Positions 1 to 64,000 of a stretch of 64,000 bases of DNA are shown piece by piece. Positions within the stretch are counted from its first letter, which is position 1. Every line of letters begins with the position of its first letter. Origin of the DNA: Planctomycetota bacterium (GTDB taxonomy: Bacteria; Planctomycetota; UBA8742; UBA2392); NCBI GenBank assembly GCA_020845475.1, contig JADLFN010000049.1, forward strand, positions 3,062 through 67,061, read 5' to 3'. Under the pieces are notes generated by a model. It did not search any database. It saw nothing but the letters and a program-made list of their open reading frames with translations, and was not told the origin of the DNA. Both the position numbers and the translations under genes were made by a program.

Positions 1-241
1 TCTTGAAGCGCGCGTTGTCGGGCATGGCGGGCGGGCTGACGCCCTCAACGATGCGCCCGACCCAGAGCATGTCGGCATCGGTTACGTGCGCCCATTTGCG
101 CGCCAGCGAATCGAGGCCGGGACCGAGGTTGCGCGTGAATTCTTCGTCAGTGAGCTGCCTGAGCGCGGCTACATACTGCGCGCGCGCCCAGGCGTCGTAG
201 GTGAACTGGTGTTTGAGCGTGTCGAGTGCGGAAAGCGGCAT
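1..241 (-). CDS. DinB-family protein, partial (C-terminus runs off left window edge)
   Basis: Own translation of the minus strand from ATG at 241-239: MPLSALDTLKHQFTYDAWARAQYVAALRQLTDEEFTRNLGPGLDSLARKWAHVTDADMLWVGRIVEG. GGAGG lies about 8 nt upstream, 2 nt after the moaD stop. It is open at the edge, so it is absent from the ORF track. The helical W/H-rich pattern resembles the DinB family. Confidence 0.45.
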   Translation of the reverse strand, partial: MPLSALDTLKHQFTYDAWARAQYVAALRQLTDEEFTRNLGPGLDSLARKWAHVTDADMLWVGRIVEGVSPPAMPDNARFK

Positions 242-243
242 GG

Positions 244-486
244 CTATCCTCCGCTCACTGGTGGTATCAACGCCACCACGTCGCCTTCCTTGAGTTCCTG
301 ATCGTCGGGCGCGAACTCTTCGTTGATGGCAACGCGGCAATGCATGAACATTTCGAATTTGTAGTCATGCTTCAGCGTGCCGCGCAGGCATTGGGGCGTA
401 CAGCCTTGCGGCACGTCTCGCACTTCTTCGCGCTTGCCGAGTTTCTCGGCCACGTTGGCGAAATAGAGCAGGGTCACGCTGGGCAT
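244..486 (-). CDS. moaD: MoaD/ThiS-family sulfur carrier protein (molybdopterin synthase small subunit-like)
   Basis: 80 aa ending ...LKEGDVVALIPPVSGG, with the C-terminal Gly-Gly and the length typical of MoaD. Confidence 0.65.
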   Translation of the reverse strand: MPSVTLLYFANVAEKLGKREEVRDVPQGCTPQCLRGTLKHDYKFEMFMHCRVAINEEFAPDDQELKEGDVVALIPPVSGG

Positions 487-565
487 GGAGGCAGTCTAAC
501 GCCGATGCAGCGGGGAGCGAGACCTGGACTGTCTAAGTCCACATTCGCCGCTACAATCGTGCGCC

Positions 566-2650
566 ATGAGCCTGTTGCCGCAAATCGAAAAACATCTGTT
601 GCGCGTGCGCACGCCTGCCCAATACATGGGCGGCGAGGTGAACTCGATTGTGCGCGACTGGTCTGGAAAAACGCGCTTTGCGCTGTGCTTTCCGGACACC
701 TACGCGATTGGCATGAGCAATCAGGGCTTTCGGATTCTCTATCACCTGCTCAACGAACGTTACGACGATCTCGTGTGTGAGCGCGCCTTTGCGCCCTGGA
801 GCGACATGGAGCAGGTGCTGCGCGACCACGCGCTGCCGCTGTATTCACTTGAGAGCTATCACGCGCTGCGCGAGTTTGATTGCGTGGGTTTTTCCCTGCA
901 GAACGAAACCAGCTACTCCAACCTGCTCAACATGCTCGATCTCGGCGGCATTTCGCTGCGCAGCGAAGAGCGATTGCACAACGAGCCCGTCGTGATCGCG
1001 GGCGGCACCGGCGCCGTCACGCCTGAACCCCTTGCCGAGTTCGTTGATTGCTTCCTGCTGGGCGAAGGCGAAGAGGCCCTTCCGGCGTTCCTGCATCTGC
1101 TGGGCGTGTGGCGCGGTCGGCTTGAGCCCGAGGTGCTCGGGCAGTACCGGCCCGATGCCTCGTTTTCGAAGAAAGATGTACACGCGGCTGAACGGTTCAC
1201 GCTCGAATTCAAATGGATCGACGGCGCAAATGTAGAAGCATTGACGCGTCAAGAGTTCCTGCTGCTTTGCGCGCGCGTGATTCCCGGCTGCTATGTGCCC
1301 TCAATGTACGAGGTGCTTTATCACGAAGACGGCACGCTGGCCGCGATCACGCCGAAATTCGAGGGCGTGCCGCCGCGCGTGAAGAAAAATGCGCTGGGCA
1401 ACCTGAACACGGCGTTCTATCCCACGCGCCAGATTCTTCCCTATTGCGAAGTCGTGCAGGACCGCGTGACGATCGAAGTGATGCGCGGCTGTACCGAAGG
1501 CTGCCGTTATTGCCAGGCAGGCATGATCGACCGGCCCCAGCGTTACCGCACGCCGGAGACTGTGCTGCGTCTGGCGCGTGAGTTGGTGCAGAACACCGGC
1601 TACGACGAGATTTCGCTCCTGTCGCTTTCTTCGAGCGATCATCCGCAACTGCTGCGCATGATTGACGATTTGCAAAAAGAGTTCACGGGCAAGCACGTGA
1701 GTGTCGCGCTGCCCTCGCTTCGCATCAACGACCAACTCGAAAAACTGCCGGCGATCACCAAGAACGTGCGCAAAGGCGGCCTGACCATGGCGCCCGAAAC
1801 CGGCAGCGAACGCCTGCGCCGCGTGATCAACAAGATGATCACGCAGCAGGATCTCGTGAACGGCGCCAAAGCGGCCATCGAGAACGGATACACCACGATC
1901 AAGTTCTACATGATGCTGGGCCTGCCCACGGAGAACGAGCACGACATGCACGAGAGTGCGGCGTTGCTCAACGAGATTGCGCAGATGGCGCGGGCCATGG
2001 GCCGCAAGAACATGGACATCAACGTTACGGTCAGCATCTTCGTGCCCAAGAGTTTTACGCCGTTCCAATGGGAGCCCATGTGCGACCGTGCCACGATTGA
2101 AAAGCACGCCGCGCTGTTGCGCTCACTGATCAAACACAGGAACATCCGGCTGCGCATCGGCGATTTCCCCACGAGCTGGCTTGAAGCCGTGTTCTCGCGC
2201 GGCGACCGGCGGCTTGGCCGCGTAATCGAACTGGCCTGGCGTGCGGGCGCGCGTTTTGACGCCTGGGATGAAAAGTGCCGGCTTGATCTGTGGCATGAAG
2301 CCATGAAGCAGGCCGGGCTCAACGCGGACTTCTACATTCACCGCGAGCGTTCGCGTGATGAAGTCATGCCCTGGGACATGATCTCCGTGGGCACGAACAA
2401 GCGCACGCTCTGGGATGAGCGCGTTCGTTCGCGCCTTGAGGAATACACTAAAGATTGCAGCGGGCACTCACCCGGGTGCATCGCCTGCGGCGTGGATCCG
2501 CTGACTTGCCGCACGGGCATCGACGCGCCCGAAGATGACATGAGCGCCGGCATGGAGCGCCGCAAAAGCGTGCGCTACGCGCCCGAGTTCAAGGGCCGGC
2601 TGGCGCAGCGCGCCACGCTGGACGAAGTGGCGCAGCGCGTATTCAGGTGA
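566..2650 (+). CDS. Radical SAM protein, B12-binding-like N-terminal domain (TIGR03960-like family)
   Basis: 694 aa. N-terminus LRVRTPAQYMGGEVNS; radical SAM cluster motif CTEGCRYCQAG; long C-terminal extension. Confidence 0.75.
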   Translation: MSLLPQIEKHLLRVRTPAQYMGGEVNSIVRDWSGKTRFALCFPDTYAIGMSNQGFRILYHLLNERYDDLVCERAFAPWSDMEQVLRDHALPLYSLESYHALREFDCVGFSLQNETSYSNLLNMLDLGGISLRSEERLHNEPVVIAGGTGAVTPEPLAEFVDCFLLGEGEEALPAFLHLLGVWRGRLEPEVLGQYRPDASFSKKDVHAAERFTLEFKWIDGANVEALTRQEFLLLCARVIPGCYVPSMYEVLYHEDGTLAAITPKFEGVPPRVKKNALGNLNTAFYPTRQILPYCEVVQDRVTIEVMRGCTEGCRYCQAGMIDRPQRYRTPETVLRLARELVQNTGYDEISLLSLSSSDHPQLLRMIDDLQKEFTGKHVSVALPSLRINDQLEKLPAITKNVRKGGLTMAPETGSERLRRVINKMITQQDLVNGAKAAIENGYTTIKFYMMLGLPTENEHDMHESAALLNEIAQMARAMGRKNMDINVTVSIFVPKSFTPFQWEPMCDRATIEKHAALLRSLIKHRNIRLRIGDFPTSWLEAVFSRGDRRLGRVIELAWRAGARFDAWDEKCRLDLWHEAMKQAGLNADFYIHRERSRDEVMPWDMISVGTNKRTLWDERVRSRLEEYTKDCSGHSPGCIACGVDPLTCRTGIDAPEDDMSAGMERRKSVRYAPEFKGRLAQRATLDEVAQRVFR

Positions 2651-3001
2651 TCATTCTTTCGAGGGAAACAGCCATTCCATGATCTGGCGCGTGAGCGTCA
2701 GTTCAATTTTTGTTTCGTCGCGGTAGGGGTGCGTTTTGCCCAGATTGTTGAGCTCGTCGACGAGTTTCTGGGCGTCGAACTTTCCAAAGGGTCCGCCTGC
2801 GTGCACTTCGGCGCCCTCGGCAAAGGTCTCGGCCTCCGCAGCGCCGCAGCCAAAGCAGTGCACACCGTGCGTTTTGTAAAACTTGCGCAGTTCCTCGTGG
2901 TCAATCAGGTTTTCCGCAAGCGCGATGGGATCAGTGAGCTTGAGCGGCAGCGATGGCTTGCGCTCGATGTCGTCAGGAGTTTGCGTGGATGAATCGGCCA
3001 T
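2651..3001 (-). CDS. DUF1858 / hybrid-cluster-protein-associated redox disulfide domain protein
   Basis: 116 aa with THGVHCFGCGAAEAETFAEGAEVHG, the typical CxxC core of this small domain. Confidence 0.55.
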   Translation of the reverse strand: MADSSTQTPDDIERKPSLPLKLTDPIALAENLIDHEELRKFYKTHGVHCFGCGAAEAETFAEGAEVHAGGPFGKFDAQKLVDELNNLGKTHPYRDETKIELTLTRQIMEWLFPSKE

Positions 3002-3061
3002 AGGGGAATTGTCGATTGTTGATTGCCCCTTGTCGATTCGAAACAGGAGATCAATCGAAAA

Positions 3062-3775
3062 TCAAAACAGCCGCCACTTCAGCAGTTCCCAGAGCGCCCA
3101 AAAGCCGTCCATGGGACGGATCTTCTTGCCTTCCTCAATGCTGCGGGGGTGATAGCGGATCGGCACCTCAATGATGCGCTTGCCCGCGCGCAGCACCTTG
3201 GCTGTGACCTCGGGGCAGAACTCGAAGCCCGTGCAGGTGAGTGGAATCTTGCGCAGCATCGGCCCGCGGAAAAGCTTGTAGCAGGTGGGTTCGTCGCTCA
3301 GGTGTGAGCCATAAAGCAGGTTCGTGACCGCCGTGACCAGCCTTCCCCCGTAGAAGAACTTGGCCTGGCCGCGCTTGTCGGGCCCGTGGACACGCGAGCC
3401 ATACACGACATCGGCTTCACCCGCGACCATGGGCGCAAGCAGCTTGGGGTAGTCTTCCGGTTCGTACTCCAGGTCTGCGTCCTGGATAATCACGTACTCG
3501 CCTGTTGACGCGTCAATACCCGCGCGCACGGCGCTGCCCTTGCCGCCGTTTTCCTTGGTAATCACGCGCACGGTCATGCCCGCATGCGCCTTCTTGGCCC
3601 AGTCGCGCACAGCCTCCGCGGTGCCATCGCGCGAACCGTCATCGACCACAACCAGTTCAATATGAAGGCCGATGCGCAACGCCTCTATGCGGTCAAGGAT
3701 GCGCGAAATCGTGGCGGCTTCGTTGTAAGCGGGCACGACCACTGAAAGCGTCTCGCGCTTAGCGGCTTCAATCAT
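3062..3775 (-). CDS. Family 2 glycosyltransferase (polyprenol-phosphate sugar transferase-like)
   Basis: LSVVVPAYNEAATI...VVVDDGSRDGT...IQDADLEYEPEDY, classic GT2 N-terminal motifs. Confidence 0.8.
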   Translation of the reverse strand: MIEAAKRETLSVVVPAYNEAATISRILDRIEALRIGLHIELVVVDDGSRDGTAEAVRDWAKKAHAGMTVRVITKENGGKGSAVRAGIDASTGEYVIIQDADLEYEPEDYPKLLAPMVAGEADVVYGSRVHGPDKRGQAKFFYGGRLVTAVTNLLYGSHLSDEPTCYKLFRGPMLRKIPLTCTGFEFCPEVTAKVLRAGKRIIEVPIRYHPRSIEEGKKIRPMDGFWALWELLKWRLF

Positions 3776-3790
3776 GGGCGGGGATACTGC

Positions 3791-3825
3791 AATTCAAAAT
3801 ACAGAATTCAAAATTCAAAATGGTA
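3791..3825. repeat. Heptamer-periodic tandem tract (aattcaa aatacag aattcaa aattcaa aatggta)
   Basis: Read directly. The 7-nt unit repeats 5 times in the intergenic gap between two minus-strand genes, next to a terminator hairpin. Confidence 0.7.
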
Positions 3826-3831
3826 AAAGCC

Positions 3832-3845
3832 GGCGGACGTCCGCC
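3832..3845 (-). terminator. Putative intrinsic terminator of the 3877..4638 gene
   Basis: Perfect palindrome ggcggacgtccgcc about 30 nt past the stop. On the minus strand it is followed by GGCTTTTACCATTTTG (T-rich). Confidence 0.5.
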
Positions 3846-3876
3846 TTGGGTTGCTGTCTGAGCTTGTCGTATTGAA

Positions 3877-4638
3877 TCAGATCAGCCGGCAGACGATGCG
3901 GGCTTCCAGCGGATCTCGGGCGCGCTCATCTACTCCGCGCAAGAGTTCCATGATGTCGAAGCCGCGCATGGCCAACACCTGGGTTTCGCAGCCGGGCAGG
4001 CGTTCAAGGAACCCAAATGCATCGCCGGGCGCCTGAATGAAACCCTCGGCGCGCGAATAGCGCGCGTACAGTCGGGCATGGGCCGCAATAAAGTGAGAGG
4101 TGCGCACGGCTGGGTTCTCAATCACCAGCCCCGCGCACATGGAGCCGGGGTAATTGCCGTTGAACGCAAGCGTGGCCTGCACGGCGCCGGTGCCGGCGTG
4201 GGGCGCCGCGGCGGCCAGGGCTTCCATGGCACGCCCGCCAGTGACGCAAAAGCGCACGCTCGAAATGCGCAGTTCGCGATTGTCGCGCGATTCAAGGCGT
4301 TTGCCCAGGGCGCGCCCTGCGAGCGTGTTGGTGGCCGCAAGATACTCGGCGATTTTCTGCCGGCCAATGCGCCAGGCCAGATCGTCGAGCAAAAACAGGC
4401 ATGTCAGAAGCACGCTTTCTCCCTGGCGTGCGGCTTTGCCTACTTCATAGGCGGAGGAGCGGCCTTCAACGTGGCCAACACACAAAGCGCGATTATTGCG
4501 CTCGAGCCGGTCGCACAGATAGCTGACAAAGCGCCTCGCCTCAAAGCTGGCGTCGCGCGCGGGTGAGCGGCGCAAGGCCTGTTCAAACTGGCGCGAGAGA
4601 CGCGCGGAGGCAACGGCATCAACGACGAGCGTGGACAT
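3877..4638 (-). CDS. Hypothetical protein
   Basis: 253-aa ORF in a coding-like frame with no family recognised. The overlapping plus-strand ORFs look like GC artefacts. Confidence 0.5.
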   Translation of the reverse strand: MSTLVVDAVASARLSRQFEQALRRSPARDASFEARRFVSYLCDRLERNNRALCVGHVEGRSSAYEVGKAARQGESVLLTCLFLLDDLAWRIGRQKIAEYLAATNTLAGRALGKRLESRDNRELRISSVRFCVTGGRAMEALAAAAPHAGTGAVQATLAFNGNYPGSMCAGLVIENPAVRTSHFIAAHARLYARYSRAEGFIQAPGDAFGFLERLPGCETQVLAMRGFDIMELLRGVDERARDPLEARIVCRLI

Positions 4639-4664
4639 GCGAGAGTCCTTGCCGGGAGTGGTGT

Positions 4665-5402
4665 TTACTTGCTGCGCAGAATGGAGACTGCGACCGGGTC
4701 ATCGGGCGTTTCACACACGAGGCGCAACTCGCCATCCTCCAGCGCGAAGATGCGCGAGGCCGAACCGGATTTCTGCTGCCACACGGTGAACACTTCCTGT
4801 GAGCCATCGCCATCGACGTCGCGGGCGAACAGCCCAAGCAAAACCTCGCCGCGAGGTGCCGCATAGGAGGCAACGGCGCTGGCGCCGGGTTGGCCCGCCG
4901 CAAACACGCTGATGGTGGTGCAGAAGTCCTCCCCGACGCTGGCTGTGCAGTATGCGCCGGCGGGGAACACCTTGCGGTCAGATTGAAGCAGCGTGATGCG
5001 CACGGCGCTTTCTTCCGGCATCGTGCGAGCGGCAATGTCCTCGATCGGTGCAGGCTCGGCCTTGGCCACCGGCGCAGCGATGGGTTGCGTGCTGACAACG
5101 AGCGGAATCTTGATCGTGGTGCCGCTGGTGAGCGCGTCGCCCTCTTTGAGGTTGTTGGCGTGGGCGATTTCGGTCCAGCGACGGCCATTGCCGTAGAAAC
5201 GGTCGGCCAGGCCCCAGAGCGTGTCGCCGGGCTGAACGCGGTAAACGATTTCGCGCCGCTGCAAATCCACGCTGACCTGCGCGTATTGCTCGGGCGTGGC
5301 GGCGCTGGCGTCGGTCATGCGATCGAGGCCGAGCTTGACCAGCATGACTGTGGCGACGAGTACCACGAAGCCGACGAGCAGCGTGAGGATGTTGTTGCGC
5401 AT
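4665..5402 (-). CDS. LysM domain-containing membrane-anchored protein
   Basis: LysM motif YRVQPGDTLWGLADRFYGNGRRWTEIAHANNL...IKIP. TM helix ILTLLVGFVVLVATVMLV follows the internal Met at 5402. The ORF track extends it to 5540, but that extension is Arg/Thr-rich and unlikely to be real. Confidence 0.7.
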   Translation of the reverse strand: MRNNILTLLVGFVVLVATVMLVKLGLDRMTDASAATPEQYAQVSVDLQRREIVYRVQPGDTLWGLADRFYGNGRRWTEIAHANNLKEGDALTSGTTIKIPLVVSTQPIAAPVAKAEPAPIEDIAARTMPEESAVRITLLQSDRKVFPAGAYCTASVGEDFCTTISVFAAGQPGASAVASYAAPRGEVLLGLFARDVDGDGSQEVFTVWQQKSGSASRIFALEDGELRLVCETPDDPVAVSILRSK

Positions 5403-5653
5403 GGAATTCCTGGAAGTTGGAGGAGTCTCCGCCGTTGGGCGGTGTGTCAGTTCCTCATCGGCGAATCGAAGCGTGTAAGTTGAAAGATTCTCTGCATGTT
5501 TCTGCTCGCGCGCTTGCGCGACACACTTCGTGCAGGGCAACGCAACGGGCGCGGCTGATAAGCCGCGCTTGGTTGCGTGAGCTGAGAATTAAAGGCCCGG
5601 GCGGATGGGAGAAAAGGAAGACGGGAGCAGGAGGGGATCCGCCCGGGTCTGTG

Positions 5654-6025
5654 TTATGCGTTGATGATGTTCTGGAGCTTGAGCACTTCGGCGATGACGA
5701 GATCTGTGGCGTCGTCAAGGTGGGCGTGTTCAACGGGGGCATCGGCATACACGGCTTCAAAGCCGTGAATTGCCTGAAGGTTGAGGAACGCCTGGTTGAA
5801 AATCGCGTTCGCCTGCGAAATCAGCGATTGAGCAAGCAGGCTTTCGGAATTCAGGCCGGAGTCAACGATTGCACGGTAAGCGTTGATGTGCGCGAAGACG
5901 TCGTCGATGCGAACGCGCACCTGCGCGCTCAGCTTGGCGGGCTCCTGACGTCCGCTGGGAGCCTGGCCCCAGTCGATGTTGAGAAGGCGTTCAGAAACCT
6001 GCTTGTCCGTTTTGACGGTGGACAT
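5654..6025 (-). CDS. Hypothetical protein (123 aa, helical)
   Basis: ORF adjacent to an AT-rich divergent promoter region. No family recognised. Confidence 0.45.
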   Translation of the reverse strand: MSTVKTDKQVSERLLNIDWGQAPSGRQEPAKLSAQVRVRIDDVFAHINAYRAIVDSGLNSESLLAQSLISQANAIFNQAFLNLQAIHGFEAVYADAPVEHAHLDDATDLVIAEVLKLQNIINA

Positions 6026-6226
6026 GATGAACTCCAGATTGGCGAATAGAGAGAGGCGGCATTGTGTGTCGCCAAAGGAGATATACTCCGTGCTTTACGA
6101 ATCGTCAATTACGACTCAAATAGCGTTCGAATATGAACTTCCGATAAAAGGCTAGATCATGCAAGCGCTCGTGGATGGATTTCGAATGACCACAACCTAT
6201 TGGGTAGCGACAATCCAGACGAAACC

Positions 6227-6242
6227 ATGAAAATATTTTCAT
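6227..6242. promoter_or_regulatory. Perfect 16-bp palindrome ATGAAAATATTTTCAT in an AT-rich divergent intergenic region (candidate operator)
   Basis: Read directly. It lies within the roughly 360-nt AT-rich gap between divergent genes 5654..6025(-) and 6390..6566(+). Confidence 0.4.
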
Positions 6243-6389
6243 TTTTCAGGACGCATCGTTTTGCGGCGCCACCTGCGTTCGGTTTTTCCGGCCGGATTCC
6301 GGGAATTAACTCAAGTTGTGCTGGCGCGACGCATGGTTGACGTTGTGCGCGAGGCTGCTACCATTCCCGCCCTCAAAAAGGAGCAAGTC

Positions 6390-6566
6390 ATGTCGCGTCA
6401 CGCTTCACTGAAAGTCAGCGCCCTCACCACCGCAAACCGCAGCGTGCTCAAGCGCCAGGAACGCATCAATCAGCTTACCGTCGAGCGCCGCTGGAAAGAC
6501 GGCGACGACGTTACCGGCCTGCCCAAAACCAAAGTCCACGGCAAGGTCAAAGCCAAGAAGGCCTAG
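6390..6566 (+). CDS. Small basic protein (PVC-type small basic protein family, TIGR04137-like)
   Basis: 58 aa, MSRHASLKVSALTTANRSVLKRQERINQLTVERRWKDGDDVTGLPKTKV... AGGAG lies 6 nt upstream of ATG 6390. The ORF-track start at 6261 is an unlikely extension. Confidence 0.65.
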   Translation: MSRHASLKVSALTTANRSVLKRQERINQLTVERRWKDGDDVTGLPKTKVHGKVKAKKA

Positions 6567-6584
6567 TCAAACGAACCAGCCAAA

Positions 6585-6609
6585 AGGCGGGCTTCGGCCC
6601 GCCTTTTTT
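6585..6609 (+). terminator. Rho-independent terminator
   Basis: Stem ggcgggc / gcccgcc with loop ttcg, followed by TTTTTT, 19 nt after the stop of the small basic protein. Confidence 0.8.
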
Positions 6610-6683
6610 CGTGTGAGCTCAACGTGACGATTGAACTGTTTCAAACGCTTGGCCTTGCGCTCGCGTGGCGCTAACCTTGGCGC

Positions 6684-7796
6684 GTGGCTGATCCCTTCAA
6701 ACTTGCTGATCGCATTCACCTGCTGCAGCCCAGCGGCATTCGCAAGTTTTTTGAGCTTGGCCAGTCGATGAAGAATCCCATCGACCTCTCCATCGGCCAG
6801 CCTGATTTCGATGTGCCCGACCTTGTCAAAGACGCCGCTGTCAACGCCATCCGTTCCGGCAAAAACCGCTACACCGTCACGCAGGGCATTGAGCCTTTGC
6901 GCAAGGCGCTCAAGGAGCGCTACGCCAAACGTTTCAAGGGCGTTGAGGAAGAAGACGTGATCGTGACGGCGGGCGTGGGCGGTGCGCTGTTGCTCAGCTT
7001 CTTCGCGCTGCTCAATCCCGGCGACGAAGTGCTGATTCCTGATCCGTACTTCGTGATGTACCGCCACCTCGCTTCGCTCGTCGGCGCGCGTGCCGTTACG
7101 TTTGATACCTACCCGGATTTTCGCGTCACAGCCGCGCGCATTGCGCCCTTCATTACCTCCAAAACGCGCGCGATCGTGATCAACAGTCCGAGCAATCCCA
7201 CGGGCGCAACGCTGAGCGAGCAGGATGCGCGCGAGATTGCAGCGCTGGCGGAGAAGCACGGGCTCGTGATCATCAGCGACGAGATTTACGAAGAATTCAT
7301 CTACGAAGGCCGCCACGTAAGCTGCCGGGAGTTCACGGGCAATTGCATCGTGCTCAGCGGCGCGAGCAAAAGCATGGGCATGCCCGGCTGGCGCATGGGC
7401 TGGATGCTGGGGCCGCGCGAGTTCATAGAGCGCTGCTACATCGTGCAGCAGTTCACGTTTGTGTGTGCGCCGAGCATGGCGCAGCACGGCGTGCTTGCGG
7501 GGCTTAACGCGGACTTCACGCGGCATCTTTCCGACTATCGGCGCAAACGAGAGATTGTGTGCGCCGGCCTCTCGAAAAAATACGCGATGCAAAAGCCGGG
7601 CGGCGCGTTTTACGCTTTCCCCAGGTTGCCCGATGGTGTCAAGGCGGACGAGTTCATAAAGGCTTGCATTGCGCGTGAGTTGCTTGTGGTTCCTGGCGGC
7701 GCGTGCTCAACGCGCGACACGCACGTGAGAATCAGCTATGCCGCGCCGGACGAGAAGTTGGTGAAGGCTGTGAGCATTTTGAACGAACTTGCCTGA
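6684..7796 (+). CDS. Pyridoxal-phosphate-dependent aminotransferase, class I (aspartate aminotransferase-like)
   Basis: 370 aa, GTG start. Contains LLQPSGIRKFFEL, NSPSNPTG, and the PLP-lysine region SGASKSMGMPGWRMGW. Confidence 0.85.
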   Translation: MADPFKLADRIHLLQPSGIRKFFELGQSMKNPIDLSIGQPDFDVPDLVKDAAVNAIRSGKNRYTVTQGIEPLRKALKERYAKRFKGVEEEDVIVTAGVGGALLLSFFALLNPGDEVLIPDPYFVMYRHLASLVGARAVTFDTYPDFRVTAARIAPFITSKTRAIVINSPSNPTGATLSEQDAREIAALAEKHGLVIISDEIYEEFIYEGRHVSCREFTGNCIVLSGASKSMGMPGWRMGWMLGPREFIERCYIVQQFTFVCAPSMAQHGVLAGLNADFTRHLSDYRRKREIVCAGLSKKYAMQKPGGAFYAFPRLPDGVKADEFIKACIARELLVVPGGACSTRDTHVRISYAAPDEKLVKAVSILNELA

Positions 7797-7806
7797 AGCG
7801 CAGTCC

Positions 7807-7890
7807 GATTTTGGACTTTTGATTCTGGATTTTGGATTGGAGCGCAATCGCGCCAACCCGTTTTGCAGTTCAATCGAAAATCCAAAATGA
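7807..7890. repeat. Heptamer-periodic inverted-repeat element (arms 7807..7841 and 7862..7890)
   Basis: Arm 1 is gattttg gactttt gattctg gattttg gattgga. Arm 2, cagttca atcgaaa atccaaa atgaggt, is its imperfect reverse complement, with a spacer of about 20 nt. Confidence 0.75.
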
Positions 7891-7897
7891 GGTGCGT

Positions 7898-9466
7898 GTG
7901 CCGACATACGGCGTCATAGACATGGGCAGCAACGCGATCAAAGTGAAGATCGCGCGTTGCGAGCCGCCGGGACTGATTGAAACGCTCTGCGATGAGCGCG
8001 AGGCTGTGCGCGTGGGTGCGGGCGTGTTTCGCGGCAAGCCAATTCCGCGCGAGACGATCCACGCCATTGTCGAGGTCCTTTCGCGCTTCAAGAAATTGTT
8101 CGAGAGCCACAAGGTGGAGCGTTTCCGCGCCGTGGCCACCAGCGCCATGCGCGAGGCTCCCAATCGCCACTCGTTGATCCAGGAAATCCAGGAGCGCACG
8201 GGCATCACGCTCGAAGTCATCTCCGGCAGCGAAGAGGCGCGCCTGATCCAGGTCGGCACTTCACTGGATGTCAATGCCGCGCGCGGCTCGGTGTTGTTCA
8301 TCGACATTGGCGGCGGCTCATGCGAGCTTTCGGTTCGCGAAAACGGCGAACTCAAGGAGTTGTGTTCGCTGGCGTTGGGCGCGGTGCGTTTGACCGAGAA
8401 CTTCATCAGCACCGACCCCATCAGCGCGGCCGAACACCGCAAGCTCAAGGACTTCATCTATTCCGAATTGCGCAACAACATGGGCACTCTGGCGCGGCGC
8501 AGTTTCGAACTTGCGATTGGCACGGCGGGCACGATCAATGCCATCTGCGAGTCAATCCTGGAGCAGCGCGAGAGATACGCCAGCTCAACGCCCGGCGCCG
8601 TGCGCTATACCGCAATCTCGGATTTTCACCGGCGCATGCGCGAACTGGCTCTGCACGAGCGTAAAGAGTTGCCCGCGCTCAGGTCCAACCGTGCCGATAT
8701 CATCGTGGCGGGCGCGGCTGTGCTCAAATATGTGCTCAAGATGTTTCACGTCGCGGCCATTCGCCCCTCCAAACGCGGGCTGCGCGATGGCGTGTTGCTC
8801 GATCTGCTGCTGCGTAACGCCCAGGATGCGCGGCTTGAGCGCGAGTTCCACCGCGCACGGCGGGACAGCTTGGTTCAATTCGGCGATCGATTCAATGTGC
8901 CGCGTGCGCACACCGACCATGTGACCAAGCTGGCGCTGTCTCTGTTCGATCAGTTGCGTGAGATACACAAGTTGAGCGAGAGTGAGCGCGGGCTGCTCGA
9001 AGCTGCGGGGCTGCTGCACGAAGTCGGGCGCGCCGTCAGTTATGGCTCGATGCACAAGCACAGTTACTACATCATCAAGAACGCGGAGCTCACGGGTTTC
9101 ACGCAGGACGAGATATCCGTTGTGGCCAACATCGCGCGCTATCACCGGCGCAGCGAGCCCAGCCCGCGCCATGAGAATTTTTCCACGCTCAGCCCCAGGC
9201 AGCGCATCGTGGTGCGCTGGCTGGCCGGCATCTTGCGCGTGACGGACGGTCTTGACCGCCACCACGACGCACGCGTGCGTGACTTGAAAGTGCGCGTCAC
9301 GCCCCGAGCCATCGCGCTTGACCTCGAGAACGAATACGAAGCCGAGCTCGAAATCTGGTCGAGCCAACGCAAGGCGAAGTTGCTGAGCGAGATCGCCGAG
9401 CGGCGCATTGATTACCACGAAAAGAGCGCGCCGGAACGCAAGGTTCCGGCGCTGCGCATAACGTAA
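7898..9466 (+). CDS. ppx: Ppx/GppA family phosphatase (exopolyphosphatase) with C-terminal HD domain
   Basis: YGVIDMGSNAIKVKIA, DIGGGSCEL, GTAGTINA, and HD region LLHEVGRAVSYGSMHKHSYY. A GTG at 7898 preceded by GAGG is the likely start; the ORF track begins at 7832. Confidence 0.8.
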   Translation: MPTYGVIDMGSNAIKVKIARCEPPGLIETLCDEREAVRVGAGVFRGKPIPRETIHAIVEVLSRFKKLFESHKVERFRAVATSAMREAPNRHSLIQEIQERTGITLEVISGSEEARLIQVGTSLDVNAARGSVLFIDIGGGSCELSVRENGELKELCSLALGAVRLTENFISTDPISAAEHRKLKDFIYSELRNNMGTLARRSFELAIGTAGTINAICESILEQRERYASSTPGAVRYTAISDFHRRMRELALHERKELPALRSNRADIIVAGAAVLKYVLKMFHVAAIRPSKRGLRDGVLLDLLLRNAQDARLEREFHRARRDSLVQFGDRFNVPRAHTDHVTKLALSLFDQLREIHKLSESERGLLEAAGLLHEVGRAVSYGSMHKHSYYIIKNAELTGFTQDEISVVANIARYHRRSEPSPRHENFSTLSPRQRIVVRWLAGILRVTDGLDRHHDARVRDLKVRVTPRAIALDLENEYEAELEIWSSQRKAKLLSEIAERRIDYHEKSAPERKVPALRIT

Positions 9467-9477
9467 GTGCGGAGTGC

Positions 9478-10554
9478 CTAGGAGGGCCGGCGCGTGGTCA
9501 GGTCAATCGCTTTGCCCTGCATCAGCTCAGGCTCCTTGAGCAGGCGTTTGATTTCGGCGAGTTTGTCGTTAACCGAGAGTTCGAGCGTGCCCGCATGCAC
9601 TGGCGGGCGGCCCCAGACCAGCTTCGTTTCGGGCATGATTTGCGCGTCGGGCAAGAGCACTACGCCGCCGCCGGGCGCATAGCGCACGCGGCCCGAAGTG
9701 TCCGCGTGCTGGGGTACGCCCACGAGGTAGATGCGCGCAATCGGCAGTACGGCGTCCATGGCGCAATCACGCAGTACGTGCTCCATGGAAATCGCGGCCG
9801 CGATTTCCTCGCTTTCCCATTTTTTCCCCGGCGCGGGCGCAGCTCCGCTTACGCCTTCCACAACTCGCAGCGGCTTCATTAGCCCGGCGCACAAGTCTTC
9901 CAGTTCGGCTTTGCCGTTGGGCCCGACCCTGATCATCAGGGGCAGCCGAACGGCATCGCCGTCCACCAGCACCCAGCCCTCGGACGTCGCAACGCACAGC
10001 GCCGGTGAACGAATCTCGAGCACGGGTGTCAGCTCGGCCTGGGCGTCAGCGCTTGCAGGAAAGCGGCGCGAAATGCTGATAACGCGGCGCACCCACGCGC
10101 AGCGTGTGAGCGCTGCATGAACCTTCGGGAGCAGTTCGGCATCAAAAGAGTCCGACGCGGGCAGCGCGGCCAACTCGGCGCGCATTTCACTTTCGATGTC
10201 CTCCTTGATCCGTCGCGCGAGTTCGGGCTTTGCCCAGGTGGGATTTGCGGCAAGTTCAACGCGCCCAGGATCAATCTGGTGGCGAGGCAGTCCGCGCAGG
10301 TTGCGCTGCATCATCCAGCAGAAACCGCAGATCACGGCGATCGCGCCGGCGAGCCCGGCAATGCGCCGCGTGCTTCGCGAAGACCAGATGCGCTCGCATA
10401 TTCCGGCCACCGTCGCGCGCGACGGCAGTGCTTGACGTGTCAAGGCCCACGCTGAGCCAAACACAGCGGCGACCAGGCCGGCAAGCATGGTTCCAATTCC
10501 GAAGCGCGAGAGCTTGCGCGTGGCGCGCGTGGCACGATTGTTCTGGCGGGCCAT
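9478..10554 (-). CDS. ftsQ: Cell division protein FtsQ-like (POTRA/FtsQ-type)
   Basis: 358 aa with an N-terminal TM helix (GIGTMLAGLVAAVFGSAWAL). It sits immediately downstream of ddl in the dcw block. The call rests mainly on position, since the sequence is divergent. Confidence 0.5.
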   Translation of the reverse strand: MARQNNRATRATRKLSRFGIGTMLAGLVAAVFGSAWALTRQALPSRATVAGICERIWSSRSTRRIAGLAGAIAVICGFCWMMQRNLRGLPRHQIDPGRVELAANPTWAKPELARRIKEDIESEMRAELAALPASDSFDAELLPKVHAALTRCAWVRRVISISRRFPASADAQAELTPVLEIRSPALCVATSEGWVLVDGDAVRLPLMIRVGPNGKAELEDLCAGLMKPLRVVEGVSGAAPAPGKKWESEEIAAAISMEHVLRDCAMDAVLPIARIYLVGVPQHADTSGRVRYAPGGGVVLLPDAQIMPETKLVWGRPPVHAGTLELSVNDKLAEIKRLLKEPELMQGKAIDLTTRRPS

Positions 10555-10563
10555 GAGTCTTCC

Positions 10564-11523
10564 TTACGCGGCAAGAACGCGCGTGATGCGGTCGGATTCG
10601 CGCTGGCGGCGCTTCTCCATGGATACGTCAATCAGCTCTTGCACCAGTTCGTCAAAGCCAATCCCTTCGGCTGCGGCCATTTTCGGCAGCAGGCTGTGGT
10701 CGGTCATGCCTGGCAGCGTGTTGACCTCGAGCACCCAGAGGTCGCCCTCATTGTCCAGCAGCATGTCCGTCCGCGAATACCCGTGGCAGCGAAGCGCGCT
10801 GTGCGCTCGTTTGGCGTAGTGCTGCGCCATCTTGGCCGTGGGGCCGGGCAGTTCGGGATTCAACACATATCGCGTTGTGGCCGTGTGGCTGTACTTGGAT
10901 TCAAAGTCAAAGAAGCTTTCCTGCGGCAAAACTTCGCAAACCGGCAGCGCGCGCGAGCCAACCACGCCCACAGTCAGCTCGCGTCCTTCGATGCACCTCT
11001 CAATCATCACGCGCGGGCCCAGCACCAGAGCTGCATCCAGGGCGGCATCGCCCTTTTCCAGTTCGCGCACAATCGTAACGCCGAGGCTTGAGCCTTGGCA
11101 GGTGGGCTTGACCACTAGCGGAAGTCCGATGCGACGCGCCATGCGGCGCAGGCGATAGCGCGCATCGTGTCGTTCTGCAACCTCACAGGGTGGAGTGGGC
11201 ACGCGGTGCGCCAGGAACTCTGCTTTGCTCAACTCTTTATCCATGGCCAGGCGCGAGGCGCAGGGCCCGCTGCCGGAATAGGGAAGCTTGCGTTCCTCAA
11301 GCCAGCGCTGCACGGTGCCGTCTTCACCCTCGCCGCCATGCAGCGCGATGAACACAAAGTCCGCGCGCGCTTTGTCCACTTCGTCGAAGTTCGCGCCGGT
11401 GTAATCGATGGGGATGACGGTGTGGCCAATGCGCTTGAGCGCAGCATAGATTTCTGATCCGCTCTTGAGGCTGACCTCGCGCTCGGTGGAAGTGCCGCCA
11501 AAAAGTAGTGCGATGCGAAGCAT
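10564..11523 (-). CDS. ddl: D-alanine--D-alanine ligase
   Basis: MLRIALLFGGTSTEREVSLKSG...FIALHGGEGEDGTVQ...VLEVNTLPGMT, the canonical Ddl pattern. Confidence 0.9.
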   Translation of the reverse strand: MLRIALLFGGTSTEREVSLKSGSEIYAALKRIGHTVIPIDYTGANFDEVDKARADFVFIALHGGEGEDGTVQRWLEERKLPYSGSGPCASRLAMDKELSKAEFLAHRVPTPPCEVAERHDARYRLRRMARRIGLPLVVKPTCQGSSLGVTIVRELEKGDAALDAALVLGPRVMIERCIEGRELTVGVVGSRALPVCEVLPQESFFDFESKYSHTATTRYVLNPELPGPTAKMAQHYAKRAHSALRCHGYSRTDMLLDNEGDLWVLEVNTLPGMTDHSLLPKMAAAEGIGFDELVQELIDVSMEKRRQRESDRITRVLAA

Positions 11524-11575
11524 GGAGTCTCCAGAGAAAAGTACGTGCGCGCATGTTGCGGCAGTTGCCGCGGCT

Positions 11576-11965
11576 CTACAGTTTCACGTAAAGCGCGTCG
11601 AAGCGGATGGCCAGGCTGGCGCTGGTGGTCGCAAAGCGCAGCGGCAGGCCGTGAGCCTGAACACCCTGGAACTCACCGCCGGTGATTTTCAAACTCACAG
11701 AAAAGTCGGAGTCGGGCCAGAAGCCTTCGCTGAACTGAACGTGGCCGATGTTCGCCCCGTTGGGCGAGTAATCGAGCAGCAGCGCTGTGCCGCGCGCAAC
11801 GCACGATCCCGCAGCGTCATAGAGCGAGAACTCCACGATCTGGCTGGTATGTTCGCGGCGGAATTCGCGGCGGCATGAGATGGTCGGGTCATTCTTCTCG
11901 GCCAGAAGCCGGCGCGCAACGCGCGTGCGTTTGATGGCCTCGAGAGTGGCTTTGTGGTTGGGCAT
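11576..11965 (-). CDS. PilZ domain-containing protein (putative c-di-GMP receptor)
   Basis: 129 aa with RREFRR (RxxxR) followed by DYSPNG (DxSxxG), the two PilZ signature motifs. Confidence 0.6.
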   Translation of the reverse strand: MPNHKATLEAIKRTRVARRLLAEKNDPTISCRREFRREHTSQIVEFSLYDAAGSCVARGTALLLDYSPNGANIGHVQFSEGFWPDSDFSVSLKITGGEFQGVQAHGLPLRFATTSASLAIRFDALYVKL

Positions 11966-12048
11966 GAGAACTCCAGACGAAAGCGCGCGGCCAGAGGCGG
12001 GGGCAGTGACGCCCCCGCCGGCGCGCGAGCACTTTCAGCTTGTGAAGA

Positions 12049-12336
12049 CTAGGCGATCTGCTTGATGGCCTGGGGCTTTGAAGCGTCGAGGAACGACGTC
12101 TTCTTCTCGCTCTGGCCGATGGCTTTGCGGCCGCGGAACGCGCTGACGCGGTCGTATTCCTCAAGGAAAATGTCGAGCGTCGAAACGATGTTGTCGAAGT
12201 CCTGGCGGCTCATGTGCACATCTTCGCCGTCAGTCAGCTCCAGCTCGCCGACGAGATAGCCCTTGAGAATGCGGATGGGCTGAAGCTTGCGGAAGATGAA
12301 CTCGTCGAGGCTGATGCTTTTTTCCTTGGGATCCAT
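12049..12336 (-). CDS. Hypothetical small acidic protein (95 aa)
   Basis: ORF between murB and the PilZ gene in a coding-like frame. No family recognised. Confidence 0.45.
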   Translation of the reverse strand: MDPKEKSISLDEFIFRKLQPIRILKGYLVGELELTDGEDVHMSRQDFDNIVSTLDIFLEEYDRVSAFRGRKAIGQSEKKTSFLDASKPQAIKQIA

Positions 12337-12390
12337 TGTTCTACCTTTGGTTGTTGCCCATGAGGGCGGTGGTTGGCGCCGCGCGCCATG

Positions 12391-13296
12391 TCATGCCGCA
12401 AGCTCTATCGGCTGCGGCCATGCCTTGACTTCAGGGATTAGTTGAATCCCGTGATGTTCGAACACGCGCTTCTTAACCTTGCCCATCAACTTGAGTACGT
12501 CGCTGCAAGTAGCCGCGCCCTTGTTCACGATGAAGTTGCCGTGCTGCTCGCTGACTTGCGCTCCGCCCACGCTCATGCCCTTGCAGCCCGCGAGATCGAT
12601 CAACTTGCCGGCGCTCTGTCCAGGCGGGTTGGTAAATGCACAGCCGGCCGAGGCGGCGGCATAGGGTTGCGACGCAAGCTTCTGATCCATGATCTGCTTC
12701 ATGCGGGCCAGCAGCGCCGCGGGCTCGCCTCGCTTGCCCTCAAGGATCGCCTCCAGCACCACGCCTCCCTGGAGGCTTGACTTGCGATAGCTGAACTGAA
12801 TCTCTTCGCGATAGAGGTAACGCACGGTGCCCTGCGGCGAGAGCCAGAGCACCTTGTGCACAAACTCGCCGATTTCGGCAAAGCGCCCGCCGGCGTTCAT
12901 GGCCAGCGCGCCGCCAATGGTGCCGGGAATGCCGGCAAGTCCTTCAGGCCCGGCAATGCCAGCGCGCGCGCAAGTGGCCACGACGCTGGTCAGGCTCGCG
13001 CCTGCTGAAACCAGCAGCCGGTGCTCAGTGGGCACAACGCGCTTCATCTGCTTCAGGTTGACGACCACGCCGGGAACGCCGGCGTCGTCGATGAGCAGGT
13101 TTGATCCGCCGCCAAGGACACTCAAAGGCAGGCCTGTCTGTCTGCATGCTTCGGCGGCATCCATCACGTCGCGAAAGCCGCGCGCTTCAAGGTAGTACTC
13201 TGCGGGGCCGCCCACGCGCAGGGTTGTAAGGTGGGCCAGAGGGCGCTGCGCCGTGACCTCACGGCGCACGCGGGCATTGAAGGCGAGCAGGCTCAT
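12391..13296 (-). CDS. murB: UDP-N-acetylenolpyruvoylglucosamine reductase
   Basis: LTTLRVGGPAEYY, GGGSNLL, and AGCAFTNP are typical MurB motifs. A 4-nt overlap with murC is present. Confidence 0.9.
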   Translation of the reverse strand: MSLLAFNARVRREVTAQRPLAHLTTLRVGGPAEYYLEARGFRDVMDAAEACRQTGLPLSVLGGGSNLLIDDAGVPGVVVNLKQMKRVVPTEHRLLVSAGASLTSVVATCARAGIAGPEGLAGIPGTIGGALAMNAGGRFAEIGEFVHKVLWLSPQGTVRYLYREEIQFSYRKSSLQGGVVLEAILEGKRGEPAALLARMKQIMDQKLASQPYAAASAGCAFTNPPGQSAGKLIDLAGCKGMSVGGAQVSEQHGNFIVNKGAATCSDVLKLMGKVKKRVFEHHGIQLIPEVKAWPQPIELAA

Positions 13297-14672
13297 ACGT
13301 GGCTCCCGGCCAGGGCAGGACGGAGCAACGAAAACGCGATCTCGTTTACGTCGCCCGCGCCGATGAAAATCAGGGCATCATTCGGTTGTGTTGACACGTC
13401 AAGAGCGTGCTCGACATCTGCGAAGCAGTCAAAGCTCTGGGCCTGCACGAACGCGGCGCCCAGCCGCGCGCACAGCTTTGCTTCCGGCTCTCCGGGCACG
13501 ATGCCGGTTTCGCGCGCGGCATAAGTGCGCGCAACCATGACTTTGTCGGCCAGGGCCAGTGCGCGGACAAACTCTTCGAAGAACCCTGTGAGCCGCCCGT
13601 ATTGGTGCGCCTGGAACACGGCCACGATCCGGCGGCCCGCAAAAGTCTCGCGCGCGGCTTCGAGAAGTTGCTTCACCGCCGTGGGATGGTGGGCGTAGTC
13701 GTCGATCACCGTTGCGCCCTTGAACGTGCCGAGGGCTTCAAAACGGCGGCGCACACCGCGATATTGTGTCAGCGCGCTGAGTGCTTCATGCGTGCCCGCG
13801 CCTGCCCAGTGAGCTGCCGCCAGCGCGGCCAGCGCATTGAGCGCGTAAACCCGGCCGGGAACGCCAAGTTCTAGCTCGCCCACATACTCGCCGCCGCACC
13901 ACGCGCGCCCGTGGGCAAAGCCGCTGGCGGCGTCGATGTGGCTGAGGCGCCAGTCGGCCCCTTCGCGCATACCGAAACTGACGCGCTCACAGCGTGCGCC
14001 CGAGGCTACGCGCCGGCAGCGCCAGTCATCGGCGTTGTAAATGAGCACCCCATCGCGCGGCAGGCGATCAACGAACTCCGTAAAGCCGAGCTCCACGCCG
14101 TCTTCGTCGCCGTACACATCCAGGTGGTCGGCTTCGATGTTATTGAGCACCACAGCGCGCGGGTACAGTTGCAGAAAGCTGCGGTCATACTCGCAGCTTT
14201 CGATGATGAAGTGGCCGTGCCCCCAGCGCGCGCTTGAGCCCAGGCTTTGCGGCTCGCCTCCGACAATCCAGCCCGCTCCGCGCGCACGAAGAATCTGCGC
14301 GATCATGGAGGTCGTGCTGGTCTTACCGTGGGTTCCGGCTACGCAGATGTTGGCGCGATCGCGGGAGATCTCCCCCAGGGCCTGTGCGTATTTCAATATG
14401 CGCAGGCCCCGCGCTGCGGCTACGGCAAACTCCGGATTCGAGGACTTGATGGCGGCCGAAGCCACAACCAGTGAGGCGCCGGCGGGCAGGTGCTCTGCGG
14501 CATGTCCGATATGTACGTCTGCGCCGAGAGCGGCGAGCGATTCCGTGATGGGCGAGGACTTCATGTCCGAACCGGAGACGCTGGCGCCTGCTTCAAGCGC
14601 GATTCGCGCCAGGCCCGATACACCCGCGCCGCCGATACCGATGAAGTGAACGCGTTGATTGTGAAATTCCAT
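13293..14672 (-). CDS. murC: UDP-N-acetylmuramate--L-alanine ligase
   Basis: VHFIGIGGAGVSGLA and VAGTHGKTSTTSM (Mur ligase P-loop); 459 aa. Confidence 0.9.
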   Translation of the reverse strand: MEFHNQRVHFIGIGGAGVSGLARIALEAGASVSGSDMKSSPITESLAALGADVHIGHAAEHLPAGASLVVASAAIKSSNPEFAVAAARGLRILKYAQALGEISRDRANICVAGTHGKTSTTSMIAQILRARGAGWIVGGEPQSLGSSARWGHGHFIIESCEYDRSFLQLYPRAVVLNNIEADHLDVYGDEDGVELGFTEFVDRLPRDGVLIYNADDWRCRRVASGARCERVSFGMREGADWRLSHIDAASGFAHGRAWCGGEYVGELELGVPGRVYALNALAALAAAHWAGAGTHEALSALTQYRGVRRRFEALGTFKGATVIDDYAHHPTAVKQLLEAARETFAGRRIVAVFQAHQYGRLTGFFEEFVRALALADKVMVARTYAARETGIVPGEPEAKLCARLGAAFVQAQSFDCFADVEHALDVSTQPNDALIFIGAGDVNEIAFSLLRPALAGSHV

Positions 14673-14699
14673 GGAGGCCGATCCTGATGCGCGGGCACC

Positions 14700-15839
14700 T
14701 CATGCGGCCGCGCTCATGGATTCATCGGCGCTTGAGCCTCGGGCGCTGTAGCCGAAATCGGCCAGCGCGGCATCAAGGATGCGCTGTGTTGCATCAGGGC
14801 GCGCAAGCAGCCGCGCGGCCGCGGCGAGATTCTCGCGCGGGCCGTGCACGAGCAGATAGCGCGCGACGACTTCGCAGACGCGGCTGACGCTCAGTTCACG
14901 CTCAGGCACGATGATGCCGGCGCCCGCGCGGGCCACGAACTCAGCGTTGGCCTGCTGGTGGTTGTCGGCGGCACTGGGGTAGGGAACCATAATTTGCGGC
15001 ACGCCCAGCGCCAGCAACTCGCTGATGGTGGAAGCGCCCGAGCGCGTCAGCGCCACGTCGCACGCAGCCATGAACAGCTCCGGCTGATGCGTGAACTCGA
15101 CGACCATGTGGGCGATGCCGCTCTTTTGCCATGCGGCGCGTGAAAGCGTGTCGCCCGCGCCGGTAATGTGCAGCGCCTGGAAGTGTCCGCGATAGCAGCC
15201 AAGTTCGACGAGCGACGCGAGTATGGCGGAGTTCAGCGCCTGCGCACCCTGGCTGCCTCCAATCACAAGCAGTGTAGGCAGCGTTGGATTCAATCCCAGC
15301 GCCTGACGGGCGAGCGCCTTGGAGGGCGCATCAAGAAAGCTGCTGCGCACGGGGTTGCCGAGCACGTCCACGCGGCAATCCAGCGCACAAGTGAGCGGCA
15401 GGTGCGCATAACAGGCCTTTGCAAAACGCGATCCTTGGCGCGTGACCTTGCCGGGAACGGCGTTGGCTTCGAGCAGCACAATCGGGACGCGCAGCCAGCT
15501 CGCGGCCAGGACTGCGGGTAGTGAAGCGTAGCCTCCCACGCCGATCACGCCCGTAGCACCCATCTGTTTGAGCGCCTTGCGGGCTGCGGGCACAGCTGTG
15601 AAAAGCGAGAAGACCGTGCGCGTCTTGCTTTTGAGCGTGGAGCCCGGGCGGGCCACGGGCAGGGCTTCGAATGTGTAGCCGCGCGCGCCGATCATCTCAC
15701 GTTCAAGTTCGTTGCCGCTGCAAAGGAAGAGCACGCTGTCGCGCGAGTAGCGCGCGGAGATTTCATCCGCAAGCGCAATGGCGGGCGCGATGTGGCCGCC
15801 AGTGCCGCCTCCGGCCAGTGCAATTCTCGGATGATTCAT
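14700..15839 (-). CDS. murG: Undecaprenyldiphospho-muramoylpentapeptide beta-N-acetylglucosaminyltransferase
   Basis: MNHPRIALAGGGTGGHIAPAIALADE starts at the ATG at 15839. The ORF-track version (to 16181) adds an Arg/Ser-rich extension judged spurious. Confidence 0.85.
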   Translation of the reverse strand: MNHPRIALAGGGTGGHIAPAIALADEISARYSRDSVLFLCSGNELEREMIGARGYTFEALPVARPGSTLKSKTRTVFSLFTAVPAARKALKQMGATGVIGVGGYASLPAVLAASWLRVPIVLLEANAVPGKVTRQGSRFAKACYAHLPLTCALDCRVDVLGNPVRSSFLDAPSKALARQALGLNPTLPTLLVIGGSQGAQALNSAILASLVELGCYRGHFQALHITGAGDTLSRAAWQKSGIAHMVVEFTHQPELFMAACDVALTRSGASTISELLALGVPQIMVPYPSAADNHQQANAEFVARAGAGIIVPERELSVSRVCEVVARYLLVHGPRENLAAAARLLARPDATQRILDAALADFGYSARGSSADESMSAAA

Positions 15840-15978
15840 CGGTTGCCCCAGTGTATTCGGCGAAGCCGCGGTTGCGGGTACAGCGGACGGAACGTCCCGC
15901 AACCGGCGGCTGCCGTGAACAGGAACTGCGAAACCGCCTTCGAAGAAATCGTTGCGGCTCCGCCCTTCCCGGGAAAGA

Positions 15979-17187
15979 TCATGCGGCCTGAGGCGTGAGC
16001 CGCGCGCCCGGGCGCGGCGACTCCATGGCATTGGCCTCTTCCTGCAGCAGTTGTTCTGCGCGTTGCGGGCTGACGGCCTGGCGCGCCACAGACAGCGCCA
16101 CTCCGACACTGCATAGATAAAAGAATGCGCCGCTTCCGCCGAAGCTGACGAACGGCAGGCCAATTCCCTTGGTCGGAACACTGGCCGTAACGACCGCTAT
16201 GTTCATGCACGCCTGAATACCGATGCTCGCCGTGACCCCCAAGGCCAGCAGGCTTCCCAGTGGGTCAGGCGCGCGGGCTGAGACTCTCCAGCCCAGCAGC
16301 ATCAGTGAACCGAACAGCAGCAGAGTGAAGCAGGCGCCGACAAACCCGGTTTCCTCGGCCAGCACCGCGAAAATAAAATCTGTTTCCTGCTCGGGCAGGT
16401 AATAGAGCTTTTGCGTGGATTGGCCCAGGCCTTCGCCTTCAAAGCCGCCACTGCCGATGGCGATCATTGACTGCTTGACCTGGTGGCCTTTTCCCAGCGG
16501 GTCAGATTCGGGGTTCAGGAACGTGAACACGCGCTCTTTGACGTGATCGAACTTCACGAACATGACGCCCGCCGCAAGAGGCAGCATCAGCAGTGCCACA
16601 ATTGCCAGATGGCGCGGGCTGAGGCCCGCGGCCAGCAGCACCAGAAAGCCGGTCAGTCCCAGAAACAGGCTTGTGCCCAGATCGGGCTGCGCCATCGTGA
16701 CAACCGAGTACGCGCCGATGAACAGGCACGCCGGAACGAAGCCGCGCGCAAAGGTGCCAATTTCGCTTCGGCGCGCTGCTCCAAAGGCCGCAGCGCCGAT
16801 GATCAAGGCGAACTTGGCGTAATCACTGGGCTGAATGCCGACTCCGCCAAAGCGGATCCAGCGCGATGCGCCGTTGTATTTGGTGCCAATACCGGGAACG
16901 AGCGTGAGTATGAGCAGCACGAGGCCCAGCAGGTAGAGCGGTTTGGCCAGTTTCGCCAGCGTGTGGTAATCCATGCGTGCAAGCACGGTCATGGCGCCCA
17001 GACCAAGCCCGAGAAAAATCAGGTGGCGCTTGATGAAGATAAACGGGTCGGCGTCGCTTCCCGGCATCACGGAAATCGCGCTGCTGGAAAACACCATGAC
17101 CACGCCCACGCCCACAAGGGCGAGCACGTTGACGAGATAAGCGTTGCGTAGTGAGTTCTGCATTTTGGGTGAGCGCAAAGCGCCCAC
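15979..17187 (-). CDS. ftsW: SEDS-family peptidoglycan polymerase / lipid II flippase FtsW
   Basis: About 10 TM segments, with FIFAVLAEETGFVGA and the C-terminal GLPFVSFGGSG motif, in the dcw context. Alternative start: Met at 17163. Confidence 0.8.
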   Translation of the reverse strand: MGALRSPKMQNSLRNAYLVNVLALVGVGVVMVFSSSAISVMPGSDADPFIFIKRHLIFLGLGLGAMTVLARMDYHTLAKLAKPLYLLGLVLLILTLVPGIGTKYNGASRWIRFGGVGIQPSDYAKFALIIGAAAFGAARRSEIGTFARGFVPACLFIGAYSVVTMAQPDLGTSLFLGLTGFLVLLAAGLSPRHLAIVALLMLPLAAGVMFVKFDHVKERVFTFLNPESDPLGKGHQVKQSMIAIGSGGFEGEGLGQSTQKLYYLPEQETDFIFAVLAEETGFVGACFTLLLFGSLMLLGWRVSARAPDPLGSLLALGVTASIGIQACMNIAVVTASVPTKGIGLPFVSFGGSGAFFYLCSVGVALSVARQAVSPQRAEQLLQEEANAMESPRPGARLTPQAA

Positions 17188-17401
17188 TCCGATTCGTCAA
17201 TTCGCGCACGAAACTTGAACACGAAGGAACGAAGAAGCGAAGAACCGCAATGCGCAGGGATGTACAGGACGTTCAGGAGTTCAATAAGAAGGCAAAGCCC
17301 GCTGTCGCCGCAGCACGACGTGTATTGCGTTGGTAACGAATGAACGGCGTGGCGCGAACCTGCCGTTGTCTTGAATGCCTGCGCCGCGTCCGTTGGTGCA
17401 T

Positions 17402-17430
17402 TAACAAACACGGCCCCGCGTGTGCGGGGC
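17402..17430 (-). terminator. Putative intrinsic terminator after the LTD gene
   Basis: Minus-strand hairpin ggccccgc acac gcggggcc followed by GTGTTTGTT, about 20 nt past the stop at 17449. Confidence 0.6.
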
Positions 17431-17448
17431 CGCCTGTGAATTTACGAA

Positions 17449-18114
17449 CTAGTTGCCGGGCGTGGTGCTGCCTGCGCGCCAGTTGTTGGATCCGGCCGTG
17501 CCGCCGAGGAAGTTCAGACTCTGACCCTCAACGGGCACCGTGACGAAATCGCCGGCCGGCCAGACATAATTGTGGGCCGCCGCGGCTTCAAAGGTGTTGG
17601 GCGTGCCGCCCCACTGCATGAAGTCCACTACTTCGCTGCCGCCACGCAGCAACGCGATGCTGCCTTGATTCAGGGGCAGTTCGCTGAAACTTGGTGCGAA
17701 CTGCACGCCCTGTGAAGACGTGCCCGACGCGGACAGGCAAACCACGACACGCGTGCCGGCGTTGATGCGGAATCCGAAGGGGAAAGAGAACGAGCTGGTG
17801 CCGTCACTCAGGGCCCAGCCGCCGACATCGGCATCGAGCCCGCTGGTGTTGAGCAGCTCAACGTACTGCGCACCCGCGTTCGCACCGACCGGATCCAGCA
17901 ACACTTCGCTGAACACTACAGGGCTGTGGTTGACCATGTAGCCCTGACCTGCGCCGGGTTTGGGCACTGCGTTGGGGTTGGGCAGGTTGTTCGGGTTGGG
18001 GCCGTTGGAGCGCGGAGGCACCGCCGGGCCCTTGAGAGCGTTGGCATAATCGCCGCAGCCAAACGAAAGCAGCGCGGCTAGAGAAAGCACGGACATCATC
18101 AGAACGTGGCGCAT
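17449..18114 (-). CDS. Lamin tail domain (LTD)-containing exported/lipoprotein
   Basis: Signal peptide ending LLSFGC. LTD-like core VVFSEVLLDPVGANAGAQYVELLNTSGLDADVGGWALSDGTSSFSFP. Confidence 0.65.
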   Translation of the reverse strand: MRHVLMMSVLSLAALLSFGCGDYANALKGPAVPPRSNGPNPNNLPNPNAVPKPGAGQGYMVNHSPVVFSEVLLDPVGANAGAQYVELLNTSGLDADVGGWALSDGTSSFSFPFGFRINAGTRVVVCLSASGTSSQGVQFAPSFSELPLNQGSIALLRGGSEVVDFMQWGGTPNTFEAAAAHNYVWPAGDFVTVPVEGQSLNFLGGTAGSNNWRAGSTTPGN

Positions 18115-18417
18115 CGAATCCTCAGGAGAGGGCGATAACGGGGCAAACTTGACCGGCTCTACGCGAGGGGAACACGAATGTTAGGTGGGGGTGCGGGATT
18201 TGGCAATAGGGGCCATGAAATCGACCGGTCCCCGTCCGCCAGGAGACTCGCCAGCGCGCCAGCACAGCGAGAACCTGCTACGAACGGGGACCGATCATGT
18301 CGGTACTTCAGTTTCTTGCGCCGTTGAAGACCCTCCAAACGGCGCCTCCCGAAATGGTCCTCCTGTGTTGTGGGCGTTCCGCTACGCAGCAGATGGCCCG
18401 TCCCCCAAGCGTAAGTG

Positions 18418-19050
18418 TTACTCCCAGGTCCCGTCGAAAGGCCGTTTGAGGCCAAACAGCGGGCTTGGGTTCTGCCACTCCTCAGGAGAAATCTCCCAGC
18501 CGTAATCTTTCAGAGTCTCCGGCGTCACGTATTCGGGCACGTCTGTTTCCGAGAAAAGCACCAGCACGCCTGCGTCCGGGTAATTGTTCCAGTTGCGGGT
18601 GTTGAAGCTGAACACCACCGCCTTGTCCTTGCCGCGCGCGCCCAGCACTTCAAACAGGTTGCGCGCGCGTGGCGAAGTCCAGGAACAGGAGTCGATAGCA
18701 AGGCGTCCGCCTTCTTCATCCAGCCAGCGTGAATCCGCCGCGGTGTCACTGCCTCCCTTGCTTACCAGGCGCCGCAGCACTTCACGGCCCAGCACCTTGT
18801 ACTTGAACATCGCTTCCCAGAAGCCGTGGCCCTTGGTTTCAGCGATGTGCTCCATTTTGAGTTTCTTTCGTGTTCCTTCGTCGATGGTGGCGCGGATCAG
18901 TTCGTCGTAGCAATCCTTCATCTGGATCTTGTCCATCTCGCTGTTGGCCTTGCGCATCTTGGGCAGCGTGGCGGTTGCAAGCACGCTGACCAACAGCCCG
19001 AGAATCGCAATGACCACCATCAACTCGACCAAAGTAAAGCCCTTACGCAT
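18418..19050 (-). CDS. Prepilin-type N-terminal cleavage/methylation domain protein (orphan pseudopilin)
   Basis: MRKGFTLVELMVVIAILGLLVSVL is the canonical type IV pilin/T2SS pseudopilin leader and hydrophobic helix. Confidence 0.8.
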   Translation of the reverse strand: MRKGFTLVELMVVIAILGLLVSVLATATLPKMRKANSEMDKIQMKDCYDELIRATIDEGTRKKLKMEHIAETKGHGFWEAMFKYKVLGREVLRRLVSKGGSDTAADSRWLDEEGGRLAIDSCSWTSPRARNLFEVLGARGKDKAVVFSFNTRNWNNYPDAGVLVLFSETDVPEYVTPETLKDYGWEISPEEWQNPSPLFGLKRPFDGTWE

Positions 19051-19336
19051 GCTTTGTGCTCCTGGCGCTCAAAAGCGCCAACGGGGACGGAGACCGGATA
19101 ATTGGTAGGGGCAGGGCTTGCATTGCCAATGGGGCAACGCAGGCTTTGCCTCTGCGGGCGGGATACCCCGCCCACAGAACCAATATACACCGTCCAAAGC
19201 ACAAATGCCCTGTCGGATACCCATTAGGCTCGACAGGGCTCCCGCATTACGAGGTTATGCAAACGTCGGGCCAGAATGTGTCATCGCCTGCAAGGTGGCT
19301 TCGCAGGCGGCTTGGGCGTTACGGGCGATACGGGGA

Positions 19337-19472
19337 GGTGACTTGTGCCAGGTGGTTGGTGACTCGTGCTTGGTGATTGGACTGGCCACTTGTCTCGGCG
19401 CGTCCATTGATCCAAAGGTGTTTACCAGCCACCAGCCACCAGCCACCAGCCACCAGCCACTATCCACCAGTT
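19337..19472. repeat. Heptamer-periodic inverted-repeat element (arms 19337..19385 and 19424..19472)
   Basis: Arm 1 is ggtgact tgtgcca ggtggtt ggtgact cgtgctt ggtgatt ggactgg. Arm 2 is accagcc x5, actatcc, accagtt, the imperfect complement. Arm 2 abuts the ffh stop codon. Confidence 0.75.
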
Positions 19473-20946
19473 ACAAATCGACCTTGAACTTGTTGCGGAA
19501 CTCGGCAAAGTCTTCGGCCGCCGGGCGGCGCAAATTCGGCTTGGCGCGCTTTTTGGAGCCGCCCTGCATCTTGGCCTGCTCGGCGAGCATCTTCTTCTTG
19601 TCGCGGCTCATCTTCCATGCCGTGGCCTTGCCCATAAGGCCCTGGTTCTTCAAGCCCTGCACCATGGTGCGCATCTGTTCAAACGCTTTGAGCAGGCGGT
19701 TCACTTCTTCGATGGTGCGCCCACAACCGCTTGATATGCGGCGCTTGCGGCTGGGGTTGAGCTGGTCGGGCAGGCGCCGTTCCTTGGGCGTCATCGATTT
19801 GATGATCGCCTCCACATGATCGAGACCCTTTTCGTTGATCTGGTCCAGGGGCAGCTCAGCCGCGCCGGGGATCATTTTCAGCAAGTCTTTCATCGGGCCC
19901 ATCTGCTTGATGGCCTTGATCTGGCTCAGGAAGTCCTCGAGCGTGAATTCATCCTCGATCAGCTTGCGCTCCAGCTCGACGGCTTCTTCTTCCTTGATCG
20001 CGGCCTGGGCCTTTTCCACGAGCGTAACGACGTCGCCCATGCCCAGGATGCGGCCAGCCACGCGATCAGCGTGGAAGACTTCCAGGCCATCGGGCTTTTC
20101 GCTCACGCCCACAAACCGGATCGGCTTGCCGGTAATCGCGCGCACCGTCATCACTGCGCCGCCGCGCGAATCGCCATCGAGCTTGGTCAGGATTGCGCCC
20201 GTCAGCGGCAGCTTTTCGTCAAATGCTTTCGCCGATTTCACGGCGTCCTGGCCGGTCATGCCGTCGCACACGAAAAAGACTTCATCGGGCGTGCAGGTGT
20301 CCGCAATCTTCTTCACTTCATCCATCAGGTCTTCATCGACGTGCAGGCGGCCGGCGGTGTCGAGTATGACAACGTCATGCGCATTCTTTTTCGCAAAGGC
20401 CAGCGCGTCGTTGCAGACCTTGACGGGGTTGCTGGCGCGATCGGCGAACACCGGCACCTGAATGCCCTTGCCGACCACTTCGAGCTGATCGACAGCGGCC
20501 GGGCGCTGCAAGTCCGCAGCCACGAGCAGCGGGTTTTTCTTGTGGATGCGCTTGAGATAGAGCGCAAGCTTGCCGCAGGTCGTGGTTTTGCCCGAGCCCT
20601 GCAAGCCGCACATCATGATTACGGTGGCGCGATCACCCCTGAAGTTCAATCGCGCGCGGCCTTTGTCATCAACGACATCCGGCGCGGACATCATGGAGAC
20701 CAGCTCGTCATGGACCGCCTTGACGAACTGCTCGCCCGGGCGCACGCCCTTGAGCACTTCGGCGCCCAGCGCTTTCTCTTTTACGCGCTCGGTGAATTCC
20801 TTGGCGATTTTCAGGGAGACGTCGGCCTCAAGCAGGGCGGTGCGGATGGCGCGCACGGCATCCTGAATGTTGGCCTCGGTGATTTCGGCATTGCCGGAGA
20901 GCTTGCGCCAGACCTCGGTGAAGCGTTTGGAGATGTTGTCGAACAT
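19471..20946 (-). CDS. ffh: Signal recognition particle protein Ffh
   Basis: MFDNISKRFTEVWRKLSG, GLQGSGKTTTCGKLA, DTAGRL, and an M-domain with a Met-rich region. The C-terminal tail is basic. Confidence 0.92.
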   Translation of the reverse strand: MFDNISKRFTEVWRKLSGNAEITEANIQDAVRAIRTALLEADVSLKIAKEFTERVKEKALGAEVLKGVRPGEQFVKAVHDELVSMMSAPDVVDDKGRARLNFRGDRATVIMMCGLQGSGKTTTCGKLALYLKRIHKKNPLLVAADLQRPAAVDQLEVVGKGIQVPVFADRASNPVKVCNDALAFAKKNAHDVVILDTAGRLHVDEDLMDEVKKIADTCTPDEVFFVCDGMTGQDAVKSAKAFDEKLPLTGAILTKLDGDSRGGAVMTVRAITGKPIRFVGVSEKPDGLEVFHADRVAGRILGMGDVVTLVEKAQAAIKEEEAVELERKLIEDEFTLEDFLSQIKAIKQMGPMKDLLKMIPGAAELPLDQINEKGLDHVEAIIKSMTPKERRLPDQLNPSRKRRISSGCGRTIEEVNRLLKAFEQMRTMVQGLKNQGLMGKATAWKMSRDKKKMLAEQAKMQGGSKKRAKPNLRRPAAEDFAEFRNKFKVDL

Positions 20947-21039
20947 GCGTTATCCGTGATTCGAAAGGGGCGGCAGTGTAGCAATCAGAGCCCCGAGCGT
21001 AAGCGAGCGGGTCCGTCGTCAGGAAGTTGAGCCAAGCCG

Positions 21040-21606
21040 CTAGGTGCTGGGCTTCTGGCTCTCCACGTGCTTTTTGAGGTCGGAGAGGTAGCGCTTGATG
21101 CCGTCTTCCGGCTTCATCATGAAGCTGCCGATTGCGCGCATGAACGCATTGGGCGTCTTGCCGATTTCGGTCAGGGTCACTTTGGTGAATTTCTTGTCGC
21201 CTTTGGTGACTTCCTCAAACTTGAACGTCCACCTTCCGGTGAACATGTCCTTCGATTCGCGCACTTCGATCGTGATCGAATTCGGCTTGAAACCGTTGGT
21301 TTGCGTGGTGATCAGTTCCATGTCTCCGTCAACGACCTGTGTGTACGTGAGCTTGTCGCCGTCCTTCTTGAAGTCCTTGATCTCCTTCACCATAGAAGTC
21401 CACTTGGGTACGCCCTGGATGTCGGCGACGGCCTCGTAGCAGGCCAGCGGCCAGCGCTCCACCTCGACGCTCGTCGAGGCCATATGCTCTTCGGGAATCG
21501 AGTTGCCATAGATGAACAGGCCCGCGCCGCAGGCCGCAATCAGCAGCACGCCATAAATCAGAATCTTGCCGATGCCAATGCCGCCCTTCTTCTTGTCGTC
21601 GCCCAT
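21040..21606 (-). CDS. SRPBCC-family (polyketide cyclase/START-like) membrane-anchored protein
   Basis: Starts at MGDDKKKGGIGIGKILIYGVLLIAACGAG (AGGAG upstream of the ATG at 21606). W-containing SRPBCC-like core WTSMVKEIKDF...TGRWTFKFEE. The ORF-track N-extension to 21747 is judged spurious. Confidence 0.55.
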   Translation of the reverse strand: MGDDKKKGGIGIGKILIYGVLLIAACGAGLFIYGNSIPEEHMASTSVEVERWPLACYEAVADIQGVPKWTSMVKEIKDFKKDGDKLTYTQVVDGDMELITTQTNGFKPNSITIEVRESKDMFTGRWTFKFEEVTKGDKKFTKVTLTEIGKTPNAFMRAIGSFMMKPEDGIKRYLSDLKKHVESQKPST

Positions 21607-21710
21607 GGCTGATCTCCTTGAACTTGTGATTATCACAGGCATGGCTAAACTTGCACGTTCTAAATGGCCCGCCATAGCCCAAAGGGCGAAGGGGGGTCGG
21701 TCCAGCGGCC

Positions 21711-24347
21711 GTGGGTAATCCCGCGACGCCGCTACAGAGGGGCACAAGCCCTGAGAGTGCCATGAACAACGCCTCCGGCGCCAACGCGCCCAAGCTGCAT
21801 TCGAATTTGCAACTTCGCGCCGGTGACCACACCCCCGGCGCCTATCGTCCGTCCAAGGGCCAGCCCTTTGATCGCCTCGAGCGCGGCGGCCACGTGGACG
21901 ACGCCGAACTTCTCTCCGGAAAACTCACGCCCGATGGCCACTCGGTGCCGCATGAACGCCGCGCCGAACAAGCCGCGCTCAACGCCAAGTGGCTTGTTGA
22001 AGAACGCGAACGCCTGCGCGCGAGCAAAGGCGAGCCCGTAGCCTATGCACAAGCCAGCGCCAGCGAGCAATCGCCGGGCCTTGAATACGCCGACCTCGAA
22101 AAGTTCCTCGCCTCACGCAAGGCCCTCAACAACGCGGGCGAAAAGGATCTCGAGGCCAAAGCCGCGCGCGCGCAGGAATATGCGGCGAAACTGGCGGCGG
22201 AATATTATGCGAAGTCAGAGGTCGGAGGTCAGGGGCCTGAAGTTGAAACCAATTCAGAATTCAGAATTCAGAATTCAGAATTGCCTGCTCGCACTGCGTT
22301 CCTGCCAACTTCGCGCGCCGACATGGACGCAAAAGGTTGGGCCGCCTGCGACTTCATCCTCGTCAGCGGCGACGCTTACGTTGATCACCCCAGTTTCGCC
22401 AACGGCGTGATTTCGCGCGTGCTCGAGTGGGCCGGCTTCAAGGTGGGCATCATTGCGCAGCCCGATTGGCGCAACCTCGACGACATCAAGCGCCTGGGCG
22501 CACCCCGGCTGGGTTTTCTGGTGGGGGCGGGAAATCTCGATTCGATGCTCAACGCCTACACGGCGCACAAGCTGCCGCGCAGCGATGACCCCTATTCGCC
22601 CGGCGGCAAAGCCGACGCGCGGCCTCAGCGCGCGACGATTGTGTACTGCAACCTGATTCGCCGCGCGTTCGGCAAGGCGCCCATCATCATCGGCGGCATG
22701 GAGGCCAGCCAGCGCCGCTTTGCGCATTACGATTACTGGGACGACCGCGTGCGCCGCAGCATCTTGCTCGATAGCAACGCCGACATGCTCGTGTTCGGCA
22801 TGGGCGAAACGCAGATTGTCGAAGTCGCGCACCGCCTCAACGGCGGCGAAAAAATCCACGAGATCAACGACGTGCGCGGCACGGCCATCGTGCGCAAGGA
22901 TGTTTCGTTTCTCGACGCGCCGGGCTTCGTGGAGCGCTTCGGCAAAGCCCAGTTCACGATGGCGTACGAGACGCTGCTTCCGCCGAGGTATCAGGTATCA
23001 GGTGTCAGGGATCAGGAAAAGCCCGATACCCGAAACCCGAACCCTGATACCCAGGCCGATCGTGTTCAAGAACACCAAGACACCGGCCCGCACGCCATCC
23101 CCGCCTATCGCAAGAACTACGCGATCACCTTCAAACAGCTTTACGACGAGCAGGACCCCGTGCGCGGCCGGCCCGTGGTTCAGCCAACGGGCGCGCTGCA
23201 TGTGGTCCAGCTTCCGCCGGCGCGCTTGCAAAGCGAAGCCGAGCTCGACCGCTGGTACGACCTGCCCTACACGCGCATGCCGCACCCGGATTACGATGCC
23301 AAAGGCGGCGTGCCTGCGTGGCTGACCACGCAGCACACGATCGTGACGCACCGCGGCTGCATGGGCTCGTGCACCTTCTGCGCAATCTGGATGCACCAGG
23401 GCCGCACGATTTCGAGCAGAAGCATCGAGAGCATTGAGCGCGAGGCGCAAGCCATCACCCACATGCCCAGCTTCAAGGGCTATATCTCGGACGTGGGTGG
23501 GCCCACGGCGAACATGTATGGCAACTATTGCAGCGTTCAACAAACCCTGGGTGCGTGCAAGGAGCGTGACTGCCTGCTGCCTGATCCATGCCCCGCGCTG
23601 CGGCAACACCTCGACAAGCAAGTGGAAATGTTAAGCCGCGTGCGCGCGGTGCCCGGCGTGAAGAAAGCGTTCATCGCCAGCGGCATCCGTTACGACATGC
23701 TGATCGACGAGAAAACGACCAAGGGCTGCAGCGACCAATATATTGAGAACCTCGCGGCGCATCACACGTCAGGCCACCTGAAAGTGGCGCCCGAGCACAC
23801 CAGCGATCAGGTGCTTGCGAGAATGCGCAAGCCGAGCTTCGCCAAGTACGAGATTTTCAAGCAGCGTTTCGTGGATGCCAGCAAGCGCGTGGGCAAAGAG
23901 CAGTATCTAGTCGCCTACTTCGTGAGCAGCCACCCCGGCTGCACCATGGAAGAGCAGATCGCGCTAGCCGAGTATTTCAAGAAAAGCGGGTGGAGCCCCG
24001 AACAGGTGCAGGATTTCATTCCCACGCCCATGACGCCTGCGACGGCGATGTTCTATTCCGGCTTCGACCCCGAGACGATGCAGTACGTCTACACACCCAC
24101 GACGATGCGCGAAAAGCGCCGCCAGCGCGCGCTGATGCAATTCAAAAAGCCCGAGTTCCAGGGCCGCGTACGCAAGGCCCTGCGCGAAGCCGGCCGCAGC
24201 GAACTCATCGGCAAAGGCCCGCAAGCGCTGGTGCCGCCCGGCAACGAAGAAGACTGGGAAGACGACAACCCCCGCCGCCCCGCCGGCATCGGCAGCGGGC
24301 CGGGCACGTTCAAGCCGCGCAAAGCCTATCGTGGCAAGCGCAGATAG
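21711..24347 (+). CDS. ygiQ: YgiQ-family radical SAM protein (UPF0313) with an unusual ~190-aa N-terminal extension
   Basis: The core begins FLPTSRADMDAKGWAACDFILVSGDAYVDHPSF, matching the E. coli YgiQ N-terminus as recalled. Radical SAM motif GCMGSCTFC. The extension has a coding-like GC3 pattern, and the true start is uncertain (ATG 21762, or TTG near 22283). Confidence 0.8.
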   Translation: MGNPATPLQRGTSPESAMNNASGANAPKLHSNLQLRAGDHTPGAYRPSKGQPFDRLERGGHVDDAELLSGKLTPDGHSVPHERRAEQAALNAKWLVEERERLRASKGEPVAYAQASASEQSPGLEYADLEKFLASRKALNNAGEKDLEAKAARAQEYAAKLAAEYYAKSEVGGQGPEVETNSEFRIQNSELPARTAFLPTSRADMDAKGWAACDFILVSGDAYVDHPSFANGVISRVLEWAGFKVGIIAQPDWRNLDDIKRLGAPRLGFLVGAGNLDSMLNAYTAHKLPRSDDPYSPGGKADARPQRATIVYCNLIRRAFGKAPIIIGGMEASQRRFAHYDYWDDRVRRSILLDSNADMLVFGMGETQIVEVAHRLNGGEKIHEINDVRGTAIVRKDVSFLDAPGFVERFGKAQFTMAYETLLPPRYQVSGVRDQEKPDTRNPNPDTQADRVQEHQDTGPHAIPAYRKNYAITFKQLYDEQDPVRGRPVVQPTGALHVVQLPPARLQSEAELDRWYDLPYTRMPHPDYDAKGGVPAWLTTQHTIVTHRGCMGSCTFCAIWMHQGRTISSRSIESIEREAQAITHMPSFKGYISDVGGPTANMYGNYCSVQQTLGACKERDCLLPDPCPALRQHLDKQVEMLSRVRAVPGVKKAFIASGIRYDMLIDEKTTKGCSDQYIENLAAHHTSGHLKVAPEHTSDQVLARMRKPSFAKYEIFKQRFVDASKRVGKEQYLVAYFVSSHPGCTMEEQIALAEYFKKSGWSPEQVQDFIPTPMTPATAMFYSGFDPETMQYVYTPTTMREKRRQRALMQFKKPEFQGRVRKALREAGRSELIGKGPQALVPPGNEEDWEDDNPRRPAGIGSGPGTFKPRKAYRGKRR
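22213..22283. repeat. Heptamer-periodic tract inside the ygiQ ORF (gtcagag gtcggag gtcaggg ... attcaga x4)
   Basis: Read directly. It is translated in frame as SEVGGQGPEVETNSEFRIQNSEL, just upstream of the conserved YgiQ N-terminus. Confidence 0.7.
22987..23056. repeat. Heptamer-periodic inverted-repeat element inside the ygiQ ORF
   Basis: Arm 1 is ggtatca ggtatca ggtgtca gggatca; loop ggaaaag; arm 2 is cccgata cccgaaa cccgaac cctgata. It is translated in frame as YQVSGVRDQEKPDTRNPNPDTQ. Confidence 0.75.
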
Positions 24348-24387
24348 TTGCGAAGCGGACGCGCCGGAAACCTAGGATGCACCGTTA

Positions 24388-25425
24388 ATGCTCTGTTCCG
24401 AATGCCAGAAAGTGAACCCCGACGGCGCGCGTTTTTGCGCGTTCTGTGGCAAGGCTCTGGCCGGGCGTGATCCCGTTGAACCCGTCGCAGCGGCTCCGTT
24501 TGCAAGCGTGCAAGCACCTCCAACTGCGCGAGACGACAGCGCATTGAGAAGTCGCAGGGGCGGCCGCGCCGATGACCTCGGCTGCCCGCAGTGCAAAATC
24601 GCGAACACTGCCCAAGCCGAGCAATGCAGCGCGTGCGGAGCGTCTTTGCGTGAAACCTGTGCCGCCTGCGGCAACGCGCGGCGCGTGGGACTGATTCTGT
24701 GCGATCATTGCGGCGCCGACGGCCTGGCTTCAAAAATCGCCGTGGCGCACAGGGACGCTGCGCAGCGCGCCATGAATGAGCGTCGCCTCAAGGACGCCAT
24801 CGACGAACTCTATGAACTTAGCAACCTGGTTCGCGCGCATGGCGCAGAACTGGGGCCACTGGCAACACTTCAGGGCTGGAGCGACAGAGAGTCAGCGCGG
24901 CTGAGGGCCAACCGCGAGAAGGCCCAGCAGCTTGCGGAGCAAGGCCGCGTGCGCGTTAGGGAGGGCCGCATCAAGGGCGCGACAGAAAGACTGACGGCGG
25001 CGGCCGCGCTGGATTGTGCGTTCGATCAGGAACTGGCCATGCTGCAAAACCCGCCGGCGGCACCAGCGCCTGAAGCGGGAAGCGAACCTCCCGTGCATTC
25101 ACCGCAGAACGCCTACGATGCGCTCACGGGTTCCGTGCGCACGCGGGTGTGGTCCGATCGTTCCGATGAAGCGCCGCTGCCGGCCGTAGCGCCCCTCGGC
25201 CAGAAACCCACCACGCGCGTTGAAAAGGACCCGCCGTTGCCGGTAGCACCGCTGGGCCAGAAATCGCCCACGACGAAAACTGGCAACACCATGCCGGCCG
25301 ACGCCATCAAAATCCGCTGCGCCGCGTGCGGAGTCGTGATCGTGACACGCCAGGCCACGGCCGAAAAACTCCAGGCCTGCCCCAAATGCAAAGCCGCGCC
25401 GTTCAGCTATTCGCCGACAGGCTGA
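24388..25425 (+). CDS. Zinc-ribbon domain protein (multiple CxxC pairs)
   Basis: MLCSECQKVNPDGARFCAFCG, CPQCK...CSACG, CAACG...CDHCG, and C-terminal CAACG...CPKCK. Internal repeat LPAVAPLGQKPTT / LPVAPLGQKSPTT. Confidence 0.6.
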   Translation: MLCSECQKVNPDGARFCAFCGKALAGRDPVEPVAAAPFASVQAPPTARDDSALRSRRGGRADDLGCPQCKIANTAQAEQCSACGASLRETCAACGNARRVGLILCDHCGADGLASKIAVAHRDAAQRAMNERRLKDAIDELYELSNLVRAHGAELGPLATLQGWSDRESARLRANREKAQQLAEQGRVRVREGRIKGATERLTAAAALDCAFDQELAMLQNPPAAPAPEAGSEPPVHSPQNAYDALTGSVRTRVWSDRSDEAPLPAVAPLGQKPTTRVEKDPPLPVAPLGQKSPTTKTGNTMPADAIKIRCAACGVVIVTRQATAEKLQACPKCKAAPFSYSPTG

Positions 25426-25429
25426 TGGC

Positions 25430-26599
25430 CTACTCTTGCGCGCGCAGAAGCGCGCTGATTTCGCGCGCGACATCGAACTCCAGCAGGCTTCCCTGCTCGC
25501 AGGAATTGAGCAGCAGTATGAACATGGCGTCAATTTCCGGCAGGCGGGCGAAGTAGGCGCGTGCTCCCGGCGCGGCCCCCGCGTGGCATTGCATTTTCTT
25601 GCCTTCGATTTCGAGCACAGTCCATCCCAGCGCGTAGCTTTCCTTCTGGACGTTGAACCAGAGCTCCTTGGCCTTGGCGTCGAGGAAATCACTCCATTCA
25701 ATGGCTTCGCTGAAGCGCCACATGTCTTCGACGGTGCTTACCATATAGCCGCAGCCTTTTTGGCCCCACGTAAACGGCCAGTCCGTGACGCTGCCTCTGT
25801 TCTGGCCGTCTTCATAGCGCATGGCGCTGCGCTTGTCGTCGAGTTTTTCGCCCGAGCAAAACCCCGAATCCTTCATGCCCGTGGACTCGAGAATGTTCTT
25901 CTGCATGTAGTTCTCGTAGGACTCGCCGCTGGCGATTTCGATGACGGCCGCGGCGATGAAATAGTTGGTGTTGCTGTATTCGTGCTTCTCGCCGGGTTTC
26001 CCGATCAACGGGATGGAGAGCAGACCCTTGACCGTGTTGTCACGGCTCTCGAAGTCAAAGTGCTCGCTGTCGTACATGCGCGAGAGACCGCTGGTGTGGC
26101 TCAGCAACTGGGTAAGGGTGATCGGCTTCTTGTCGGCCGGCGCGCTTGGGAAGAACTTGCCCAGCGTGTCATCAAGACGCAATTTGCCGTCCTGTTCCAG
26201 GCGCAGGACGCCCGCGGCGGTAAATGTCTTCGTGACCGAGCCGATATCAAAGAGCGCGTCCGGCGCATTGGCGCGCTTGGCATCGCGGTCGGCAAATGCG
26301 TAGCCCTTATTGAGCAATGCCTTGCCGTCCTTGGCGACGAGAACGGAGCCAGAAAAGCCGCGCTCTTTGTAGCCGTCCATCAATGTTTCGAGTTTCTTGG
26401 TTAGCGCCTCGTGCGCTTTGGCATTTGCCTTGGCGCGCTGCTCGCGTTCTTTACGCCTGGCGGTGCGCTCGGAGTCGATCTTGCGCTGATCGGCTTTGCT
26501 GGTCTTGCGCGGCTCCGCCTTGGGTTCGTCCTTGGCCAAGGTGGGCACCAGGATTGCGGCAAGCAGGCAAATCGCGATCACAAATCGAGTCGGGGCCAT
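25430..26599 (-). CDS. Serine hydrolase, beta-lactamase/transpeptidase-like family, exported
   Basis: Signal peptide MAPTRFVIAICLLAAILVPTLA, a Lys/Glu-rich linker, SxxK motif FDIGSVTKTFTAAG, and YSNTNY. Confidence 0.75.
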   Translation of the reverse strand: MAPTRFVIAICLLAAILVPTLAKDEPKAEPRKTSKADQRKIDSERTARRKEREQRAKANAKAHEALTKKLETLMDGYKERGFSGSVLVAKDGKALLNKGYAFADRDAKRANAPDALFDIGSVTKTFTAAGVLRLEQDGKLRLDDTLGKFFPSAPADKKPITLTQLLSHTSGLSRMYDSEHFDFESRDNTVKGLLSIPLIGKPGEKHEYSNTNYFIAAAVIEIASGESYENYMQKNILESTGMKDSGFCSGEKLDDKRSAMRYEDGQNRGSVTDWPFTWGQKGCGYMVSTVEDMWRFSEAIEWSDFLDAKAKELWFNVQKESYALGWTVLEIEGKKMQCHAGAAPGARAYFARLPEIDAMFILLLNSCEQGSLLEFDVAREISALLRAQE

Positions 26600-26709
26600 G
26601 ATTCCTCCACCAAAGGTAGTTGCAGTCTATGCTGCCAGGCTCCTCTTTCTATGGTCCGCGCGATGTCATAGGCCATTGGCCTGAGTGTGCAGCGAAGGGC
26701 TCTTGGCGC

Positions 26710-29160
26710 TCAGCGAGTTGGCGCTGGCAGTGGTGAAGGGTCCGTGGACTTGCGTTTGTCGTCGAAGTCCGCCCAGACGGCGGCGTCGCTCTCGATTTCG
26801 CGGTTGTAGATGCTCCACTCGCCTTCGAGCGTGTCCTTTTCCGGCACCAGTTTGCGCGCGCGCGAGAGTATGAACCACACCAGCGGGCCCACGCCGCCCA
26901 CGGCGAACACCGTTCCGCCGATGGTGCGCAGGTACACCAGCCGCGACCAGATCGTGCCCTGGATGACTTCCTGCGAGCGCGCGTACCACAAGCCACTCTC
27001 CAGCACGACCAGAAGCTGGTAAACGCCCAGCGGGAACAACGCCAGGAACATCATCAGTGTCAGCCCGATCTGGAAGGACCAGAACACCACGCGAATCAGC
27101 TTCGCGTTCCAGCTCGCGCGCGCGAACAGGTGCTGGCAGCAATAGAGCATTCCGCCAATGGCCACGTTGCCCTTGACGCCGAACATGGCGGCGTGCGCGT
27201 GGTTGCCCGTAAGATACGTGCCGTGCTCGTAGTAATTCACTATGGGTAGGTTGATCAGCGAGCCAAACGCGCCCGCGCCAAACACGTTCCAGAAGTTCAC
27301 GGCCAGGATGAACAGCCACACGCCATCCATGACGACACGCTGCTTGCCCTGCGCCTGCAGGCTCTTGGCGCGGCGCAGCTCAAGCCGGGTGCGCCAGGCG
27401 TCGAGCGTGAGCAGCAGAAGCGGCAAGACTTGCAGCGTCGAGAACACGCTACCCAGCGCGATGATCGAGGTCGGTTTGGCAATCCAGTAGAAGTTGTGCG
27501 AAATGCCTACCAGCGCAGTGAGCAGAAACAGCATCACGGCCAGGAAGATCACGCGCTCGGCCATGGCGCGGTGCACCACACGCATCTGCACCAGCATGTA
27601 GGCAATCACCACGGTCGTGAAAACCTCGAACGTGGCTTCCACCCACATGTGCACCACCATCCAGCGCCAATAGTCGGAGATCGCGAAATTCATTTTCGGC
27701 ATGACCAGCAGGCCGAAGAACAAGAACGCGACCATGATGCCGCTGCCGTAAAGCAGCCAAGAAGGCACCGACCACACGTTCTGCCAGTTGAGCCACGGCT
27801 TCACCGCGCGATAGATGATCACGATCCAGAGCACAAACGCGGCCAGCATCAGGTATTGCCAGAAACGGCCCAGCTCCATGAACTCCCAGCCCTGGCTGCC
27901 AAACCAGTAAGCCAGCGTGTCGTTGAGCATGGATTTCGGCCCGAGGTAAATGCCGAACACCACGCCCGCACCCACCAGCACGCCCAGCGCGAATAAGAGA
28001 TTGATCAGAAACTTCTGGCCGCGCGGAACTTTTGAGAGCACTGGCAGGAAGAACACCGTGTAGCCAATCCAGCAGATAAAGAACCAGAAGATCTGCAGGA
28101 GCACGTGCCAGCTGCGCACGACGGTGATGGGGAACATCTGCGCGATGTCGAGGCCGAGCAGCTTGTCCGTGCGCACGAAATCGTTGGCGCACAGGATGCC
28201 CGCGAACACCTGCAACAAAAACACGATCATCGCAAACACAAAGAACTTATAGACGAGTCGCTGCGTCGGGCGCACGAATTGCTCGTCGGCTTCGAGTTCG
28301 GGCGTAGTGAGAATCCCCTTCTTGCCATGCTGGTCAAAGGGATCGCCAATTGTTTTCAACTGGCCGTAAACGTAGAGCACCACGCCGATGCCCAAGAACA
28401 GCCCGAGAATCGAGATCGTGCTCCACAGCACCGTGGCCTGCGTGGCGGTGTTGCCCACCATGGGGTCGTAAGGCCAGTTGTGGGTGTAGCTGTAAGTCTG
28501 GCCCGGGCGTTCAGCGGCCGCCACCCATCCGCCCCAGAAAAAAAACGCCGTCAGCGCCTCGATGTCGGCGGGATCCTTGATGTAGCCTGTCGGGTGAAAC
28601 GCCTCGCCATAGGTCGGGTCATTGAACATGCGCGTGTAATGCGCGATCAGTTCTTTGTGGCCATGGGCCTGTGCTGCCGTGATCGTGATTGTTTCGCCCT
28701 TTTCGCTCCAGCCGTTTTGCCGAATCTCGCGTTTCACGCGCGCGGCTATGGCGTCTCTATCCTCCTGAGTCAGCGCGCCATTCTTGGCGCGTTCGGCCTC
28801 ATAGAACGCAGTCATCGACACGGCGGTGCGGTGCAGGGCGTCGGCGGTGAAATCCGGGCCGCGCTCAGCGCCATCGCCCCAGAACGAGCCGTAACTCATG
28901 AGGCCGCGCAAGTGGAAGACCTCCTTGCCGCGGTTGATCTGCTCGACGGTGACGACGGTTTTGCCGTCAGGCGTCACGAAATCGCCAATGGGCGGCGCGC
29001 CCTGGTAGGTTTCGAAACCGAGATAAGCCACGCCAATGATGCTGATAGCGGCCACGATGGCAAAGTGCAGCGGCCAGAAACGTTTTTGCACCAGCACGCG
29101 CGCAAAGCCAATGGAATGGCCAGCAGGTGCGGCATCGCGCGTCGTCGTGTCAGTACTCAT
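26710..29160 (-). CDS. norB: Nitric oxide reductase large subunit, quinol-dependent type (qNOR; heme-copper oxidase superfamily)
   Basis: 816 aa with an N-terminal extension (one TM plus a periplasmic domain EVFHLRGLMSYGSFWGDGAERGPDFTADALH), then a 12-TM core carrying the conserved His ligands (HNFYW, YYEHGTYLTGNHAHAAMFG). Confidence 0.85.
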   Translation of the reverse strand: MSTDTTTRDAAPAGHSIGFARVLVQKRFWPLHFAIVAAISIIGVAYLGFETYQGAPPIGDFVTPDGKTVVTVEQINRGKEVFHLRGLMSYGSFWGDGAERGPDFTADALHRTAVSMTAFYEAERAKNGALTQEDRDAIAARVKREIRQNGWSEKGETITITAAQAHGHKELIAHYTRMFNDPTYGEAFHPTGYIKDPADIEALTAFFFWGGWVAAAERPGQTYSYTHNWPYDPMVGNTATQATVLWSTISILGLFLGIGVVLYVYGQLKTIGDPFDQHGKKGILTTPELEADEQFVRPTQRLVYKFFVFAMIVFLLQVFAGILCANDFVRTDKLLGLDIAQMFPITVVRSWHVLLQIFWFFICWIGYTVFFLPVLSKVPRGQKFLINLLFALGVLVGAGVVFGIYLGPKSMLNDTLAYWFGSQGWEFMELGRFWQYLMLAAFVLWIVIIYRAVKPWLNWQNVWSVPSWLLYGSGIMVAFLFFGLLVMPKMNFAISDYWRWMVVHMWVEATFEVFTTVVIAYMLVQMRVVHRAMAERVIFLAVMLFLLTALVGISHNFYWIAKPTSIIALGSVFSTLQVLPLLLLTLDAWRTRLELRRAKSLQAQGKQRVVMDGVWLFILAVNFWNVFGAGAFGSLINLPIVNYYEHGTYLTGNHAHAAMFGVKGNVAIGGMLYCCQHLFARASWNAKLIRVVFWSFQIGLTLMMFLALFPLGVYQLLVVLESGLWYARSQEVIQGTIWSRLVYLRTIGGTVFAVGGVGPLVWFILSRARKLVPEKDTLEGEWSIYNREIESDAAVWADFDDKRKSTDPSPLPAPTR

Positions 29161-29313
29161 GTTCGCCTCAAGCTGCGGTGGGGGACATAAACGGATAAGA
29201 AAGTCCGATTATGCAGCCGAGGCGTAGAAACGCCACAAAAACCAAAGGGGAAATGCCCGCCAAGCCGCTTGGAAAGCGGACTCCGCGTTCAATTGCAGTG
29301 TGCGTTTTGGCGC

Positions 29314-30621
29314 TCAGGCCTTCTTGCCGCGCGTGAGCCAGCTGAAGAACTGGTCGGTCTCGAACGTGTTGGTGTCGTTGGCGAGGCGCACGATGGTGAT
29401 GCCGGCTTCGCGTGAGATCATGAGCCTCTGTTTGCCCTTTCCTGCGGCGTAGATCAGATCTTTGGGCACGCCGGCATCCGTCGTGGCGACTTTGCCTTCG
29501 CTTTCGCCGTCTTCATCGGCGCCGCCGCCGAGCCACCAGGTCAGGCCGTAGTTCTTGTTGGCTTTGCTGGGCTTGAAGCACTCGTCCATGAGTTCTTGCT
29601 TCAACAACTGTTTGTCGCCTAGTTTGCCGCCAAGCCGCACCCATTCGCCGAACTTGGCCCACTCGTTTGCCGTGATAAACACGCCGTGCGGCACGTGGGG
29701 GTTGCCGGCGGCGTCGGTGCGCCACGTCAGTTTCATGCCCAGGGGCTCGCCCACTTTGCGCATGAAGTAGCTCTTGATGTCTTCCTTCTTCTCTTTGAGT
29801 TTGCGTTTGACGATTTCGCCAAAGCAGTAGTACTGCGCGGGGCCGTATTCGAATCTCTTGCCCGGCTCGTGCTTGCATTTCAGCGCAATGGCGTAGGCGT
29901 ATTTATCTTTGGTGCCCGCGCCTTGCAGCGCATCCTGCTCCGGCGGCAGGCCTGCGCAGAGTGAGAGCAACATGCGGATCGTGATTTTCTCGCGCGCGTC
30001 GCCTTTCCATTCGGTGAGCGTTTCGCAGGCGAGTTCGTCCCACTTCAGCAGGCCTTCTTCGACCATCAGCGCGGCTACGATGCCCGAGAAACTCTTCGTG
30101 CCACTGGCGAGTTCGTGTTCGCGCTTGGCGTCGTAGCCGTTGTCGGTGCAATCGAGCAGGACTTTGCCGTCCTTCATGATCAGCAGCGCTTCGCCGTTCG
30201 TAGCCGCGTTGTAATCGCGCGCGGCTTGCAGGAAGAGCCCGCTGGCTTCATCGCGCTTGTAGTCGGATTTCATCAGCTTGCCGATGTCGCGTTTGGTGTT
30301 CTTGCCTTTTTCGCGCGGCTGGGCGTTGGCTACGGCCTCGGCCGCTTTGTTGAGTTCGTCGCCGGCGACAAAACCATCGCCGTCGGTGTCAAAGTTCTTG
30401 AAGGAAGCGCGCGCACGCTCGGGCAGTTCGCTTTCGGAAAGCTTGCCGTCCTTGTTGGCGTCAAAGCGATCGACGAGCGATTTGGCGCCGTCGGAAAGTT
30501 CGACGGGCTTTTGTTCGTCGGGCTTTTGTTCGTCGGGCTTGGGCTCGGCGGGAGCTTCCTGGGCCAAAGCGAGCAACGAAAGCCAGCTCAAAGCCAGCAA
30601 CGAAAGAGCAAATCGCAACAT
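29314..30621 (-). CDS. Exported EF-hand-containing serine hydrolase (beta-lactamase family)
   Basis: Starts MLRFALSLLALSWLSLLALAQE (GGAGG upstream of the ATG at 30621). PDEQK tandem repeat. EF-hand loops DANKDGKLSESE and DTDGDGFVAGDE. SxxK motif ELASGTKSFSG. Confidence 0.7.
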   Translation of the reverse strand: MLRFALSLLALSWLSLLALAQEAPAEPKPDEQKPDEQKPVELSDGAKSLVDRFDANKDGKLSESELPERARASFKNFDTDGDGFVAGDELNKAAEAVANAQPREKGKNTKRDIGKLMKSDYKRDEASGLFLQAARDYNAATNGEALLIMKDGKVLLDCTDNGYDAKREHELASGTKSFSGIVAALMVEEGLLKWDELACETLTEWKGDAREKITIRMLLSLCAGLPPEQDALQGAGTKDKYAYAIALKCKHEPGKRFEYGPAQYYCFGEIVKRKLKEKKEDIKSYFMRKVGEPLGMKLTWRTDAAGNPHVPHGVFITANEWAKFGEWVRLGGKLGDKQLLKQELMDECFKPSKANKNYGLTWWLGGGADEDGESEGKVATTDAGVPKDLIYAAGKGKQRLMISREAGITIVRLANDTNTFETDQFFSWLTRGKKA

Positions 30622-30745
30622 GGCTACCTCCGTGATGGCTATGAAACACCGCAGCGCCTTACAGGTTGCGCATCTGACGCTGTTCATGCTGCGCTTTTCG
30701 TGGCTCCGCGCCATGAGGAATGGACGGGCAGCTTGCCGCTTGATT

Positions 30746-31051
30746 CTATGATGTACGTGAAATGCGCTTCAGCCACTCCTTCGGATCACGATGGCTGTGG
30801 ATGACCGCCAGAACTACGACAGAATCACCGTCGATGATGTACAGAACGCTGTAGGGAAAACTCTTCAAGGTGGCGCGGCGTCCGTGCCTGATTGCGCGAT
30901 AGGCGGTTGGGAATCGCTTCAGCACCTCGACCACGGCGTCAACATTGGCGAGGAAGCGTTCGCCGAGTCCCGCTTGGTGGGCTTCATACCAGCCATAAAT
31001 GCAGGCGATGTCGGCTTTGGCAGAGTCGTGGAAGCGGGGGCCGTGCATCAA
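30746..31051 (-). CDS. Type II toxin-antitoxin system toxin, RelE/ParE family
   Basis: 101 aa, ...ADIACIYGWYEAHQAGLGERFLANVDAVVEVLKRFPTAYR...VLAVIHSHRDP. A 4-nt overlap with the upstream antitoxin gene is present. Confidence 0.75.
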   Translation of the reverse strand: MMHGPRFHDSAKADIACIYGWYEAHQAGLGERFLANVDAVVEVLKRFPTAYRAIRHGRRATLKSFPYSVLYIIDGDSVVVLAVIHSHRDPKEWLKRISRTS

Positions 31052-31275
31052 CGAATTCTAGACCTTGCGGCTGCCTTCACTTCTTCCCAGGTGCTTGTGG
31101 CCTGGCGATTCGCACTGTAATCGGCGAGTCGTTCGGCGAACAACTTCTCCTGGGCGGGAGTCAGATCCCACTGCTTCTCGGAGTCGGTCAGGGAATCCCA
31201 GAGCAACTCAATCAGCTTCAACTTGTCCTCGGCGCTGAGCGAGGCGAAAGCGCTGGCCAGTTCGGTTGCGGTCAT
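31048..31275 (-). CDS. Putative addiction module antitoxin component (Unstab_antitox-like)
   Basis: 75 aa from the ATG at 31275: MTATELASAFASLSAEDKLKLIELLWDSLTDSEKQWDLTPAQEKLFAERLADY, the typical pattern of this antitoxin family. Confidence 0.7.
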   Translation of the reverse strand: MTATELASAFASLSAEDKLKLIELLWDSLTDSEKQWDLTPAQEKLFAERLADYSANRQATSTWEEVKAAARSRIR

Positions 31276-31316
31276 GGAGGCCTCCACCCGTGATTGTAAC
31301 TCGCAACGGAGGCATG

Positions 31317-32528
31317 TCACGCCGTTGCCGGCGTGCGGCGCCTGCGGCCGCCGCGGGTGGGGGGTGCGGGAGTGTCGAGCTTGTGCGGCACGACGCCAAC
31401 GTGCGCGAGTGAGCGCATGGCGAGCAGCGAGCCGAAGCAAAGCAGCACGTCGCCGGCGAGCAGTTGGCGCGTGGAGCGCGGGTTGGGGATGTTCAGCGTG
31501 CCGCGCTGGATGTTGAGCACGAGGATGTCTTTTTCGCGCAGGCCGCTGCCCTGCAGGGGCTTGCCGCAGAGTGCGCTGTCGCGCGAGAGCTGGAATTCTG
31601 CCACGCCATACTCTTTTTGCAGCGTGAGTTTCTGGCGGATGTCGAGGTCGGGGAAGAGCACCTGTTGCTCGATGTATTGCACGATCGCGTCGCCGATATC
31701 GACGTGCGTGGCGCGCTCGATGCCTTCCAGGCCGGGCGAGGAATTCACCTCCATCACCATGGGCCCGTCTTTGCCCTCAAGCATGTCCACGCCCGCAACG
31801 TGCAGCCCGAGCACCTGCGCCGCGCGAATGGCCGTGCTTTCGTATTCGCCATCGAGCTTGATGGGTTCAACGCTCGCGCCGCGGTGCACGTTGCTGCGGA
31901 ACTCGTCGCCCTTGGCTTTGCGACGCATGGCGGCCACCACGCGCCCGCCCACCACAAAGGCGCGGATGTCTTTGCCCTTGCTCTCTTTGACGAACGACTG
32001 AATCAGCACGTTCTGCTTGGTGGTTTGAAGCGTTTCGATGATGGCTTCTGCAATCTTGGTGTTGTCAGCCAGAATCACGCCAATGCCCTGCGTGCCTTCG
32101 AGCAGCTTGATAATCACCGGCGAGCCGCCGACGTCCTCGATGGCCTTGAGGAAGCCCTTCTTGTGTTTCACGAATGCCGTTTTGGGCATGCCGATGGGGT
32201 GGCGCGAGAGATGCTGGATGCAGCGCAACTTGTCGCGGCTTACCTGGATCGAGTAAGCGCTGTTCAAACAGAACACGCCCATCTGCTCGAACTGGCGCAC
32301 GACGGCGGTGCCAAAAAAAGTGATCGAGGTTCCGATGCGCGGGATCACGGCGTCGAACTTTTCCAGCGGCCGGTTGTTCCAGGTGAGCGTCGGATTGTTG
32401 GGCTCGACCAGGATCGAGAAGTTCATCGGGTGCATCACTTTGTAAGTGTGACCGCGCGAGATAATGGCCTCACAGATGCGCCGTGTGCTGTAGAGGTTTG
32501 CGTTGCTCGAAAGAATGGCAATGTGCAT
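31317..32528 (-). CDS. rimK: RimK-family alpha-L-glutamate ligase (ATP-grasp) with C-terminal TrkA-C/RCK-like extension
   Basis: MHIAILSSNANLYSTRRICEAIISRGH...VIIKLLEGTQGIGV...VMEVNSSPGLEGIE. An extra ~100-aa C-terminus is present: LSRDSALCGKPLQGSGLREKDILVLNIQRG. Confidence 0.8.
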   Translation of the reverse strand: MHIAILSSNANLYSTRRICEAIISRGHTYKVMHPMNFSILVEPNNPTLTWNNRPLEKFDAVIPRIGTSITFFGTAVVRQFEQMGVFCLNSAYSIQVSRDKLRCIQHLSRHPIGMPKTAFVKHKKGFLKAIEDVGGSPVIIKLLEGTQGIGVILADNTKIAEAIIETLQTTKQNVLIQSFVKESKGKDIRAFVVGGRVVAAMRRKAKGDEFRSNVHRGASVEPIKLDGEYESTAIRAAQVLGLHVAGVDMLEGKDGPMVMEVNSSPGLEGIERATHVDIGDAIVQYIEQQVLFPDLDIRQKLTLQKEYGVAEFQLSRDSALCGKPLQGSGLREKDILVLNIQRGTLNIPNPRSTRQLLAGDVLLCFGSLLAMRSLAHVGVVPHKLDTPAPPTRGGRRRRTPATA

Positions 32529-32679
32529 ATGTGTGCGGCGCGTGGCCGGTGGCAGGTATGTGGACGGGCGAGTCTAGAGTTGGCCGGCCCCATGTCAAAG
32601 CGGCGTGTTTGTAGGGACGCGCCCAGACGCGTCCCTACAAGTGTTGCACACAGCTTTGCCCTGCCGAGTCTGAGAGGGC

Positions 32680-33828
32680 CTAAAACACCGGCATGCCGCA
32701 AACCGCCTTGCCGATGAACTCGTAGAGCGCGTCGCTCACCGGCGCCATCACCGTAGCCGCGCGGCTGTCGCGGAAGAAACGCTCCACGCCGACCTCTTTG
32801 CGATAAGCGGCTCCGCCGCAGATGCGCATGGCGAGATCGTGAACTTCGAGCGAAGTTTCCGCGCCGATGACCTTCGATTGCAGCACACGCAGTACGGCAT
32901 CGGGCCGGCTGCCTTCGATGGCGTCAAGAGCGTCAAGCAGGAAGCCGCGCACGCTGTCGATCTTGCAGCGCATCTTGGCGACGTGCTGGCGGACTTGCGG
33001 CAAGTCGGCGATCTTGGAGTTGTCGTAGGCGTAGCCGGTGCTGGTGACGTGTTTGACGGCGCGGTCGAGCGCGCCTTCCATGCAGCCCACGGAAACGGCG
33101 CAGTTCTGCAGTGAGAACCAGGGCATCACGATGCCCATCATCAGGTCAAAGCCCTTGCCGTCGGGGCCGAGGATGTAATCGGCGGGAATCTCAACGTTCT
33201 CGGCGGTGATCGGCGCCGAGGCGTTGCCGCGCAGGCCCATGCCGACGTAGGGCTTGGGAATTTTCAGGCCGGCAGATTTCGAGGGCACTGCCCAAATGCT
33301 TGAAAATCCTTCGGCGGCGGCGGGCTTGCTGGACCAAACGTAGATGTCGGCTTCGCCGGCGCTGGTGATGAGCTGCTTGGCGGCGTTGAGCTTGTAGCCC
33401 TTAGGCGTTTTGGCCGAGGTACTTTGCGGCAGCCAGAAGTGGCTGCGCGAGGCGTACTCGGAGAAAGCCAGCGTGGTCAATGCACCGTCTTTGGCGACCT
33501 GCTTGCGCAGATTCTCGGTGCCGTGGGCTTCGAGGACGGCCGTGCCGCAGTGGTGCATCTTCATGATCATGGCCGTTGACGGGCACTCGCGCGCGTAACG
33601 CTCGCAGAACGCCACTCCGGCGCGCAGCCCCTGGCCATGGCCGCCAACTTTCTTGTCGCTGACTAGCGCCAGCAGGCCTTCCTTCTTCATGGCGTCGATG
33701 GCCTTGCGCGGAAATAGGCCCTTTTCGTCCGTTTCTGCGGCCATCGGCGCGATCACTTCGCGCGCGACTTTGTCGGCCTTGTTGAGCAGCTCTTCTCCGG
33801 CATTGTCCAGCTTCCACGGGTTTGACAT
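32680..33828 (-). CDS. Acyl-CoA dehydrogenase family protein
   Basis: 382 aa from the ATG at 33828 (GGAGA upstream): MSNPWKLDNAGEELLNKADKVAREVIAPMAAETDEKGLFP...; C-terminus ERFFRDSRAATVMAPVSD. The ORF-track extension to 34398 overlaps the upstream gene and is spurious. Confidence 0.8.
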   Translation of the reverse strand: MSNPWKLDNAGEELLNKADKVAREVIAPMAAETDEKGLFPRKAIDAMKKEGLLALVSDKKVGGHGQGLRAGVAFCERYARECPSTAMIMKMHHCGTAVLEAHGTENLRKQVAKDGALTTLAFSEYASRSHFWLPQSTSAKTPKGYKLNAAKQLITSAGEADIYVWSSKPAAAEGFSSIWAVPSKSAGLKIPKPYVGMGLRGNASAPITAENVEIPADYILGPDGKGFDLMMGIVMPWFSLQNCAVSVGCMEGALDRAVKHVTSTGYAYDNSKIADLPQVRQHVAKMRCKIDSVRGFLLDALDAIEGSRPDAVLRVLQSKVIGAETSLEVHDLAMRICGGAAYRKEVGVERFFRDSRAATVMAPVSDALYEFIGKAVCGMPVF

Positions 33829-33884
33829 CGCTTTCTCCTGTTGGGGGTTGGTCGGTCGCGGGCACGCCCGCACGTTTGTCGGGA

Positions 33885-35054
33885 TCACTTGCTGCGATTC
33901 ATGGATTTGTTCCTCTTGCGCAGTTCCTTCGCCGCCCTGGCGATGGCCTGCATCTTCAGCGCGGCTATGCCGCTGGTCGCTACGGGGCTGTTGGAGAACG
34001 TTCCGAAGCCGCAATCGGGGTTGAGGTAAATCTGCTCGGGCGCATAAAGCTTGAGCGCTTTCTCGACCATCTCGACGATTTCCTCGGGGCGCTCGATGAC
34101 ATCCGTGCGCGGGTTGCAAACGCCCAGGCCCAGAGACTTGCCGCCAAAGGCCATCGCGTCGCCTGCGCGCTCGGTGGCGTACTCGAGCACGAGCTGCTTC
34201 ACGTTCAATCGTTCGAGCCAGGGTTTGAGCGGCGCATAGGTGCCTTCGAGCAGCGTCGATTCGTCCTTGCTCCAGTTGCCGCGGCAGATGTGCAGGCCCG
34301 TGAAGACCGGCGGCAGGCCCTCGAGCACCTGGTTGATCAGGCTGACGGCGAACTCCAGTTCTTTGGTGGGATCGCCGCTTGCGGCCAGCGAAGCGCACAT
34401 GAACGTGCGCGTCTTGCCGCGCGAAAAGGCGACCTCAGTCAGCACGGGCTCATCGAACTGGATGAAATCGGCGCCGGCCTCAATCAGTTCGCGAATTTCG
34501 TCGCGCAGGATGCGCACGACATCGACGGCCAGTTCTTCCTTGCTCTTGTAGACCTTCTTCGTCACTTCCTTGACGAACATGGCGCGCGTGAGCAGGTAGG
34601 GGCCCGGCAGCGGGATCTTCACGGGCTTCGTAGTGTGCTTCTTGAGAAACTGAAGTTCGTTGAGCGCCAGTGGCGTTTTGCGCTCGATTTTGCCCACGCA
34701 CGTCGGGTTGCTCAGCGAATAGGCCGGCACGTCAAGCGTCTTGAGGATTTTCTCGAAGGCCTCTTTGTCCTCGATGATGTCAAGCATTTCCGCCAGCGTC
34801 ATGAGCTTCACGCCGCCGAGCTTCTCGGAGACGAACGAGTAGAAATTGTCGCGGCGCTGCTCGCCATCGGTCACGATGTCAACGCCCGCTTTCTCCTGCA
34901 GACGCAGCACTTCGAGCACGGCTTCATCGGCGAGCTTCTCGAACTCGGCAGCGGAAAGCTGCCCAGCGCGCTTGAGCTTTTGCGCCCGCAGCAGCTCATT
35001 GGAGCGCGGCCAGCTTCCGACCATCGTGACGGGGAAGAGCGGTAACTTTCGCAT
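33885..35054 (-). CDS. Cobalamin-independent methionine synthase (MetE C-terminal domain)-like / UROD-superfamily methyltransferase
   Basis: FPVTMVGSWPRSNELLRA...DIVTDGEQRRDNFYSFV...LHICRGNW...LNPDCGFG. Stop/start overlap (TGATG) with the upstream gene. Confidence 0.75.
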   Translation of the reverse strand: MRKLPLFPVTMVGSWPRSNELLRAQKLKRAGQLSAAEFEKLADEAVLEVLRLQEKAGVDIVTDGEQRRDNFYSFVSEKLGGVKLMTLAEMLDIIEDKEAFEKILKTLDVPAYSLSNPTCVGKIERKTPLALNELQFLKKHTTKPVKIPLPGPYLLTRAMFVKEVTKKVYKSKEELAVDVVRILRDEIRELIEAGADFIQFDEPVLTEVAFSRGKTRTFMCASLAASGDPTKELEFAVSLINQVLEGLPPVFTGLHICRGNWSKDESTLLEGTYAPLKPWLERLNVKQLVLEYATERAGDAMAFGGKSLGLGVCNPRTDVIERPEEIVEMVEKALKLYAPEQIYLNPDCGFGTFSNSPVATSGIAALKMQAIARAAKELRKRNKSMNRSK

Positions 35055-35875
35055 CAGCGGCCTTTCTTGAAGAATTTCTGCTTCTCAACGGCCTCGCTCA
35101 GCGGGCCAAAGCCGGTGGTGCGGCCGGGGCGCCACTGCTTGAGGCCTTCCATGTCCATCATTTCGCGATGTTTGGGGTTGTCGTAGCTCATCGAAAACAG
35201 CACCTTGAGCCATTTCTTTTCGAGCGCCTTGGGGAAATCTTTGCGCACCGTAAACACACAGTGGTCGAAACGATCCGTCGTGGCGAGGATCCCGAACTGG
35301 CCGGGGTCGATCGTGCCGTCGCCGCTCCAGCGCTCCCAGTTCATGTCGAGCATGGCGCAGGCCGCGGCTTCACCTTTTTCCAGGCACTTGAAGGCCTCCA
35401 GCTCGCCGCCGATGTGGTCGCCGTGCTTTCCCACAAGCAGGTCAAAGCGACGCACTTTGAAATCCTTTTCCGGCGTAAGCCCAGCGCGCTGCAACAACCC
35501 CACGGGGATGAGCGTGGCCTGGGGCGAATCCTTGGCGCCCACGGCCAGCGCTTTGCCCTTCAAGTCGAGCAGGGTTTTCGGCCCGCCTTGCCGGCGCGTG
35601 ATGATGTGCGAAACGCGATCCTGGTCGGTGTCGCGCATGGCAATGGCGCGGCATGTGCCCTTGCTCTGGCGCTGGGCATCGACCCACGCCAGCGGAGAAT
35701 TCCAGGCGATATCGACCTGGCCGTCCATGAGCGCCTTGACCTGTAACTCGTAGTTCGTGAAGAACACCACGTCGCAGGGGCAGCCGTTCTGGTCAAAGAA
35801 CTCGCGGATGATGTCCCAGATGACCGAGACCTTGGGATCGTAAAGCACCGCGCCAATAATGATGGGTTTGGCCAT
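35054..35875 (-). CDS. PhnD/SsuA-type periplasmic-binding-fold protein without a signal peptide
   Basis: MAKPIIIGAVLYDPKVSVIWDIIREFF...YELQVKALMDGQVDIAWNSPLAW, PhnD-like. No N-terminal hydrophobic leader is visible. Confidence 0.6.
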   Translation of the reverse strand: MAKPIIIGAVLYDPKVSVIWDIIREFFDQNGCPCDVVFFTNYELQVKALMDGQVDIAWNSPLAWVDAQRQSKGTCRAIAMRDTDQDRVSHIITRRQGGPKTLLDLKGKALAVGAKDSPQATLIPVGLLQRAGLTPEKDFKVRRFDLLVGKHGDHIGGELEAFKCLEKGEAAACAMLDMNWERWSGDGTIDPGQFGILATTDRFDHCVFTVRKDFPKALEKKWLKVLFSMSYDNPKHREMMDMEGLKQWRPGRTTGFGPLSEAVEKQKFFKKGR

Positions 35876-35884
35876 GGGTTCCTT

Positions 35885-36334
35885 TCAAATGGCTATTTTC
35901 ATGCTTATGTCGAGTTTCACCGCCCGCTTGAGAGTGTTCGCCAGCGGCGAGCGCTGCAGCGTTTCAGCCCAGACGGCCTTGACGGCCTCGGCTGTCGCAA
36001 AGGTGCTGACGTATAGCCGCACGCTGATGCGCTTGATGGCCGTCGTGCCTTTTTCGCCAACTACGTCGAGGTACATCAGGGCGTTGTCCAGTTCGCCTTC
36101 GACAGTGGCCTCGGCGGAGTCGATTTCGACGCGGCGTTTTTTGGCGCGGTTCAGCAGGCCGTTGACGAGATCAGCGCCCAAGGAGCCTAGAAGTTGCTCC
36201 ACCGCAGTGATGCCGTCGTAGGCATTGTCAAAGGTAAGCGGGGCGCCCACCTCGAAGCTGCGCTTGCGCACGCGCACATCGGCCTGGCCATCAGGCCGGC
36301 TGGTCACGCGGGCGGAAAAACGCAGTTCGTCCAA
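35885..36334 (-). CDS. OsmC/Ohr-family protein
   Basis: 149 aa with ...GITAVEQLLGSLGADLVNGL...; size and pattern are OsmC-like. First gene of a 4-gene minus-strand operon. Confidence 0.5.
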   Translation of the reverse strand: MDELRFSARVTSRPDGQADVRVRKRSFEVGAPLTFDNAYDGITAVEQLLGSLGADLVNGLLNRAKKRRVEIDSAEATVEGELDNALMYLDVVGEKGTTAIKRISVRLYVSTFATAEAVKAVWAETLQRSPLANTLKRAVKLDISMKIAI

Positions 36335-36587
36335 GGTTCACCTGAAGCGCCATGAGGCGCGTTCAGGCCCATGGCTTAGTTGCGGCAGGATTGGTCAGGA
36401 TTCGGCACGCGAAGGCTCAAACCCGCTCAACTGAACGGTGTGCGCGAGAGTACTCGGCGGAACGGTGCCATGACGGGCGCAGCATGGCTCGCGCCATTCG
36501 CTGCGTCAAGCACGCCCATGTTCTTGTACAATCACGATTGCGTAACGCGGCTTTGGGGCCATACTTGCCACAACTTGAGGCAGGGCC

Positions 36588-39500
36588 GTGGGCGCACCGA
36601 CTGGCAACGTTACTCTCGTATTCACTGACATCGAAGGCAGCACGCGCCTTTGGGAGCGGTACGGCGACGCCTTCAAGGCCTCGCTTGACGCGCACAACCA
36701 TTGCATTCGCAAGGCGCTGGCAACGTACCACGGCTATGAAGTGAAGACCGAAGGCGATGCCTTTTTTGCCGTGTTTGCAAAACCGGTGGAAGCCGCGCTG
36801 TTCAGCCTGGAAGTGCAGCGGGAAATGCCTTCGATCCGGCTTTCGGGCGATGATGCGATTCGTGTGCGCATCGGGCTGCATACCGGCGAGCCCCTGGTGG
36901 AGTTTGACGCGCAGGGCAAGGCAGACTACTTCGGGCCGGCGGTCAATCGCGCGGCGCGCATTTCTTCGGCCGGGCACGGCGGGCAGACGCTGATGTCGGG
37001 CGCCATGGCCGAGCCCTTGCGCGAGGTCCTCGATGGCAAATGTGAATTCGCCGAGCTCGGCGAGTTTCGCCTGAAGGGGCTCGAAGAATCCGAGCGCATC
37101 GTGCAGATCGTGCCTTCTGAAGCGGCGATCAAACGATTTGGGCCGCTGCGCGCGCTGGCCGATACGCCCACCAACCTGCCCGCGCAAACGACCACCTTCC
37201 TGGGCCGCGACAAAGAGCTGCGTGCTTTGCGCGCAGTCTTGCTGGGAGACGACGCGCACCGCACCGACAACATCGGGCCGCTGGAGTCGATCTCGCGCCA
37301 GAATAGCGCGGCGGACACCGACCAGGTCACGCGCGAAGTCGTGTCGCAAAATCGCGGCGCGCGGCTGATTACGCTCACAGGCCCCGGCGGATGCGGCAAA
37401 AGCCGGCTGGCGATTTCACTGGCGGCGAGCGTGATTCAGCATTTTCCAAGCGGCGTCTGGTTCACCGACCTGGGTGACGCCCGCGATGAGAACGACCTGT
37501 GCCGACTGGTCATGGAGGCGCTGGGCAGCCAGTTGCGGCCGGGCAAGGCCTCGCCAGCGCAGCAGGTGGCCTGGGCGCTGGAGCAGGGTCACACGCTGCT
37601 GGTGCTGGACACCTTCGAACATTTATCCAAACACGCGCCCACTCTTTCACTGTGGTTGCGCACGGCGCCGAGGCTGCGCGTGATCGTGACCAGCCGCGAA
37701 CGCCTGCGTGTGGAGGGCGAGGCCGAGTTTCCCGTTTCACCGCTGGCCACGCCTAACTTCGAATCGCCCGAGACGGCGACTTCGCGCCTGAGCACGCGCA
37801 TCTCGAACTATCCCGCCGTGCAGCTTTTCCTCGAGCGCGCAAGCGCGGCAAGGCCGGGCTTTGTGCTTACGCCGCAGAACGCCGGCGCTGTGGCTGAAAT
37901 CTGCCACAGGCTCGACGGCATGCCGCTGGCGCTGGAACTGGCAGCCGCGCGCCTGAACGTGCTTTCGCCGCAGCAACTGGCCGCGCGGCTGGAGAAGGGC
38001 TTTGACCTGATTGCGTCAAAGAGCCGCGACAAGAAAAGCACGCGCCAGACAAACCTGCGCAACACGATTGAATGGAGTTATTCGCTGCTGGACCCGTGGG
38101 AGAAAACAGCGTTCTTGCAGCTCTCCTGTTTCGCGGGCGCGTTTTCGCTCGAGAGCGCGGAGGCGGTCATTGACCTCAGTGCGCCGCTTGACGACGCCGA
38201 AAGTGAAGCCGGTGATCCGCCGGAGATACTTGATGTCGTGTTCTCGCTGCGCGACAAGAGCCTGCTGGCGCTGCGCGGCGACGACGAGAAATACCAGTTC
38301 GAGATGCTGGGCCTGATTCGCACCTTCACGCACGAGCGCTTTGTGAAAACCACGAGCGAGGAATTCCAGCGTGACCTCGGCAAGCGCCACGCGGCGCATT
38401 TTCTTGAGCGCGCCGAGGCGATGCGCAAACTCATGGATTCGCCCATGGCCGGCGCGCTCAAGGACCTCGAAGGCTGGGGCCTGCTCGACGCGCTCAAGGC
38501 CATTGATACCTGTATTGCCCGCCACGACCTTGCCTCGGCCATCCGGCTGTTTCTGGCGACCACGGATTTGCTGGGCCGCGGCGCGCGCTTCCGCGACCAG
38601 ATGGAAAAGGGCAACCTCATTCTGCAAGCGATTCGTGAGCATTCCGGCGGCCTGGCCGGCGCGGAGTCCGATCCCAGGCTCGCGAAATTCCTGCCCAAGA
38701 TGCTGGCGGCGCAGGCCGCGGCGTGCATGCGCTCGCAGAAGCTTGATGAAGGGCGCGAAATCGCGCGTGAGGCCATTGAGCTGGCGCAACGCCTGAAGGA
38801 CCCGCAATCCGAGGCGGCGGCGCTCAATTATGGCGGCATGATTGAGCATTACGGCCAGAACACAAACCTGGCCATTGAGATGCTGGAGCGCTGCATCGAG
38901 CTCCGGCGCAAGCTGGGCGACCGCAAGGGCGAAGCCGGCGCGACCGTGAACCTGGCCATCATCCACGAGCGGCTGGCCGACTTTGAGAAAATGCGCGCGC
39001 TGCTTCAAGAAGCGCTCAATACTTTTACCAAGCTTCATGACAAGCGCAGTGAGTCCATGGCGATGAACAACCTCGGCGTCGCCTACGAGCGCCTGGGCGA
39101 TTTCGCGCGCGCCGATGAACTCTACCGCGGCGCTTTGCGCATCAAGACTTCCATGGGCGACAAAGTGGGCGCGATCCAGAGCCTGGGCAACCTCGGCACC
39201 CTGGCCACGGCACGCCTTGATTTCAAGCAGGCCGAAGAGCATTACCTCAAGGCCCTTGACCTTGCACGCGCCTCAGGCGACCGTCGCTCGCTGGCGCACG
39301 TTCTGATGCGCCTGGCGCTGGTCAACGTGGGCAAGGGGCCGGCACAGCTTGCGCTTCAGCGTGCCGAGGAGAGCGCCTCCATCAACGCTGAAATCGGCGA
39401 TTATCGCTCGCGCGCGGTTTCGCTTTCGGCCGTGTGCGCCGCACGTCTGGCTTCAGGCGACGTGGACGGTGCACGCGAAGCCGCGCGCGAACTTGTCATG

Positions 39501-39794
39501 GAGTCTTCCGAGCCCGGCGAGTTCGGCGCTTATGAAGCCGCCTTGCGCGCCGCGATGTGCGAGTCGCCCCAGCGCCGCAAAGAAATGCTCGATGAACTGG
39601 CGCGGCAGTACGCCGAGCCCGACACCACGCGCGCAGCGATATTGATCTGCATGCGCGCGCTTGACGAGCCCGACACAGAAAAGGCCAAGGCCATGATTCG
39701 CGGTGCGCTCAAGGAGCCGCGCAGTTGGGAAATGCTGGCGGACGTGGCTTACAAAGCGGCGCAGAAAATCGGCAGCGCGCCGTGGACAAAATAG
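36588..39794 (+). CDS. Class III adenylate/guanylate cyclase domain fused to a STAND-type P-loop NTPase and TPR repeats
   Basis: GNVTLVFTDIEGSTRLW...YEVKTEGDAFFAVF...IGLHTGEP...GPAVNRAARI. Walker A LTGPGGCGKSRLA. Multiple C-terminal TPR-like repeats (ALNNLGVAYERLGDFARA...). GTG start. Confidence 0.85.
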   Translation: MGAPTGNVTLVFTDIEGSTRLWERYGDAFKASLDAHNHCIRKALATYHGYEVKTEGDAFFAVFAKPVEAALFSLEVQREMPSIRLSGDDAIRVRIGLHTGEPLVEFDAQGKADYFGPAVNRAARISSAGHGGQTLMSGAMAEPLREVLDGKCEFAELGEFRLKGLEESERIVQIVPSEAAIKRFGPLRALADTPTNLPAQTTTFLGRDKELRALRAVLLGDDAHRTDNIGPLESISRQNSAADTDQVTREVVSQNRGARLITLTGPGGCGKSRLAISLAASVIQHFPSGVWFTDLGDARDENDLCRLVMEALGSQLRPGKASPAQQVAWALEQGHTLLVLDTFEHLSKHAPTLSLWLRTAPRLRVIVTSRERLRVEGEAEFPVSPLATPNFESPETATSRLSTRISNYPAVQLFLERASAARPGFVLTPQNAGAVAEICHRLDGMPLALELAAARLNVLSPQQLAARLEKGFDLIASKSRDKKSTRQTNLRNTIEWSYSLLDPWEKTAFLQLSCFAGAFSLESAEAVIDLSAPLDDAESEAGDPPEILDVVFSLRDKSLLALRGDDEKYQFEMLGLIRTFTHERFVKTTSEEFQRDLGKRHAAHFLERAEAMRKLMDSPMAGALKDLEGWGLLDALKAIDTCIARHDLASAIRLFLATTDLLGRGARFRDQMEKGNLILQAIREHSGGLAGAESDPRLAKFLPKMLAAQAAACMRSQKLDEGREIAREAIELAQRLKDPQSEAAALNYGGMIEHYGQNTNLAIEMLERCIELRRKLGDRKGEAGATVNLAIIHERLADFEKMRALLQEALNTFTKLHDKRSESMAMNNLGVAYERLGDFARADELYRGALRIKTSMGDKVGAIQSLGNLGTLATARLDFKQAEEHYLKALDLARASGDRRSLAHVLMRLALVNVGKGPAQLALQRAEESASINAEIGDYRSRAVSLSAVCAARLASGDVDGAREAARELVMESSEPGEFGAYEAALRAAMCESPQRRKEMLDELARQYAEPDTTRAAILICMRALDEPDTEKAKAMIRGALKEPRSWEMLADVAYKAAQKIGSAPWTK

Positions 39795-39815
39795 GGGCGA
39801 CACATGTGTCGCCCC
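39794..39815. repeat. Palindromic element GGGGCGACACATGTGTCGCCCC (copy 1), probable bidirectional terminator hairpin
   Basis: Perfect 22-bp palindrome overlapping the stop codon of the cyclase gene, between convergent genes. A near-identical copy lies at 49214..49245. Confidence 0.7.
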
Positions 39816-39840
39816 GGGTATTGCGAACGATCCAGGAGCA

Positions 39841-41115
39841 TCAGCCCCACACGCGCGCGCCCTGCACGCCGGCCTTGAGCAGTTCCCACAACGGGCGCTC
39901 GCTGCGTACCTGGCCGCTGAACTCCTCGCGTTTCTCGGTGCGCGCCTCGGTGCCGGCCTCGAGGTCGAGCGCCAGGCGTCGCACCGTCAGCTCGGGGTAA
40001 TAGCCGTCGAGGTCGGGGTTGTTCTCGTGGCGCGCGAGCTCTTCTTGCGCGAATTTCAATTCGGGCCAGATGTAACTGTCCATCAGCATGCGCTTGTACA
40101 GACCCAGTGTGATCGCGCTGCCGTCCTTGATATCCAGGGCTGAGCCGGCCGCCTGTGCCGCGCAATGGCCGCTGGTCAGTTCCATGCGCAATTCATAGGG
40201 ATGGCGCGGGTCGCGAATGCCCGCGGCTTCGCCCGCCAGCAGCCAGCCATCGCCAAAGAGCCTGCGCAGATCGCCAAGGCCGCCGCGGCGCCGCACCTGT
40301 GCCACGCGCCGCTCGCGCTTGCCGCCCTTGAAGAAGCGTGAAAACGCCGGATGCGTCAGGATGCGGTTGAGCGCGTCGTCCACGCCGAAGTGCGCGGCTT
40401 CAGAAGCTTCGCGCGGCAGCAGAACGCCCAGCGAGAGGGTCTCACGACCGGGAAACATCCAGGCGCGCGCCGTGGGCAGCCCGCCCAGCAGCTCGCCGGA
40501 AATCAGCGTGAGCTCGCCCTGCGCGGCAAGCGTGCTCATCTGCGTGTTGAGGTGTTCGTGCCCGACGTCCCATGTTTCGTGGGCGAGAATGATTTCCTGT
40601 TCGAGCAACGGGTCAAGCCTGGGCGCGAGCGCGTTGGCGGACTCGCTCTCTTCGCCGTCAGCGATGATCGTGACCGTGGCGTAAATGTCTTCGCCGTCGG
40701 CGGCTTTCACGCCGCGCACGCGGCCGCCTTCTTCAACGAGCAGGCCCTTGAAGCCGCCGCGGCGGTGAACGCCGGCGGCCTCGGCGTGCTTGCCAAGCAG
40801 CGCGATGAAATCGTCCATCTCGACGCTGACCAGATCCGCCTTGTCGGCGCTGGGCGTGCCGATTTCAGTGGCCGCCCACAGCTTGTTGTGCGTGCTCACG
40901 CGCCGCACGCGCGTCATGGCGCGCATCAGAGATTCATGGTGCGGCAGATCAGCCAGCGTGGCGCGGGCCACGGGCAGCGAGAGCAGTTTTACGCCCTCGA
41001 TTTCCAGTGGTTTTTCAAGCAGTACGACCTTGCGGCCATCACGGGCAAGGTTGAAGGCGGCCGTCAGCCCGGCGGGGCTTGCGCCAATCACGATCGCGTC
41101 GAATCTTTCAGCCAT
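39841..41115 (-). CDS. FAD-dependent oxidoreductase (FixC / ETF-quinone oxidoreductase / geranylgeranyl reductase-like)
   Basis: MAERFDAIVIGASPAGLTAAFNLARDGRKVVLLEK dinucleotide-binding fold; 424 aa from the ATG at 41115. Confidence 0.65.
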   Translation of the reverse strand: MAERFDAIVIGASPAGLTAAFNLARDGRKVVLLEKPLEIEGVKLLSLPVARATLADLPHHESLMRAMTRVRRVSTHNKLWAATEIGTPSADKADLVSVEMDDFIALLGKHAEAAGVHRRGGFKGLLVEEGGRVRGVKAADGEDIYATVTIIADGEESESANALAPRLDPLLEQEIILAHETWDVGHEHLNTQMSTLAAQGELTLISGELLGGLPTARAWMFPGRETLSLGVLLPREASEAAHFGVDDALNRILTHPAFSRFFKGGKRERRVAQVRRRGGLGDLRRLFGDGWLLAGEAAGIRDPRHPYELRMELTSGHCAAQAAGSALDIKDGSAITLGLYKRMLMDSYIWPELKFAQEELARHENNPDLDGYYPELTVRRLALDLEAGTEARTEKREEFSGQVRSERPLWELLKAGVQGARVWG

Positions 41116-41294
41116 GGCGCGGCAGGATAGCGAGGGCCGGGGCAGATTTACAGTGCTGAGTGGGAGGCTTTGGGCGCACCCGGCCCGCACGGGCGAACAA
41201 GGCCCCGCGTTTCAAACTCGTGATAGCCGCGCCGGAATTCCCAACGGGGCGAGCGAGGTTTAACTATATTGTGCGTAACACGGAGTGGCGGACG

Positions 41295-41912
41295 ATGGCG
41301 GACAATTTCAATCTCGACATCCTGATCAAGTCCATCAAGGATCTGCGCAACATGGAGTTGGCGCGCCAGTTGCGTGAGGTGCTGCGCACGCAAGATCTCG
41401 GCGGCATGGACACGGGCCTGATTTCCGAGCTGGTCGAGGAACTCGAGAACGATCTGGAAGAACACATATCGCGCCTGGAGCGCATCTGCGCAGTGCTCAC
41501 CGCCGAAGAGCGCCTGCGGCCCGAAAGCATGAACCACGCTCGCCAGCAGGAAGTGGCCTGGCAATCCAAGTGCGACCCGGATGAAGTGCAGGGCGTGTGT
41601 GAGGCCTTTGCACGCGCACGCGAACTGCTGGGCTCCATGGGCACGGGTGAACGCCAAAACCTTGATCTGCGCGTGCTGCTCACCAATCTTGGCGGCGTGA
41701 TGGGCCTTGAGGCTGTCAAGGAAACGCCGCAGGGCCTGCAGTTCACGCCCGAGTTTCTCCAGAAGCTGATGCAAAAGGGCATGGCCGGGCCAAAGGCCGG
41801 CGTCCCCGCGCGCAAACCCAACAGGGAACTGGCTGATTTCGAGGCCCAGTTCGACTTGGAGCAGCCGGCCCAGCCCAAGAATCGGCTACCGAAAGATTGG
41901 CGGGCCAAGTAG
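41295..41912 (+). CDS. Hypothetical protein (205 aa, acidic/helical)
   Basis: ATG at 41295 with GGAG about 8 nt upstream. MADNFNLDILIKSIKDLRNMEL... No family recognised. Confidence 0.5.
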   Translation: MADNFNLDILIKSIKDLRNMELARQLREVLRTQDLGGMDTGLISELVEELENDLEEHISRLERICAVLTAEERLRPESMNHARQQEVAWQSKCDPDEVQGVCEAFARARELLGSMGTGERQNLDLRVLLTNLGGVMGLEAVKETPQGLQFTPEFLQKLMQKGMAGPKAGVPARKPNRELADFEAQFDLEQPAQPKNRLPKDWRAK

Positions 41913-41948
41913 CCCGTCTCGAGATCCAAACCTTGCCAAGACCTGACC

Positions 41949-42041
41949 GATTCTCGATTCTCGATTTTCGATTTTCGATGGGCTCTGCCACGGCGTGGGT
42001 GCGCAGGTCGGCACTCGATAGTCGAAAATCCAAAATCAGCG
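41949..42041. repeat. Heptamer-periodic inverted-repeat element (arms 41949..41983 and 42014..42041)
   Basis: Arm 1 is gattctc gattctc gattttc gattttc gatgggc. Arm 2 is ctcgata gtcgaaa atccaaa atcagcg. Arm 2 shares tcgaaaatccaaaat with the element at 7862..7890. Confidence 0.75.
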
Positions 42042-42113
42042 GCCGGCCCTTGTCAGAACTTCACGGCGTCGCTACTCTCTCGCCCCTCAATTCTGATTCC
42101 GGAGAGATGTCTG

Positions 42114-42404
42114 ATGGTGACGCTTCGCATGACTCGCACGGGCCGCAACAAGCACGTGACCTTCCGCCTGGTAGCCTGCGACTCGCGCAGCCCCCGCGAT
42201 GGCCGGCATATCGAGATTCTCGGCCACTACGACCCGCACAAGAAGGAAGATCCCAAGCTCACGTTCAACAAGGAACGCGTGGAACATTGGCTCGGCCTGG
42301 GTGCACAGCCCTCGCTGTTGGTCAGCAACCTGCTTCGCAAGCAGGGCATCAATGGCAAGACCACGCGCGAACTGCGCCAGAAGGCTTCCGGCAAGCGCGC
42401 CTAG
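42114..42404 (+). CDS. rpsP: 30S ribosomal protein S16
   Basis: MVTLRMTRTGRNKHVTFRLVACDSRSPRDGRHIEILGHYDP...ERVEHWLGLGAQPS, canonical S16. Confidence 0.92.
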   Translation: MVTLRMTRTGRNKHVTFRLVACDSRSPRDGRHIEILGHYDPHKKEDPKLTFNKERVEHWLGLGAQPSLLVSNLLRKQGINGKTTRELRQKASGKRA

Positions 42405-42493
42405 CGACTCTTGCCGCTGTTCTGCTGCTTCTCAACTTCGGGGTGTTGGGCTGCACCGGCCCCACACCCCGTGATCTTGATAGAGACGCCACC

Positions 42494-43198
42494 ATGGAGG
42501 CGCGGGCCCGCGAATATGCGGCTCCCGTGCGTCCGCCCCTTGAGCCCGCGCCACAGTCGCAAGCGCCTTCGGCCCCCGTCCTTGAACAGTACGCCAAAGA
42601 CCTGGCCTCCAGCACGCCCCTGGTGCGCATGCAGGCCGCCAATCGCCTTCGTCAGGCGCAGGTTGCGGGTGTGCAGGCCTGCCTGCGCGTTCTTGATAGC
42701 GCCGAGTCGGCCGTGGCAGGGGCCATCTTGCGCTTCCTGGCCACGCTCAACCTTGAGGACATCGGTGCCGAGCCACAGGGTGCCGTGCGCCTTGCCGCGG
42801 CGCGCCACCTGAAATCTCCCGATGTGTCGCTGCGTGTCGCGGCTGCGCAGTTGCTGTGCGCCACGGGCCCGGGCCCGACGCGCACGGAGTTTTTGGCCGC
42901 AATCGTTGATCCCGAGCGCAAAGTGCGCTGGGCTGTGGTGCGCCGCTTTGCCGAATTCGCACACGAGCTTGAGAACGCCCAGCTCATGGTCCTGGTCAGC
43001 TTCCTGGCTGACGCCAAGCTTGGCAGCGCCACGCGCAACGATGTTCACACCTTGCTGCTTGCCGTGTTCGAGAAGTTTTCGCGCGGCTTGCGCCCCGAAG
43101 GATACGACCCCTACGCCGAGCCCAAGGATCAGCGCGCAGCTATCGCGGCCTGGGAGGCCTGGGCGCGCGGCGTGGCCATATCCCCGACGCCCCGTTGA
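42494..43198 (+). CDS. HEAT-repeat-like protein (possible lipoprotein; true start uncertain)
   Basis: Repeats such as PLVRMQAANRLRQ, SPDVSLRVAAAQLL and DPERKVRWAVVRRF. The same frame upstream encodes LATLAAVLLLLNFGVLGC (lipobox-like) but has no ATG/GTG/TTG before it. Confidence 0.5.
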   Translation: MEARAREYAAPVRPPLEPAPQSQAPSAPVLEQYAKDLASSTPLVRMQAANRLRQAQVAGVQACLRVLDSAESAVAGAILRFLATLNLEDIGAEPQGAVRLAAARHLKSPDVSLRVAAAQLLCATGPGPTRTEFLAAIVDPERKVRWAVVRRFAEFAHELENAQLMVLVSFLADAKLGSATRNDVHTLLLAVFEKFSRGLRPEGYDPYAEPKDQRAAIAAWEAWARGVAISPTPR

Positions 43199-43249
43199 GA
43201 ATTGCATGCTTTGACGCTACAAGTTCTGGCCGATTTCAATGGAGCCAAG

Positions 43250-44125
43250 ATGGCGAGTGTACGTGACCTGCAGGCCAAGGCAAAAAAACTGCTCTCCAAC
43301 TGGAAGCGCCAGATCGATCCGGCTCTCAAGAAGGATAACCGCAGCACGGTCACGCACCTGTGCCTGACCGTGCTGATGCGCAATTCCAGTTACAAGACGG
43401 CGCACGCCGCCGTGCAGGCACTGCGTGAGCGCTTTGCTGACTGGAACGAAATCCGCGTAACGCCCATCGCCGAAGTGGCCGTGGTGCTCGAGGATGCGTC
43501 AGTGCCCGAGCCGCGCGCCAAGGCATTTTCGCTGCGCCGCTTTCTGCGCGACCTGTTCAGCAAGTACACGAAGACCAACCTGAACTTCGACAAGATTGAA
43601 GTGCCCGAAGCGCCCGTGGTTCTTCCGCCCAACAAGGACGGCACGCCCGCAGTGCAGCCTGCTTCGGACGATGATGACGAAGACGGCGAGGAACACACTA
43701 CGCGCGAAAGCGGTTTGCCGCTGCATCCCACCGTGCCCGGCTACGTGGACGGCGACAAGATCATGACCGATCCGATCCCGCTCGATCCCAAACTGATCAT
43801 CGAGAAAAACGGAATCCACGTTGCGGGGATTGCCTACGACGACGCCACGCGCGGCCCATTTGGCGCGATCTGGAAAGTGGCGCTCGCCAACGGGCTGGTC
43901 GAGCCGGAACTCGACGCCTTTGCCGCGCTGGGCCGCTTGCGCCAGGTCATGCCCGAGAAGGAGCCCGCCGCCTTCGCGTTCTATTGCATCCTGCACGCCC
44001 AGGAAAACTGGGCCGAAGTCACCAAGAAGGCCGACGCACTGCGCGAAAAATACGGCCCCGTTGATAAGGAAGAAGAAGAGGAAGAAGACGAGGCCGAAGG
44101 CAAGAAAGCCAAGGCAAAGAAGTAG
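43250..44125 (+). CDS. Hypothetical protein with acidic/lysine-rich tail (weak endonuclease III/HhH-like resemblance)
   Basis: ATG at 43250 with GGAG 5 nt upstream. LTVLMRNSSYKTAHAAVQALRERFADWNEIRVTPIAEV...; C-terminus KEEEEEEDEAEGKKAKAKK. Confidence 0.45.
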   Translation: MASVRDLQAKAKKLLSNWKRQIDPALKKDNRSTVTHLCLTVLMRNSSYKTAHAAVQALRERFADWNEIRVTPIAEVAVVLEDASVPEPRAKAFSLRRFLRDLFSKYTKTNLNFDKIEVPEAPVVLPPNKDGTPAVQPASDDDDEDGEEHTTRESGLPLHPTVPGYVDGDKIMTDPIPLDPKLIIEKNGIHVAGIAYDDATRGPFGAIWKVALANGLVEPELDAFAALGRLRQVMPEKEPAAFAFYCILHAQENWAEVTKKADALREKYGPVDKEEEEEEDEAEGKKAKAKK

Positions 44126-44130
44126 CGTGA

Positions 44131-44204
44131 GTTCAGATTTCAGAAATCAGAGCTAATGCTGCGCCGGATAGAGCCTCTTCTGAATTCTGAATTCGGAGAA
44201 TCAT
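44131..44204. repeat. Heptamer-periodic inverted-repeat element (arms 44131..44153 and 44175..44204)
   Basis: Arm 1 is gttcaga tttcaga aatcaga gc. Arm 2, cttctga attctga attcgga gaatcat, is its imperfect complement, upstream of sucD. Confidence 0.7.
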
Positions 44205-44247
44205 CAGGTTCCGAAGAATCGAGCCCAGCTCAACTATCGAGAGTCCC

Positions 44248-45180
44248 ATGGCCATTTTCGTCAACAAAGCCACGCGCGTGATCTGCCAGGGCATCACCGG
44301 CCGCCACGGCGCGTTCCACACTGCGCGCTGCATTGAATACGGCACCAACTTTGTCGGCGGCGTCACGCCCGGCAAGGGCGGCCAGAAATTCGACAAAGAC
44401 CCCGACGGCAACATCATCAAGCGCCCCGACGGCTCCACCGCCACGCTTCCGATTTACGACACCGTCGCCGAAGCTGTGCGCGAAACCGGCGCCGATGCCA
44501 GTATGATCTTTGTGCCGCCCGCCGGCGCCGCCGACGCGATCCTCGAAGCCGCCGATGCAGGCATCAAACTCATAGTTACGATCACCGAAGGCGTGCCCGT
44601 CATGGACATGGTGCGCGCCAAGCGCATCATGCAGGAGAAGTATCCGCAAACGCGCCTCGTGGGCCCCAACTGCCCCGGCGTGATCACGCCCGGCGAGTGC
44701 AAGATCGGCATCATGCCCGGCCACATTCACCGGGCCGGCGACATCGGCATCGTCTCGCGCAGCGGCACACTCACCTATGAAGCCGTGCACCAGGTGACCG
44801 GCATGGGCCTGGGCCAGAGTTCCTGCGTCGGCATCGGCGGCGACCCCGTCAACGGCACCAACTTCATCGACGTGCTCGATGCATTCAACAAAGACCCCAA
44901 GACGCGCGCCGTCATCATGATTGGCGAAATCGGTGGCAGCGCCGAAGAAGACGCGGCTTCCTGGATCAAGAAGAACATGATCAAGCCCGTAGCCGCGTTC
45001 ATCTGCGGGCAAACAGCGCCCAAGGGCAAACGCATGGGCCACGCGGGCGCGATCATTTCCGGCGGCAAAGGCACGGCCAAAGAAAAGATGGAAGCCCTGC
45101 GCGCCGCGGGATTGGTGGTGGCCGACAGCCCCGCTGACCTCGGCAAAGCGGTCATGGCCGCCATCGAAAAGCGCAAGTAG
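44248..45180 (+). CDS. sucD: Succinate--CoA ligase subunit alpha
   Basis: [24 protein letters not shown]...GGVTPGKGG...[20 protein letters not shown]...SRSGTLTYE...MGHAGAII, canonical SucD. No sucC is adjacent. Confidence 0.92.
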
Positions 45181-45220
45181 CACGGGCCTCCCGGCCCGTG
45201 TCTCGAAAAGCGCAAGTAGC
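45164..45220. repeat. 18-nt direct repeat (tcgaaaagcgcaagtagc x2) bracketing a 20-nt hairpin at the sucD stop
   Basis: Copies at 45164..45181 (includes the sucD stop codon) and 45203..45220. Between them lies the hairpin cacgggcc tccc ggcccgtg. Confidence 0.7.
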
Positions 45221-45308
45221 GGTTTTGTGGCACGGGTTGCCCTAACCCATGCCACGGCTGGAATGTCGCCGCACGTTGTACGCTCATGGCACCTCAAAGG
45301 AGAAAGCC

Positions 45309-45944
45309 ATGAGCAATGCGCAATACCGAGTGCAGGAACCCGCGGCGCAAGGCGTCCGCGAGCGGCTCACGCCGATTCAGGCGATGTTCCGCTGCGTGCG
45401 CGACGTGAAGCTGTTCGCGCTTTACATCGAGCTGGGCGGCGCCGTGCTGGATCGCGGCATTGAGTACTTCACGCGCGTGATCAGGTCAGGCGAGGAGTGC
45501 TTCGGCCGCGCGCTGGCCAGCGAACGCGAGGAGTGGGCCAAGCACGAGAAGGATCCCGAGTACCGCATGAAGCGTCTGCGCAGCATCGTGACGGTGGGCG
45601 AGGCGCTGCGCGCATCCAACGCGCTGACGCGCGCGATGGACGACCGCCGCGAGTTGATGCTGCGCGCCGTTGAAGCCGCGCAGAACGGCGCAATCGCCCA
45701 GGAAGTGTTCCTCAAGCGAGCGCAAAAGGCGTTCGAAGAGGTGCGCAAGGGCATGAGCGACATCCCGCTGGGTTGTGATGTGAACCGTGACGCGGCCCAT
45801 GATGCGGGCGTTCCGCCCGCACAGAACCGTGAATCGGCCGCGCAGGGTTCGCCCAAAGACGGGGACAGCCCGTCGGTAAACAGCGCCGGGGACACTCCCA
45901 AAAAGGCAGGTGCCGCCACGCCCGGCGCGACCAAGGCCGCCTAG
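45309..45944 (+). CDS. Hypothetical protein (211 aa)
   Basis: ATG at 45309 preceded by AAGGAG. MSNAQYRVQEPAAQGVRERLTPIQAMFRCVRDV... No family recognised. Confidence 0.5.
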   Translation: MSNAQYRVQEPAAQGVRERLTPIQAMFRCVRDVKLFALYIELGGAVLDRGIEYFTRVIRSGEECFGRALASEREEWAKHEKDPEYRMKRLRSIVTVGEALRASNALTRAMDDRRELMLRAVEAAQNGAIAQEVFLKRAQKAFEEVRKGMSDIPLGCDVNRDAAHDAGVPPAQNRESAAQGSPKDGDSPSVNSAGDTPKKAGAATPGATKAA

Positions 45945-46102
45945 TGCCCCAGCGAGTCGGGGCACTAGCGCCCGCGCTGAAAACTCGGAGCTCTTTGACA
46001 TTCGAGAAGGGGAAGCGTGGCTGGCGACGCCTGTCGCCAGCATGGCGCAGGAGATTTCGAACTATTCGCAAACGCGCGAGACTTCCGTATCGTTAACTCA
46101 AC

Positions 46103-47170
46103 ATGCGCCGCGTTATTCTCACCTGCCTCGCCCTGCTGTCGCTTTCGTTCATCTCGCAAGCCGAAGCGCCATCGCTTGAGCCCATACAAAGGAAGGAAGA
46201 CGTATTCAAGCTGGAAGAAGAAAACGGCTTGAAGGTGCTAAGGCTGAAGGGCAAGCAGGAACTTGTTGTCGAGTCATTGCTGCGAGCCTGGGTTGAGGCA
46301 AGCGGCAATCAGGTCATGTACCAGCCCTCGCAGGTGGCCTCCTTCAAGGTCACAATTGCCGCGCCGGAGGAGGGCAAAGCCTACGACGCGGCCGGAATCG
46401 AAGGGCTGCTGGCCGATGCGCTCTGGGAATTCAGGCTGTATCTGACGGAGCTGTCACCTCAGCGCTTTCACATTGTGCCGATCGTGGAGGCAGAGTATTA
46501 CGCGCCGCTTGTGGATGTGGCCGGGCTGAAGGCCGTGCCGGAGCATCGTGTGGTGAACCTGCGCTGGCGGACACCTTTTCCGCTGCTCTTTCTGCACAGG
46601 GCCGGCGCGACGAATCTCATGTGGCCGGAGGCGATGAACATGTCGCGCGTGCCGGGCATTGTGCTGTTGTGCGAGCGCGCCGCGCGCTTGCGCGAAATCA
46701 TTCCTTCGCTCGAGGAAATTGATCGTGCCGCAGCGCTGCGCGAGATCAGGCTTTACGAATCTGCATCTTCCATCGCGCCGGCCAGCGTCGCAAAGGCCCT
46801 TGACGAACTGGTTCCCAAGGACGTGTTTGTGCCCCAAAACGCCGTCTCGGCTATTCCCAACACGCGGCTACTGCTTGTCTGGGCGGTGCCCGAGATCCAG
46901 GCGCTGGTTCCCGGCGTGCTCAAGGCACTTGCGATCGAGCCCAAGGCCGCGCAGCCGCCGAAGGATCCGCCGAAGTGGGAAGTGCGCCGCTATGATTTGC
47001 CTGAGTCCGCCGACAGCGCGGACGTCATAGCCTCGCTGGAAAAGTTGTTTGACGCCGCGCGCACGCGCAGGCTGACGATTGTTTCAATCCCCGGAAAGAA
47101 AGCGCTGGCAGTTCGCGCCCTGCCCGAGATTCACGAACAAGTGGCTGAATTCATCGAACTCTTGAAATAG
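46103..47170 (+). CDS. Exported secretin-N-domain-only protein, paralog 1 (N0-like + Secretin_N-like modules, no pore domain)
   Basis: Signal peptide MRRVILTCLALLSLSFISQAEA. N0-like block LLRAWVEASGNQVMYQPSQVASFKVTI...RFHIVPIVEA. Terminal module RRYDLPESADSADVIASLEKLF...ALAVRALPEIHEQVAEFIELLK. Most degenerate middle module of the five. Confidence 0.7.
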   Translation: MRRVILTCLALLSLSFISQAEAPSLEPIQRKEDVFKLEEENGLKVLRLKGKQELVVESLLRAWVEASGNQVMYQPSQVASFKVTIAAPEEGKAYDAAGIEGLLADALWEFRLYLTELSPQRFHIVPIVEAEYYAPLVDVAGLKAVPEHRVVNLRWRTPFPLLFLHRAGATNLMWPEAMNMSRVPGIVLLCERAARLREIIPSLEEIDRAAALREIRLYESASSIAPASVAKALDELVPKDVFVPQNAVSAIPNTRLLLVWAVPEIQALVPGVLKALAIEPKAAQPPKDPPKWEVRRYDLPESADSADVIASLEKLFDAARTRRLTIVSIPGKKALAVRALPEIHEQVAEFIELLK

Positions 47171-47178
47171 GTGTGCCC

Positions 47179-48207
47179 ATGAAAACCCGCGTGCTGCTTT
47201 CAAGTGTGCTGCTGCTCGTGCTGGGCGTAGCGTCGTCCGCCCAGGAAAAAGCACCCGAAATGCCAGACGCCAAGGCGGAAGAAAGAAAGCCCTTGCACGT
47301 CACGAACAATACGAGCGATTTGTCCGTACTGGAGCTGATCAGATGGTGGTGCGAGTACGAAAAAGTGAGCGTCATCTATCAGCCAACGCAACTGATGAGT
47401 TTCAAGGTGACCCTGATGGTGCCAAAGGATGGCGAGGAGATTGCGCCCGAAAGACTGAGTCACCTTTTGGCGGATGCCCTTGATCAGTTCAGGCTTTGCA
47501 TCATCGAAATTTCCGAGAACCGCTATTCGATCGTGCAGGCCACGGAGGCCTGCACTCTCTCTCCTTTCCTCGATGTCGAAGCCGCGCGCAAAGCGCCAAG
47601 TTGGAAGTATGTTGTGGTGCGCATCCCGCTTCGCCACAGCGACGCGAATGTGGCGCGTGCCGCGCTGCAGAATTTGATGTCGCGCCAAGGCGGAACAGTG
47701 AATCCACTGCAAGCGCCTCAATTCCTGCTCATTGGAGATCGCGCGGATCGCTTGCAGCGGCTGATTGATGCCGTTGAAGCTTTCGAGGCCGAGGGCGCGC
47801 GCCGCACGGCCAAAACTTACATTCTTCCGCCCGGCATCAGCGCCAATAGCGCGGCTGCGGGCTTCTCGACAATCATCGGCAGTGAGCGCTACAACCAGCC
47901 CACGCCGCCCGCGGCAGCAGTAAATGAAACCACCGTTGTTGTGCGCGCCACGCCAGAGCAACTTGTGCTTTGCGATGAGCTGCACAAGCAGCTGGTGGCC
48001 AAGGCAGAGGAAATCACCGCCCAGAGCAAAGTGTCGGCGCGGCGCTACGACGTGGGCCGCACGCCCGATAAGTTTGTCGAGAGCCTGGAGAAGCTGTTCA
48101 AGAACCAGCTTTCCGTCGCTGCTGTGCCGGGTGCCGACGCCATCATCGTCAAGGCCAACGCCGCCACCCACGAAGAAGTCAAAGCCGCGCTCGAGTTGAT
48201 GAAATAG
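47179..48207 (+). CDS. Exported secretin-N-domain-only protein, paralog 2
   Basis: Signal peptide MKTRVLLSSVLLLVLGVASSAQE. N0-like LIRWWCEYEKVSVIYQPTQLMSFKVTL...RYSIVQATEA. Secretin_N-like YVVVRIPLRHSDANVARAALQNLMSRQGGTVNPLQAPQFLLIGDRADRLQRLIDAVEAFE. Ends ...IIVKANAATHEEVKAALELMK. Confidence 0.75.
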   Translation: MKTRVLLSSVLLLVLGVASSAQEKAPEMPDAKAEERKPLHVTNNTSDLSVLELIRWWCEYEKVSVIYQPTQLMSFKVTLMVPKDGEEIAPERLSHLLADALDQFRLCIIEISENRYSIVQATEACTLSPFLDVEAARKAPSWKYVVVRIPLRHSDANVARAALQNLMSRQGGTVNPLQAPQFLLIGDRADRLQRLIDAVEAFEAEGARRTAKTYILPPGISANSAAAGFSTIIGSERYNQPTPPAAAVNETTVVVRATPEQLVLCDELHKQLVAKAEEITAQSKVSARRYDVGRTPDKFVESLEKLFKNQLSVAAVPGADAIIVKANAATHEEVKAALELMK

Positions 48208-48231
48208 TGCGGCGCAGTTTCGTTTTCTTCC

Positions 48232-48256
48232 AAACGCGCGCCTTGGGCGCGCGTTT
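48232..48256 (+). terminator. Hairpin between paralogs 2 and 3 (possible terminator/attenuator)
   Basis: Stem aaacgcgcgcc, loop ttg, stem ggcgcgcgttt, followed by CATTTG, in the 137-nt gap. Confidence 0.45.
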
Positions 48257-48344
48257 CATTTGCCAGTGCAGCATCGCGAGTGGTTCGCGACCTACCCACA
48301 ACCCCGAAACCCGGAAGTCCGGCCCCCGCCGGAGGAGAACCGTC

Positions 48345-49208
48345 ATGTCCCGAATCCTAGCCGCGCTATTTGTTTGCTCGCTGGGTGTGTTGTTCGCATT
48401 TGCACAGGAAGCGCCGCGCGCTGCACCCGCGCCGGAGAAGCGCGTTCTCGAGGTAGGCGACGTGCCCTTCCTGGTCACGGAAATCGGCGGCAAGCCGGCT
48501 TGGAAGTTGCGCGGCCAGGTTGAAATCCCGCTGGCCGAGCTCGTGGGTGCGTGGGTTCGCGCCACGGGTACGCCGGTGCCCATCAACACGCGCGCTTTGG
48601 CCTACACGTGCAGTTACCAGGCGCCGCCCGATGGCGTGACGCTGACCGGCGACGCCATTACTGACTTCGTCTCCGACATGCTGGCGCAGGTGCGCATGGT
48701 GCTTGTCGGTTTCTCCTCGGGCCGCGCGCAGATTGTGCAGTCGGCCGAAGCCGCGACGCTGGCGCAGGTGGTCAATCGCACGGAGTTGGAAAAGGCCCCG
48801 GCATCTGAATGGGTCACCTGCTGCCTGATGTTCCGTTACGCCGAGCCAAACGCGGTGCGTGCGGCCTTGCAGAATCTCGTCTCGCGCCAAGGCGGCATCG
48901 TCAACCCCGTCTCGGGCGCCAACGGCCTGCTGATCACTGACCGCGCCGATCGCGTGCGCCAGATGGCCAAGCTCGCCGACACGCTCGACTCGACGGGCCA
49001 GGGCGAGCAAACGCTGGAGAAGTACGACTTGCCCGAGAGCATTGACGCGCTGGAGGCGGGCAAGGCGCTGATGTCACTCTTCCGTCCTGCAAGCAAGTCG
49101 CTGCCGCAGATGGAAGTATCGCTCGTGCCCGGCAAGGCGCGGCTGCTGATCCGCGCCAACGCCGCGCAGCACGCCGAGATCAAGCGCGCCATCGAGTTGA
49201 TGAAATAG
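48345..49208 (+). CDS. Exported secretin-N-domain-only protein, paralog 3
   Basis: GGAGGAG upstream of the ATG at 48345. Signal peptide MSRILAALFVCSLGVLFAFAQE. ...RAQIVQSAEA. WVTCCLMFRYAEPNAVRAALQNLVSRQGGIVNPVSGANGLLITDRADRVRQMAKLADTLD. Ends LEKYDLPESIDALEAGKALMSLF...LLIRANAAQHAEIKRAIELMK. Confidence 0.75.
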   Translation: MSRILAALFVCSLGVLFAFAQEAPRAAPAPEKRVLEVGDVPFLVTEIGGKPAWKLRGQVEIPLAELVGAWVRATGTPVPINTRALAYTCSYQAPPDGVTLTGDAITDFVSDMLAQVRMVLVGFSSGRAQIVQSAEAATLAQVVNRTELEKAPASEWVTCCLMFRYAEPNAVRAALQNLVSRQGGIVNPVSGANGLLITDRADRVRQMAKLADTLDSTGQGEQTLEKYDLPESIDALEAGKALMSLFRPASKSLPQMEVSLVPGKARLLIRANAAQHAEIKRAIELMK

Positions 49209-49213
49209 CATCT

Positions 49214-49245
49214 GAGCAGGGGCGACATATATGTCGCCCCTGCTC
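49214..49245. repeat. Palindromic element GAGCAGGGGCGACATAT/ATATGTCGCCCCTGCTC (copy 2 of the GGGGCGACA palindrome), between paralogs 3 and 4
   Basis: Perfect 32-bp palindrome 6 nt after the paralog 3 stop. Its core ggggcgaca..tgtcgcccc is shared with 39794..39815. Confidence 0.7.
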
Positions 49246-49310
49246 CGCGTCATTTGCGCCATCGCTGCGCATCCTCGCGCGTTTCAAATTCGATCGCCCT
49301 GGAGAAAACC

Positions 49311-50195
49311 ATGACCCGCCTGATTGCCGCAACCCTCGTCATCGTCTGCGCACTTGCTGTTGGCTTTGCACAGGAGAAACCGCCCGTGCTCGGGCGCGGC
49401 TCTTCAACGCTGCCCTTTGAAGTCACGGCCGTTGACGGCAAGCCCGCATGGATCGTCACGGGCCGCGGCACTGTCTATGTAGAAGACCTGCTCGGCGGCC
49501 TGGCCAACGCGACCTCGCTGCGCGTGTCGTTCACGGCGCGCGCCGCGGAATCGCGTCGCGCGGCGCTGGGATATCTCGCGCCGGATTCGGGCATGACGCT
49601 CAAGAGCGAGCAGATCCCCGCGTTCGTAAGTGAACTTCTCGCGGGGCAGGGTCTGACTATTGTCGGCTTCACGCAGGGCAACGCGCGCGTGGCGCGCATC
49701 GACGAGGCGGCCAGCCTGTCCACGCTCGTCACCGACGCCGAATTGACGAAGATCAACGACGCCGAGTGGGTCGCGCTGAACCTGAGTCTCGTCAACGCTT
49801 CGGTCGGCATGTCGAACCTGCTGCACATCTACAAGGGCGCCAACGTCACGGCCTACGACTATCCCGGCGGCGTGCTGATTTACGGCCCGGCTGAGCGCGT
49901 GCGCACCACCGCGCGCCTGTTGCGCGAACTCGACAAAACCGGCGTGGGTTCCATCACCGTGCGCACCTACGACCTGCCTGAGGGCGTGAAGGCCGACAAC
50001 GCGCGCCTGATTCTCTCCGGCCTGTTCCCCAGCGACACCACCGAAGTCAAACAGATGGACAGCGGCGTGAGCGTGGTTTCGCGCTCGACGCCGCGCGTGG
50101 TTGTCATGGCCGCACCCGTGGGCAACCGCCTGATCGTGCGCGCAAGCATCTCCGACCACACCATGGTCACTCAGGCGCTGGCGGCCATGAAGTAG
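49311..50195 (+). CDS. Exported secretin-N-domain-only protein, paralog 4
   Basis: GGAGAA upstream of the ATG at 49311. Signal peptide MTRLIAATLVIVCALAVGFAQE. ...NARVARIDEA. WVALNLSLVNASVGMSNLLHIYKGANVTAYDYPGGVLIYGPAERVRTTARLLRELD. Ends VRTYDLPEGVKADNARLILSGLF...LIVRASISDHTMVTQALAAMK. Confidence 0.7.
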   Translation: MTRLIAATLVIVCALAVGFAQEKPPVLGRGSSTLPFEVTAVDGKPAWIVTGRGTVYVEDLLGGLANATSLRVSFTARAAESRRAALGYLAPDSGMTLKSEQIPAFVSELLAGQGLTIVGFTQGNARVARIDEAASLSTLVTDAELTKINDAEWVALNLSLVNASVGMSNLLHIYKGANVTAYDYPGGVLIYGPAERVRTTARLLRELDKTGVGSITVRTYDLPEGVKADNARLILSGLFPSDTTEVKQMDSGVSVVSRSTPRVVVMAAPVGNRLIVRASISDHTMVTQALAAMK

Positions 50196-50253
50196 CGCAC
50201 GGTGCCATTGCGTTGTAGCCGCGCTACACTGGCGCCCTCACGGAGGTTTGGCC

Positions 50254-51366
50254 ATGGCGAAAATGACGCGGCTTGGACTGATGGTTGCGGCAGTGCTGGC
50301 GCTGGCGGTGGGAGTGGATTCGCAAGATCCGCCCAAGGCAAAGGCGGATTGGCGCAAGGTCGGGCTTTCGACGGAGTTCCTGGCCCACCGGCTGGTGGGG
50401 GAAACCACGGATCACTACGAGTTCACTGCGCTGGATCTGATCAGCGAGTGGGGCCGGCGCGGCGAAGTGACGGTGCGCTATGACGCGCGGCAGGTGGCCT
50501 CGGTGCCAAAGCTTTCGCTGCGGGGCGTCAAGGAGCCGAACAAACTTTCGGCCTTTGACCTGTGCCAGCGCGCGCTCGAGAACAACGGCCTGACGCTGTT
50601 TCCCGAGGCGGGCACGCCGCGCGCGTTCGTTGTGGACGCCGGCTACAACGCCGGTGAGCGCGCGCCGCTGGTTAAAGAGGAAGAGCTGGCCTCGATGGCA
50701 ACAAGCGAGTGGGCGGCGCTGCTTTACACGCTCAAGAGCGCGGGCGCTGCCCATGTGGTTTCCATGGCGCAGTCGGTGATGTCGCAGAGCGGCGGCCGCA
50801 TCCAGAGCACGCCCGGCCAGCCCACGCTGCTGGTAGTCGATCGCGCGGCCAACGTGATGCGCGTGCTGGAAGTGTTCCGCCAGGTGGACCTGCCGCGCGA
50901 AGACCCCAAGACGGTGCCCTATCAGCGTGCGACCAAGGCGCACCAGTTCCAGTTGGCCAAGACACTGCAGGCTTTCCTTGACCGTTACGCTGCGGAGATC
51001 AACGTGGCGGCGGGCAAGTTCTACGTTTCCTACGAGCACGAGACGCGCATGCTTGTGGGCATGGTACCGCAGGCGGTGTGCAGCTTCCTTGATGCCGCCA
51101 TCGACGCCGCAGACAAGAACGTTCAGGCCAAGCGCGACGAAGACGAGTTGCAGGGCCCGAACTTCGCGTGCTTTGAAGTGCCGATTCCACCGGAGCAAAA
51201 GGCCGCGGCCATTGAAGCCTCACTGCGCCAGTTGTTCGAGCCCGAGCAGGTGGCCGGTGACATGCGCACCATGATCAAGGGCGACCAGACCAAGAGCCTG
51301 GTGGTGCGCTGCCGCAAGTGGCTGGAAGCCGGCGTGCGCGACGCCCTTGAAACACTGATGAAATAG
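50254..51366 (+). CDS. Exported secretin-N-domain-only protein, paralog 5
   Basis: GGAGG 7 nt upstream of the ATG at 50254. Signal peptide MAKMTRLGLMVAAVLALAVGVDSQD. WAALLYTLKSAGAAHVVSMAQSVMSQSGGRIQSTPGQPTLLVVDRAANVMRVLEVFRQVD. Ends ...SLVVRCRKWLEAGVRDALETLMK. Confidence 0.7.
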   Translation: MAKMTRLGLMVAAVLALAVGVDSQDPPKAKADWRKVGLSTEFLAHRLVGETTDHYEFTALDLISEWGRRGEVTVRYDARQVASVPKLSLRGVKEPNKLSAFDLCQRALENNGLTLFPEAGTPRAFVVDAGYNAGERAPLVKEEELASMATSEWAALLYTLKSAGAAHVVSMAQSVMSQSGGRIQSTPGQPTLLVVDRAANVMRVLEVFRQVDLPREDPKTVPYQRATKAHQFQLAKTLQAFLDRYAAEINVAAGKFYVSYEHETRMLVGMVPQAVCSFLDAAIDAADKNVQAKRDEDELQGPNFACFEVPIPPEQKAAAIEASLRQLFEPEQVAGDMRTMIKGDQTKSLVVRCRKWLEAGVRDALETLMK

Positions 51367-51596
51367 TTAGGCACGATCGCGGAATTGCCGCCAGTTCGCC
51401 TCGTGTCGTGCCGATGCGAAATGGGGTTCCCTTTACACCGCCAGTTTTCGCGCACGTCAGATTGTGACTTAGAGACAAGCCCTTCCGAGCCCGACGCCCT
51501 GGAACCCGCTTAAAATAAGGCTTTTTTGGCATCACACCGTTTGCTCATGGTGTTTACTTAAGTGAGCGCGCGGGGGTGATCCGGGTGGAGGGCAGC

Positions 51597-53033
51597 ATGC
51601 GTGCAATGTCCAAAGTGGCTTTTGGCCTGATGCTGGGCCTGCTGGGCGGCTCGCGCCTTTGCGCTCAGGATGATTCGTTGAAGGACGCCTTGGCCCAGCT
51701 TGAGTCTCCCTTTGCGGAAGACCGTGCCAATGGCAAAGCCGAGCTGATTGCCCGCCAAGGCGACATTGCGCGAGAACTGCGCAACGCCATGGCCGACGCG
51801 CCCGAGTGTGTGCAGGCCGAATTGCTTGATGTCGTGCAGCGCCGTCGCGATGGCGCGCTGGTGCAGCAGGCCGCGGCGCTGCTGGGCGCGCGCGGTGACC
51901 GGCTTGTGCTTGCCGCTCGCGATTACCTTCTGGCGCTGAAGGGCGAAGACCTGAAGCTCGACGCTGAGGCGCTGGGTGCGGGCAAGGGCGCGTGGGAAAA
52001 CTTTCTGGTATTCCGCCGGCGGTACGCCATCACACTGGCCTTGATCGAGGCCCAGCTGAAGCCGGGAAAATTCATGGGCCAGTTCGACGCCTTGCGCGCC
52101 GAGTTTGGCGATCTGCTTGACAATGACCTGCTGGCGCTGGCACAGGCCAGGCCCGACTACAAGGAAGCTCTGCAAAAGGCCGCGGCGGACCGCGTCGCGC
52201 GCGGTCTCGAGGGCGGCGACGTAATCCGCAACGCGCGCTTTCGCCGCCTGCACAGCGGCGAGATGCTCGTGCTTGCGCTTGAGGTGATGGGCGCGGGCAA
52301 AGTGGACGCCGATGCGCAGTTGCAGCTTTCAAAGCAGGAGTCCTCCACCTTCGCAGCCGCAGTTTACATGGTGCAGGACTTGCGCGTGGCGGCCGTGCGC
52401 GCGCTGGCCCAAAGCGCCAACGGCGACGATCTTTCTGACCGCCTTGCCGCCTTCTATGCCACCGCGTGTCGGGACTCGACGCACGAATTGCTCAAGCGGC
52501 TGGTGGATCAGGACTCGCTGCGTGAAGAAGTGGAAGTGGTCTTGGCGCGCTTTGGCCGCACCGAGCTGCTCGAGGCGCGTCTGGCCGCGCTGCGCTCGCG
52601 TTATCAGCAGGCGGCCACCGGCCAGGTCGTCGCCAATGCGCGCTCCGCGGCGGAGGTTGAAACCCAGGCGCGCAACAGCGTTGCCTACCTTTATCTGCGC
52701 GCGGGCGACGCGGCTTCCGCCGAGCGGGAGTGGCAGGCGGCCATTGAGCAGGTGCAGGTGCGCATGAACGCAGCAACGGGCCGTGCGCGCAGCGCGCTGG
52801 CGGCCACCCACGGTGCGATCTACTATAATCTTGCCTGCGCCCAGAGCCTGCAACACAAGACTTCCAAGGCGCTGAGCAGCCTGCGAAAGGCGGTCGAGAA
52901 CGGCTATGCCGAGTTTGGCTGGTTGCTTGAAGATGGAGACCTTGAAAGCGTGCGTTCAACCAGAGCGTTTACGGACTGGTTCAAGCACGTCGCTCCGCCT
53001 TCGTTGTCTGATGCTCTTGCTGATGGCCGTTGA
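51597..53033 (+). CDS. Exported HEAT/TPR-like repeat protein (T1)
   Basis: Signal peptide MRAMSKVAFGLMLGLLGGSRLCAQD. N-terminal motif LESPFAEDRA. C-terminal TPR-end module IYYNLACAQSLQHKTSKALSSLRKAVENGYAEFGWLLEDGDLESVRSTRAFTDWF. Confidence 0.65.
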   Translation: MRAMSKVAFGLMLGLLGGSRLCAQDDSLKDALAQLESPFAEDRANGKAELIARQGDIARELRNAMADAPECVQAELLDVVQRRRDGALVQQAAALLGARGDRLVLAARDYLLALKGEDLKLDAEALGAGKGAWENFLVFRRRYAITLALIEAQLKPGKFMGQFDALRAEFGDLLDNDLLALAQARPDYKEALQKAAADRVARGLEGGDVIRNARFRRLHSGEMLVLALEVMGAGKVDADAQLQLSKQESSTFAAAVYMVQDLRVAAVRALAQSANGDDLSDRLAAFYATACRDSTHELLKRLVDQDSLREEVEVVLARFGRTELLEARLAALRSRYQQAATGQVVANARSAAEVETQARNSVAYLYLRAGDAASAEREWQAAIEQVQVRMNAATGRARSALAATHGAIYYNLACAQSLQHKTSKALSSLRKAVENGYAEFGWLLEDGDLESVRSTRAFTDWFKHVAPPSLSDALADGR

Positions 53034-54300
53034 AGCATGGCTCGCGCCCGCACTTGCCGCGCAGGGCGAACCCGTGTTTTCGCCGACCGCCGGCCCGGAC
53101 TCTCCCTTCGCTGAAGAGCGCGCCTTGGCCGGACTGGGCCAGAGCCGGGCCGAACGGCTGGAAGCCGCGCGTGCCATTTTGCGCGCGGGCGAACCGGCAA
53201 CCCAGCTGGCGTCGGCCATCGACACGATCGTGCGCGCGCGCGACAAGGCGGACATTGCGCTGATTGCGCCCTGCGCGGCCAGCCTTGATCCTGCCGTGGC
53301 CATGGGTGCGTCAGCCGCGCTGAAAGCCTACGGCCGGGATGCGCTGGCCGCTCTCGAAGCGCTGGCGCCGCAAGCGCTTGACGCGCCGACGCGCAAGAAG
53401 CTGCGCGAAATGCTGCTGCGTGATCACGTTCAAGCGTGTTGCCGCCGCGACCGCGCGATCAATCCGCTGCAACTCGAATACGAGGCGCGGCTTGATGAAC
53501 TGGACAGCATCAATGAAAACCTGGACGTGCTGCTGCTCTCGCTGCTCCGCGAGGCGCTGCCGGATTTGCGCAAGGACATCAACGGGCAGTACTTCAACCG
53601 GCGTTACTATTACCTGCCCACTGAAGATAGCGAACCCGCGTTCATTGAATATGGCGCGCTGGTGATCGCCGCTCTGGCGCGGCGCAAGCCCGAAGTGCTC
53701 AAGCGCGAGACCGAAGGCCTGATGGATCAGAATGCGCCGCCATCGTATTACAATTATTGGGGACAGATGCGCCAGAGTGCCACGCGCGAGCTGGCCTGTT
53801 TCCTGGCGCGCAACGGACAGAGCGCGGCGGCGGTCAAGATGGTCAGCGACATGGAATCCATGCTGCGCTATCAGCCCGATCCCGCGTATGCGGCGGGCGT
53901 GCACCTCGATGTTGCAGCGTCCATGATGTCAAGCGGCGTGAAGGACGAACGCAAACCGGGCCGGTTTTCGCTGGCGGCAGGGCCCTTCGAAGCGGCCGTT
54001 ATCATGGAGCACATCGAGACGGCGTTGCAGGCCGCCGGACAGTCAAGCCTGCCGGTGGCGTCGCAGGCCCGCTATCTGAAGGCGCGGCTGCTGATCGCGC
54101 AGGGAGACGATGGCGGCGCGCTGCGCGAGCTTGAGGAATCCATCGAAGCCTCGGATGAGCCCATGCTGCTGCTGGCCGTGGATGGCGCGTTTGCGAGCCT
54201 TGCAGAAGAACGCCGCTTCCAGACGCTGCTGCAATACACGGCGCTGATCGCGCGTCGCGTGGATGAAAACGCGCGGCCCTTCAAGGCCAAAGACCGCTGA
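53011..54300 (+). CDS. Exported HEAT/TPR-like repeat protein (T2), paralogous to T1 at the N-terminus
   Basis: Leader MLLLMAVEAWLAPALAAQGE, then PDSPFAEERA (compare T1 SPFAEDRA). Overlaps the T1 3' end. The start is ambiguous (53011 or 52933). Confidence 0.55.
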   Translation: MLLLMAVEAWLAPALAAQGEPVFSPTAGPDSPFAEERALAGLGQSRAERLEAARAILRAGEPATQLASAIDTIVRARDKADIALIAPCAASLDPAVAMGASAALKAYGRDALAALEALAPQALDAPTRKKLREMLLRDHVQACCRRDRAINPLQLEYEARLDELDSINENLDVLLLSLLREALPDLRKDINGQYFNRRYYYLPTEDSEPAFIEYGALVIAALARRKPEVLKRETEGLMDQNAPPSYYNYWGQMRQSATRELACFLARNGQSAAAVKMVSDMESMLRYQPDPAYAAGVHLDVAASMMSSGVKDERKPGRFSLAAGPFEAAVIMEHIETALQAAGQSSLPVASQARYLKARLLIAQGDDGGALRELEESIEASDEPMLLLAVDGAFASLAEERRFQTLLQYTALIARRVDENARPFKAKDR

Positions 54301-54316
54301 CAGCCCGGGGAAATTC

Positions 54317-57265
54317 GTGCCCACGATCGGCTTTGAGAACTACTGGTTCCTGCTGAGCGCTCTGCCGGTTGTGGGAGTCAGCGCCTGGTTGTGGCTGCGC
54401 ACGGGTACCCCCCTGTCGCGCCCGCGCAGGTTTGTCGGGGCGGTCGGCCTCGTGCTGGCGCTGCTGGGTCTGGTGCTGGGATCGGCCGGGCTTTTCTGGA
54501 ACGTGGGTTCGCAGCGCCAGACGGTGTGGGTGCTGGTCGATCGCTCGCTTTCTGCAGGCACGCGCGGAGAAGCGAAGCTGGCGGGCGTGCTGCGCGAGTT
54601 GTCGCAGAGCCTTCACGAGGACGACTTGATCGGGGTCATCAGTTTCTCCGACGTGCCGCAGCTTGAAGCCGAGCCGCAGAGTGCGCGGCGCTTCAATCCC
54701 GATTTTGCGCTCGCGCCAATGAGGCCCTCCGAGGAGACGTTTTTGGCGCCGGCGCTGGCCTTTGCGCGCCAGCGCACGCCCCTGGGCACTTCGCCCGTTG
54801 CGGTTGTGGTCAGCGACGGCCACGACACCAGCCTCAGCTACGGCGGCGAACTCCAGAAGGAGGCGCGCGCGGTGGGTGTGAAGGTTTACACGCTGGCCGT
54901 GGATTCCGACCCGCTGCCCGAAGTTGCGCTGGCGGACTTCGCCGCGCGCGTGGCGGGCAGCGAACGCACAAAGCTGGTGGCCGATCTCGTGGTTTACTCG
55001 ACGGTGCGCCAGAACATCAAGCTTACGCTGACCGTCGATCGCAAGCAGGTCGCGGTCAAGGAGCTCAGTGTGGATGAAGGCCGCACGCCCGTTCGCCTGC
55101 TCTATGAGCCGCCGGTGATCCAGGCGGTTTACGTGGTGGAAGCCAGCGTGGCTTCGAGCCGCGATACCTCGACGTCCAATAACGCGCTCAAGCTTGCGGT
55201 GCGCGGGCCGGGCGAGGCGAACATTCTGCTCGTGCACGGCGCAGAGGGGCCCGATGAAGCGCTCGTGCGCGCGCTCAAGGCCGCGAGCCTGAAAGTCACG
55301 ACGGGCCCGGCCGCGACACTGCCAAGCGATCCCGTTGAACTCGCGCGCTACCAGGTAATCGTGCTCTCGGACGTGCCGGCCACGGCCTTTTCGACCACTA
55401 CGCTGAGCATGCTTGAAATGTTCACTCGTCAGGGCGGCGGCTTGGCCATGATCGGCGGCCCGCGCAGTTTCGCGCCCGGCGGCTATTACGAGACTGCCGT
55501 GGAGAAGGCCCTTCCGGTGACGTGCAACGTGACTGAACGCGGGCGCAAGCAATCTCCGGCCATGGTGATCGCGCTGGACATATCGGGCTCCATGGGCGCG
55601 ACGGCCGGGCGCGGCCGCGAAACCAAGATTGACCTGGCCAACACCGGCTGCGTGCTGACGATCCAGTTGCTGGGGCCAGGCACGCACTTTGGCATGCTGG
55701 CCACGAACACCGAGAACAACTGGGTCGTCCCGCTTGGTCCGGTGACAAACTCCAACAAGAACGCGGCGATCCAGGCCGCCAAGGGCAACCGTGCGGGCGG
55801 CGGCGGCATCAACATGCTGACAAGTGTGACGGAGGCATTTGCCAAGCTGCGCAGCGCCAATACCTCGACCAAGCACCTCGTGCTGTTCGTGGACGGCGAC
55901 GACGCCGACGAGCAGGAGGGCGTGGTCGAAATGATCCGCCAGGGAATCGACCGCGACAAGATTACGGTCAGTGTCATCTGTCTGGGGCGGGGCAAGGACG
56001 TACCCTTCCTTCAGGCCTGCGCCCACGCGGGCCAGGGCCGCTTTGAGCTGGTCATGGATGCCAATAATCTGCCTGTCGTCTTCTCGCGCGAAGCAGCGCA
56101 GGTCGGGGGCAACTTCATCCGGGAGGAAGAATTCAGGCCCAAGGCGGGTGTGCCGGGCTTCTTTACGGAAGGTTTCGACTTTCAATCAAAGGAATCACCT
56201 CCGCTTCTTGGCTACGTTGCCACAAGCGCGCGTGAAAACGCCGACACCTGGCTGTGGGCCGATTCCGAAGAAGAAAAGCCCGAGCGCCCGCTGCTGGCCA
56301 CGTGGCATTACGGCCTTGGCAAGTCGCTGGCTTTTGCCAGCGATGCGCGCGACCGCTGGGCCGACAAGTGGTTGCCTTGGGGCGGCTACAACGCGCTCTG
56401 GCAGCGCTGGATTCGCTGGCTGTTGCCGCGCCCGGAGCAACTCAGCGGCGTGGAGACTGAGTGGACCATGTCGCGTGACGGCCCCGAAGTCACGCTCTCT
56501 TTCTTTGACCAGGAAGGCGCGCCGCGCCAGTTGATCGATCCGGTGGCCGAAATCTCGCTGCCCGACGGCGTGCAGGTGGATACGCCGGTGGTGGCTGTGG
56601 GCTCGGGCGCATATCGCGTGCGTTTTCCCAAGACCGGCAGCGGTGTTTATGCAACCACTGTGCGCGAGCGCCCGCCCAACGTGGAACAGCGCCTTGTGGC
56701 GCGCGAACATCAAGTGTTTGTGCCGCTCGATGAACTGCGCCGGCGCCCTGCCAATGTCGCGGCGCTTTCCGCCCTCGCACGCATCACCGGCGGCAAACTC
56801 GTGGACGAAGCCGCCTATCTGGGCAGCGTGGAGCCCGAGACAACCTACGACCAGGTGAAGCCGTCAACGGCGTTCTTCTGGCTGGGCCTTCTGGGCATGT
56901 TCCTGGCACTGGGCGCTCGGCGTTTTCCGACGGTGTGGCTGCCGCGCGAAGTGACCTCCGCTGCCGCGCGCGAACAGGCGCAACAGCGCGAGCTGGCTTC
57001 GCGTGCGGCCTTTGAGCGTGTGCGCGAGCGGCTGGACACCCGCGTGCGCGCGGCTAAGCCGCAGGCTCCCTCGGCGGTGCTTCCGCCTTCGATGCCGCCG
57101 CCTGTTGCCCCGGTAGTGCCCGTCACTCCGGTCGCCACGGTCGCCCCTGCCCCGCGCAGCCCGACGGAAAGGCCCGCGCCAGCACCCGATGGCGGCGAGG
57201 GACTGCTTGGCGCCATGCGCCGCGTGAAGAAAGAGCTCGACGCTCGCAAGGGGTCTGGGCCATGA
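54317..57265 (+). CDS. BatA-like N-terminal double-TM protein with two VWA domains and a glutamine-amidotransferase-like middle domain
   Basis: GFENYWFLLSALPVVGVSAWLWL plus a second TM. VWA 1 VWVLVDRSLSAG...VVVSDGHDTS. GATase1-like ILLVHGAEGPDE...VIVLSDVPA...GGGLAMIGG. VWA 2 MIDAS motif VIALDISGSMG...LVLFVDGDDADE. C-terminal TM and a Pro-rich tail. GTG at 54317 is the likely start (ORF track: 54263). Confidence 0.75.
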   Translation: MPTIGFENYWFLLSALPVVGVSAWLWLRTGTPLSRPRRFVGAVGLVLALLGLVLGSAGLFWNVGSQRQTVWVLVDRSLSAGTRGEAKLAGVLRELSQSLHEDDLIGVISFSDVPQLEAEPQSARRFNPDFALAPMRPSEETFLAPALAFARQRTPLGTSPVAVVVSDGHDTSLSYGGELQKEARAVGVKVYTLAVDSDPLPEVALADFAARVAGSERTKLVADLVVYSTVRQNIKLTLTVDRKQVAVKELSVDEGRTPVRLLYEPPVIQAVYVVEASVASSRDTSTSNNALKLAVRGPGEANILLVHGAEGPDEALVRALKAASLKVTTGPAATLPSDPVELARYQVIVLSDVPATAFSTTTLSMLEMFTRQGGGLAMIGGPRSFAPGGYYETAVEKALPVTCNVTERGRKQSPAMVIALDISGSMGATAGRGRETKIDLANTGCVLTIQLLGPGTHFGMLATNTENNWVVPLGPVTNSNKNAAIQAAKGNRAGGGGINMLTSVTEAFAKLRSANTSTKHLVLFVDGDDADEQEGVVEMIRQGIDRDKITVSVICLGRGKDVPFLQACAHAGQGRFELVMDANNLPVVFSREAAQVGGNFIREEEFRPKAGVPGFFTEGFDFQSKESPPLLGYVATSARENADTWLWADSEEEKPERPLLATWHYGLGKSLAFASDARDRWADKWLPWGGYNALWQRWIRWLLPRPEQLSGVETEWTMSRDGPEVTLSFFDQEGAPRQLIDPVAEISLPDGVQVDTPVVAVGSGAYRVRFPKTGSGVYATTVRERPPNVEQRLVAREHQVFVPLDELRRRPANVAALSALARITGGKLVDEAAYLGSVEPETTYDQVKPSTAFFWLGLLGMFLALGARRFPTVWLPREVTSAAAREQAQQRELASRAAFERVRERLDTRVRAAKPQAPSAVLPPSMPPPVAPVVPVTPVATVAPAPRSPTERPAPAPDGGEGLLGAMRRVKKELDARKGSGP

Positions 57266-57834
57266 CGCGACTGCTTGTGATTCTTGCGCTTGGATCTCTG
57301 CTCGCGTGTGCGTGCACGGGGGGCAGTTCAACCACGCTGCGGCCAGCGGCGGATCGGCCCATTATCGGCCCTGACGGCGTTTTCTGGGATGCGATTGAAG
57401 CCGCGCGCGGAGGGCACACGCAGCGCATGGGCCGCGTGCTCAGCACGGGCTTTGTGCACCGCGCCATCTTGCCCAACACCCCACGCGCAGAATTCAGCGA
57501 TGAAGAGAGCTTCATTTTCGCCAACGAGCGCATGGAGCGCGAGCTTGCGCCCTTCAATTCAATCCGTGAACGGCTCTGCAAGCGCTATACCGGCTGGCTC
57601 GACGAGACCACGCGCGGCCGTGTGATCGAGGCAGGGCGCCCGAGTTACGAAATCAAGTATAAGGACGGTTACGGCAGCGCGCGCGGCCCCAATACGGCGA
57701 CGATCAAGGTCAACCTGCACCAGGCGCAAGCCAAGACGCCGAAGGTGCTGGCAGTGAGTTTCATCCAGGACGGCGACACTTGGCGCATTGACGGCTTCTC
57801 GCCCGACCCGCTGTTTGGCGAGTTCATTCGCTAG
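57262..57834 (+). CDS. Lipoprotein (190 aa)
   Basis: MTRLLVILALGSLLACACTGG lipobox. ATGA overlap with the upstream VWA gene. No family recognised with confidence. Confidence 0.6.
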   Translation: MTRLLVILALGSLLACACTGGSSTTLRPAADRPIIGPDGVFWDAIEAARGGHTQRMGRVLSTGFVHRAILPNTPRAEFSDEESFIFANERMERELAPFNSIRERLCKRYTGWLDETTRGRVIEAGRPSYEIKYKDGYGSARGPNTATIKVNLHQAQAKTPKVLAVSFIQDGDTWRIDGFSPDPLFGEFIR

Positions 57835-58721
57835 CCGCGTTCTTCAATGGCGTTGAGCACGCGCAAATTGACGAAGCCCGCGACGGGCAGCAGCACCAGC
57901 GCGCAGATTGCCACGGGCGTGGAAAGCTCAAAGGCTACGGTGGCGAATAGCACGACGACATCGAGAAGCGTCAGCGCAAGCAGCAGCGCCCCGTTGGCCC
58001 AGTTGCTGTCGCGCGAGAAAACGAACCTGGCGGCGGGCCAGCTTGCAAAGGGTATGATGGCCACGGCGGCCAGCACGATCAACATGCGCCAGATCACGCC
58101 CCAGGTCGAAGCCCAGAATCCGGGCCCGCTGTTTTCTTCCTCTTTAACCTTCGCGCTGCCTGAGAGCCCGGTGATGACGAGCGGCTGCGCGATGCTTGCC
58201 TTGCGATCTTTGTCCTGCGAGCGCACGATGCGCATCAGGTCGAGTTCGCACTTGCCGGAGTCCGCGCCGGACTTTGTCGTTGCGCGCGCCTGTACCACCT
58301 CATCGGCTTCAGCAGCTTTTTCGAACACTTTCTGCGGGTCGTCGGGAGTTTGCTTGCCGAGCACGGACTTGAAGATGCCGGTGGCTCGCTCCTCAAGGTC
58401 GGGATCCGGCGGCTTGACGGCTTTGAGGCCGGCGACTTCATTGAGGCGATCGAGCATGCGCGCACGGATCTCACTGTTGCTGGTGTCGCCCAGCACGGGC
58501 ATGACGACCAGGCGCTGCTCACCGTTCTCGCGCACAACCTGCGAGTAATGCTCGGCCAGTTGCTCCAGCGCGTCATCGAGCGCTTCGCGCTGCAACGACT
58601 TGAGGTCGCTGGGCGGTTTGAAGAAGTTCGCGTAAACCAGCCAGCCGACTATGGCCAGCGCCGCCAGGCCGATGCCGACGGAGAACACCTTGAAGCCGGG
58701 GATGTTGTCTAGCAGTGCCAC
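57831..58721 (-). CDS. Membrane protein (1 N-terminal + ~3 C-terminal TM helices), hypothetical
   Basis: 296 aa. VFSVGIGLAALAIVGWLVYANFF, with C-terminus FWASTWGVIWRMLIVLAAVAIIPF...LLLALTLLDVVVLFATVAF...ICALVLLPVAGFV. Last gene of the sigma/coiled-coil operon. Confidence 0.55.
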   Translation of the reverse strand: MALLDNIPGFKVFSVGIGLAALAIVGWLVYANFFKPPSDLKSLQREALDDALEQLAEHYSQVVRENGEQRLVVMPVLGDTSNSEIRARMLDRLNEVAGLKAVKPPDPDLEERATGIFKSVLGKQTPDDPQKVFEKAAEADEVVQARATTKSGADSGKCELDLMRIVRSQDKDRKASIAQPLVITGLSGSAKVKEEENSGPGFWASTWGVIWRMLIVLAAVAIIPFASWPAARFVFSRDSNWANGALLLALTLLDVVVLFATVAFELSTPVAICALVLLPVAGFVNLRVLNAIEERG

Positions 58722-58823
58722 TCTGTGCCCCTGGAGCGAACCGAATCAGTTATCACTGATCTACGCCGCATTTCCAGCAAATCAGCGCTCCACAAAAACC
58801 GGCGCTTGGTAATTGAGAATCTG

Positions 58824-61514
58824 CTAGGACTCGCTTTCTTTTCCGTCGCCCTTCTTGCTCTTCTTGGATGTGCGCCGAGTTTTGGGCGCTTTGGCTTCCA
58901 TGGCGCGGGTGTCTTCCTTTTGTTCGATTTCCTTCTCCACTTCGGCTTGTTCGCGCGCCTGTTCTCCGGTGGCGACGAAGGCCGAGCCGGCATCGGCGGC
59001 AATCTCGGCTTCGCTCTTTTTCAGGTGCAGGACGACAATCTTCTCCGTTCGCCGGTCGGCGTGCACGGGGGCTCCGGCCTCGGAAAACAGGTTGTCCAGG
59101 CGTTTGGCGATTTCGCTGGCCAGGGCCTGTGCGCCTTGGGCGTCCACGGCCTGCTCCATGCGCGTGCGCAAGTCGGCGATGGTCTTGATTTCGCTGACCA
59201 GGTACTTCTGCTTGGTCGTGACGCGCTCAAGCTCGCGCTGGCGCGCGATCAGGAAAGCATCCGTTTCGTCGAGCTTGCGCCGGACTTTGTCGGCTTCCAC
59301 GCGGGCCTTTTCGCTCTCTTTCTCGCGCTCGCGCGCCTGCTCTTCCAGCGTGGCGAGGCGCTTTTCAAGCGCGGCCCGTTCTCCGCGCTGGCTGTCATCG
59401 CCGCGCCCGAGGTTCTGCGCCAGCGCACCGCGCTCGGCTTCGGCGTGAGAAAGGCGCTCGCGCAGCAGGCCGATCTCCGCCTGCAATCGGCTCGAGGCAT
59501 CGGCGTTGCGTTCCTGGCCTGCGCGCAAATCCTCCTCCATGCCGGCCAGCTTCTGCTGCACATCCATCAGCCGCAACTCCGCCGCGACGAGTTTCTGGCG
59601 CGTGGCTTCCGACTCCTTCTCGGTTTCGCCCGCCTTGGCGGAAAGCTCCTGCGTCTGGTGTTCGAGCTGCTTGCGCAGCCGGGCGGTCTGTTCCTCGACT
59701 TGCAGCTTGAACTGCGACTGTTCGCTTTCATGGCTGCGCAGGCGCGCGATCTCGGCGTCGCGGGCGCGTATGGACTCGTCAAGGCGCTGCGCGGCGCGGC
59801 GCTGCTCATCGAGCGCCGTGCGCGCCTGAGCCAGTTCCTTCTCAAGGTCGCGGCCTGAACTGGAAACAGTGCTTAGCCGCGCCGACGTTTCGCCCAGTTT
59901 CGCGTTTGCTTCACCCAGGGCGCGCCGGGCATCTGCCAGTTCGGCCTCGAGGCGCGCTGTCTTCTCCGCGCGCTCGTTGGAGAGCGTCTCCGCCTCGGCC
60001 AGTTGCCCCGACACCACTTCAACGTTGCGCCGCTGCTCCTTGATACGGCCTTCAGCCTGCGTCAATCGCTCTTTGCCGTCGGACAACGCCGCTTCGAGCT
60101 GGCTGATGCGCCGTTCCGCTTCAGAAAGGCGCGTCTGGGCCTGGGTGAGCCGCGACTCGGAAACGGTTCGACCCTGCTCGGCCTTGTTCGTGTGCAAGGC
60201 GTCGGTGCGCAGTTGTTCGGCTTCGGTTTCAAGCGCGAGCATTGAAGCCTGGGTGCTGGCAAGCCGCGTCTCGCTTGAAACCAGCTCTTCGCGCAGCTCC
60301 TCGAGCGCGTGCTGCATTTCCTCGAGGGTTTCGTCGCGGCGCGCGATTTGCTCCTTGCTCTGGCTGACCTTCTCCTTGAGCGCGTCTATCGTTCTGGCCG
60401 CGACTTCGCGCTCGGCGTCAAAGCCGGCCACGCGCGTGAGCAGGTCTTCGCGCTCCAGCTCCGTGGCGGCGGTGCGCTGGAGCACGCGTGTCAGTTCAAT
60501 GCCTGCGTTTTCATTGGCACCTCGCGCGGCATCGAGGTCGCGACGCAGTCGCGCAATTTCCTGCAGCCCAGCGTCGCGTTCGTGCGTGAGTTCCGCCTGG
60601 CGCGCGCGCAGGGCCTCAACGTGCGACTGCTGTTCGCGCTCAAAGCGTGCCAGGCGCTCGCGCGCGTCGGCCACTGAAAGTTCGAGCGCGCCGCGCGCTT
60701 CTTCAAGGGCCAGCGCGCGCTCACTGGAAAGATGCTCCGCTTCGCGCAGCAGTTCCTCAAGTTCGCGGCGTTCGCGCGCTGCTTTTCCGAGTTGTTCGGC
60801 AGCACCGCGCAATTCGCCGCGCATTTCGTCCAGTTCGGCCTTGAGTGCGCCCAGGCCGCGCAGGCTGGACGACGCCTCGCTCACGGCGTTATTGGCCACG
60901 ACATTGAGGCGGCCACTGGAACGAGCGTGTCCGTTGCCGGTGCGGATCAGGGTGACACGCTCGCGCTCGATGCGCGCAAACACCTCAGGCGGTGCGCCGG
61001 TGAAATCGATCTGCTCGTACTCATTGCGCATCAGCGGGTCGAGCACGGTTTCCAGTTCTTCGCCAAAGGCGGGCTTGCTCATCTCACCCAGGTTGCGGGC
61101 GACGCGGGCCTCGGCGGCCATGCTGTTGCGGCGCGACTGCGCGGCGTGCCGGCCCGCGACCGCGAGCAGCAGCGTGGCAAGTTGCAGCGCCCGTTCCAGG
61201 CGGCTCTCCAGATCGTCGCGTGCCTGAGTTTGCTCGCGCAGCGTGGCGGTGGCCAGGGCGTTCACACGGCGCGTTGCGGCCAGGGCCGCGGCCTGGGCGC
61301 GCAGCACAAAGGCGCACAGCGCCGCGAGTGCAAATACACTTTCGCTGTCGCGGTAGCGGCACAGGCTGGCGGTCAGGTGGAACGCAACATCGCGATGCGG
61401 CGGCAGTCCGGAAAGAGAATAGAACTGCGTCGCGAAATCCAACACGGCCTGCGGGCGTCCGCCGAACTGCTCGAACTCTACCAGAGGAAGATCAAGAATG
61501 GCCTGTTCGGGCAT
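58824..61514 (-). CDS. Giant coiled-coil protein (896 aa) with ~250-aa globular N-terminal domain
   Basis: Starts MPEQAILDLPLVEFEQFGG at the ATG at 61514, 17 nt after the sigma stop. About 600 aa of heptad-like E/R/A/L-rich sequence follows, ending in a K/E-rich tail. The ORF-track extension to 61757 overlaps the sigma gene and is spurious. Confidence 0.65.
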   Translation of the reverse strand: MPEQAILDLPLVEFEQFGGRPQAVLDFATQFYSLSGLPPHRDVAFHLTASLCRYRDSESVFALAALCAFVLRAQAAALAATRRVNALATATLREQTQARDDLESRLERALQLATLLLAVAGRHAAQSRRNSMAAEARVARNLGEMSKPAFGEELETVLDPLMRNEYEQIDFTGAPPEVFARIERERVTLIRTGNGHARSSGRLNVVANNAVSEASSSLRGLGALKAELDEMRGELRGAAEQLGKAARERRELEELLREAEHLSSERALALEEARGALELSVADARERLARFEREQQSHVEALRARQAELTHERDAGLQEIARLRRDLDAARGANENAGIELTRVLQRTAATELEREDLLTRVAGFDAEREVAARTIDALKEKVSQSKEQIARRDETLEEMQHALEELREELVSSETRLASTQASMLALETEAEQLRTDALHTNKAEQGRTVSESRLTQAQTRLSEAERRISQLEAALSDGKERLTQAEGRIKEQRRNVEVVSGQLAEAETLSNERAEKTARLEAELADARRALGEANAKLGETSARLSTVSSSGRDLEKELAQARTALDEQRRAAQRLDESIRARDAEIARLRSHESEQSQFKLQVEEQTARLRKQLEHQTQELSAKAGETEKESEATRQKLVAAELRLMDVQQKLAGMEEDLRAGQERNADASSRLQAEIGLLRERLSHAEAERGALAQNLGRGDDSQRGERAALEKRLATLEEQAREREKESEKARVEADKVRRKLDETDAFLIARQRELERVTTKQKYLVSEIKTIADLRTRMEQAVDAQGAQALASEIAKRLDNLFSEAGAPVHADRRTEKIVVLHLKKSEAEIAADAGSAFVATGEQAREQAEVEKEIEQKEDTRAMEAKAPKTRRTSKKSKKGDGKESES

Positions 61515-61530
61515 GTTCTTTCCTGCGCCG

Positions 61531-62526
61531 TCATCCGCCGGCCGGAGGGTCTTCACGGGTGGAATTGGCCGGATCCGCAAGTGCTGAATTGGGCGAAAGC
61601 GCCGCGGCGGAATCGGCCGCGGGGCGCGCCTTGGCAACGCGCCGCCGACGCTTGGGTTTGCTCGCCCGGGCGGTGGCGCTTTCGAGCACGCGCAGATCAA
61701 TGGCGTCTTCACGGCCGCCCATGAGCTGCTGCAGCTTGCGCAGCGCCTCGTTCTCAATCTGGCGCACGCGTTCGCGCGTGAGGTTGATCTTCTCGCCGAT
61801 TTCGGAGAGCGTCATCGGCTTGCCTGTGCCGATGCCGTAACGCATGCGCAGGATTTCGCTCTCGCGCACATCCACGGCGTTCAGCAGGTGCACAAGCTTC
61901 TGCAGTTCGGCGTGAAGCACCACTTCGTCGCCGGGATCGCTGGCGCGCTCATCGGCGATGATGTCGTTGAAGCTGTTGTCGCCATCGGGCGTGGAAAGCT
62001 CCGTGGGTTGATTGCCCGCGTTCATCGCGCGGCGAATCATCTCGACCTGCTCGCGGTTGAAACCCAGCTCGGCGGCGATCAGGGCCACGTCCGGAGGTTG
62101 TTCGCCTTTGCGCGTGATTTCGGCGAGCTTTTGTTTCACGCGCGAGATCCATTCCACCATGTAACTGGGCACGCGCACCGTTTGTGCGCTATTGAGCAGC
62201 GCGCGGCGCATGGACTGCTTGATCCAGTGCACCGCGTAAGTCGAGAACTTGTTCTCGCGCCCGGGGTCAAACTTCTCGACGGCGCGCATCAGCCCGATGT
62301 TGCCCTCGGCTATCAGGTCCATGAACGAGAGCCCGCGGTGCAGGAACTTCTTGGCCTCGGAGATGACCAGCCGCAGATTGGCGCGGATCATCTGGTCGCG
62401 CGCGGCTGCGTCGTTTTCGCGCACCCGGCGCGCCAGCGTGCGCTCCTCCTCCAGCGTGAGCAGGGGCGTCTCGCGGATGTCCTTCAGGTACATGTCGAAG
62501 TTGCCGTCGTCGATACGGGTGCGCAT
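61531..62526 (-). CDS. RNA polymerase sigma factor, sigma-70 family (RpoD/SigA-like, short form) with basic C-terminal tail
   Basis: [20 protein letters not shown]; [11 protein letters not shown]...[19 protein letters not shown]...[13 protein letters not shown]; region 4 [27 protein letters not shown]; tail [13 protein letters not shown]. Confidence 0.85.
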
Positions 62527-62638
62527 GTCGCCTGATTAAACCCGCTTGCGGGTGCGGTTACAAGCTCTACAGGCCAACGATTCGCGGGGCGCACTCCACT
62601 CGCACCCCCGTTTCTGCCGATAAGCAGGCGGAGGCCTC

Positions 62639-63805
62639 ATGCGCCTGCGGGCGAGAATTGTCGAGCGAGCTTCACTGCTTCGCGCCCTGCCCTGGGGCGT
62701 GGTGGTGCCGGCGTTGCTGCTTGCAATGCTCGGCGTTGCGTTCATTTACTCCGCGTCCACTGATTTTGCGCTTGCTGAAAGCAGCATGGCCGTTTCCGCA
62801 GCCTATCACGTCAAGCAGGCGGGGTATCTCGTTGCCGGCGTGGCGCTGATGCTGGCCCTTACGCTTTGCCCCCAGCGCTGGATTGCCAACGGCTGGCCGC
62901 TCTGGCTCGGGCTTGGCCTGTGCATGCTCGTGGCGGTGCTCGTGTTCGGCAAGACCATCAATGGCGCGCGCAGTTGGATCATGCTTGGCCCATTTGCGCT
63001 GCAGCCCAGCGAGTTCTGCAAGCCGCTGATCTGCGTCGCAATCGCGGGCTACTTTCGCTTTCACCGCCACATCGACAGCGCCGCCGCCTTTGCCGCGTGC
63101 ATTGCATTGAGCCTGGTTTACTTCGTGCCGATCATGCTTCAGCCGGATTTTGGGACTTCCATGGTTTTCATTCCCATGATCGGCGCCATGTTCTGGGTCG
63201 CGGGCGGACATCGCGGCTACATGGTTTCCCTCGCCGGCATCGGCGCGGCTGCGCTGCCTTCCGCCTACCTGCTGGGAGTGTTGAAGCCGCACCAGGTCAA
63301 GCGCATTGACGTTTACCTCGGGAGTCTCTCGGGGCAGGTGGTGGATCGCACCGGCGACGGCTACCAGATTCTGCAATCGCTGACGGCTATCGGAAGCGGC
63401 GGGTTCTCGGGCAAGGGCTTTGGCGAAGGCACGCAAAGCCAGCTCGCGTTTTTGCCGGAGCGCCACACGGACTTCATCTTTGCGGTGTATGCGGAAGAGA
63501 CGGGCCTGGTGGGTGTGGCGCTGTTCCTGCTGGTTTACTTCGTGATGCTTGAGCGCATGATTGCCATTGCCCGCAACACGCGCGAGCCCTTCGGGCGCCT
63601 GCTGGTCGTGGGCGTGACAACGATGTTCTTCAGCCAGCTCTTCATTAACGTGGGCGCGGCTTGCGGCGTCATTCCACTGACAGGGCTGACGCTGCCGTTC
63701 ATGAGCTACGGCGGATCAAGCCTGCTGGCCAGCTTCATGTCGCTTGGGCTGGTGGCGAACATCGCGGTACAGCCGCAGCGAGTGATGGGGTCTGAGACTT
63801 TTTAG
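62639..63805 (+). CDS. rodA: SEDS-family peptidoglycan polymerase RodA
   Basis: GGAGG upstream. ...LLAMLGVAFIYSAS..., LQPSEFCKP, TDFIFAVYAEETGLVG, LPFMSYGGSSLL. Second SEDS gene in the window, and not in the dcw block. Confidence 0.75.
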   Translation: MRLRARIVERASLLRALPWGVVVPALLLAMLGVAFIYSASTDFALAESSMAVSAAYHVKQAGYLVAGVALMLALTLCPQRWIANGWPLWLGLGLCMLVAVLVFGKTINGARSWIMLGPFALQPSEFCKPLICVAIAGYFRFHRHIDSAAAFAACIALSLVYFVPIMLQPDFGTSMVFIPMIGAMFWVAGGHRGYMVSLAGIGAAALPSAYLLGVLKPHQVKRIDVYLGSLSGQVVDRTGDGYQILQSLTAIGSGGFSGKGFGEGTQSQLAFLPERHTDFIFAVYAEETGLVGVALFLLVYFVMLERMIAIARNTREPFGRLLVVGVTTMFFSQLFINVGAACGVIPLTGLTLPFMSYGGSSLLASFMSLGLVANIAVQPQRVMGSETF

Positions 63806-63827
63806 CGGCGGGCGCAGGCAAATGAAC

Positions 63828-63853
63828 AACGCGCGGCATGATAGCCGCGCGTT
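63828..63853. terminator. Bidirectional terminator-like hairpin between convergent genes
   Basis: Stem aacgcgcggc, loop atgata, stem gccgcgcgtt, followed by GCGTTTTGTT on the plus strand. Confidence 0.6.
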
Positions 63854-63871
63854 GCGTTTTGTTCGAAGCGT

Positions 63872-64000
63872 TTAGAAGAAGTAGGTCGCGCCGAAAACCA
63901 CGGTCATGGTGAAGGGGTTGTCGTCGTGGGCGCTGAACAGCGGCGCGCCGTTGTAGTCGGCGAGGAACAGCTTCATCGACATCGGTACGCTCATGATAAG
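63872..64000 (-). CDS. Outer-membrane beta-barrel protein, C-terminal fragment (N-terminus beyond right edge)
   Basis: Own translation of the minus strand: ...LFLADYNGAPLFSAHDDNPFTMTVVFGATYFF-stop. The alternating pattern and terminal aromatic Phe are typical of an OMP C-terminal strand. Confidence 0.45.
   Translation of the reverse strand, partial: LIMSVPMSMKLFLADYNGAPLFSAHDDNPFTMTVVFGATYFF

Follow-up and report, generated by a model that had tools for sequence, protein, structure and literature searches.

The GGGAATC family of Xanthomonas is the closest precedent for the elements described here, with the same architecture: of the roughly 185 tracts in a genome, 70-75 are arranged as inverted pairs that converge (Rehm et al. 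2015, PMC4692102). Those pairs, typically with about 4 units per tract, place the G-rich arm first and could form a stem-loop; they favour aligned ORFs and positions no more than 50 bp from starts or stops, are rare in divergent or coding regions, are mostly transcribed, and vary in length and sequence among close relatives (PMC4692102). The corresponding heptamer of Nostoc is GGGGA(C/T)T (Rehm et al. 2015, PMC4692102), and G-quadruplex formation has been proposed for both. As later papers summarise the survey of Mrazek, Guo & Shah 2007, in many large and GC-rich genomes no class of long SSR is as abundant as the heptamers (PMC4679880), which show an intergenic bias and have a proposed slippage origin (PMC4679880, PMC4692102). 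Function is not established for the STRR heptamers of cyanobacteria (Mazel et al. 1990) or for the TAACTGA repeats of Beggiatoaceae, which in 'Maribeggiatoa' occur as 169 direct sets and 1 inverted set (MacGregor 2015, PMC4679880). In the searchable literature texts, to which the original of the 2007 survey does not belong, we found no mention of heptamers in Planctomycetes.

The elements in the window (the whole stretch of 64,000 nucleotides analysed here) were originally set apart from CRISPR, ordinary REP elements and simple microsatellites; that they are unlike anything known is not supported, given the inverted pairs of Xanthomonas and the abundance of heptamer SSRs. They nevertheless depart from the Xanthomonas family in that no single unit is used; instead there are at least ten unrelated heptamers, from 14% (AATTCAA) to 86% GC (GGCGGCA), and since most lack a G-run a G-quadruplex rationale for the four-unit size cannot apply. 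Moreover, the host belongs to the Planctomycetota, two elements lie in translated linkers, and unit turnover at orthologous sites is documented. Like the SSRs of the 2007 survey they are heptamers with an intergenic bias and a proposed slippage origin, but inverted-pair architecture, arm polarity and coding-linker occupancy do not figure in that survey as summarised. Like the STRR and TAACTGA repeats they are tandem heptamers in transcribed intergenic spacers, often directly upstream of starts, and phylogenetically sporadic; those systems, however, use few fixed units per genome in nearly always direct arrays, whereas here the units are locus-specific and about 80% form inverted pairs.

Enterobacterial REP/BIME elements, presumed to be generic mRNA stem-loops, are imperfect palindromes found in the transcribed spacers of gene pairs that run co-directionally or converge; REPs have a genome-wide consensus, a link to RAYT transposases and no internal 7-nt periodicity. 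The present elements are likewise imperfect palindromes in transcribed spacers, but no common consensus was seen and internal 7-nt periodicity is present.

Period-7 tracts and their placement

In the window, our own lag scan for strict tandem runs returned four of period 7 and none of any other period from 4 to 12, and six relaxed period-7 runs were found, whereas 50 first-order Markov simulations gave 0.26 on average and never more than 1. The dispersed period-7 tracts of the original prediction are thus real, and 7 is the only short period over-represented in the window (Table 1). A wider survey of 252 kb of Planctomycetota loci, as distinct from whole genomes, shows that 7-nt tandem tracts of about 3-7 units each are common across this clade. 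T-rich units of the GATTTT[GC] type recur, at four of the eight window loci and also in L001, L002 and L086; most units are AT-richer than the genome, as had been stated, but ACCAGCC is 71% GC. A weaker candidate put forward at 17191-17246 was rejected as a family member, its period being 8 (ACGAAGAA x3) with no lag-7 signal.

Table 1. Heptamer tracts of the window, with the period-7 stretches located by TRF and our own lag scans
Tract	Extent	Strand	Period-7 stretches	Composition
A	3004..3075	-	3008-3038; 3050-3075	GATTTTC / CAATCGA-type heptamer spacer; overlooked in the original prediction
B	3791..3821	-	3791-3821	single tract, sense-strand unit TTTTGAA x4.4
C	7807..7888	+	7807-7838	hairpin: 5' arm GATTTTG-type x4.6, 3' arm AATCGAAAATCCAAAAT
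E	19337..19470	-	19351-19380; 19424-19470	hairpin directly after ffh stop codon (19471-19473)
F	22214..22282	+	22214-22232; 22251-22282	two direct tracts, GTCAGAG x2.7 and AATTCAG x4.6
G	22986..23052	+	22986-23016; 23022-23052	hairpin GGTATCA x4.4 / CCCGATA-TGATACC x4.4, gap 5 nt
H	41948..42037	+	41948-41979	hairpin: CGATTCT / CGATTTT x4.6, then TCGAAAATCCAAAATC
I	44130..44198	+	44178-44194	hairpin: AGTTCAG ATTTCAG AAATCAG, then CTTCTGAATTCTGAATTCGG; pairs 16/21

The intergenic tracts of the window all lie between co-directional genes (6/6), as do 12 of the 13 tracts in L091-L093, and none of the window's 4-5 divergent regions contains an element. A stop codon lies 0-11 nt before tracts A, C, E and I and a start codon 3-15 nt after A, B and C; the adjoining genes are housekeeping genes (ffh, rpsP, sucD, hisC, ppx). 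Tract A, whose lag-7 autocorrelation is 0.43 compared with 0.25 at other lags, occupies the entire 60-nt spacer between the TGA stop of a GT2 gene (3062-3064) and the ATG of the next gene (3001); tract B stops 15 nt short of the GT2 start codon (3775). Tract C extends from 11 nt past a hisC-like stop (7796) to 3-9 nt ahead of the ppx GTG start, tract H lies between an SRP54 M-domain-like gene (stop 41912) and rpsP (start 42114), and tract I begins 6 nt past the stop of a 291-aa gene (44125) and ends 50 nt ahead of the sucD start (44248).

Placement beside stops and starts, as originally described for most copies, does not hold for the loci at 22213 and 22987 (tracts F and G), both of which lie inside ORF 21759-24347, which encodes a YgiQ fusion protein, and occupy its hypervariable linkers. 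Tract F codes for the linker that joins a clade-specific N-terminal extension to the YgiQ radical-SAM body, and tract G lies in an insertion of about 50 aa that has no counterpart in clostridial YgiQ and is translated in frame. The intragenic tracts are in frame in 7/7 full-length homologues and in one strain covering both, and their peptide output is arbitrary.

Pairing, folding and arm polarity

Of the 42 tracts in the 252 kb of Planctomycetota loci, 33 have a complementary partner, defined as a complementary 21-mer matching at 16/21 or more within 120 nt, against 0/42 for the reverse-only and 4/42 for the complement-only control. The three longest inverted repeats of the entire window are heptamer hairpins: the longest (I1) is tract G, while tract C accounts for I2 and I16 and tract H for I3 and I15. 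Loci 7807, 19337, 22987 and 41949 reach MFE z-scores of -3 to -8 on at least one strand (C, -3.1 on + and -4.0 on -; E, -4.0 on the sense strand; G, -5.7 on + and -7.9 on -), and locus 44131 folds more weakly (z about -1) yet pairs 16/21. The z-score of tract A is not significant in the window; in L086, where the tract is present with substitutions, the arms pair 16/21.

These controls and z-scores agree with the original prediction that the arms pair beyond chance. Five loci of its list are true hairpins, whereas 22213 consists of two direct tracts with no significant fold and 3791 has one tract only, its best partner arm matching an unconvincing 12/21. Originally given as 5-40 nt, the arm gap measures 5-36 nt at the majority of loci and 78 nt at 19337; there a perfect GGCTGGT x5 forms the sense 5' arm and degenerate GTGACT / GTGGTT / GTGCTT-type units form the 3' arm.

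Of 20 independent hairpins, 17 open with the G+T-rich arm (p = 0.003), compared with 5/20 in Firmicute control loci; tract I is among the small number that do not lead with a G+T-rich arm. This polarity, a G+T-rich arm and then an A+C-rich arm, is seen on either strand and is opposite to that of terminator-like hairpins; it could be mutational rather than selective in origin. Tested as canonical terminators, the elements proved not to be such, and no Rfam family was matched by them. Sense-strand G.U enrichment is absent (14 vs 11, p = 0.69), and the hairpins in coding linkers fold better on the antisense strand.

Turnover between strains and lineages

Orthologous comparison in relatives, by which it had been proposed to check the elements, revealed very rapid change among relatives, both in presence/absence and in copy number. 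Among strains otherwise about 99.8% identical, tract E has 3 units instead of 5 in L107 (-14 nt), and tract I carries one additional unit, CATTCAG, in L119 (+7 nt). In strain L104, tract F shows 3 substitutions clustered in 6 nt; the alleles read GTCAGAG-GTCAGAA and TCAGG-GG-CCTGA, the latter a perfect 5-bp inverted repeat, and the change is the one clear case of the quasi-palindrome template-switch signature. These three changes support the slippage or templated origin originally suggested. The strain alleles of tract H, equal in length, both fold as hairpins and differ at 18 positions in 66 nt compared with about 20 differences in the other 4.9 kb (about 0.4%), which is suggestive of template switching. 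In strains L105 and L106 the ffh 3' end carries an unrelated GC-rich hairpin and a 330-nt insert, with Ffh identical; this replacement of tract E, like the tract H alleles, could also have come from recombination with a divergent allele. No variation was seen in degenerate tracts A, B, C and G over 4-10 strains (A in 10; C with no indels in L094-L096 and L099; G in one strain), so change is not rapid at every tract.

A complete turnover of unit sequence is seen at orthologous sites, where the tract or hairpin is usually kept. Both ygiQ linkers swap units and keep their architecture (8 genomes): at the tract F linker, true heptamer hairpins built from other units occur in L083, L084 and L001 (the linker-1 arm of L083/L084 is GGGTCTG GGGTCTT GGGACTG GGGTCTG), and at the tract G site L084 has the GGTATCA unit with 2 substitutions perfecting the stem, L083 has GAGATTC/GAACCTC, L001 and L002 have CCAAAAT x4, and L081 and L082 have no tract. 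Upstream of GT2, at the tract B site, the units are TTTTGCG x4.5 in L086 (95% aa identity), where complementary sequence lies close by, and CCTAAAA/CCTGAAA in L091 (70%); L087 (86%) has a 27-nt spacer without a tract. The tract C site holds GATTTTC units in L086 and a 10-nt spacer in L087-L090, and the tract A site in tract-free L087 is a spacer of just 37 nt. A large hairpin stands at the ffh 3' end in each lineage aligned there, with unrelated sequences (L083, L084 and L081 have different hairpins), which fits the earlier notion of structure rather than sequence. The sister lineage formed by L081, L082 and L087-L090 has not a single tract in 37 kb of contiguous sequence (about 48 kb when L081 is included), and its spacers measure 10-37 nt.

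Origin and possible roles

We favour, with a probability of about 0.6, the explanation that the elements are heptanucleotide SSRs which, through slippage and template switching, developed in situ into quasi-palindromic stem-loops and were tolerated and polarity-filtered. Replication slippage would expand a seed in 7-nt steps, a model that does not account for the choice of 7; intra-hairpin template switching (quasi-palindrome correction) would copy the complementary arm, and/or weak selection for pairing would retain it. The product would persist where sequence is free of constraint yet transcribed, namely in spacers between co-directional genes, often filled from stop codon to start codon, and in disordered protein linkers, whose total length would be kept a multiple of 3. 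We propose that the G+T-rich arm leads because purifying selection weeds out terminator-like arrangements. At sites where a stem-loop is useful, as for 3'-end protection after ffh, a heptamer hairpin would fill a generic role. The tract-free sister lineage counts here as a sign of tolerance, not need, although positive selection for function could equally underlie the co-directional placement and the retained ffh 3' hairpin. Slippage or templated generation survives from the original interpretation; the novelty of the elements does not, nor does the account of the two intragenic loci and of the two that are not hairpins.

A tentative alternative, which we regard as less likely, holds that the elements are selected RNA stem-loops working in polycistronic mRNA, through 3'-end exonuclease protection, segmental mRNA stability or processing, or translational coupling, the heptamer periodicity being merely how the arms lengthen. 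In the coupling version the upstream stop would coincide with the 5' arm and the downstream start with the 3' arm, and a terminating ribosome would open the hairpin. Such roles are consistent with the confinement to co-directional spacers, the closeness of arms to stop and start codons, the ffh 3' hairpins of unrelated sequence and the polarity opposite to terminator-like hairpins, and many 3' ends of bacterial transcripts are marked by stem-loops that lack U-tracts (PMC13613805). They accord poorly with the lack of a sense-strand G.U excess, the better antisense folds of the coding-linker hairpins, the unpaired or direct tracts at B, F and L001 linker 2, and a close sister lineage wholly without elements; the stop-to-start span is equally expected if the spacer is the inserted tract itself. 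Recognition by a protein reading single-stranded nucleic acid in 7-nt steps appears improbable. The candidate would be, for example, a cold-shock-domain protein, one monomer per heptamer, that binds the G+U-rich 5' arm and decides hairpin formation; CspB reportedly binds heptamer repeats with one protein per unit and a preference for T-rich heptamers (PMC4679880). The constant period, the 4-5 units or so per arm, the leading G+T-rich arm on either strand and the recurrent GATTTT[GC]-type units would suit such a reader, but a unit GC of 14% to 86% is hard to reconcile with a single one, and neither the coding-linker tracts nor the loss of all tracts in the sister lineage is predicted.

We consider it very unlikely that small mobile hairpin elements, REP/RAYT-like or MITE-like, inserted into the spacers and linkers: whole elements are present or absent between lineages, the ffh 3' element was replaced entirely between strains, and tracts C and H share CCGATT at their 5' ends and an identical 15-mer in their 3' arms, yet target-site duplications are absent, the loci have neither a full-length consensus nor terminal repeats in common, length changes are whole 7-nt units within arms, and the unit differs at almost every locus. 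It is scarcely credible that the tracts are G-quadruplex-forming repeats or phase-variation contingency loci. Four G3-4 runs do occur in the L083/L084 linker-1 arm and tract copy number varies between strains, but most units have no G-run (GATTTTG, AATTCAG, GGTATCA, CGATTCT) and keep the 4-5-unit size, the neighbours are housekeeping genes, and the intragenic tracts stay in frame.

If the elements did grow in place from heptanucleotide SSRs, their sequence and 7-nt period would be by-products of construction and not a recognition code. Any function they have is probably that of a generic stem-loop, and, set beside the known heptamer repeats of Xanthomonas and cyanobacteria, the elements are a version with many unit sequences.

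Period-7 tracts and the pairing of their arms

Period 7 is the special period of this window, whose GC content is approximately 62%. A strict run-finder detects four runs at period 7 and zero at each of the other periods from 4 to 12. Relaxed runs at period 7 number six, compared with a mean of 0.26 in Markov simulations, and TRF and two lag-autocorrelation scans are concordant. Lag-7 identity reaches 0.35–0.44 in six intergenic spacers, compared with roughly 0.25 at other lags. We count eight loci, with the units GATTTTG, CGATTCT, TTTTGAA, AATTCAG, GGTATCA, GGCTGGT and AGTTCAG; TRF reports 4.3–6.7 copies per tract. These 7-nt units are joined head to tail and form tracts both longer and commoner than chance provides, as is characteristic of LSSRs.

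Positions of the heptamer tract loci in the window, and of the GC-rich hairpin found at the site of locus E (window 19330-19470) in two near-identical strains
Feature	Sequence	Positions
A	window	3004-3075
B	window	3791-3821
C	window	7807-7888
E	window	19337-19470
F	window	22214-22282
G	window	22986-23052
H	window	41948-42037
I	window	44130-44198
GC-rich hairpin	L105	3469-4221
GC-rich hairpin	L106	2808-3560

True inverted pairs are present at C, E, G, H and I; G, C and H constitute the three longest inverted repeats of the entire 64 kb, and fold z-scores against dinucleotide shuffles fall as low as -3 to -8. At F the two tracts run in the same direction, B has a lone tract, and the periodic A folds no more stably than shuffled sequence. 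The original prediction, which listed seven loci and a usual complementary second tract, is thus correct for the five inverted pairs; F and B are not hairpins, and A was missed. Across the window and all fetched Planctomycetota relatives (252 kb), 33 of 42 tracts possess a complementary 21-mer (at least 16/21 matches) within 120 nt, compared with 0/42 in reversed sequence and 4/42 in complement-only controls. The tracts therefore exceed chance in frequency and their arms pair far better than chance, the two points on which the prediction had staked itself. Orthologous hairpins are either near-identical or not alignable.

The weaker candidate of the original prediction, 17191-17246, is not a member of the family but a period-8 repeat (sense CTTCTTCG, three copies) immediately 5' of where the minus-strand gene 15979-17187 starts. 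Elsewhere, weak lag-7 signals (26600-26709, 45181-45248 and 45945-46096) proved to be ordinary sequence or ordinary GC hairpins, and 15980-16009 (CCTGCGG) is a chance GC-rich match within a gene. Loci C and H have in common the 15-mer TCGAAAATCCAAAAT, which ends the 3' arm of each (7874-7888; 42022-42036), and CCGATT, which opens the 5' arm. GATTTT[GC]-type units occur at four of the eight loci, with 10 near-matches where 1.05 are expected. Both likenesses may reflect common descent or convergence on a favoured unit.

Gene context and turnover of units across lineages

Genes were called from Pfam matches, from GC3 (GC content at third codon positions) and from the gene tables available for identical contigs. 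Six of the eight loci are intergenic, though intergenic DNA makes up only about 8% of the window, a non-coding enrichment again typical of LSSRs. At all six the flanking genes are co-directional (the GT2 operon; hisC-ppx; ffh to the next gene; the M-domain gene to rpsP; the 291-aa gene to sucD), and none of the loci falls in a divergent region, of which the window has four or five (approximately 2.3 kb in all). In three relatives at greater distance, 12 of 13 tracts likewise have a co-directional context. Tracts start 0–11 nt past a stop codon at A, C, E and I and end 3–15 nt ahead of the next start at A, B and C, such that several elements span the spacer from stop to start. The expectation that most copies sit just after stops or before starts does not extend to F and G, which lie inside one ORF.

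That ORF (21759-24347) encodes an in-frame fusion of an N-terminal extension of approximately 150 residues with the radical-SAM protein YgiQ (UPF0313). The extension has no Pfam match and seems confined to this Planctomycetota clade. The fusion and its reading frame are kept in seven full-length homologues with 70–91% identity; besides the window, it is present at L001 9491-12097 and in L081-L085, all compared relatives. F codes for the linker joining the extension to the YgiQ body (linker 1), and G lies in an insertion of about 50 residues in the N-terminal half of YgiQ (linker 2) that is absent from clostridial YgiQ. Both linkers stand out as hypervariable within a protein otherwise ~90% identical, and most genomes build them of heptamer tracts whose unit differs each time.

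Heptamer units in the two YgiQ linkers of the window and compared loci
Sequence	Linker 1	Linker 2
Window	GTCAGAG + AATTCAG, direct tracts	GGTATCA / TGATACC
L083	GGGTCTG / CCCAAGA hairpin	GAGATTC / GAACCTC
L084	GGGTCTG / CCCAAGA hairpin	GGTATCA / TGATACC
L001	GGCGGCA / TGCCGCC hairpin	(GGCGGCA)4 + (CCAAAAT)4, unpaired
L002		(CCAAAAT)4
L081, L082	decayed GGTCAGG / CCTGATA	nothing

Units also turn over between genes. At the site 5' of GT2 the window carries TTTTGAA, whereas relatives at 95% and 70% identity carry TTTTGCG and CCTAAAA/CCTGAAA, respectively. A large hairpin directly follows the ffh stop in every lineage aligned across the site, yet the sequences are unrelated, and among these lineages only the window's builds the hairpin of heptamers. 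At species level, the closest genomes offered by the GTDB collection are a pair of Planctomycetota MAGs whose YgiQ proteins are 76–77% identical.

A sister lineage with 86–89% protein identity (L081, L082, L087-L090; for example ERZ761602 NODE_430 and GCA_021463385.1) contains no tracts in a contiguous 37 kb (~48 kb with L081); about six are expected in 37 kb at the density of the window. Where the window has intercistronic spacers of 60–101 nt, this lineage has 10–37 nt, namely 37 nt at A, 27 nt at B and 10 nt at C. The elements are thus dispensable insertions or expansions as opposed to essential signals, and this lineage is a natural negative control for whatever makes the tracts.

A stand-alone 205-aa protein (41295-41912), just 5' of rpsP, matches only the SRP54 signal-peptide-binding (M) domain; full-length ffh is separate (19471-20946), and the small protein may descend from the common ffh-rpsP arrangement as a remnant or a paralogue. 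Just before I, a GAA/AAG-rich run (44067-44093) of period 3/6/12 codes for EEEEEEDEAEGKKAKAKK, the acidic-lysine tail with which the 291-aa protein ends. A perfect 32-nt palindrome without spacer (GAGCAGGGGCGACATA / TATGTCGCCCCTGCTC; 49214-49245), not heptamer-periodic, marks the junction of the co-directional ORFs 48072-49208 and 49209-50195. Finally, the minus-strand ORF 29314-30714 has close to its 5' end a period-15 tandem repeat (30498-30540; GTTCGTCGGGCTTTT, 2.9 copies, 96% matches), which presumably codes for a 5-aa repeat.

Change between strains and arm polarity

Strain contigs were drawn from independent samples encoding an identical GT2, Ffh or 291-aa protein, and are ~99–99.9% identical to the window. 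The window GT2 protein is identical to MCC6150536.1, and approximately 9.8 kb of the window aligns with JAUQXV010000020.1 (GCA_030834465.1) without gaps at 99.85% identity. The degenerate tracts are stable: A and B show no variation across ten samples, C does not vary among the four samples extending to it, and G is unchanged in the single sample spanning it. The perfect tract of E, in contrast, has five units in the window and in strain L104 versus three in L107, a difference of exactly -14 nt between identical flanks, and I carries one additional unit (+7 nt) in L119. Such whole-unit changes in copy number between close relatives are those of an LSSR and bear out the slippage origin originally proposed.

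Other changes appear templated. Three substitutions within 6 nt distinguish F of the window from that of L104 and separate ...GTCAGAG GTCAGAA... from TCAGG-GG-CCTGA, a perfect 5-bp inverted repeat; this cluster is a classical quasi-palindrome template-switch signature. H occurs as two alleles of equal length that differ at 18 positions in 66 nt, against about 20 across the other 4.9 kb. Each allele folds as a hairpin, and the heptamer 3' arm is more regular in the second. In L105 and L106, beside an identical Ffh, the whole E hairpin is swapped for a GC-rich hairpin (GGAGTGCGCCGGC...GCCGGCGCACTCC) enclosing a 330-nt insert that carries an 87-aa Cys-rich ORF without a Pfam match. The same GC-rich family is present in L083 and L084, and looks like a second, unrelated palindromic element at the E site.

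The arms follow a consistent polarity. In 17 of 20 independent hairpins the G+T-rich arm precedes the A+C-rich arm (binomial p = 0.003), and, because the arms are inverted, this order is the same on both strands, such that any transcript or single strand meets the G+U/T-rich arm first. Firmicute control loci processed with the same pipeline (1.3 Mb) place the G+T-rich arm first in 5 of 20 and their paired tracts begin with the A-rich arm, the opposite polarity, expected of A-tract / stem / T-tract terminators. We infer that the polarity of the Planctomycetota hairpins reflects a filter that excludes terminator-like arrangements within genes and operons, although a mutational cause may account for it instead of selection.

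Known repeat classes and alternative explanations

Heptanucleotides are reported to outnumber every other class of long SSR in many bacteria, and polymerase slippage has been hypothesized as their origin (Mrazek 2007, as related in PMC4679880 and PMC4692102). The Firmicute YgiQ loci L003-L080 (1.3 Mb) agree with this general excess, containing 37 period-7 tracts versus 8–16 for the periods 4, 5, 8, 10 and 11, none a multiple of 3. The closest precedent resides in Xanthomonas, with ~185 GGGAATC tracts per genome, four units preferred, and 70–75 in convergent inverted pairs with the G-rich strand first (Rehm et al., PMC4692102). These tracts are enriched between aligned ORFs at most 50 bp from starts or stops, are mostly transcribed, and differ between Xcc and Xac (PMC4692102). 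The window has in common with the Xanthomonas and Nostoc repeats convergent inverted pairs, aligned ORFs, proximity to starts and stops and about four units. It differs in phylum, in its many unrelated locus-specific units, mostly without G-runs, in tracts within translated linkers and in documented unit turnover. Its units do not fit the consensus GGGNATC / GGGGAYT with G-quadruplex G-runs, and four G3-4 runs are found only in linker 1 of L083/L084. We therefore reject a G-quadruplex reading here, and the recurrence of four-unit size and convergent pairing without such potential weakens that explanation for Xanthomonas as well. No paper tying heptamer repeats to Planctomycetes was found in the searchable literature, outside which most subscription journals lie. 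Heptamer stem-loops are known in kind; what is new is their multi-unit nature, the phylum, the translated linkers and the unit turnover, and no new category is called for.

Other classes fit poorly. REP/RAYT palindromes share a consensus, whereas these arms differ at nearly every locus and only GATTTT[GC] recurs, at four. A MITE is contradicted by the absence of target-site duplications at C, H, A and B relative to empty L087 sites, and by variation that is internal and in 7-nt steps. The units are 7 nt and contiguous, unlike the 23–50-nt repeats and unique spacers of a CRISPR array, a distinction the original prediction drew correctly. Phase-variation contingency loci are likewise rejected, as the neighbours are housekeeping genes and the intragenic tracts are imperfect and in frame in the seven full-length homologues and L104.

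The feature is real and statistically robust. With a probability of roughly 0.6, we regard it as a set of heptamer stem-loops built by slippage, corrected against a template and tolerated in protein linkers and transcribed spacers, functioning at most as generic hairpins at some sites. Slippage would build the heptamer arms, template correction would shape them into stem-loops, and these would persist where tolerated. The main rival, positive selection for intercistronic RNA stem-loops, is a serious but unlikely alternative. Searches of the whole window with Rfam 15 at the gathering score and with ARAGORN return nothing, and a scan for terminator and promoter consensus sequences gives no excess over shuffles. 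Intrinsic (Rho-independent) terminators are rejected, since the sole scan match in a heptamer hairpin is a small local stem (7802-7817) and the polarity is opposite to that of the terminator-like Firmicute controls. Sense-strand G.U and A.C mismatches number 14 and 11, indicating no G.U preference; sense and antisense MFE give no RNA-level signature, and the coding-linker hairpins fold better as antisense. With no Rfam, terminator or G.U signal, the case for an RNA function is positional only.

A long shot is a dedicated heptad 'reader' or 'writer' in this clade, for example a candidate OB-fold (cold-shock-like) protein. Such a reader would coat the G+U-rich 5' arm during transcription, one monomer per 7 nt, and would set genome-wide whether each stop-to-start hairpin forms, a post-transcriptional switch addressed by structure and period and not by sequence. 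It would explain the constant period with arbitrary units, arms of ~4–5 units without G-quadruplex potential, the strand-independent polarity and, were the factor lost, the tract-free sister lineage. If true, this would be the interesting outcome.

Heptamer repeats, the commonest long SSRs in many bacteria, have no accepted origin or function, and this clade offers a cleaner test case than Xanthomonas or Nostoc. One architecture is written with many unrelated, mostly non-G-quadruplex units, so neither a G-quadruplex nor a single sequence-specific binder explains it. Slippage, templated-looking clusters and full unit turnover at fixed sites are all visible among available metagenomic strains, and the close tract-free lineage provides a natural comparison for finding the responsible factor. 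Should the polarity prove to be an anti-terminator filter, a simple and general rule would govern the hairpins that operons tolerate. The elements also write disordered protein linkers, and in this way SSR dynamics lead directly to protein variation.

Follow-up and report, generated by a model that had tools for sequence, protein, structure and literature searches.

Heptamer-repeat elements lying in frame at two linker sites of an N-terminally extended ygiQ gene in Planctomycetota

We find two heptamer-repeat elements within one open reading frame of a planctomycete genome (21711..24347 in the ORF list), which encodes the radical-SAM protein YgiQ. Nearly every member of the same bacterial family carries heptamer arrays, most of them hairpins, at the two corresponding ygiQ sites. 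The best explanation, which we consider very probable, is that dispersed heptamer elements are translated inside a genuine, extended YgiQ at two permissive linkers, where they are subject to turnover. Coordinates (Table 1) refer to the window, by which we mean the whole stretch of 64,000 nucleotides that was analysed.

Table 1 Features of the ygiQ locus and of the two heptamer elements within it
Feature	Position	Strand	Description
Longest ygiQ ORF	21711..24347	+	Start GTG 21711; 878 aa
ygiQ, long form	21762..24347	+	861 aa from ATG 21762; profile matches and homologues
N-terminal extension	21762..22211	+	~150 aa, mostly helical, clade-specific; conserved in alignment
Site-1 element	22213..22283	+	Two direct heptamer arrays; in-frame translation SEVGGQGPEVETNSEFRIQNSEL
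Site-1 left array	22214-22234	+	GTCAGAG GTCGGAG GTCAGGG, i.e. (GTCAGAG)x3
Site-1 spacer	22235-22249	+	15 nt
Site-1 right module	22250-22283	+	C(AATTCAG)x4.6, ends GAATTG; = CAATTCAG...GAATTG
In-frame TTG	22281..22283	+	End of site-1 element, 7 codons before FLP
Site-2 element	22986..23056	+	Heptamer-arm hairpin; in-frame translation YQVSGVRDQEKPDTRNPNPDTQ
Site-2 left arm	22986-23016	+	(AGGTATC)x4.4
Site-2 loop	23017-23023	+	7 nt
Site-2 right arm	23024-23052	+	CGATACC CGAAACC CGAACCC TGATACC

An extended ygiQ gene with two in-frame elements

The host is a genuine, N-terminally extended radical-SAM gene. Its product matches the YgiQ model TIGR03904 over residues 197-810 (model positions 1-558; 767.3 bits, cut-off 462.35), consists of the N-terminal extension, the Pfam domains Radical_SAM_N, Radical_SAM and DUF3362, and a basic tail, and retains an intact CxxxCxxC motif, with C550, C554 and C557 invariant among 26 aligned sequences. 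Homologues P0001-P0036 start at MNNASGA or its equivalent. Orthologues were gathered by genome search; a whole-protein contig scan was dominated by Clostridia YgiQ and yielded only two planctomycete loci. The extension, to which no Pfam family was matched and in which AlphaFold2 predicts helices at residues 81-105 and 147-170, appears to be translated and under purifying selection: substitutions relative to the orthologue L082 fall 13/10/53 on codon positions 1, 2 and 3. Moreover, a single frame without stops runs from the extension into the YgiQ core in each of the 18 full-length orthologues of the family (f1), and the same fusion is present in a second family of the same class (genome G028). 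An earlier sequence-only reading had suspected that the upstream segment is coding, which these substitutions and the family-wide fusion bear out, and had proposed either a gene fusion or a mis-called start; the fusion is real and old, but, apart from the choice between GTG 21711 and ATG 21762, a mis-called start is not involved. Consequently, site 1 may mark the place of an ancestral 5' region. The same reading had raised the possibility that the upstream segment exists as a separate gene elsewhere, yet no stand-alone homologue was found among 5.8 billion proteins (those 0.55-1.75x its length).

Both elements are present in sequence and in translation as that reading had described them, yet only one of the two shares the palindromic form of the Rickettsia elements with which it compared them. 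A genuine hairpin is formed by site 2 (MFE -30.5 kcal/mol, z = -4.2), whereas site 1 comprises two arrays in the same 'TCAG' sense orientation, direct rather than inverted, and forms no hairpin (z = +0.1). The right-hand array of site 1 (22251-22282) is a perfect repeat of 4.6 copies, with 100% matches in TRF and a unit length that is not a multiple of 3, and the site-1 stretch translates as KSEVGGQGPEVETNSEFRIQNSEL, 7 codons upstream of FLPTSRADM. The predicted peptides spanning the two elements are ...EVETNSEFRIQNSELPAR... and ...YQVSGVRDQEKPDTR...

The elements are supported as translated parts of the protein by the behaviour of the reading frame across the family. Insert lengths in family orthologues take 10-11 distinct values per site, every one of them a multiple of 3, and in-frame stops are absent from both sites (0/20 at site 1 and 0/19 at site 2), whereas the +2 frame is interrupted in 8/20 and 9/19 cases respectively. 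Substitutions within the elements are spread evenly over codon positions (15/15/15, 8/7/8 and 5/4/5), and the peptides therefore look unconstrained. Both elements sit in hypervariable linkers that are predicted to be disordered, given that residues 168-189 (site 1) and 427-456 (site 2) have pLDDT values below 50 and no secondary structure in an AlphaFold2 model (pTM 0.67). Alignment with orthologues further identifies both inserts as lineage-specific relative to distant YgiQ proteins. The earlier suggestion that these are insertions tolerated as peptides, in the manner of Rickettsia palindromic elements (RPEs), thus gains support from a frame that stays open in 18/18 orthologues despite 10-11 insert lengths, from the predicted disorder at both sites, from the lineage-specificity of the inserts, and from both segments being copies of dispersed repeats.

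The heptamer repeat family and its turnover at ygiQ

Tandem arrays of period 7 are specifically abundant in this genome, numbering 282 against 113 of period 6 and 40 of period 8, where a 3rd-order Markov simulation predicts ~38 of period 7. The ygiQ arrays are not due to chance: their unit 21-mers, at <=3 mismatches, have 8 and 2 matches in the window compared to 0.00 expected (100 shuffles). Genome-wide we counted 223 repeat elements, belonging to dozens of unit families with a mean unit GC content of 0.45, many of them AT-rich (e.g. AATTCAG, AAAATTC), and inverted arms occur in 53 of the 57 elements with multiple arrays. Most arrays are intergenic and near start codons, with intergenic elements usually ending 0-19 nt upstream of an ATG start codon. 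A role as intrinsic terminators was considered and rejected, as the elements avoid convergent intergenic regions (1 convergent versus 21 divergent). Searches of Rfam returned only a chance match (RF02879, 21 bits against a gathering threshold of 81 bits), and no report of heptamer repeats in Planctomycetes was found in the literature.

Both ygiQ segments are copies of this dispersed family, with its tandem 7-nt arms. The site-1 right module recurs at ~25 other genomic places with 90-100% identity and identical boundaries, and a full second copy of site 2, loop included, is present at C4:17137-17201 (83% identity over 65 nt). The site-2 repeat family and its type of peptide recur in four other genes. 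Outside ygiQ, the families of the two sites give rise to matching peptides, namely TNSEFRNQNSEL within an IcmF-like mutase and VSGI.SQVSG...PDT within ABC-F, MetH and an oxidoreductase. Some 20 further in-frame copies lie between the domains of other proteins, in linkers of PolA, PriA, MetH and ABC-F among others.

Across the family, a lag of 7 gives the best autocorrelation in 17/19 orthologues at site 1 and in 16/19 inserts at site 2, and most inserts fold as hairpins (z from -2 to -6). However, the 7-nt unit changes from genus to genus, and sister genomes, too, can have different units (L090 versus L099, L087 versus L095), and L094 has a site 2 built exactly on GGGAATC. Three orthologues, L099, L100 and L101, have an empty site 2, while in L082 and L191 the site holds a different, GC-rich small palindrome of ~21 nt, of which the genome containing the window has 29 copies. 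In four orthologues the site-2 arms are non-complementary, and the two elements of L083 show decay at a roughly neutral rate. The differing units and the instances of an empty site 2 therefore point to rapid turnover at fixed permissive sites, and the two ygiQ sites appear to be hot spots at which one element after another is replaced, converted or inserted anew, as opposed to one ancient insertion that drifts slowly. No target-site duplication is visible between a filled and an empty site (L090 versus L099).

The window and its close relative L190 differ at 3.4% of sites with both element lengths identical, although only these two sequences were compared; between these two there is no frame-shifting difference in repeat number of the kind that a phase-variable contingency locus would show. 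In the comparison with L084, flanking third positions have diverged by 0.39-0.44 per site and site 2 by only 0.19. This low divergence suggests constraint at the nucleotide level, or conversion, and the evolution of the elements may consequently not be wholly neutral.

Origin of the elements and rival explanations

Under the explanation favoured here, elements would persist because both linkers are permissive and disordered, the first being the junction of the clade-specific extension and the YgiQ core and the second a loop within a Planctomycetota-specific insert of Radical_SAM_N, and because only stop-free versions would survive. At site 1, both arrays have the orientation whose sense strand is free of TGA, and at site 2 most TGATACC units have turned into CGATACC. 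The short elements would be propagated and homogenised by the PF05635 protein, or by host recombination acting on hairpins.

Several alternative explanations merit consideration. It is very improbable that the start has been mis-called and the fusion is false, such that the upstream ~150 codons are separate or untranslated, YgiQ starts at TTG 22281 and site 1 is intergenic. Short-form YgiQ proteins of other phyla do begin 7-9 residues before FLP, which matches this TTG, making it a possible internal start for a short form; the typical placement of intergenic elements just before start codons and the lack of a Pfam family for the extension also fit. Yet neither the TTG nor an equivalent start codon is conserved at this position in orthologues, the extension evolves as in-frame coding sequence and has no stand-alone homologue in the search described above, and, although the linker takes 11 different lengths, a single stop-free frame is kept in G028 and in 18/18 genomes of the family. 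Less improbable, though still unlikely, is that the arrays are selected as nucleic-acid signals, whether translation-pausing hairpins, RNase III sites that split the mRNA, an internal start giving a shorter isoform, or a phase-variation switch that slips in 7-nt steps. Heptamer arrays are indeed retained family-wide at both sites although their peptides vary freely, site 2 has diverged less from L084 than synonymous sites have, the perfect array at site 1 has a unit that does not preserve frame, and the PF05635 cassettes described below resemble rRNA intervening sequences that are processed by RNase III. Such a signal is difficult to reconcile with the unfolded site 1 of the window, the non-complementary site-2 arms of four orthologues, the three genomes in which site 2 is empty and the two in which another palindrome has taken its place, the near-neutral decay of both L083 elements, or the lack of a length difference between the two strain-level sequences.

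Least credible is local birth of the arrays by replication slippage within low-complexity linkers, without any dispersed copies. Linkers of this kind tolerate expansions, and units differ between genomes at the same site, but the 34-nt site-1 module recurs with identical ends, the site-2 copy found elsewhere includes the loop, the same families occupy unrelated genes and intergenic DNA, and period 7 is specifically enriched across the genome. Taken together, the repeat sequences appear largely to refute local slippage.

With respect to the source of dispersed elements, PF05635 (23S-rRNA-IVS/Avd-like) genes provide a lead. All nine such genes of this genome sit between inverted short-repeat arrays, mostly heptamers, and most of 28 further PF05635 loci across the phylum are similarly bracketed; over these 37 loci, the best inverted-repeat match averages 18.3/21 and the lag-7 score 15.4, compared to 14.3 and 9.5, respectively, in displaced controls. 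The left unit of site 1, GTCAGAG, is also the arm unit of one of these cassettes (on C33). Given this bracketing, we infer that the short elements are probably gene-less derivatives or solo arms of PF05635 cassettes. The sequence-only reading had mentioned neither this link, nor the family-wide occupancy with changing units, nor the non-palindromic site 1. However, the 77%-complete assembly yielded no cassette whose arms consist of GGTATCA or AATTCAG units, and no transposase associated with the elements was identified, PF05635 genes being the only associated genes. By eye, PF05635 copy number shows no clear trend with the regularity of ygiQ elements. The nine paralogues share 13-55% identity; they are old, and it may instead be the gene that entered hairpins already in place. 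A reverse-transcriptase partner for these Avd-like genes was also considered but dropped, the sole reverse transcriptase of the genome being retron-like and unlinked.

A more far-reaching proposal, which we put forward tentatively and regard as doubtful, is that hairpins with heptamer arms form the ends of a cassette that propagates itself and has a PF05635 (Avd-like, rRNA-IVS-type) four-helix-bundle protein as its cargo, each protein lineage recognising a 7-nt unit of its own. Gene-less pairs of arms would spread in the manner of MITEs, into protein linkers and to places directly ahead of start codons, and conversion from active copies would maintain their periodicity. If so, such a cassette would explain the fresh, genome-specific heptamer element found at both ygiQ linkers throughout the family, and would unite rRNA intervening sequences with stand-alone Avd-like genes and with the heptamers known from Xanthomonas and from cyanobacteria as one kind of element. 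A true PF05635 link would also give a widespread family of unknown role a testable function, namely binding or propagating flanking heptamer arrays, and would provide an origin for the long-noted excess of heptamers in bacteria. More generally, selfish or structural repeats can seemingly live in essential enzymes (YgiQ, PolA, PriA, MetH) as translated disordered loops, with effects on gene annotation, on the prediction of domain boundaries and on the reading of 'lineage-specific inserts', and their site-specific turnover across a family serves as a natural experiment that shows where in a protein arbitrary peptides are tolerated.

Relation to known repeat systems

Intervening sequences of 23S rRNA can contain a PF05635 ORF, carry inverted repeats and are processed by RNase III. 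The cassettes described here likewise consist of a small four-helix-bundle gene bracketed by inverted repeats with the potential for a long stem, but they are intergenic, lie just upstream of host start codons and have tandem-heptamer arms, whereas the ygiQ copies carry no gene at all. Homology between the ORFs of rRNA intervening sequences and the Avd proteins of diversity-generating retroelements (DGRs) has been described (PMC10053308); unlike DGR Avd genes, the cassettes have no adjacent reverse transcriptase.

The closest published analogues of the ygiQ elements are RPEs and the inverted GGGAATC heptamers of Xanthomonas. Rehm et al. 2015 describe heptamer repeats of the types GGGAATC in Xanthomonas, GGGGAYT in Nostoc and STRR in cyanobacteria, and these share with our elements a tandem heptamer organisation with ~4 units preferred, many convergent stem-loop pairs, under-representation in coding DNA and a location near the starts or ends of ORFs (PMC4692102). 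They are interpreted there as forming G-quadruplexes, each genome having a single G-rich unit; in-frame translated copies are not treated, nor, apparently, is a PF05635 link (PMC4692102), whereas dozens of unit families are present here, together with both of these features. Indeed, units such as AATTCAG, GTCAGAG and GGTATCA are not of the G-rich kind that G-quadruplexes require. Small dispersed repeats of Nostoc, reportedly treated by Elhai and colleagues in 2008, are said to be very small hairpins associated with heptamer arrays. The ~21-nt palindrome at site 2 of L082 and L191 is similar in kind, with phylum and sequences that differ and membership not implied.

RPEs, or intragenic MITEs, are multi-copy repeats of ~150 bp found in frame in unrelated housekeeping genes (PMC10969869). 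Like them, the heptamer elements are short multi-copy repeats that add an in-frame peptide at positions compatible with the protein fold, with most copies in non-coding DNA (PMC10969869), and the ygiQ elements belong to a dispersed family, leave the host ORF and its domains intact and are located in predicted loops. Unlike RPEs, to which they have no sequence relation, the heptamer elements are only 45-80 nt long, encode no conserved peptide domain, and have arms that are made of tandem 7-nt units, vary in unit between families and genomes and are linked to PF05635 genes; moreover, throughout an entire bacterial family, re-occupation or turnover takes place at the same orthologous sites.

Heptamer elements within ygiQ and across the genome

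The two heptamer elements within ygiQ (sites 1 and 2) are copies of a dispersed repeat family. The 4.27-Mb genome (G000) contains 282 period-7 arrays, compared with 113 of period 6, 40 of period 8 and a period-7 background of 38 arrays in a third-order Markov simulation. The right module of site 1 (CAATTCAG...GAATTG) recurs at about 25 further genomic places, with 90-100% identity and identical ends, and a full-length copy of site 2, including its loop, lies at C4:17137-17201 (83%). Given this genome-wide excess, and 0.00 expected hits for 21-mers of either unit (up to 3 mismatches) in 100 shuffles of the window, neither array can be a product of chance.

Coordinates of the features discussed (window positions unless a contig is given)
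Feature	Position	Strand	Details
ygiQ, longest ORF	21711..24347	+	single ORF, 878 aa
Divergent neighbour, longest ORF	21040..21747	-	overlaps ygiQ ORF from GTG 21711 at 21711-21747
Site 1, left array	22214-22234		(GTCAGAG)x3
Site 1, spacer			15 nt, between left array and right module
Site 1, right module	22250-22283		(AATTCAG)x4.6, perfect
Site 2, left arm	22986-23016		(AGGTATC)x4.4
Site 2, loop			7 nt, between arms
Site 2, right arm	23024-23052		four CGATACC-type units
ffh	19471..20946	-	
Heptamer element beside ffh	19337-19470		contains (ACCAGCC)x6.7; abuts ffh stop codon
Array paired with (ACCAGCC)x6.7	19351-19380		GGTGATT-type
Intergenic heptamer-arm hairpin	3008-3075		
Intergenic heptamer-arm hairpin	3791-3821		'cat' 15 nt upstream (minus-strand start)
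Intergenic heptamer-arm hairpin	7807-7890		
Intergenic heptamer-arm hairpin	41948-42041		
Intergenic heptamer-arm hairpin	44126-44204		starts directly after stop codon
Nine PF05635 genes (L151-L159)	C3, C33, C46, C48, C55, C63, C64, C72, C75		diverged
Retron-like reverse transcriptase (L160)	C15:41809-43287	-	493 aa; YADD and VTGVVVN motifs

Both segments are as the sequence-only reading described them, in frame inside the ygiQ ORF, where they are translated as SEVGGQGPEVETNSEFRIQNSEL (site 1) and YQVSGVRDQEKPDTRNPNPDTQ (site 2). That observation can be refined in one respect: only site 2 is a hairpin (fold z = -4.2), whereas site 1 lacks a fold (z = 0.1), its two arrays being direct rather than inverted. 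Since 7 shares no factor with 3, any array of at least 21 nt presents each of its unit's seven cyclic triplets, and consequently only units free of stop triplets can persist in an ORF. The complements of AATTCAG and GTCAGAG contain TGA, which would explain why site 1 carries two sense-orientation arrays and no hairpin; stop-triplet avoidance would likewise account for the predominance of CGATACC in the right arm of site 2, where the perfect complement would be TGATACC. Judging from these sequences, avoidance of stops appears to have shaped the arrays at both sites.

Genome-wide we count 223 elements, with inverted arms in 53 of the 57 that have two or three arrays. Roughly 85-89% of the genome is coding, yet only ~10% of the elements lie in a frame that looks coding on both flanks; the remainder favour 5' regions (21 divergent versus 1 convergent intergenic settings), and in 67 of the 175 flanks scored an element ends 0-19 nt ahead of the downstream ATG. 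In-frame copies in housekeeping genes fall in interdomain linkers, their hosts including an IcmF-like mutase (two copies), ABC-F, PriA (two), MetH, DNA polymerase I (two) and E1 dehydrogenase fusions. Peptide types seen in ygiQ (TNSEFRNQNSEL and VSGI.SQVSG...PDT) recur in other host genes, from the same repeat families. Several of the window's further intergenic hairpins, which belong to the same class, abut start codons. Period-7 arrays number 9 and 7 in 200-kb samples from two other genomes of the bacterial family, 1 in a same-order genome and 0 in a same-phylum genome.

The ygiQ reading frame and its inserts

The YgiQ radical-SAM equivalog TIGR03904 covers residues 197-810 of the product (767 bits; cut-off 462), and Pfam matches are to Radical_SAM_N, Radical_SAM and DUF3362. 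More than 30 planctomycete homologs (840-877 aa, 70-99% identity) have an identical architecture, and N-termini equivalent to MNNASGA, i.e. ATG 21762. A six-frame search covered 61 related genomes. In every one of the 18 full-length family orthologs (6 genera) it found N-terminal extension and YgiQ core joined in a single frame without stops, as also in one further family of the class; in other families of the phylum the match starts only at about residue 175. Differences from the extension of congener L082 are distributed 13/10/53 over codon positions 1/2/3, the signature of translated, constrained sequence. The extension had been proposed as a possible separate gene, yet used alone as a query it found no protein of comparable length. 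From the shared frame, the coding-like substitution and this lack of a comparable homolog we conclude that the fusion is genuine and old. The competing proposal of a mis-called start is rejected, given the family-wide open frame, the codon-position pattern, and TTG 22281, which is located where short-form YgiQ proteins start, although no start codon is conserved at that place in orthologs.

The sole annotation issue at the ygiQ start is whether GTG 21711 or ATG 21762 is used. Both overlapping ORFs, ygiQ and its divergent neighbour, are probably called too long at the 5' end; translation likely starts at ATG 21762 for ygiQ and at the ATG at 21604-21606 (MGDDKKKGG) for the neighbour. In two fragmented relatives, G007 (C48, C66) and G009 (C325, C52), extension and core are on separate contigs, with the break within the interval containing site 1, consistent with an interruption of the assembly by the repeat.

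In a protein alignment (A1), both sites fall within blocks of hypervariable length and both segments are missing from distant YgiQ proteins, in agreement with lineage-specific insertion; site 2 is located inside a larger Planctomycetota-specific insert. Insert lengths take 11 distinct values per site across orthologs, every one a multiple of three, and in-frame stops are found in 0/20 (site 1) and 0/19 (site 2), against 8/20 and 9/19 in the +2 frame. Within elements, substitutions fall evenly on the three codon positions (15/15/15, 8/7/8, 5/4/5), and so the encoded peptide appears not to be under selection. In an AlphaFold2 model (pTM 0.67), pLDDT falls below 50 and secondary structure is lacking precisely over residues 168-189 and 427-456. 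This evolutionary evidence suggests that both elements are translated through, and the earlier suggestion of tolerated peptide insertions gains support from the insert lengths, the absence of stops, the predicted disorder and the dispersed copies.

Turnover at the two positions

In DNA extracted between conserved anchors from 22 orthologous loci, autocorrelation peaks at lag 7 for 17 of the 19 family orthologs at site 1 and for 16 of the 19 site-2 inserts, and most ortholog elements are strong hairpins (z between -2 and -6). In the closest clade (L081, L084, L083; 75 nt each) site 2 is orthologous, differing from L084 by 0.19 per site, compared with 0.39-0.44 at flanking third positions; in L083 it has decayed at an approximately neutral rate and is no longer periodic. 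In L190, a strain-level relative with 3.4% divergence, neither site differs in length, and the left array of site 1 is more regular. Units vary by genome (e.g. GGAGGCG/CGCCTCC, GTTCCGA/CGGAACT, GGTATCA/CGATACC, GTCAGCA/TGCCGAC, GGGAATC/GATTCCC, AAAATCC). L087 and L095, sisters on the YgiQ tree, differ in element family at both sites; at site 2, L090 has an 87-nt element and its sister L099 an 18-nt empty state (KGESPE), also found in L101 and, outside the family, L100. Given these differing units, sister differences and empty states, neither one ancient insertion at each site nor selection for a specific peptide looks likely; selection for a nucleic-acid feature of the elements is a minor possibility. 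We propose two permissive positions, at which elements would undergo repeated replacement or conversion from copies elsewhere in the genome.

Other inserts also occupy site 2. Two close relatives (L082, L191) have an in-frame copy of a second and far smaller repeat, a GC-rich palindrome of ~21-26 nt, (TA)GGGGCGACCCATGGGTCGCCCC(TA), with 29 copies in G000 at up to 2 mismatches (e.g. C42:21960, C26:7689). L089 and L096, from different clades, share a non-heptamer insert read as EPRPKGRGPAEGG, with two tiny GC hairpins, CCCCGGCC-GAAA-GGCCGGGG and CCCGCC-GAA-GGCGGG; no copy of the former was found in G000.

PF05635 cassettes and known repeats

PF05635 is the rRNA-intervening-sequence protein family, homologous to the DGR protein Avd (PMC10053308). 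All nine PF05635 genes of G000 are bracketed by short tandem units, mostly heptamers, arrayed in inverted orientation on the two sides, with a different unit in each cassette (GTCAGAG in C33, AATTCAA in C48, CCCAAGA in C75, CACGAAA in C64, GACCGAC in C46, and others), and in 8/9 the next host gene's ATG is 3-12 nt past the right arm. Across 37 PF05635 loci of the phylum, the best 21-nt inverted flank match averages 18.3 and the lag-7 score 15.4, against 14.3 and 9.5 at displaced controls. The genes are present in 23/23 family genomes (1-14 copies), and the nine paralogs, 13-55% identical, are old. C33 and C48 have the cleanest arms, with units matching the most abundant short-element families, and their proteins are 54% identical. 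The genome's sole reverse transcriptase is retron-like and unlinked to PF05635 genes; a long inverted repeat typical of msr/msd lies upstream, and a heptamer array ~350 nt further on.

Since PF05635 genes are bracketed by such arrays, the short hairpins, ygiQ copies included, are most simply read as gene-less arm pairs of PF05635 cassettes. That the PF05635 protein mobilises them is possible but somewhat doubtful; alternatively, the gene may simply insert itself in the loops of hairpins.

The ygiQ elements behave like intragenic MITEs, including Rickettsia palindromic elements, which are in frame, translated and at fold-compatible positions (PMC10969869), but bear no sequence relation to the Rickettsia elements, differ from them in arm architecture, and show no target-site duplication and no transposase. 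No publication on heptamer repeats in Planctomycetes turned up in a literature search. The arm architecture does match that of Xanthomonas and Nostoc heptamer repeats (PMC4692102), which are depleted in coding DNA, sit near ORF ends, include 70-75 convergent pairs per Xanthomonas genome and are interpreted there as G-quadruplex formers, a reading that cannot apply to AATTCAG or GGTATCA. The site-2 unit of L094 (G008), GGGAATC/GATTCCC, is the heptamer that the same paper reports as highly enriched in Xanthomonas, often in inverted pairs. Two features go beyond published descriptions: heptamer elements turn over at fixed sites throughout a family, and the same arms bracket PF05635 genes.

What the first reader, a model, noticed from the sequence alone, without database searches (positions are those of the whole stretch)
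46103..51366. Five tandem, divergent, exported paralogs made only of secretin N-terminal modules, with no secretin pore
All five consecutive plus-strand genes (287-370 aa) share the same layout:
- A cleavable-looking signal peptide ending AQE, AQA or SQD.
- An N0/STN-like block ending in an IVP/IVQ...EA strand (RFHIVPIVEA, RYSIVQATEA, RAQIVQSAEA, NARVARIDEA).
- A block that reads like the Secretin_N ring-building module of GspD/PilQ, for example VRAALQNLMSRQGGTVNP....LLIGDRADRLQRLIDAVEAFE in paralog 2 and near-identical logic in 3, 4 and 5.
- A final Secretin_N-like module starting around YDLPE and running to the very C-terminus.

None has room for the ~250-aa beta-barrel secretin domain or S-domain, since full secretins are roughly twice this size. 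No gspE/F/G-M, pilB/C/M-P or tad genes occur in the 64 kb; the only pilin-like gene is an orphan 27 kb away.

Ring-building modules without a pore, amplified five-fold and kept divergent, suggest a hetero-oligomeric or stacked periplasmic ring/scaffold. I do not recognise this as a described system.
Basis: partly seen in the sequence, partly recalled or inferred. Interest (0 to 1): 0.88.

Follow-up and report, generated by a model that had tools for sequence, protein, structure and literature searches.

The report
Pore-less secretin N-domain paralog array
Five neighbouring genes of an uncultured planctomycete encode exported proteins that are only the periplasmic ring-building front half of a secretin channel, without its pore; they belong to a conserved family I found no paper on and probably build a periplasmic scaffold with separately encoded partners.

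Summary
Window 46103-51366 carries five + strand paralogs (355, 342, 287, 294 and 367 aa; 21-34% identical). Each has a signal peptide, a GspD-type N0 domain and two (p3, p4) or three (p1, p2, p5) Secretin_N modules, and each stops at the last helix.

A family profile matches solved GspD/PulD N0-N1-N2 colinearly (E 3e-24). AlphaFold models (pLDDT 84 and 89) hit GspD, PulD and XcpQ N-domains first. No secretin pore is found in any frame of the 64 kb or of the 10 related loci scanned. No T2SS, T4P or Tad genes lie in the window.

The genes are real: dN/dS is 0.04-0.18. They form stable orthogroups in arrays of 3-5 in Planctomycetota MAGs only; about 80 short family representatives were collected from one search.

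New here: p4-p5 travel with two exported TPR proteins, a 1000-aa membrane VWA protein and a lipoprotein, and this link survives three rearrangements. Natural split secretins (an N-part gene plus a pore gene) also occur in three environmental T2SS operons, so N-domain proteins can work in trans.

Ring formation, the partners and any pore elsewhere in the genome remain untested. Verdict: new variant of a known kind.

The parts
46103..47170 (+). p1: exported pore-less GspD-N homologue, 355 aa; signal peptide, N0 and three Secretin_N-type modules
   Evidence: ORF. Pfam Secretin_N E 1.3e-7, two stretches. Family HMM matches the full length plus an extra C-terminal module. Orthologs 71-79% identical in L001, L003, L007 and L008. 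dN/dS 0.15 against L003.
47179..48207 (+). p2: exported pore-less GspD-N homologue, 342 aa; N0-N1-N2-N3
   Evidence: Pfam Secretin_N E 9.5e-9. GspD TIGR02517 matched only at profile positions 33-258 of 600. AF2 pLDDT 84, pTM 0.71: N0 17-105, N1 122-185, N2 188-257 (hairpin at low confidence), N3 about 266-319. Foldseek top hit is ETEC GspD N0-N2, 3ezj, E 3e-9. dN/dS 0.18.
48345..49208 (+). p3: exported pore-less GspD-N homologue, 287 aa; N0-N1-N2
   Evidence: Pfam Secretin_N E 1.2e-8. A single pass through the family HMM. Ortholog 87-89% identical in L003, 48-51% in L001, L007 and L008, and p3-like copies in L009 and L010. dN/dS 0.10.
49311..50195 (+). p4: exported pore-less GspD-N homologue, 294 aa; N0-N1-N2
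   Evidence: Pfam Secretin_N 26.4 bits, just under the gathering score. AF2 pLDDT 88.9: N0 16-115, N1 132-187, N2 194-272. Foldseek top hit is PulD 6hcg_A, TM 0.61, rmsd 4.2 A over 254 columns. Orthologs in L003 (95%), L013 (55%), L009 (40%) and L010 (34-35%), always beside the d1-d3 block. dN/dS 0.04.
50263..51366 (+). p5: most divergent exported pore-less GspD-N homologue, 367 aa; N0 and three modules
   Evidence: Pfam Secretin_N E 2.7e-7. GspD TIGR02517 E 2.9e-11, profile positions 32-188 only. Orthologs in L003 (87%), L013 (42%) and L009 (31-32%). dN/dS 0.17.
51606..53033 (+). d1: exported helical-repeat protein with a TPR end-of-group domain; conserved neighbour of p4/p5
   Evidence: NCBIfam TPR_END_plus E 4.5e-13. 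Signal-peptide-like MSKVAFGLMLGLLGGSRLCA read. Homologs follow the array in L003 (87%), L009 (37%), L010 (41%) and L013 (46-55%).
53011..54300 (+). d2: second exported protein with a TPR end-of-group domain (the same domain as d1); its start overlaps the d1 stop
   Evidence: NCBIfam TPR_END_plus E 3.7e-8. Signal-peptide-like MLLLMAVEAWLAPALAAQG. Homologs in L003 (78%), L009 (40%), L010 (39%) and L013 (52%).
54263..57265 (+). d3: 1000-aa membrane protein with two VWA domains and a GATase1_like domain (BatA-like layout); overlaps the d2 stop
   Evidence: Pfam VWA_2, VWA, VWA_3 and GATase1_like. Hydrophobic segments at both ends read. Homologs in L003 (94%), L013 (74%) and L009 (52%), and a gene call with the same Pfam set in L010.
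57262..57834 (+). e190: small putative lipoprotein; overlaps the d3 stop
   Evidence: Translation starts MTRLLVILALGSLLACACTGG, with a lipobox-like LLAC. No Pfam family. Homologs directly after d3 in L013 (57%) and L009 (40%).
57831..61757 (-). e296 (57831-58721, membrane protein) and e977 (58824-61757, long coiled coil): convergent neighbours kept together with the block in L013. Whether they belong to it is uncertain.
   Evidence: tblastn gives 71% and 56% identity in L013 in the same relative position. SMC- and tropomyosin-like coiled-coil matches only.
45249..45944 (+). Upstream 231-aa protein of no known family, conserved directly before p1 in the close clade. Whether it belongs to the system is uncertain.
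   Evidence: No Pfam or NCBIfam hit. 51-55% identical homolog upstream of p1 in L001, L003, L007 and L008.

Best explanation
The five genes encode Sec-exported, soluble periplasmic proteins. Each is a free-standing copy of the N0-N1-N2(-N3) periplasmic module of a GspD-type secretin, ends at the final helix of its last module, and has no outer-membrane pore.

I think they most likely oligomerise through their ring-building (Secretin_N) modules into rings or ring stacks. These would form the periplasmic tube or scaffold of an envelope assembly whose membrane-bound parts are encoded separately.

For p4 and p5, and probably p3, the partners I favour are the co-inherited downstream genes. These are two exported TPR proteins (d1, d2), an inner-membrane protein with two VWA domains (d3) whose bulk probably faces the periplasm, and a small lipoprotein (e190). 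p1 and p2 are a younger, faster-evolving addition found only in the close clade.

Shown:
- homology and fold
- export signals
- absence of a pore
- purifying selection
- stable orthogroups
- gene linkage

Inferred:
- oligomerisation into rings
- stacking or mixing of paralogs
- physical contact with d1-d3 and e190
- the periplasmic orientation of d3 (from charge distribution only)
- what, if anything, passes through the assembly
For: Domain identity:
- Pfam Secretin_N matches all five.
- A family profile of 83 short members matches solved GspD/PulD/XcpQ chains colinearly. Profile positions 53-275 align to GspD residues 12-232, that is N0-N1-N2, at E 3e-24 to 1e-16.
- AF2 models reach pLDDT 84 and 89.
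- Foldseek top hits are GspD N0-N2, PulD, XcpQ N012 and InvG. p4 superposes on a PulD protomer from the assembled channel with TM 0.61 and rmsd 4.2 A.

Export: all five carry a signal-peptide-like N-terminus, and 82 of 86 Met-initiated family sequences pass a crude hydrophobic-stretch test.

No pore.

Functional genes:
- dN/dS against L003 is 0.04-0.18.
- The orthogroups p1-p5 are clear and keep a fixed order.
- Arrays of 3-5 recur in several MAGs, including a distant four-gene array in L005.
- The family has a hallmark C-terminus, H-x2-[VI]-x2-A-[LI]-x2-[ML]-K-COOH. Of 89 sequences, 53 end in K.

Linkage to the d-block: p4(-p5)-d1-d2-d3(-e190) stays together in four arrangements.
- L003, where the layout matches the window.
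- L009, where p1 and p2 are absent.
- L010, where the block is inverted and separated from the other three copies.
- L013, where the upstream context is entirely different.

Operon signals: the d1/d2, d2/d3 and d3/e190 reading frames overlap.

Precedents that N-domain polypeptides work in trans:
- Natural split GspD genes in the T2SS operons of L012, L015 and L016. In L012 the pore part has its own signal peptide and ribosome-binding site.
- Mitochondrial GspDN1-3 (PMC8134430).
Against: - No multimer prediction or experiment supports ring formation.
- Isolated GspD N-domains are not known to ring up without the pore domain. This is my own knowledge and was not checked here.
- The three-copy genomes (L001, L007, L008) lack the d-block next to the array. 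So p1-p3 at least do not need it in cis.
- The linkage comes from few, related genomes within one phylum-level clade, so some of it may be inherited gene order.
- d1-d3 and e190 have no known function, and no outer-membrane component is encoded in the block.
- The periplasmic orientation of d3 rests on charge distribution only.
Confidence: 0.45

Rival explanations
1. Split or modular secretin. The five proteins are trans-acting periplasmic subunits of an ordinary T2SS- or T4P-type secretin whose pore-bearing subunit and ATPase/platform genes lie elsewhere in the genome. They would add extra N-domain rings under the pore to bridge the wide planctomycetal periplasm. This would be the non-covalent counterpart of the giant multi-N-domain secretins of sister lineages. 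The neighbouring TPR and VWA genes would be incidental.
For: - Natural N-part plus pore-part gene pairs occur in three T2SS operons.
- Mitochondrial GspDN interacts with pore-only GspD (PMC8134430).
- After family members, the best hits of the paralog profile are Planctomycetota giant secretins. They have N0, up to 35 Secretin_N stretches and a C-terminal pore, and run 1540-5532 aa.
- Thermus PilQ uses six stacked periplasmic rings (PMC5745081).
- Planctomycetes have an enlarged periplasm and do encode secretins (PMC11131199; PMC3422733).
- The window has a pilin-like gene with the N_methyl motif, which implies a type IV filament system in this genome.
Against: - None of the array loci scanned (window, L001-L005, L007-L010) or L013 has a pore gene or T2SS/T4P genes within about 10 kb. 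All three split secretins found, by contrast, sit inside T2SS operons with the pore gene adjacent.
- The split N-parts lack the family's C-terminal ...LMK end.
- A pore-domain search found no hit traceable to an array-bearing MAG. This is inconclusive, because only 120 of 572 hits were listed.
Confidence: 0.3
2. Non-ring adaptor or signalling proteins. The N0/STN-type and Secretin_N domains act as monomeric protein-protein interaction modules. They could be periplasmic adaptors or chaperones, or partners in cell-surface signalling as in FecA/FecR-type STN domains. They would not be structural rings.
For: - In another Planctomycetota contig (L014), an ECF sigma factor is fused to a Secretin_N domain and is followed by a 523-aa N-domain-only protein.
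- STN/N0 domains are used in TonB-dependent transducer signalling. This is from my own knowledge of the FecA/FecR and PupR literature and was not checked here.
Against: - No ECF sigma or anti-sigma factor and no TonB-dependent receptor lies beside any of the arrays examined.
- The proteins keep the complete colinear N0-N1-N2 arrangement of secretins rather than a lone STN domain.
- Both models are extended like an assembled secretin protomer.
Confidence: 0.12
3. Decaying remnants. The genes are truncated leftovers of secretin genes that lost their pores and are drifting.
For: The proteins stop where a secretin would continue into N3 and the pore.
Against: - dN/dS is 0.04-0.18 for all five.
- Each has its own signal peptide and a precise, conserved C-terminal motif.
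- Orthogroups persist across MAGs whose SucD proteins are only about 80% identical to the window's.
- About 80 short representatives were collected for the family.
Confidence: 0.02
4. An ordinary secretin locus whose pore domain is hidden by a frameshift or a missed ORF.
For: None found.
Against: A pore HMM built from 36 pore-bearing hits of the profile search, run with --max on every six-frame ORF of at least 30 aa in the window and in ten related loci, gave only one noise hit at E 5.6. The same architecture recurs in independent assemblies.
Confidence: 0.01

Closest known systems
GspD/PulD/XcpQ type II secretion secretins (periplasmic N0-N1-N2-N3 module)
   Same: Colinear sequence homology to N0-N1-N2 (E 3e-24). 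The predicted fold and extended domain arrangement are the same. Both have a Sec signal peptide.
   Different: There is no C-terminal pore (PF00263) and no S-domain; the protein ends at the last N-module helix. It is not in a T2SS operon. It occurs as 3-5 divergent tandem paralogs. It has its own conserved C-terminal ...[ML]K motif.
Naturally split GspD in environmental T2SS operons
   Same: A separate gene encodes only N0 plus Secretin_N modules. This shows that such polypeptides can function without a covalently attached pore.
   Different: There the N-part is a single gene, immediately followed by a pore-only gene. In L012 the pore part has its own signal peptide. The pair sits at the end of a gspE/F-to-M-like operon. 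In the window there are five paralogs, with no adjacent pore gene and no gsp genes.
Mitochondrial T2SS GspDN1-3 (Horvathova et al. 2021, PMC8134430)
   Same: Secretin_N domains are encoded apart from a pore-only GspD. Interaction between the two polypeptides is reported there.
   Different: Those are eukaryotic, each is a single N-domain or half of one, they have no N0, and they co-occur with GspD, E, F and G. The window proteins carry N0 plus 2-3 modules, and their partner is unknown.
Giant multi-N-domain secretins of Planctomycetota, and Thermus PilQ with six periplasmic rings (PMC5745081)
   Same: Both multiply Secretin_N-type ring modules. The giants are the closest non-family hits to the paralog profile.
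   Different: There the modules are amplified within one pore-bearing polypeptide. Here they are spread over separate pore-less genes.
Ring-building-motif proteins without a pore: T3SS PrgK/EscJ and PrgH, sporulation SpoIIIAG/AH
   Same: They share the general idea of pore-less periplasmic ring builders based on an alpha-beta-beta-alpha-beta type module. This comes from established structural literature and was not retested here.
   Different: Those proteins are membrane-anchored by a lipid or a transmembrane helix, have no N0, and show no detectable sequence relationship. None appeared among the top 50 Foldseek hits, which were all secretin N-domains or noise.
Bat-type VWA/TPR envelope proteins (BatA-E 'aerotolerance' operon)
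   Same: d3 has the BatA-like layout of N-terminal membrane helices followed by VWA domains. d1 and d2 are TPR-type proteins.
   Different: No MoxR ATPase or DUF58 gene lies in the block. d3 is much larger, with two VWA domains plus GATase1_like. Secretin-N proteins are not part of described Bat operons. This comparison rests on my own knowledge.

Membership tests
Secretin superfamily (GspD/PilQ/InvG/pIV) | C-terminal secretin pore domain (PF00263) that forms the outer-membrane beta-barrel and gate | tested here: not met
   No PF00263 hit in any of the five even at E<=10. The local pore HMM found nothing in any frame of the window or of L001-L010.
Secretin superfamily (GspD/PilQ/InvG/pIV) | N0 domain at the mature N-terminus | tested here: met
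   The family profile aligns from GspD residue 12 through N0. AF2 N0 folds have pLDDT above 90. Foldseek hits N0-containing GspD, PulD and XcpQ fragments. Pfam type_II_gspD_N0 matches only weakly, in 4 of 83 members.
Secretin superfamily (GspD/PilQ/InvG/pIV) | One or more Secretin_N (N1-N3) ring-building modules | tested here: met
   PF03958 is above the gathering score in p1, p2, p3 and p5. In p4 it scores 26.4 vs 28.2 bits, and the p4 model confirms the fold. 66 of 83 family members match PF03958.
Secretin superfamily (GspD/PilQ/InvG/pIV) | Assembly into a 12-15-mer ring | not testable with these tools
   No multimer prediction was available. There is only the indirect fit of p4 to a PulD protomer of the 15-mer.
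Type II secretion / type IV pilus gene cluster | Linkage to ATPase (GspE/PilB), platform (GspF/PilC) and (pseudo)pilin genes | tested here: not met
   None in the 64-kb window. None within about 10 kb of the arrays in the related array-bearing loci, by the precomputed gene calls and Pfam hits. There is one orphan pilin-like gene 27 kb away. The rest of the genome was not searched.
Split secretin (N-part gene plus pore-part gene), as in L012, L015 and L016 | A pore-only secretin gene immediately downstream of the N-part gene | tested here: not met
   The genes after the array are TPR, TPR, VWA and lipoprotein. There is no pore gene.
Split secretin (N-part gene plus pore-part gene), as in L012, L015 and L016 | An N-part polypeptide consisting only of N0 plus Secretin_N modules | tested here: met
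   for the window proteins; for the L012 N-part.
New family proposed here: short pore-less GspD-N proteins of Planctomycetota | Signal peptide, N0 and 2-3 Secretin_N modules; 250-370 aa; ends at the last helix, usually ...[ML]K-COOH; tandem paralog arrays | tested here: met
   All five match the full-length family HMM at E 1e-66 to 1e-95. All five end ...[LM]K (LLK in p1, AMK in p4, LMK in p2, p3 and p5). Arrays recur in L001, L003, L005, L007, L008, L009, L010 and L013.
Bat-type VWA envelope system (for the linked d3 gene) | Operon with a MoxR AAA+ ATPase and a DUF58 protein | tested here: not met
   No MoxR or DUF58 in the window. A DUF58 gene lies a few kb from the array in L001 only.

The most novel reading that the evidence does not exclude
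The array and its linked TPR, VWA and lipoprotein genes encode a previously unrecognised planctomycetal envelope machine. Free-standing secretin-type N-domain rings, made of several paralogs, would form a long periplasm-spanning tube or tether. It would be independent of T2SS/T4P ATPases and possibly related to the unexplained outer-membrane complexes or the periplasm architecture of this phylum.
Probability: 0.15. Interest if true: 0.85.

Novelty: new variant of a known kind. Interest (0 to 1): 0.62.

Why it matters
Secretins are the universal outer-membrane gates of type II and III secretion, type IV pili and filamentous phage export. Their N-domains are thought of as an integral periplasmic skirt of the pore subunit.

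A conserved, selected family in which that skirt exists alone, in 3-5 paralogs, would show that the ring-building part is a separable building block. So would the split and giant secretins found alongside it. Bacteria would then be resizing and recombining this block, plausibly to cope with the unusually wide and plastic planctomycetal periplasm.

The finding also gives concrete candidates (p1-p5, d1-d3, e190) for envelope-spanning structures in a phylum whose cell envelope is still poorly understood. In addition, the proteins are a natural test case for how N-domain rings assemble without a pore.

Tried and rejected
- Single-sequence search of p2 against PDB sequences found only noise. A family profile was needed.
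The narrower A4 scan of 185,579 species genomes returned only two loci, both unnamed Planctomycetota MAGs. So taxonomy below phylum and a broad genomic survey were not obtained.
- Word-indexed homolog searches reached only close orthologs. The exhaustive representative search was what revealed the family.
- I tried to learn whether array-bearing MAGs have a pore-bearing secretin. I searched a pore profile and looked for matching locus tags or contig lengths (4122760, 987207, 850675, 433248, 134253 and others).
  - No match appeared among the 120 listed of 572 hits, so the result is inconclusive.
  - One contig-length coincidence (3344 bp) proved unrelated.
  - All listed hits were shorter than 400 aa, and even the query's own giant source proteins were missing. 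The list is therefore biased.
- The promoter and terminator scan was uninformative. It found 0 promoter-like sites, fewer terminator-like sites than in shuffles, and only a weak hairpin after p2.
- No tRNA or Rfam element lies in the window.
- Literature searches for planctomycete secretins, Secretin_N-only proteins and stand-alone ring-building proteins found no description of this family.
- I considered and rejected a hidden pore or frameshift and pseudogene remnants. I also considered a prophage pIV-type secretin. There are no phage genes; the context is housekeeping (dcw cluster, ffh, rpsP, sucD).

Full report
**1. The observation**

The region 46103-51366 holds five consecutive + strand ORFs. 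Taking the first start that is followed by a signal-peptide-like segment, the genes are:
- p1: 46103-47170, 355 aa
- p2: 47179-48207, 342 aa
- p3: 48345-49208, 287 aa
- p4: 49311-50195, 294 aa
- p5: 50263-51366, 367 aa

All-against-all BLASTP shows that they are paralogs. They are 21-34% identical, with E values down to 1e-41.

Pfam finds Secretin_N (PF03958) in all five. Four are above the gathering score, and p4 is just under it. Pfam finds no Secretin pore domain. NCBIfam's GspD model matches p2, p3 and p5, only over its N-terminal 32-258 of 600 positions.

The surrounding 64 kb is ordinary chromosome: the dcw cluster, ffh, rpsP, sucD, norB, rodA and a sigma factor. It contains no GspE/F/G, PilB/C/M-Q or Tad genes.

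**2. What the proteins are**

A profile of the five paralogs was searched against 1.84 billion representative proteins. It gave 1316 hits at E<=1e-3 and 230 at E<=1e-10.

An alignment of the five window proteins and 78 short hits (250-434 aa) was then searched against PDB sequences. It matches Vibrio, E. coli and Klebsiella GspD/PulD and the ETEC and Pseudomonas N0-N1-N2 crystal constructs at E 3e-24 to 1e-16. The match is colinear: profile positions 53-275 align to GspD residues 12-232.

AlphaFold2 with this alignment gave two models.
- p2: pLDDT 84, pTM 0.71, with N0, N1, a less confident N2 and an N3.
- p4: pLDDT 88.9, pTM 0.74, with N0, N1 and N2.

Foldseek against the PDB returns GspD N0-N2 (3ezj), PulD (6hcg), XcpQ N012 and InvG as top hits for both models. 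p4 superposes on a PulD protomer taken from the assembled channel with TM 0.61 and rmsd 4.2 A over 254 columns.

The family HMM passes once through p3 and p4. In p1, p2 and p5 it finds one extra C-terminal module. So the layouts are N0 plus two modules (p3, p4) or N0 plus three modules (p1, p2, p5).

All five end directly after the last helix. In the 89-sequence family alignment, 53 sequences end in Lys within a motif H-x2-[VI]-x2-A-[LI]-x2-[ML]-K.

**3. No hidden pore, and real genes**

I built a pore HMM from 36 pore-bearing hits of the profile search. I ran it without filters on every six-frame ORF of at least 30 aa in the window and in ten related loci. It found only one noise hit, at E 5.6.

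Against the orthologs in L003, dN/dS is 0.15, 0.18, 0.10, 0.04 and 0.17 for p1-p5. For comparison, sucD gives 0.09. These are functional genes, not remnants.

**4. Distribution and gene order**

Every family member that carries a source name comes from a Planctomycetota MAG, where it is annotated 'hypothetical protein' or, by JGI, 'GspD/PulD (secretin)'. p1 is 100% identical to a protein of MAG locus IT461_10020.

Related loci show tandem arrays again:
- L003: five copies, with a TetR gene and a methyltransferase gene inserted between p2 and p3.
- L001, L002, L007 and L008: three copies (p1, p2 and a p3-like gene).
- L009: three copies (p3-, p4- and p5-like).
- L010: three p3-like copies, plus a separate p4-like gene.
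- L013: p4 and p5.
- L005: four 253-272-aa copies in a distant organism.

Best-hit analysis gives clean orthogroups p1-p5 in a fixed order. The duplications therefore predate the split of these lineages, whose SucD proteins are about 80% identical to the window's.

**5.

Downstream of p5 lie four genes:
- d1, an exported protein with a TPR end-of-group domain.
- d2, a second exported protein with the same domain; its start overlaps the d1 stop.
- d3, 1000 aa, with membrane segments, two VWA domains and a GATase1_like domain; it overlaps d2.
- e190, a small protein with a lipobox-like LLAC; it overlaps d3.

The block p4(-p5)-d1-d2-d3(-e190) is kept in four arrangements:
- L003, where it is syntenic with the window.
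- L009, where p1 and p2 are absent.
- L010, where p4-d1-d2-d3 is inverted and detached from the other three copies.
- L013, where the upstream neighbourhood is entirely different, yet the convergent genes e296 and e977 are also retained.

Surviving three independent rearrangements is the best evidence available here for a functional connection. The three-copy genomes lack the block next to the array, so p1-p3 are not tied to it in cis.

p1 and p2 also differ from p3-p5 in divergence from L003. Their dS is 1.1-1.3, against 0.44-0.72 for p3-p5. This suggests two sub-modules with different histories.

**6. Related architectures found on the way**

(a) Giant secretins. The next-best hits to the paralog profile are giant secretins from Planctomycetota (Phycisphaerae and others). 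The pore-bearing ones run 1540-5532 aa, with N0, up to 35 Secretin_N stretches and the pore at the very C-terminus.

(b) Split secretins. A pore-domain search turned up natural split secretins. In three environmental T2SS operons (L012, L015, L016) the last two genes are an N-part of 429-540 aa and a pore part of 346-362 aa.
- In L012 and L015 the N-part carries N0 and Secretin_N. No Pfam hits are on record for the L016 N-part.
- In L012 the pore part has its own signal peptide and ribosome-binding site, and the same protein is seen on 14 contigs.

Together with the mitochondrial GspDN1-3 proteins (PMC8134430), these show that secretin N-domains can be supplied as separate polypeptides. The giant secretins and the six-ring Thermus PilQ (PMC5745081) show that the number of N-rings is evolutionarily adjustable. 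Planctomycetes are known for an enlarged periplasm (PMC11131199; PMC3422733).

**7. Most likely mechanism**

Shown: these are exported, soluble, pore-less copies of the secretin N0-N1-N2(-N3) module. They are under purifying selection and organised as stable paralog sets. p4 and p5 are genetically coupled to the TPR, VWA and lipoprotein genes.

Inferred: they oligomerise through their ring-building modules into rings or stacks. These form the periplasmic part of an envelope assembly whose membrane parts are encoded separately. I put 0.45 on the version in which the partners are d1-d3 and e190.

The rivals are:
- Split or modular secretin (0.30): the partner is a pore-bearing secretin of a T2SS/T4P encoded elsewhere.
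- Non-ring adaptor or signalling role (0.12): prompted by an ECF-sigma-Secretin_N fusion next to an N-only protein in L014.
- Remnants or a hidden pore (0.03 or less together).

The first two readings are not mutually exclusive.

**8. Membership**

The proteins share N0 and Secretin_N with secretins but fail the defining pore domain and the operon context. They should therefore not be filed as secretins.

They resemble the N-parts of split secretins, but they lack the adjacent pore gene and the gsp context.

They are best treated as a distinct family of short pore-less GspD-N proteins restricted, so far, to Planctomycetota. No Pfam or NCBIfam model covers them as a family, and no paper was found.

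**9. Limits**

- Ring formation and hetero-oligomerisation were not testable.
- The rest of the genome could not be searched for a pore-bearing secretin or for T2SS/T4P genes. The one attempt was inconclusive.
- Taxonomy below phylum is unknown.
- The linkage evidence comes from a handful of MAGs.

**10. Verdict**

This is a real, conserved and apparently undescribed variant of the secretin N-domain theme. I rate interest at 0.62 and novelty as 'new variant of a known kind'. There is about a 15% chance that it marks a new planctomycetal envelope machine.

Noticed in passing
Proteins P0023, P0046, P0055 and others (not in the window): Planctomycetota (Phycisphaerae and others) encode giant secretins of 1540-5532 aa. 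They have N0, up to 35 Secretin_N stretches and the pore domain at the very C-terminus. Many further 1.7-4-kaa hits lack the pore; they may be truncated gene calls, which I did not check. I found no paper describing them.
   Followed up: partly
L012 8678-11062; L015 6596-9041; L016 6219-9089: Natural split GspD at the end of T2SS operons: an N-part gene (429-540 aa) followed by a pore gene (346-362 aa). In L012 and L015 the N-part carries N0 and Secretin_N. In L012 the pore part has its own signal peptide and RBS, and the same protein is seen on 14 contigs.
   Followed up: partly
L014 8292-11572: A 570-aa protein fuses ECF sigma regions 2 and 4 to a Secretin_N domain. It is immediately followed by a 523-aa pore-less Secretin_N protein (P0132). 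This suggests a signalling use of these domains in some Planctomycetota.
   Followed up: partly
window 46103-48207 versus 48345-51366; L003 11121-12915: Against L003, p1 and p2 are far more diverged (67-74% aa identity, dS 1.1-1.3) than p3-p5 (87-95%, dS 0.44-0.72). L003 also has a TetR gene and a methyltransferase gene inserted exactly between p2 and p3. The array looks like two sub-modules with different histories.
   Followed up: partly
window 41160-41912 (+), beside rpsP at 42114-42404: A 250-aa ORF carries only the SRP54 M (signal-peptide-binding) domain, while a full ffh sits at 19471-20946. Proteins of 195-203 aa with the same domain occupy the same position upstream of rpsP in L001, L003, L009 and L010. 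This looks like a conserved stand-alone SRP M-domain paralog.
   Followed up: no
window 17449-19050 (-): The orphan pilin-like gene (N_methyl motif, 210 aa) lies next to a gene for a putative lipoprotein with a lamin-tail domain (LTD). No other type IV filament genes are nearby.
   Followed up: no
window 57831-61757 (-): A 296-aa membrane protein and a 977-aa coiled-coil protein (SMC- and tropomyosin-like matches only) converge on the d3/e190 block. They keep this position in L013 at 71% and 56% identity despite a different upstream context.
   Followed up: partly
C-termini of the five proteins (window 47120-47167, 48157-48204, 49158-49205, 50145-50192, 51316-51363): The family-wide C-terminal motif is H-x2-[VI]-x2-A-[LI]-x2-[ML]-K-COOH, and 53 of 89 sequences end in Lys. 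Its role is unknown. Docking of a free C-terminus into the linked TPR proteins is an untested idea.
   Followed up: partly
window 36588-39794 (+): A 1068-aa protein matches a class III adenylate cyclase at its N-terminus and TPR-family regulators at its C-terminus. Its counterparts in L001, L003 and L009 carry Guanylate_cyc, AAA_22 and TPR hits and lie upstream of the same syntenic stretch.
   Followed up: no
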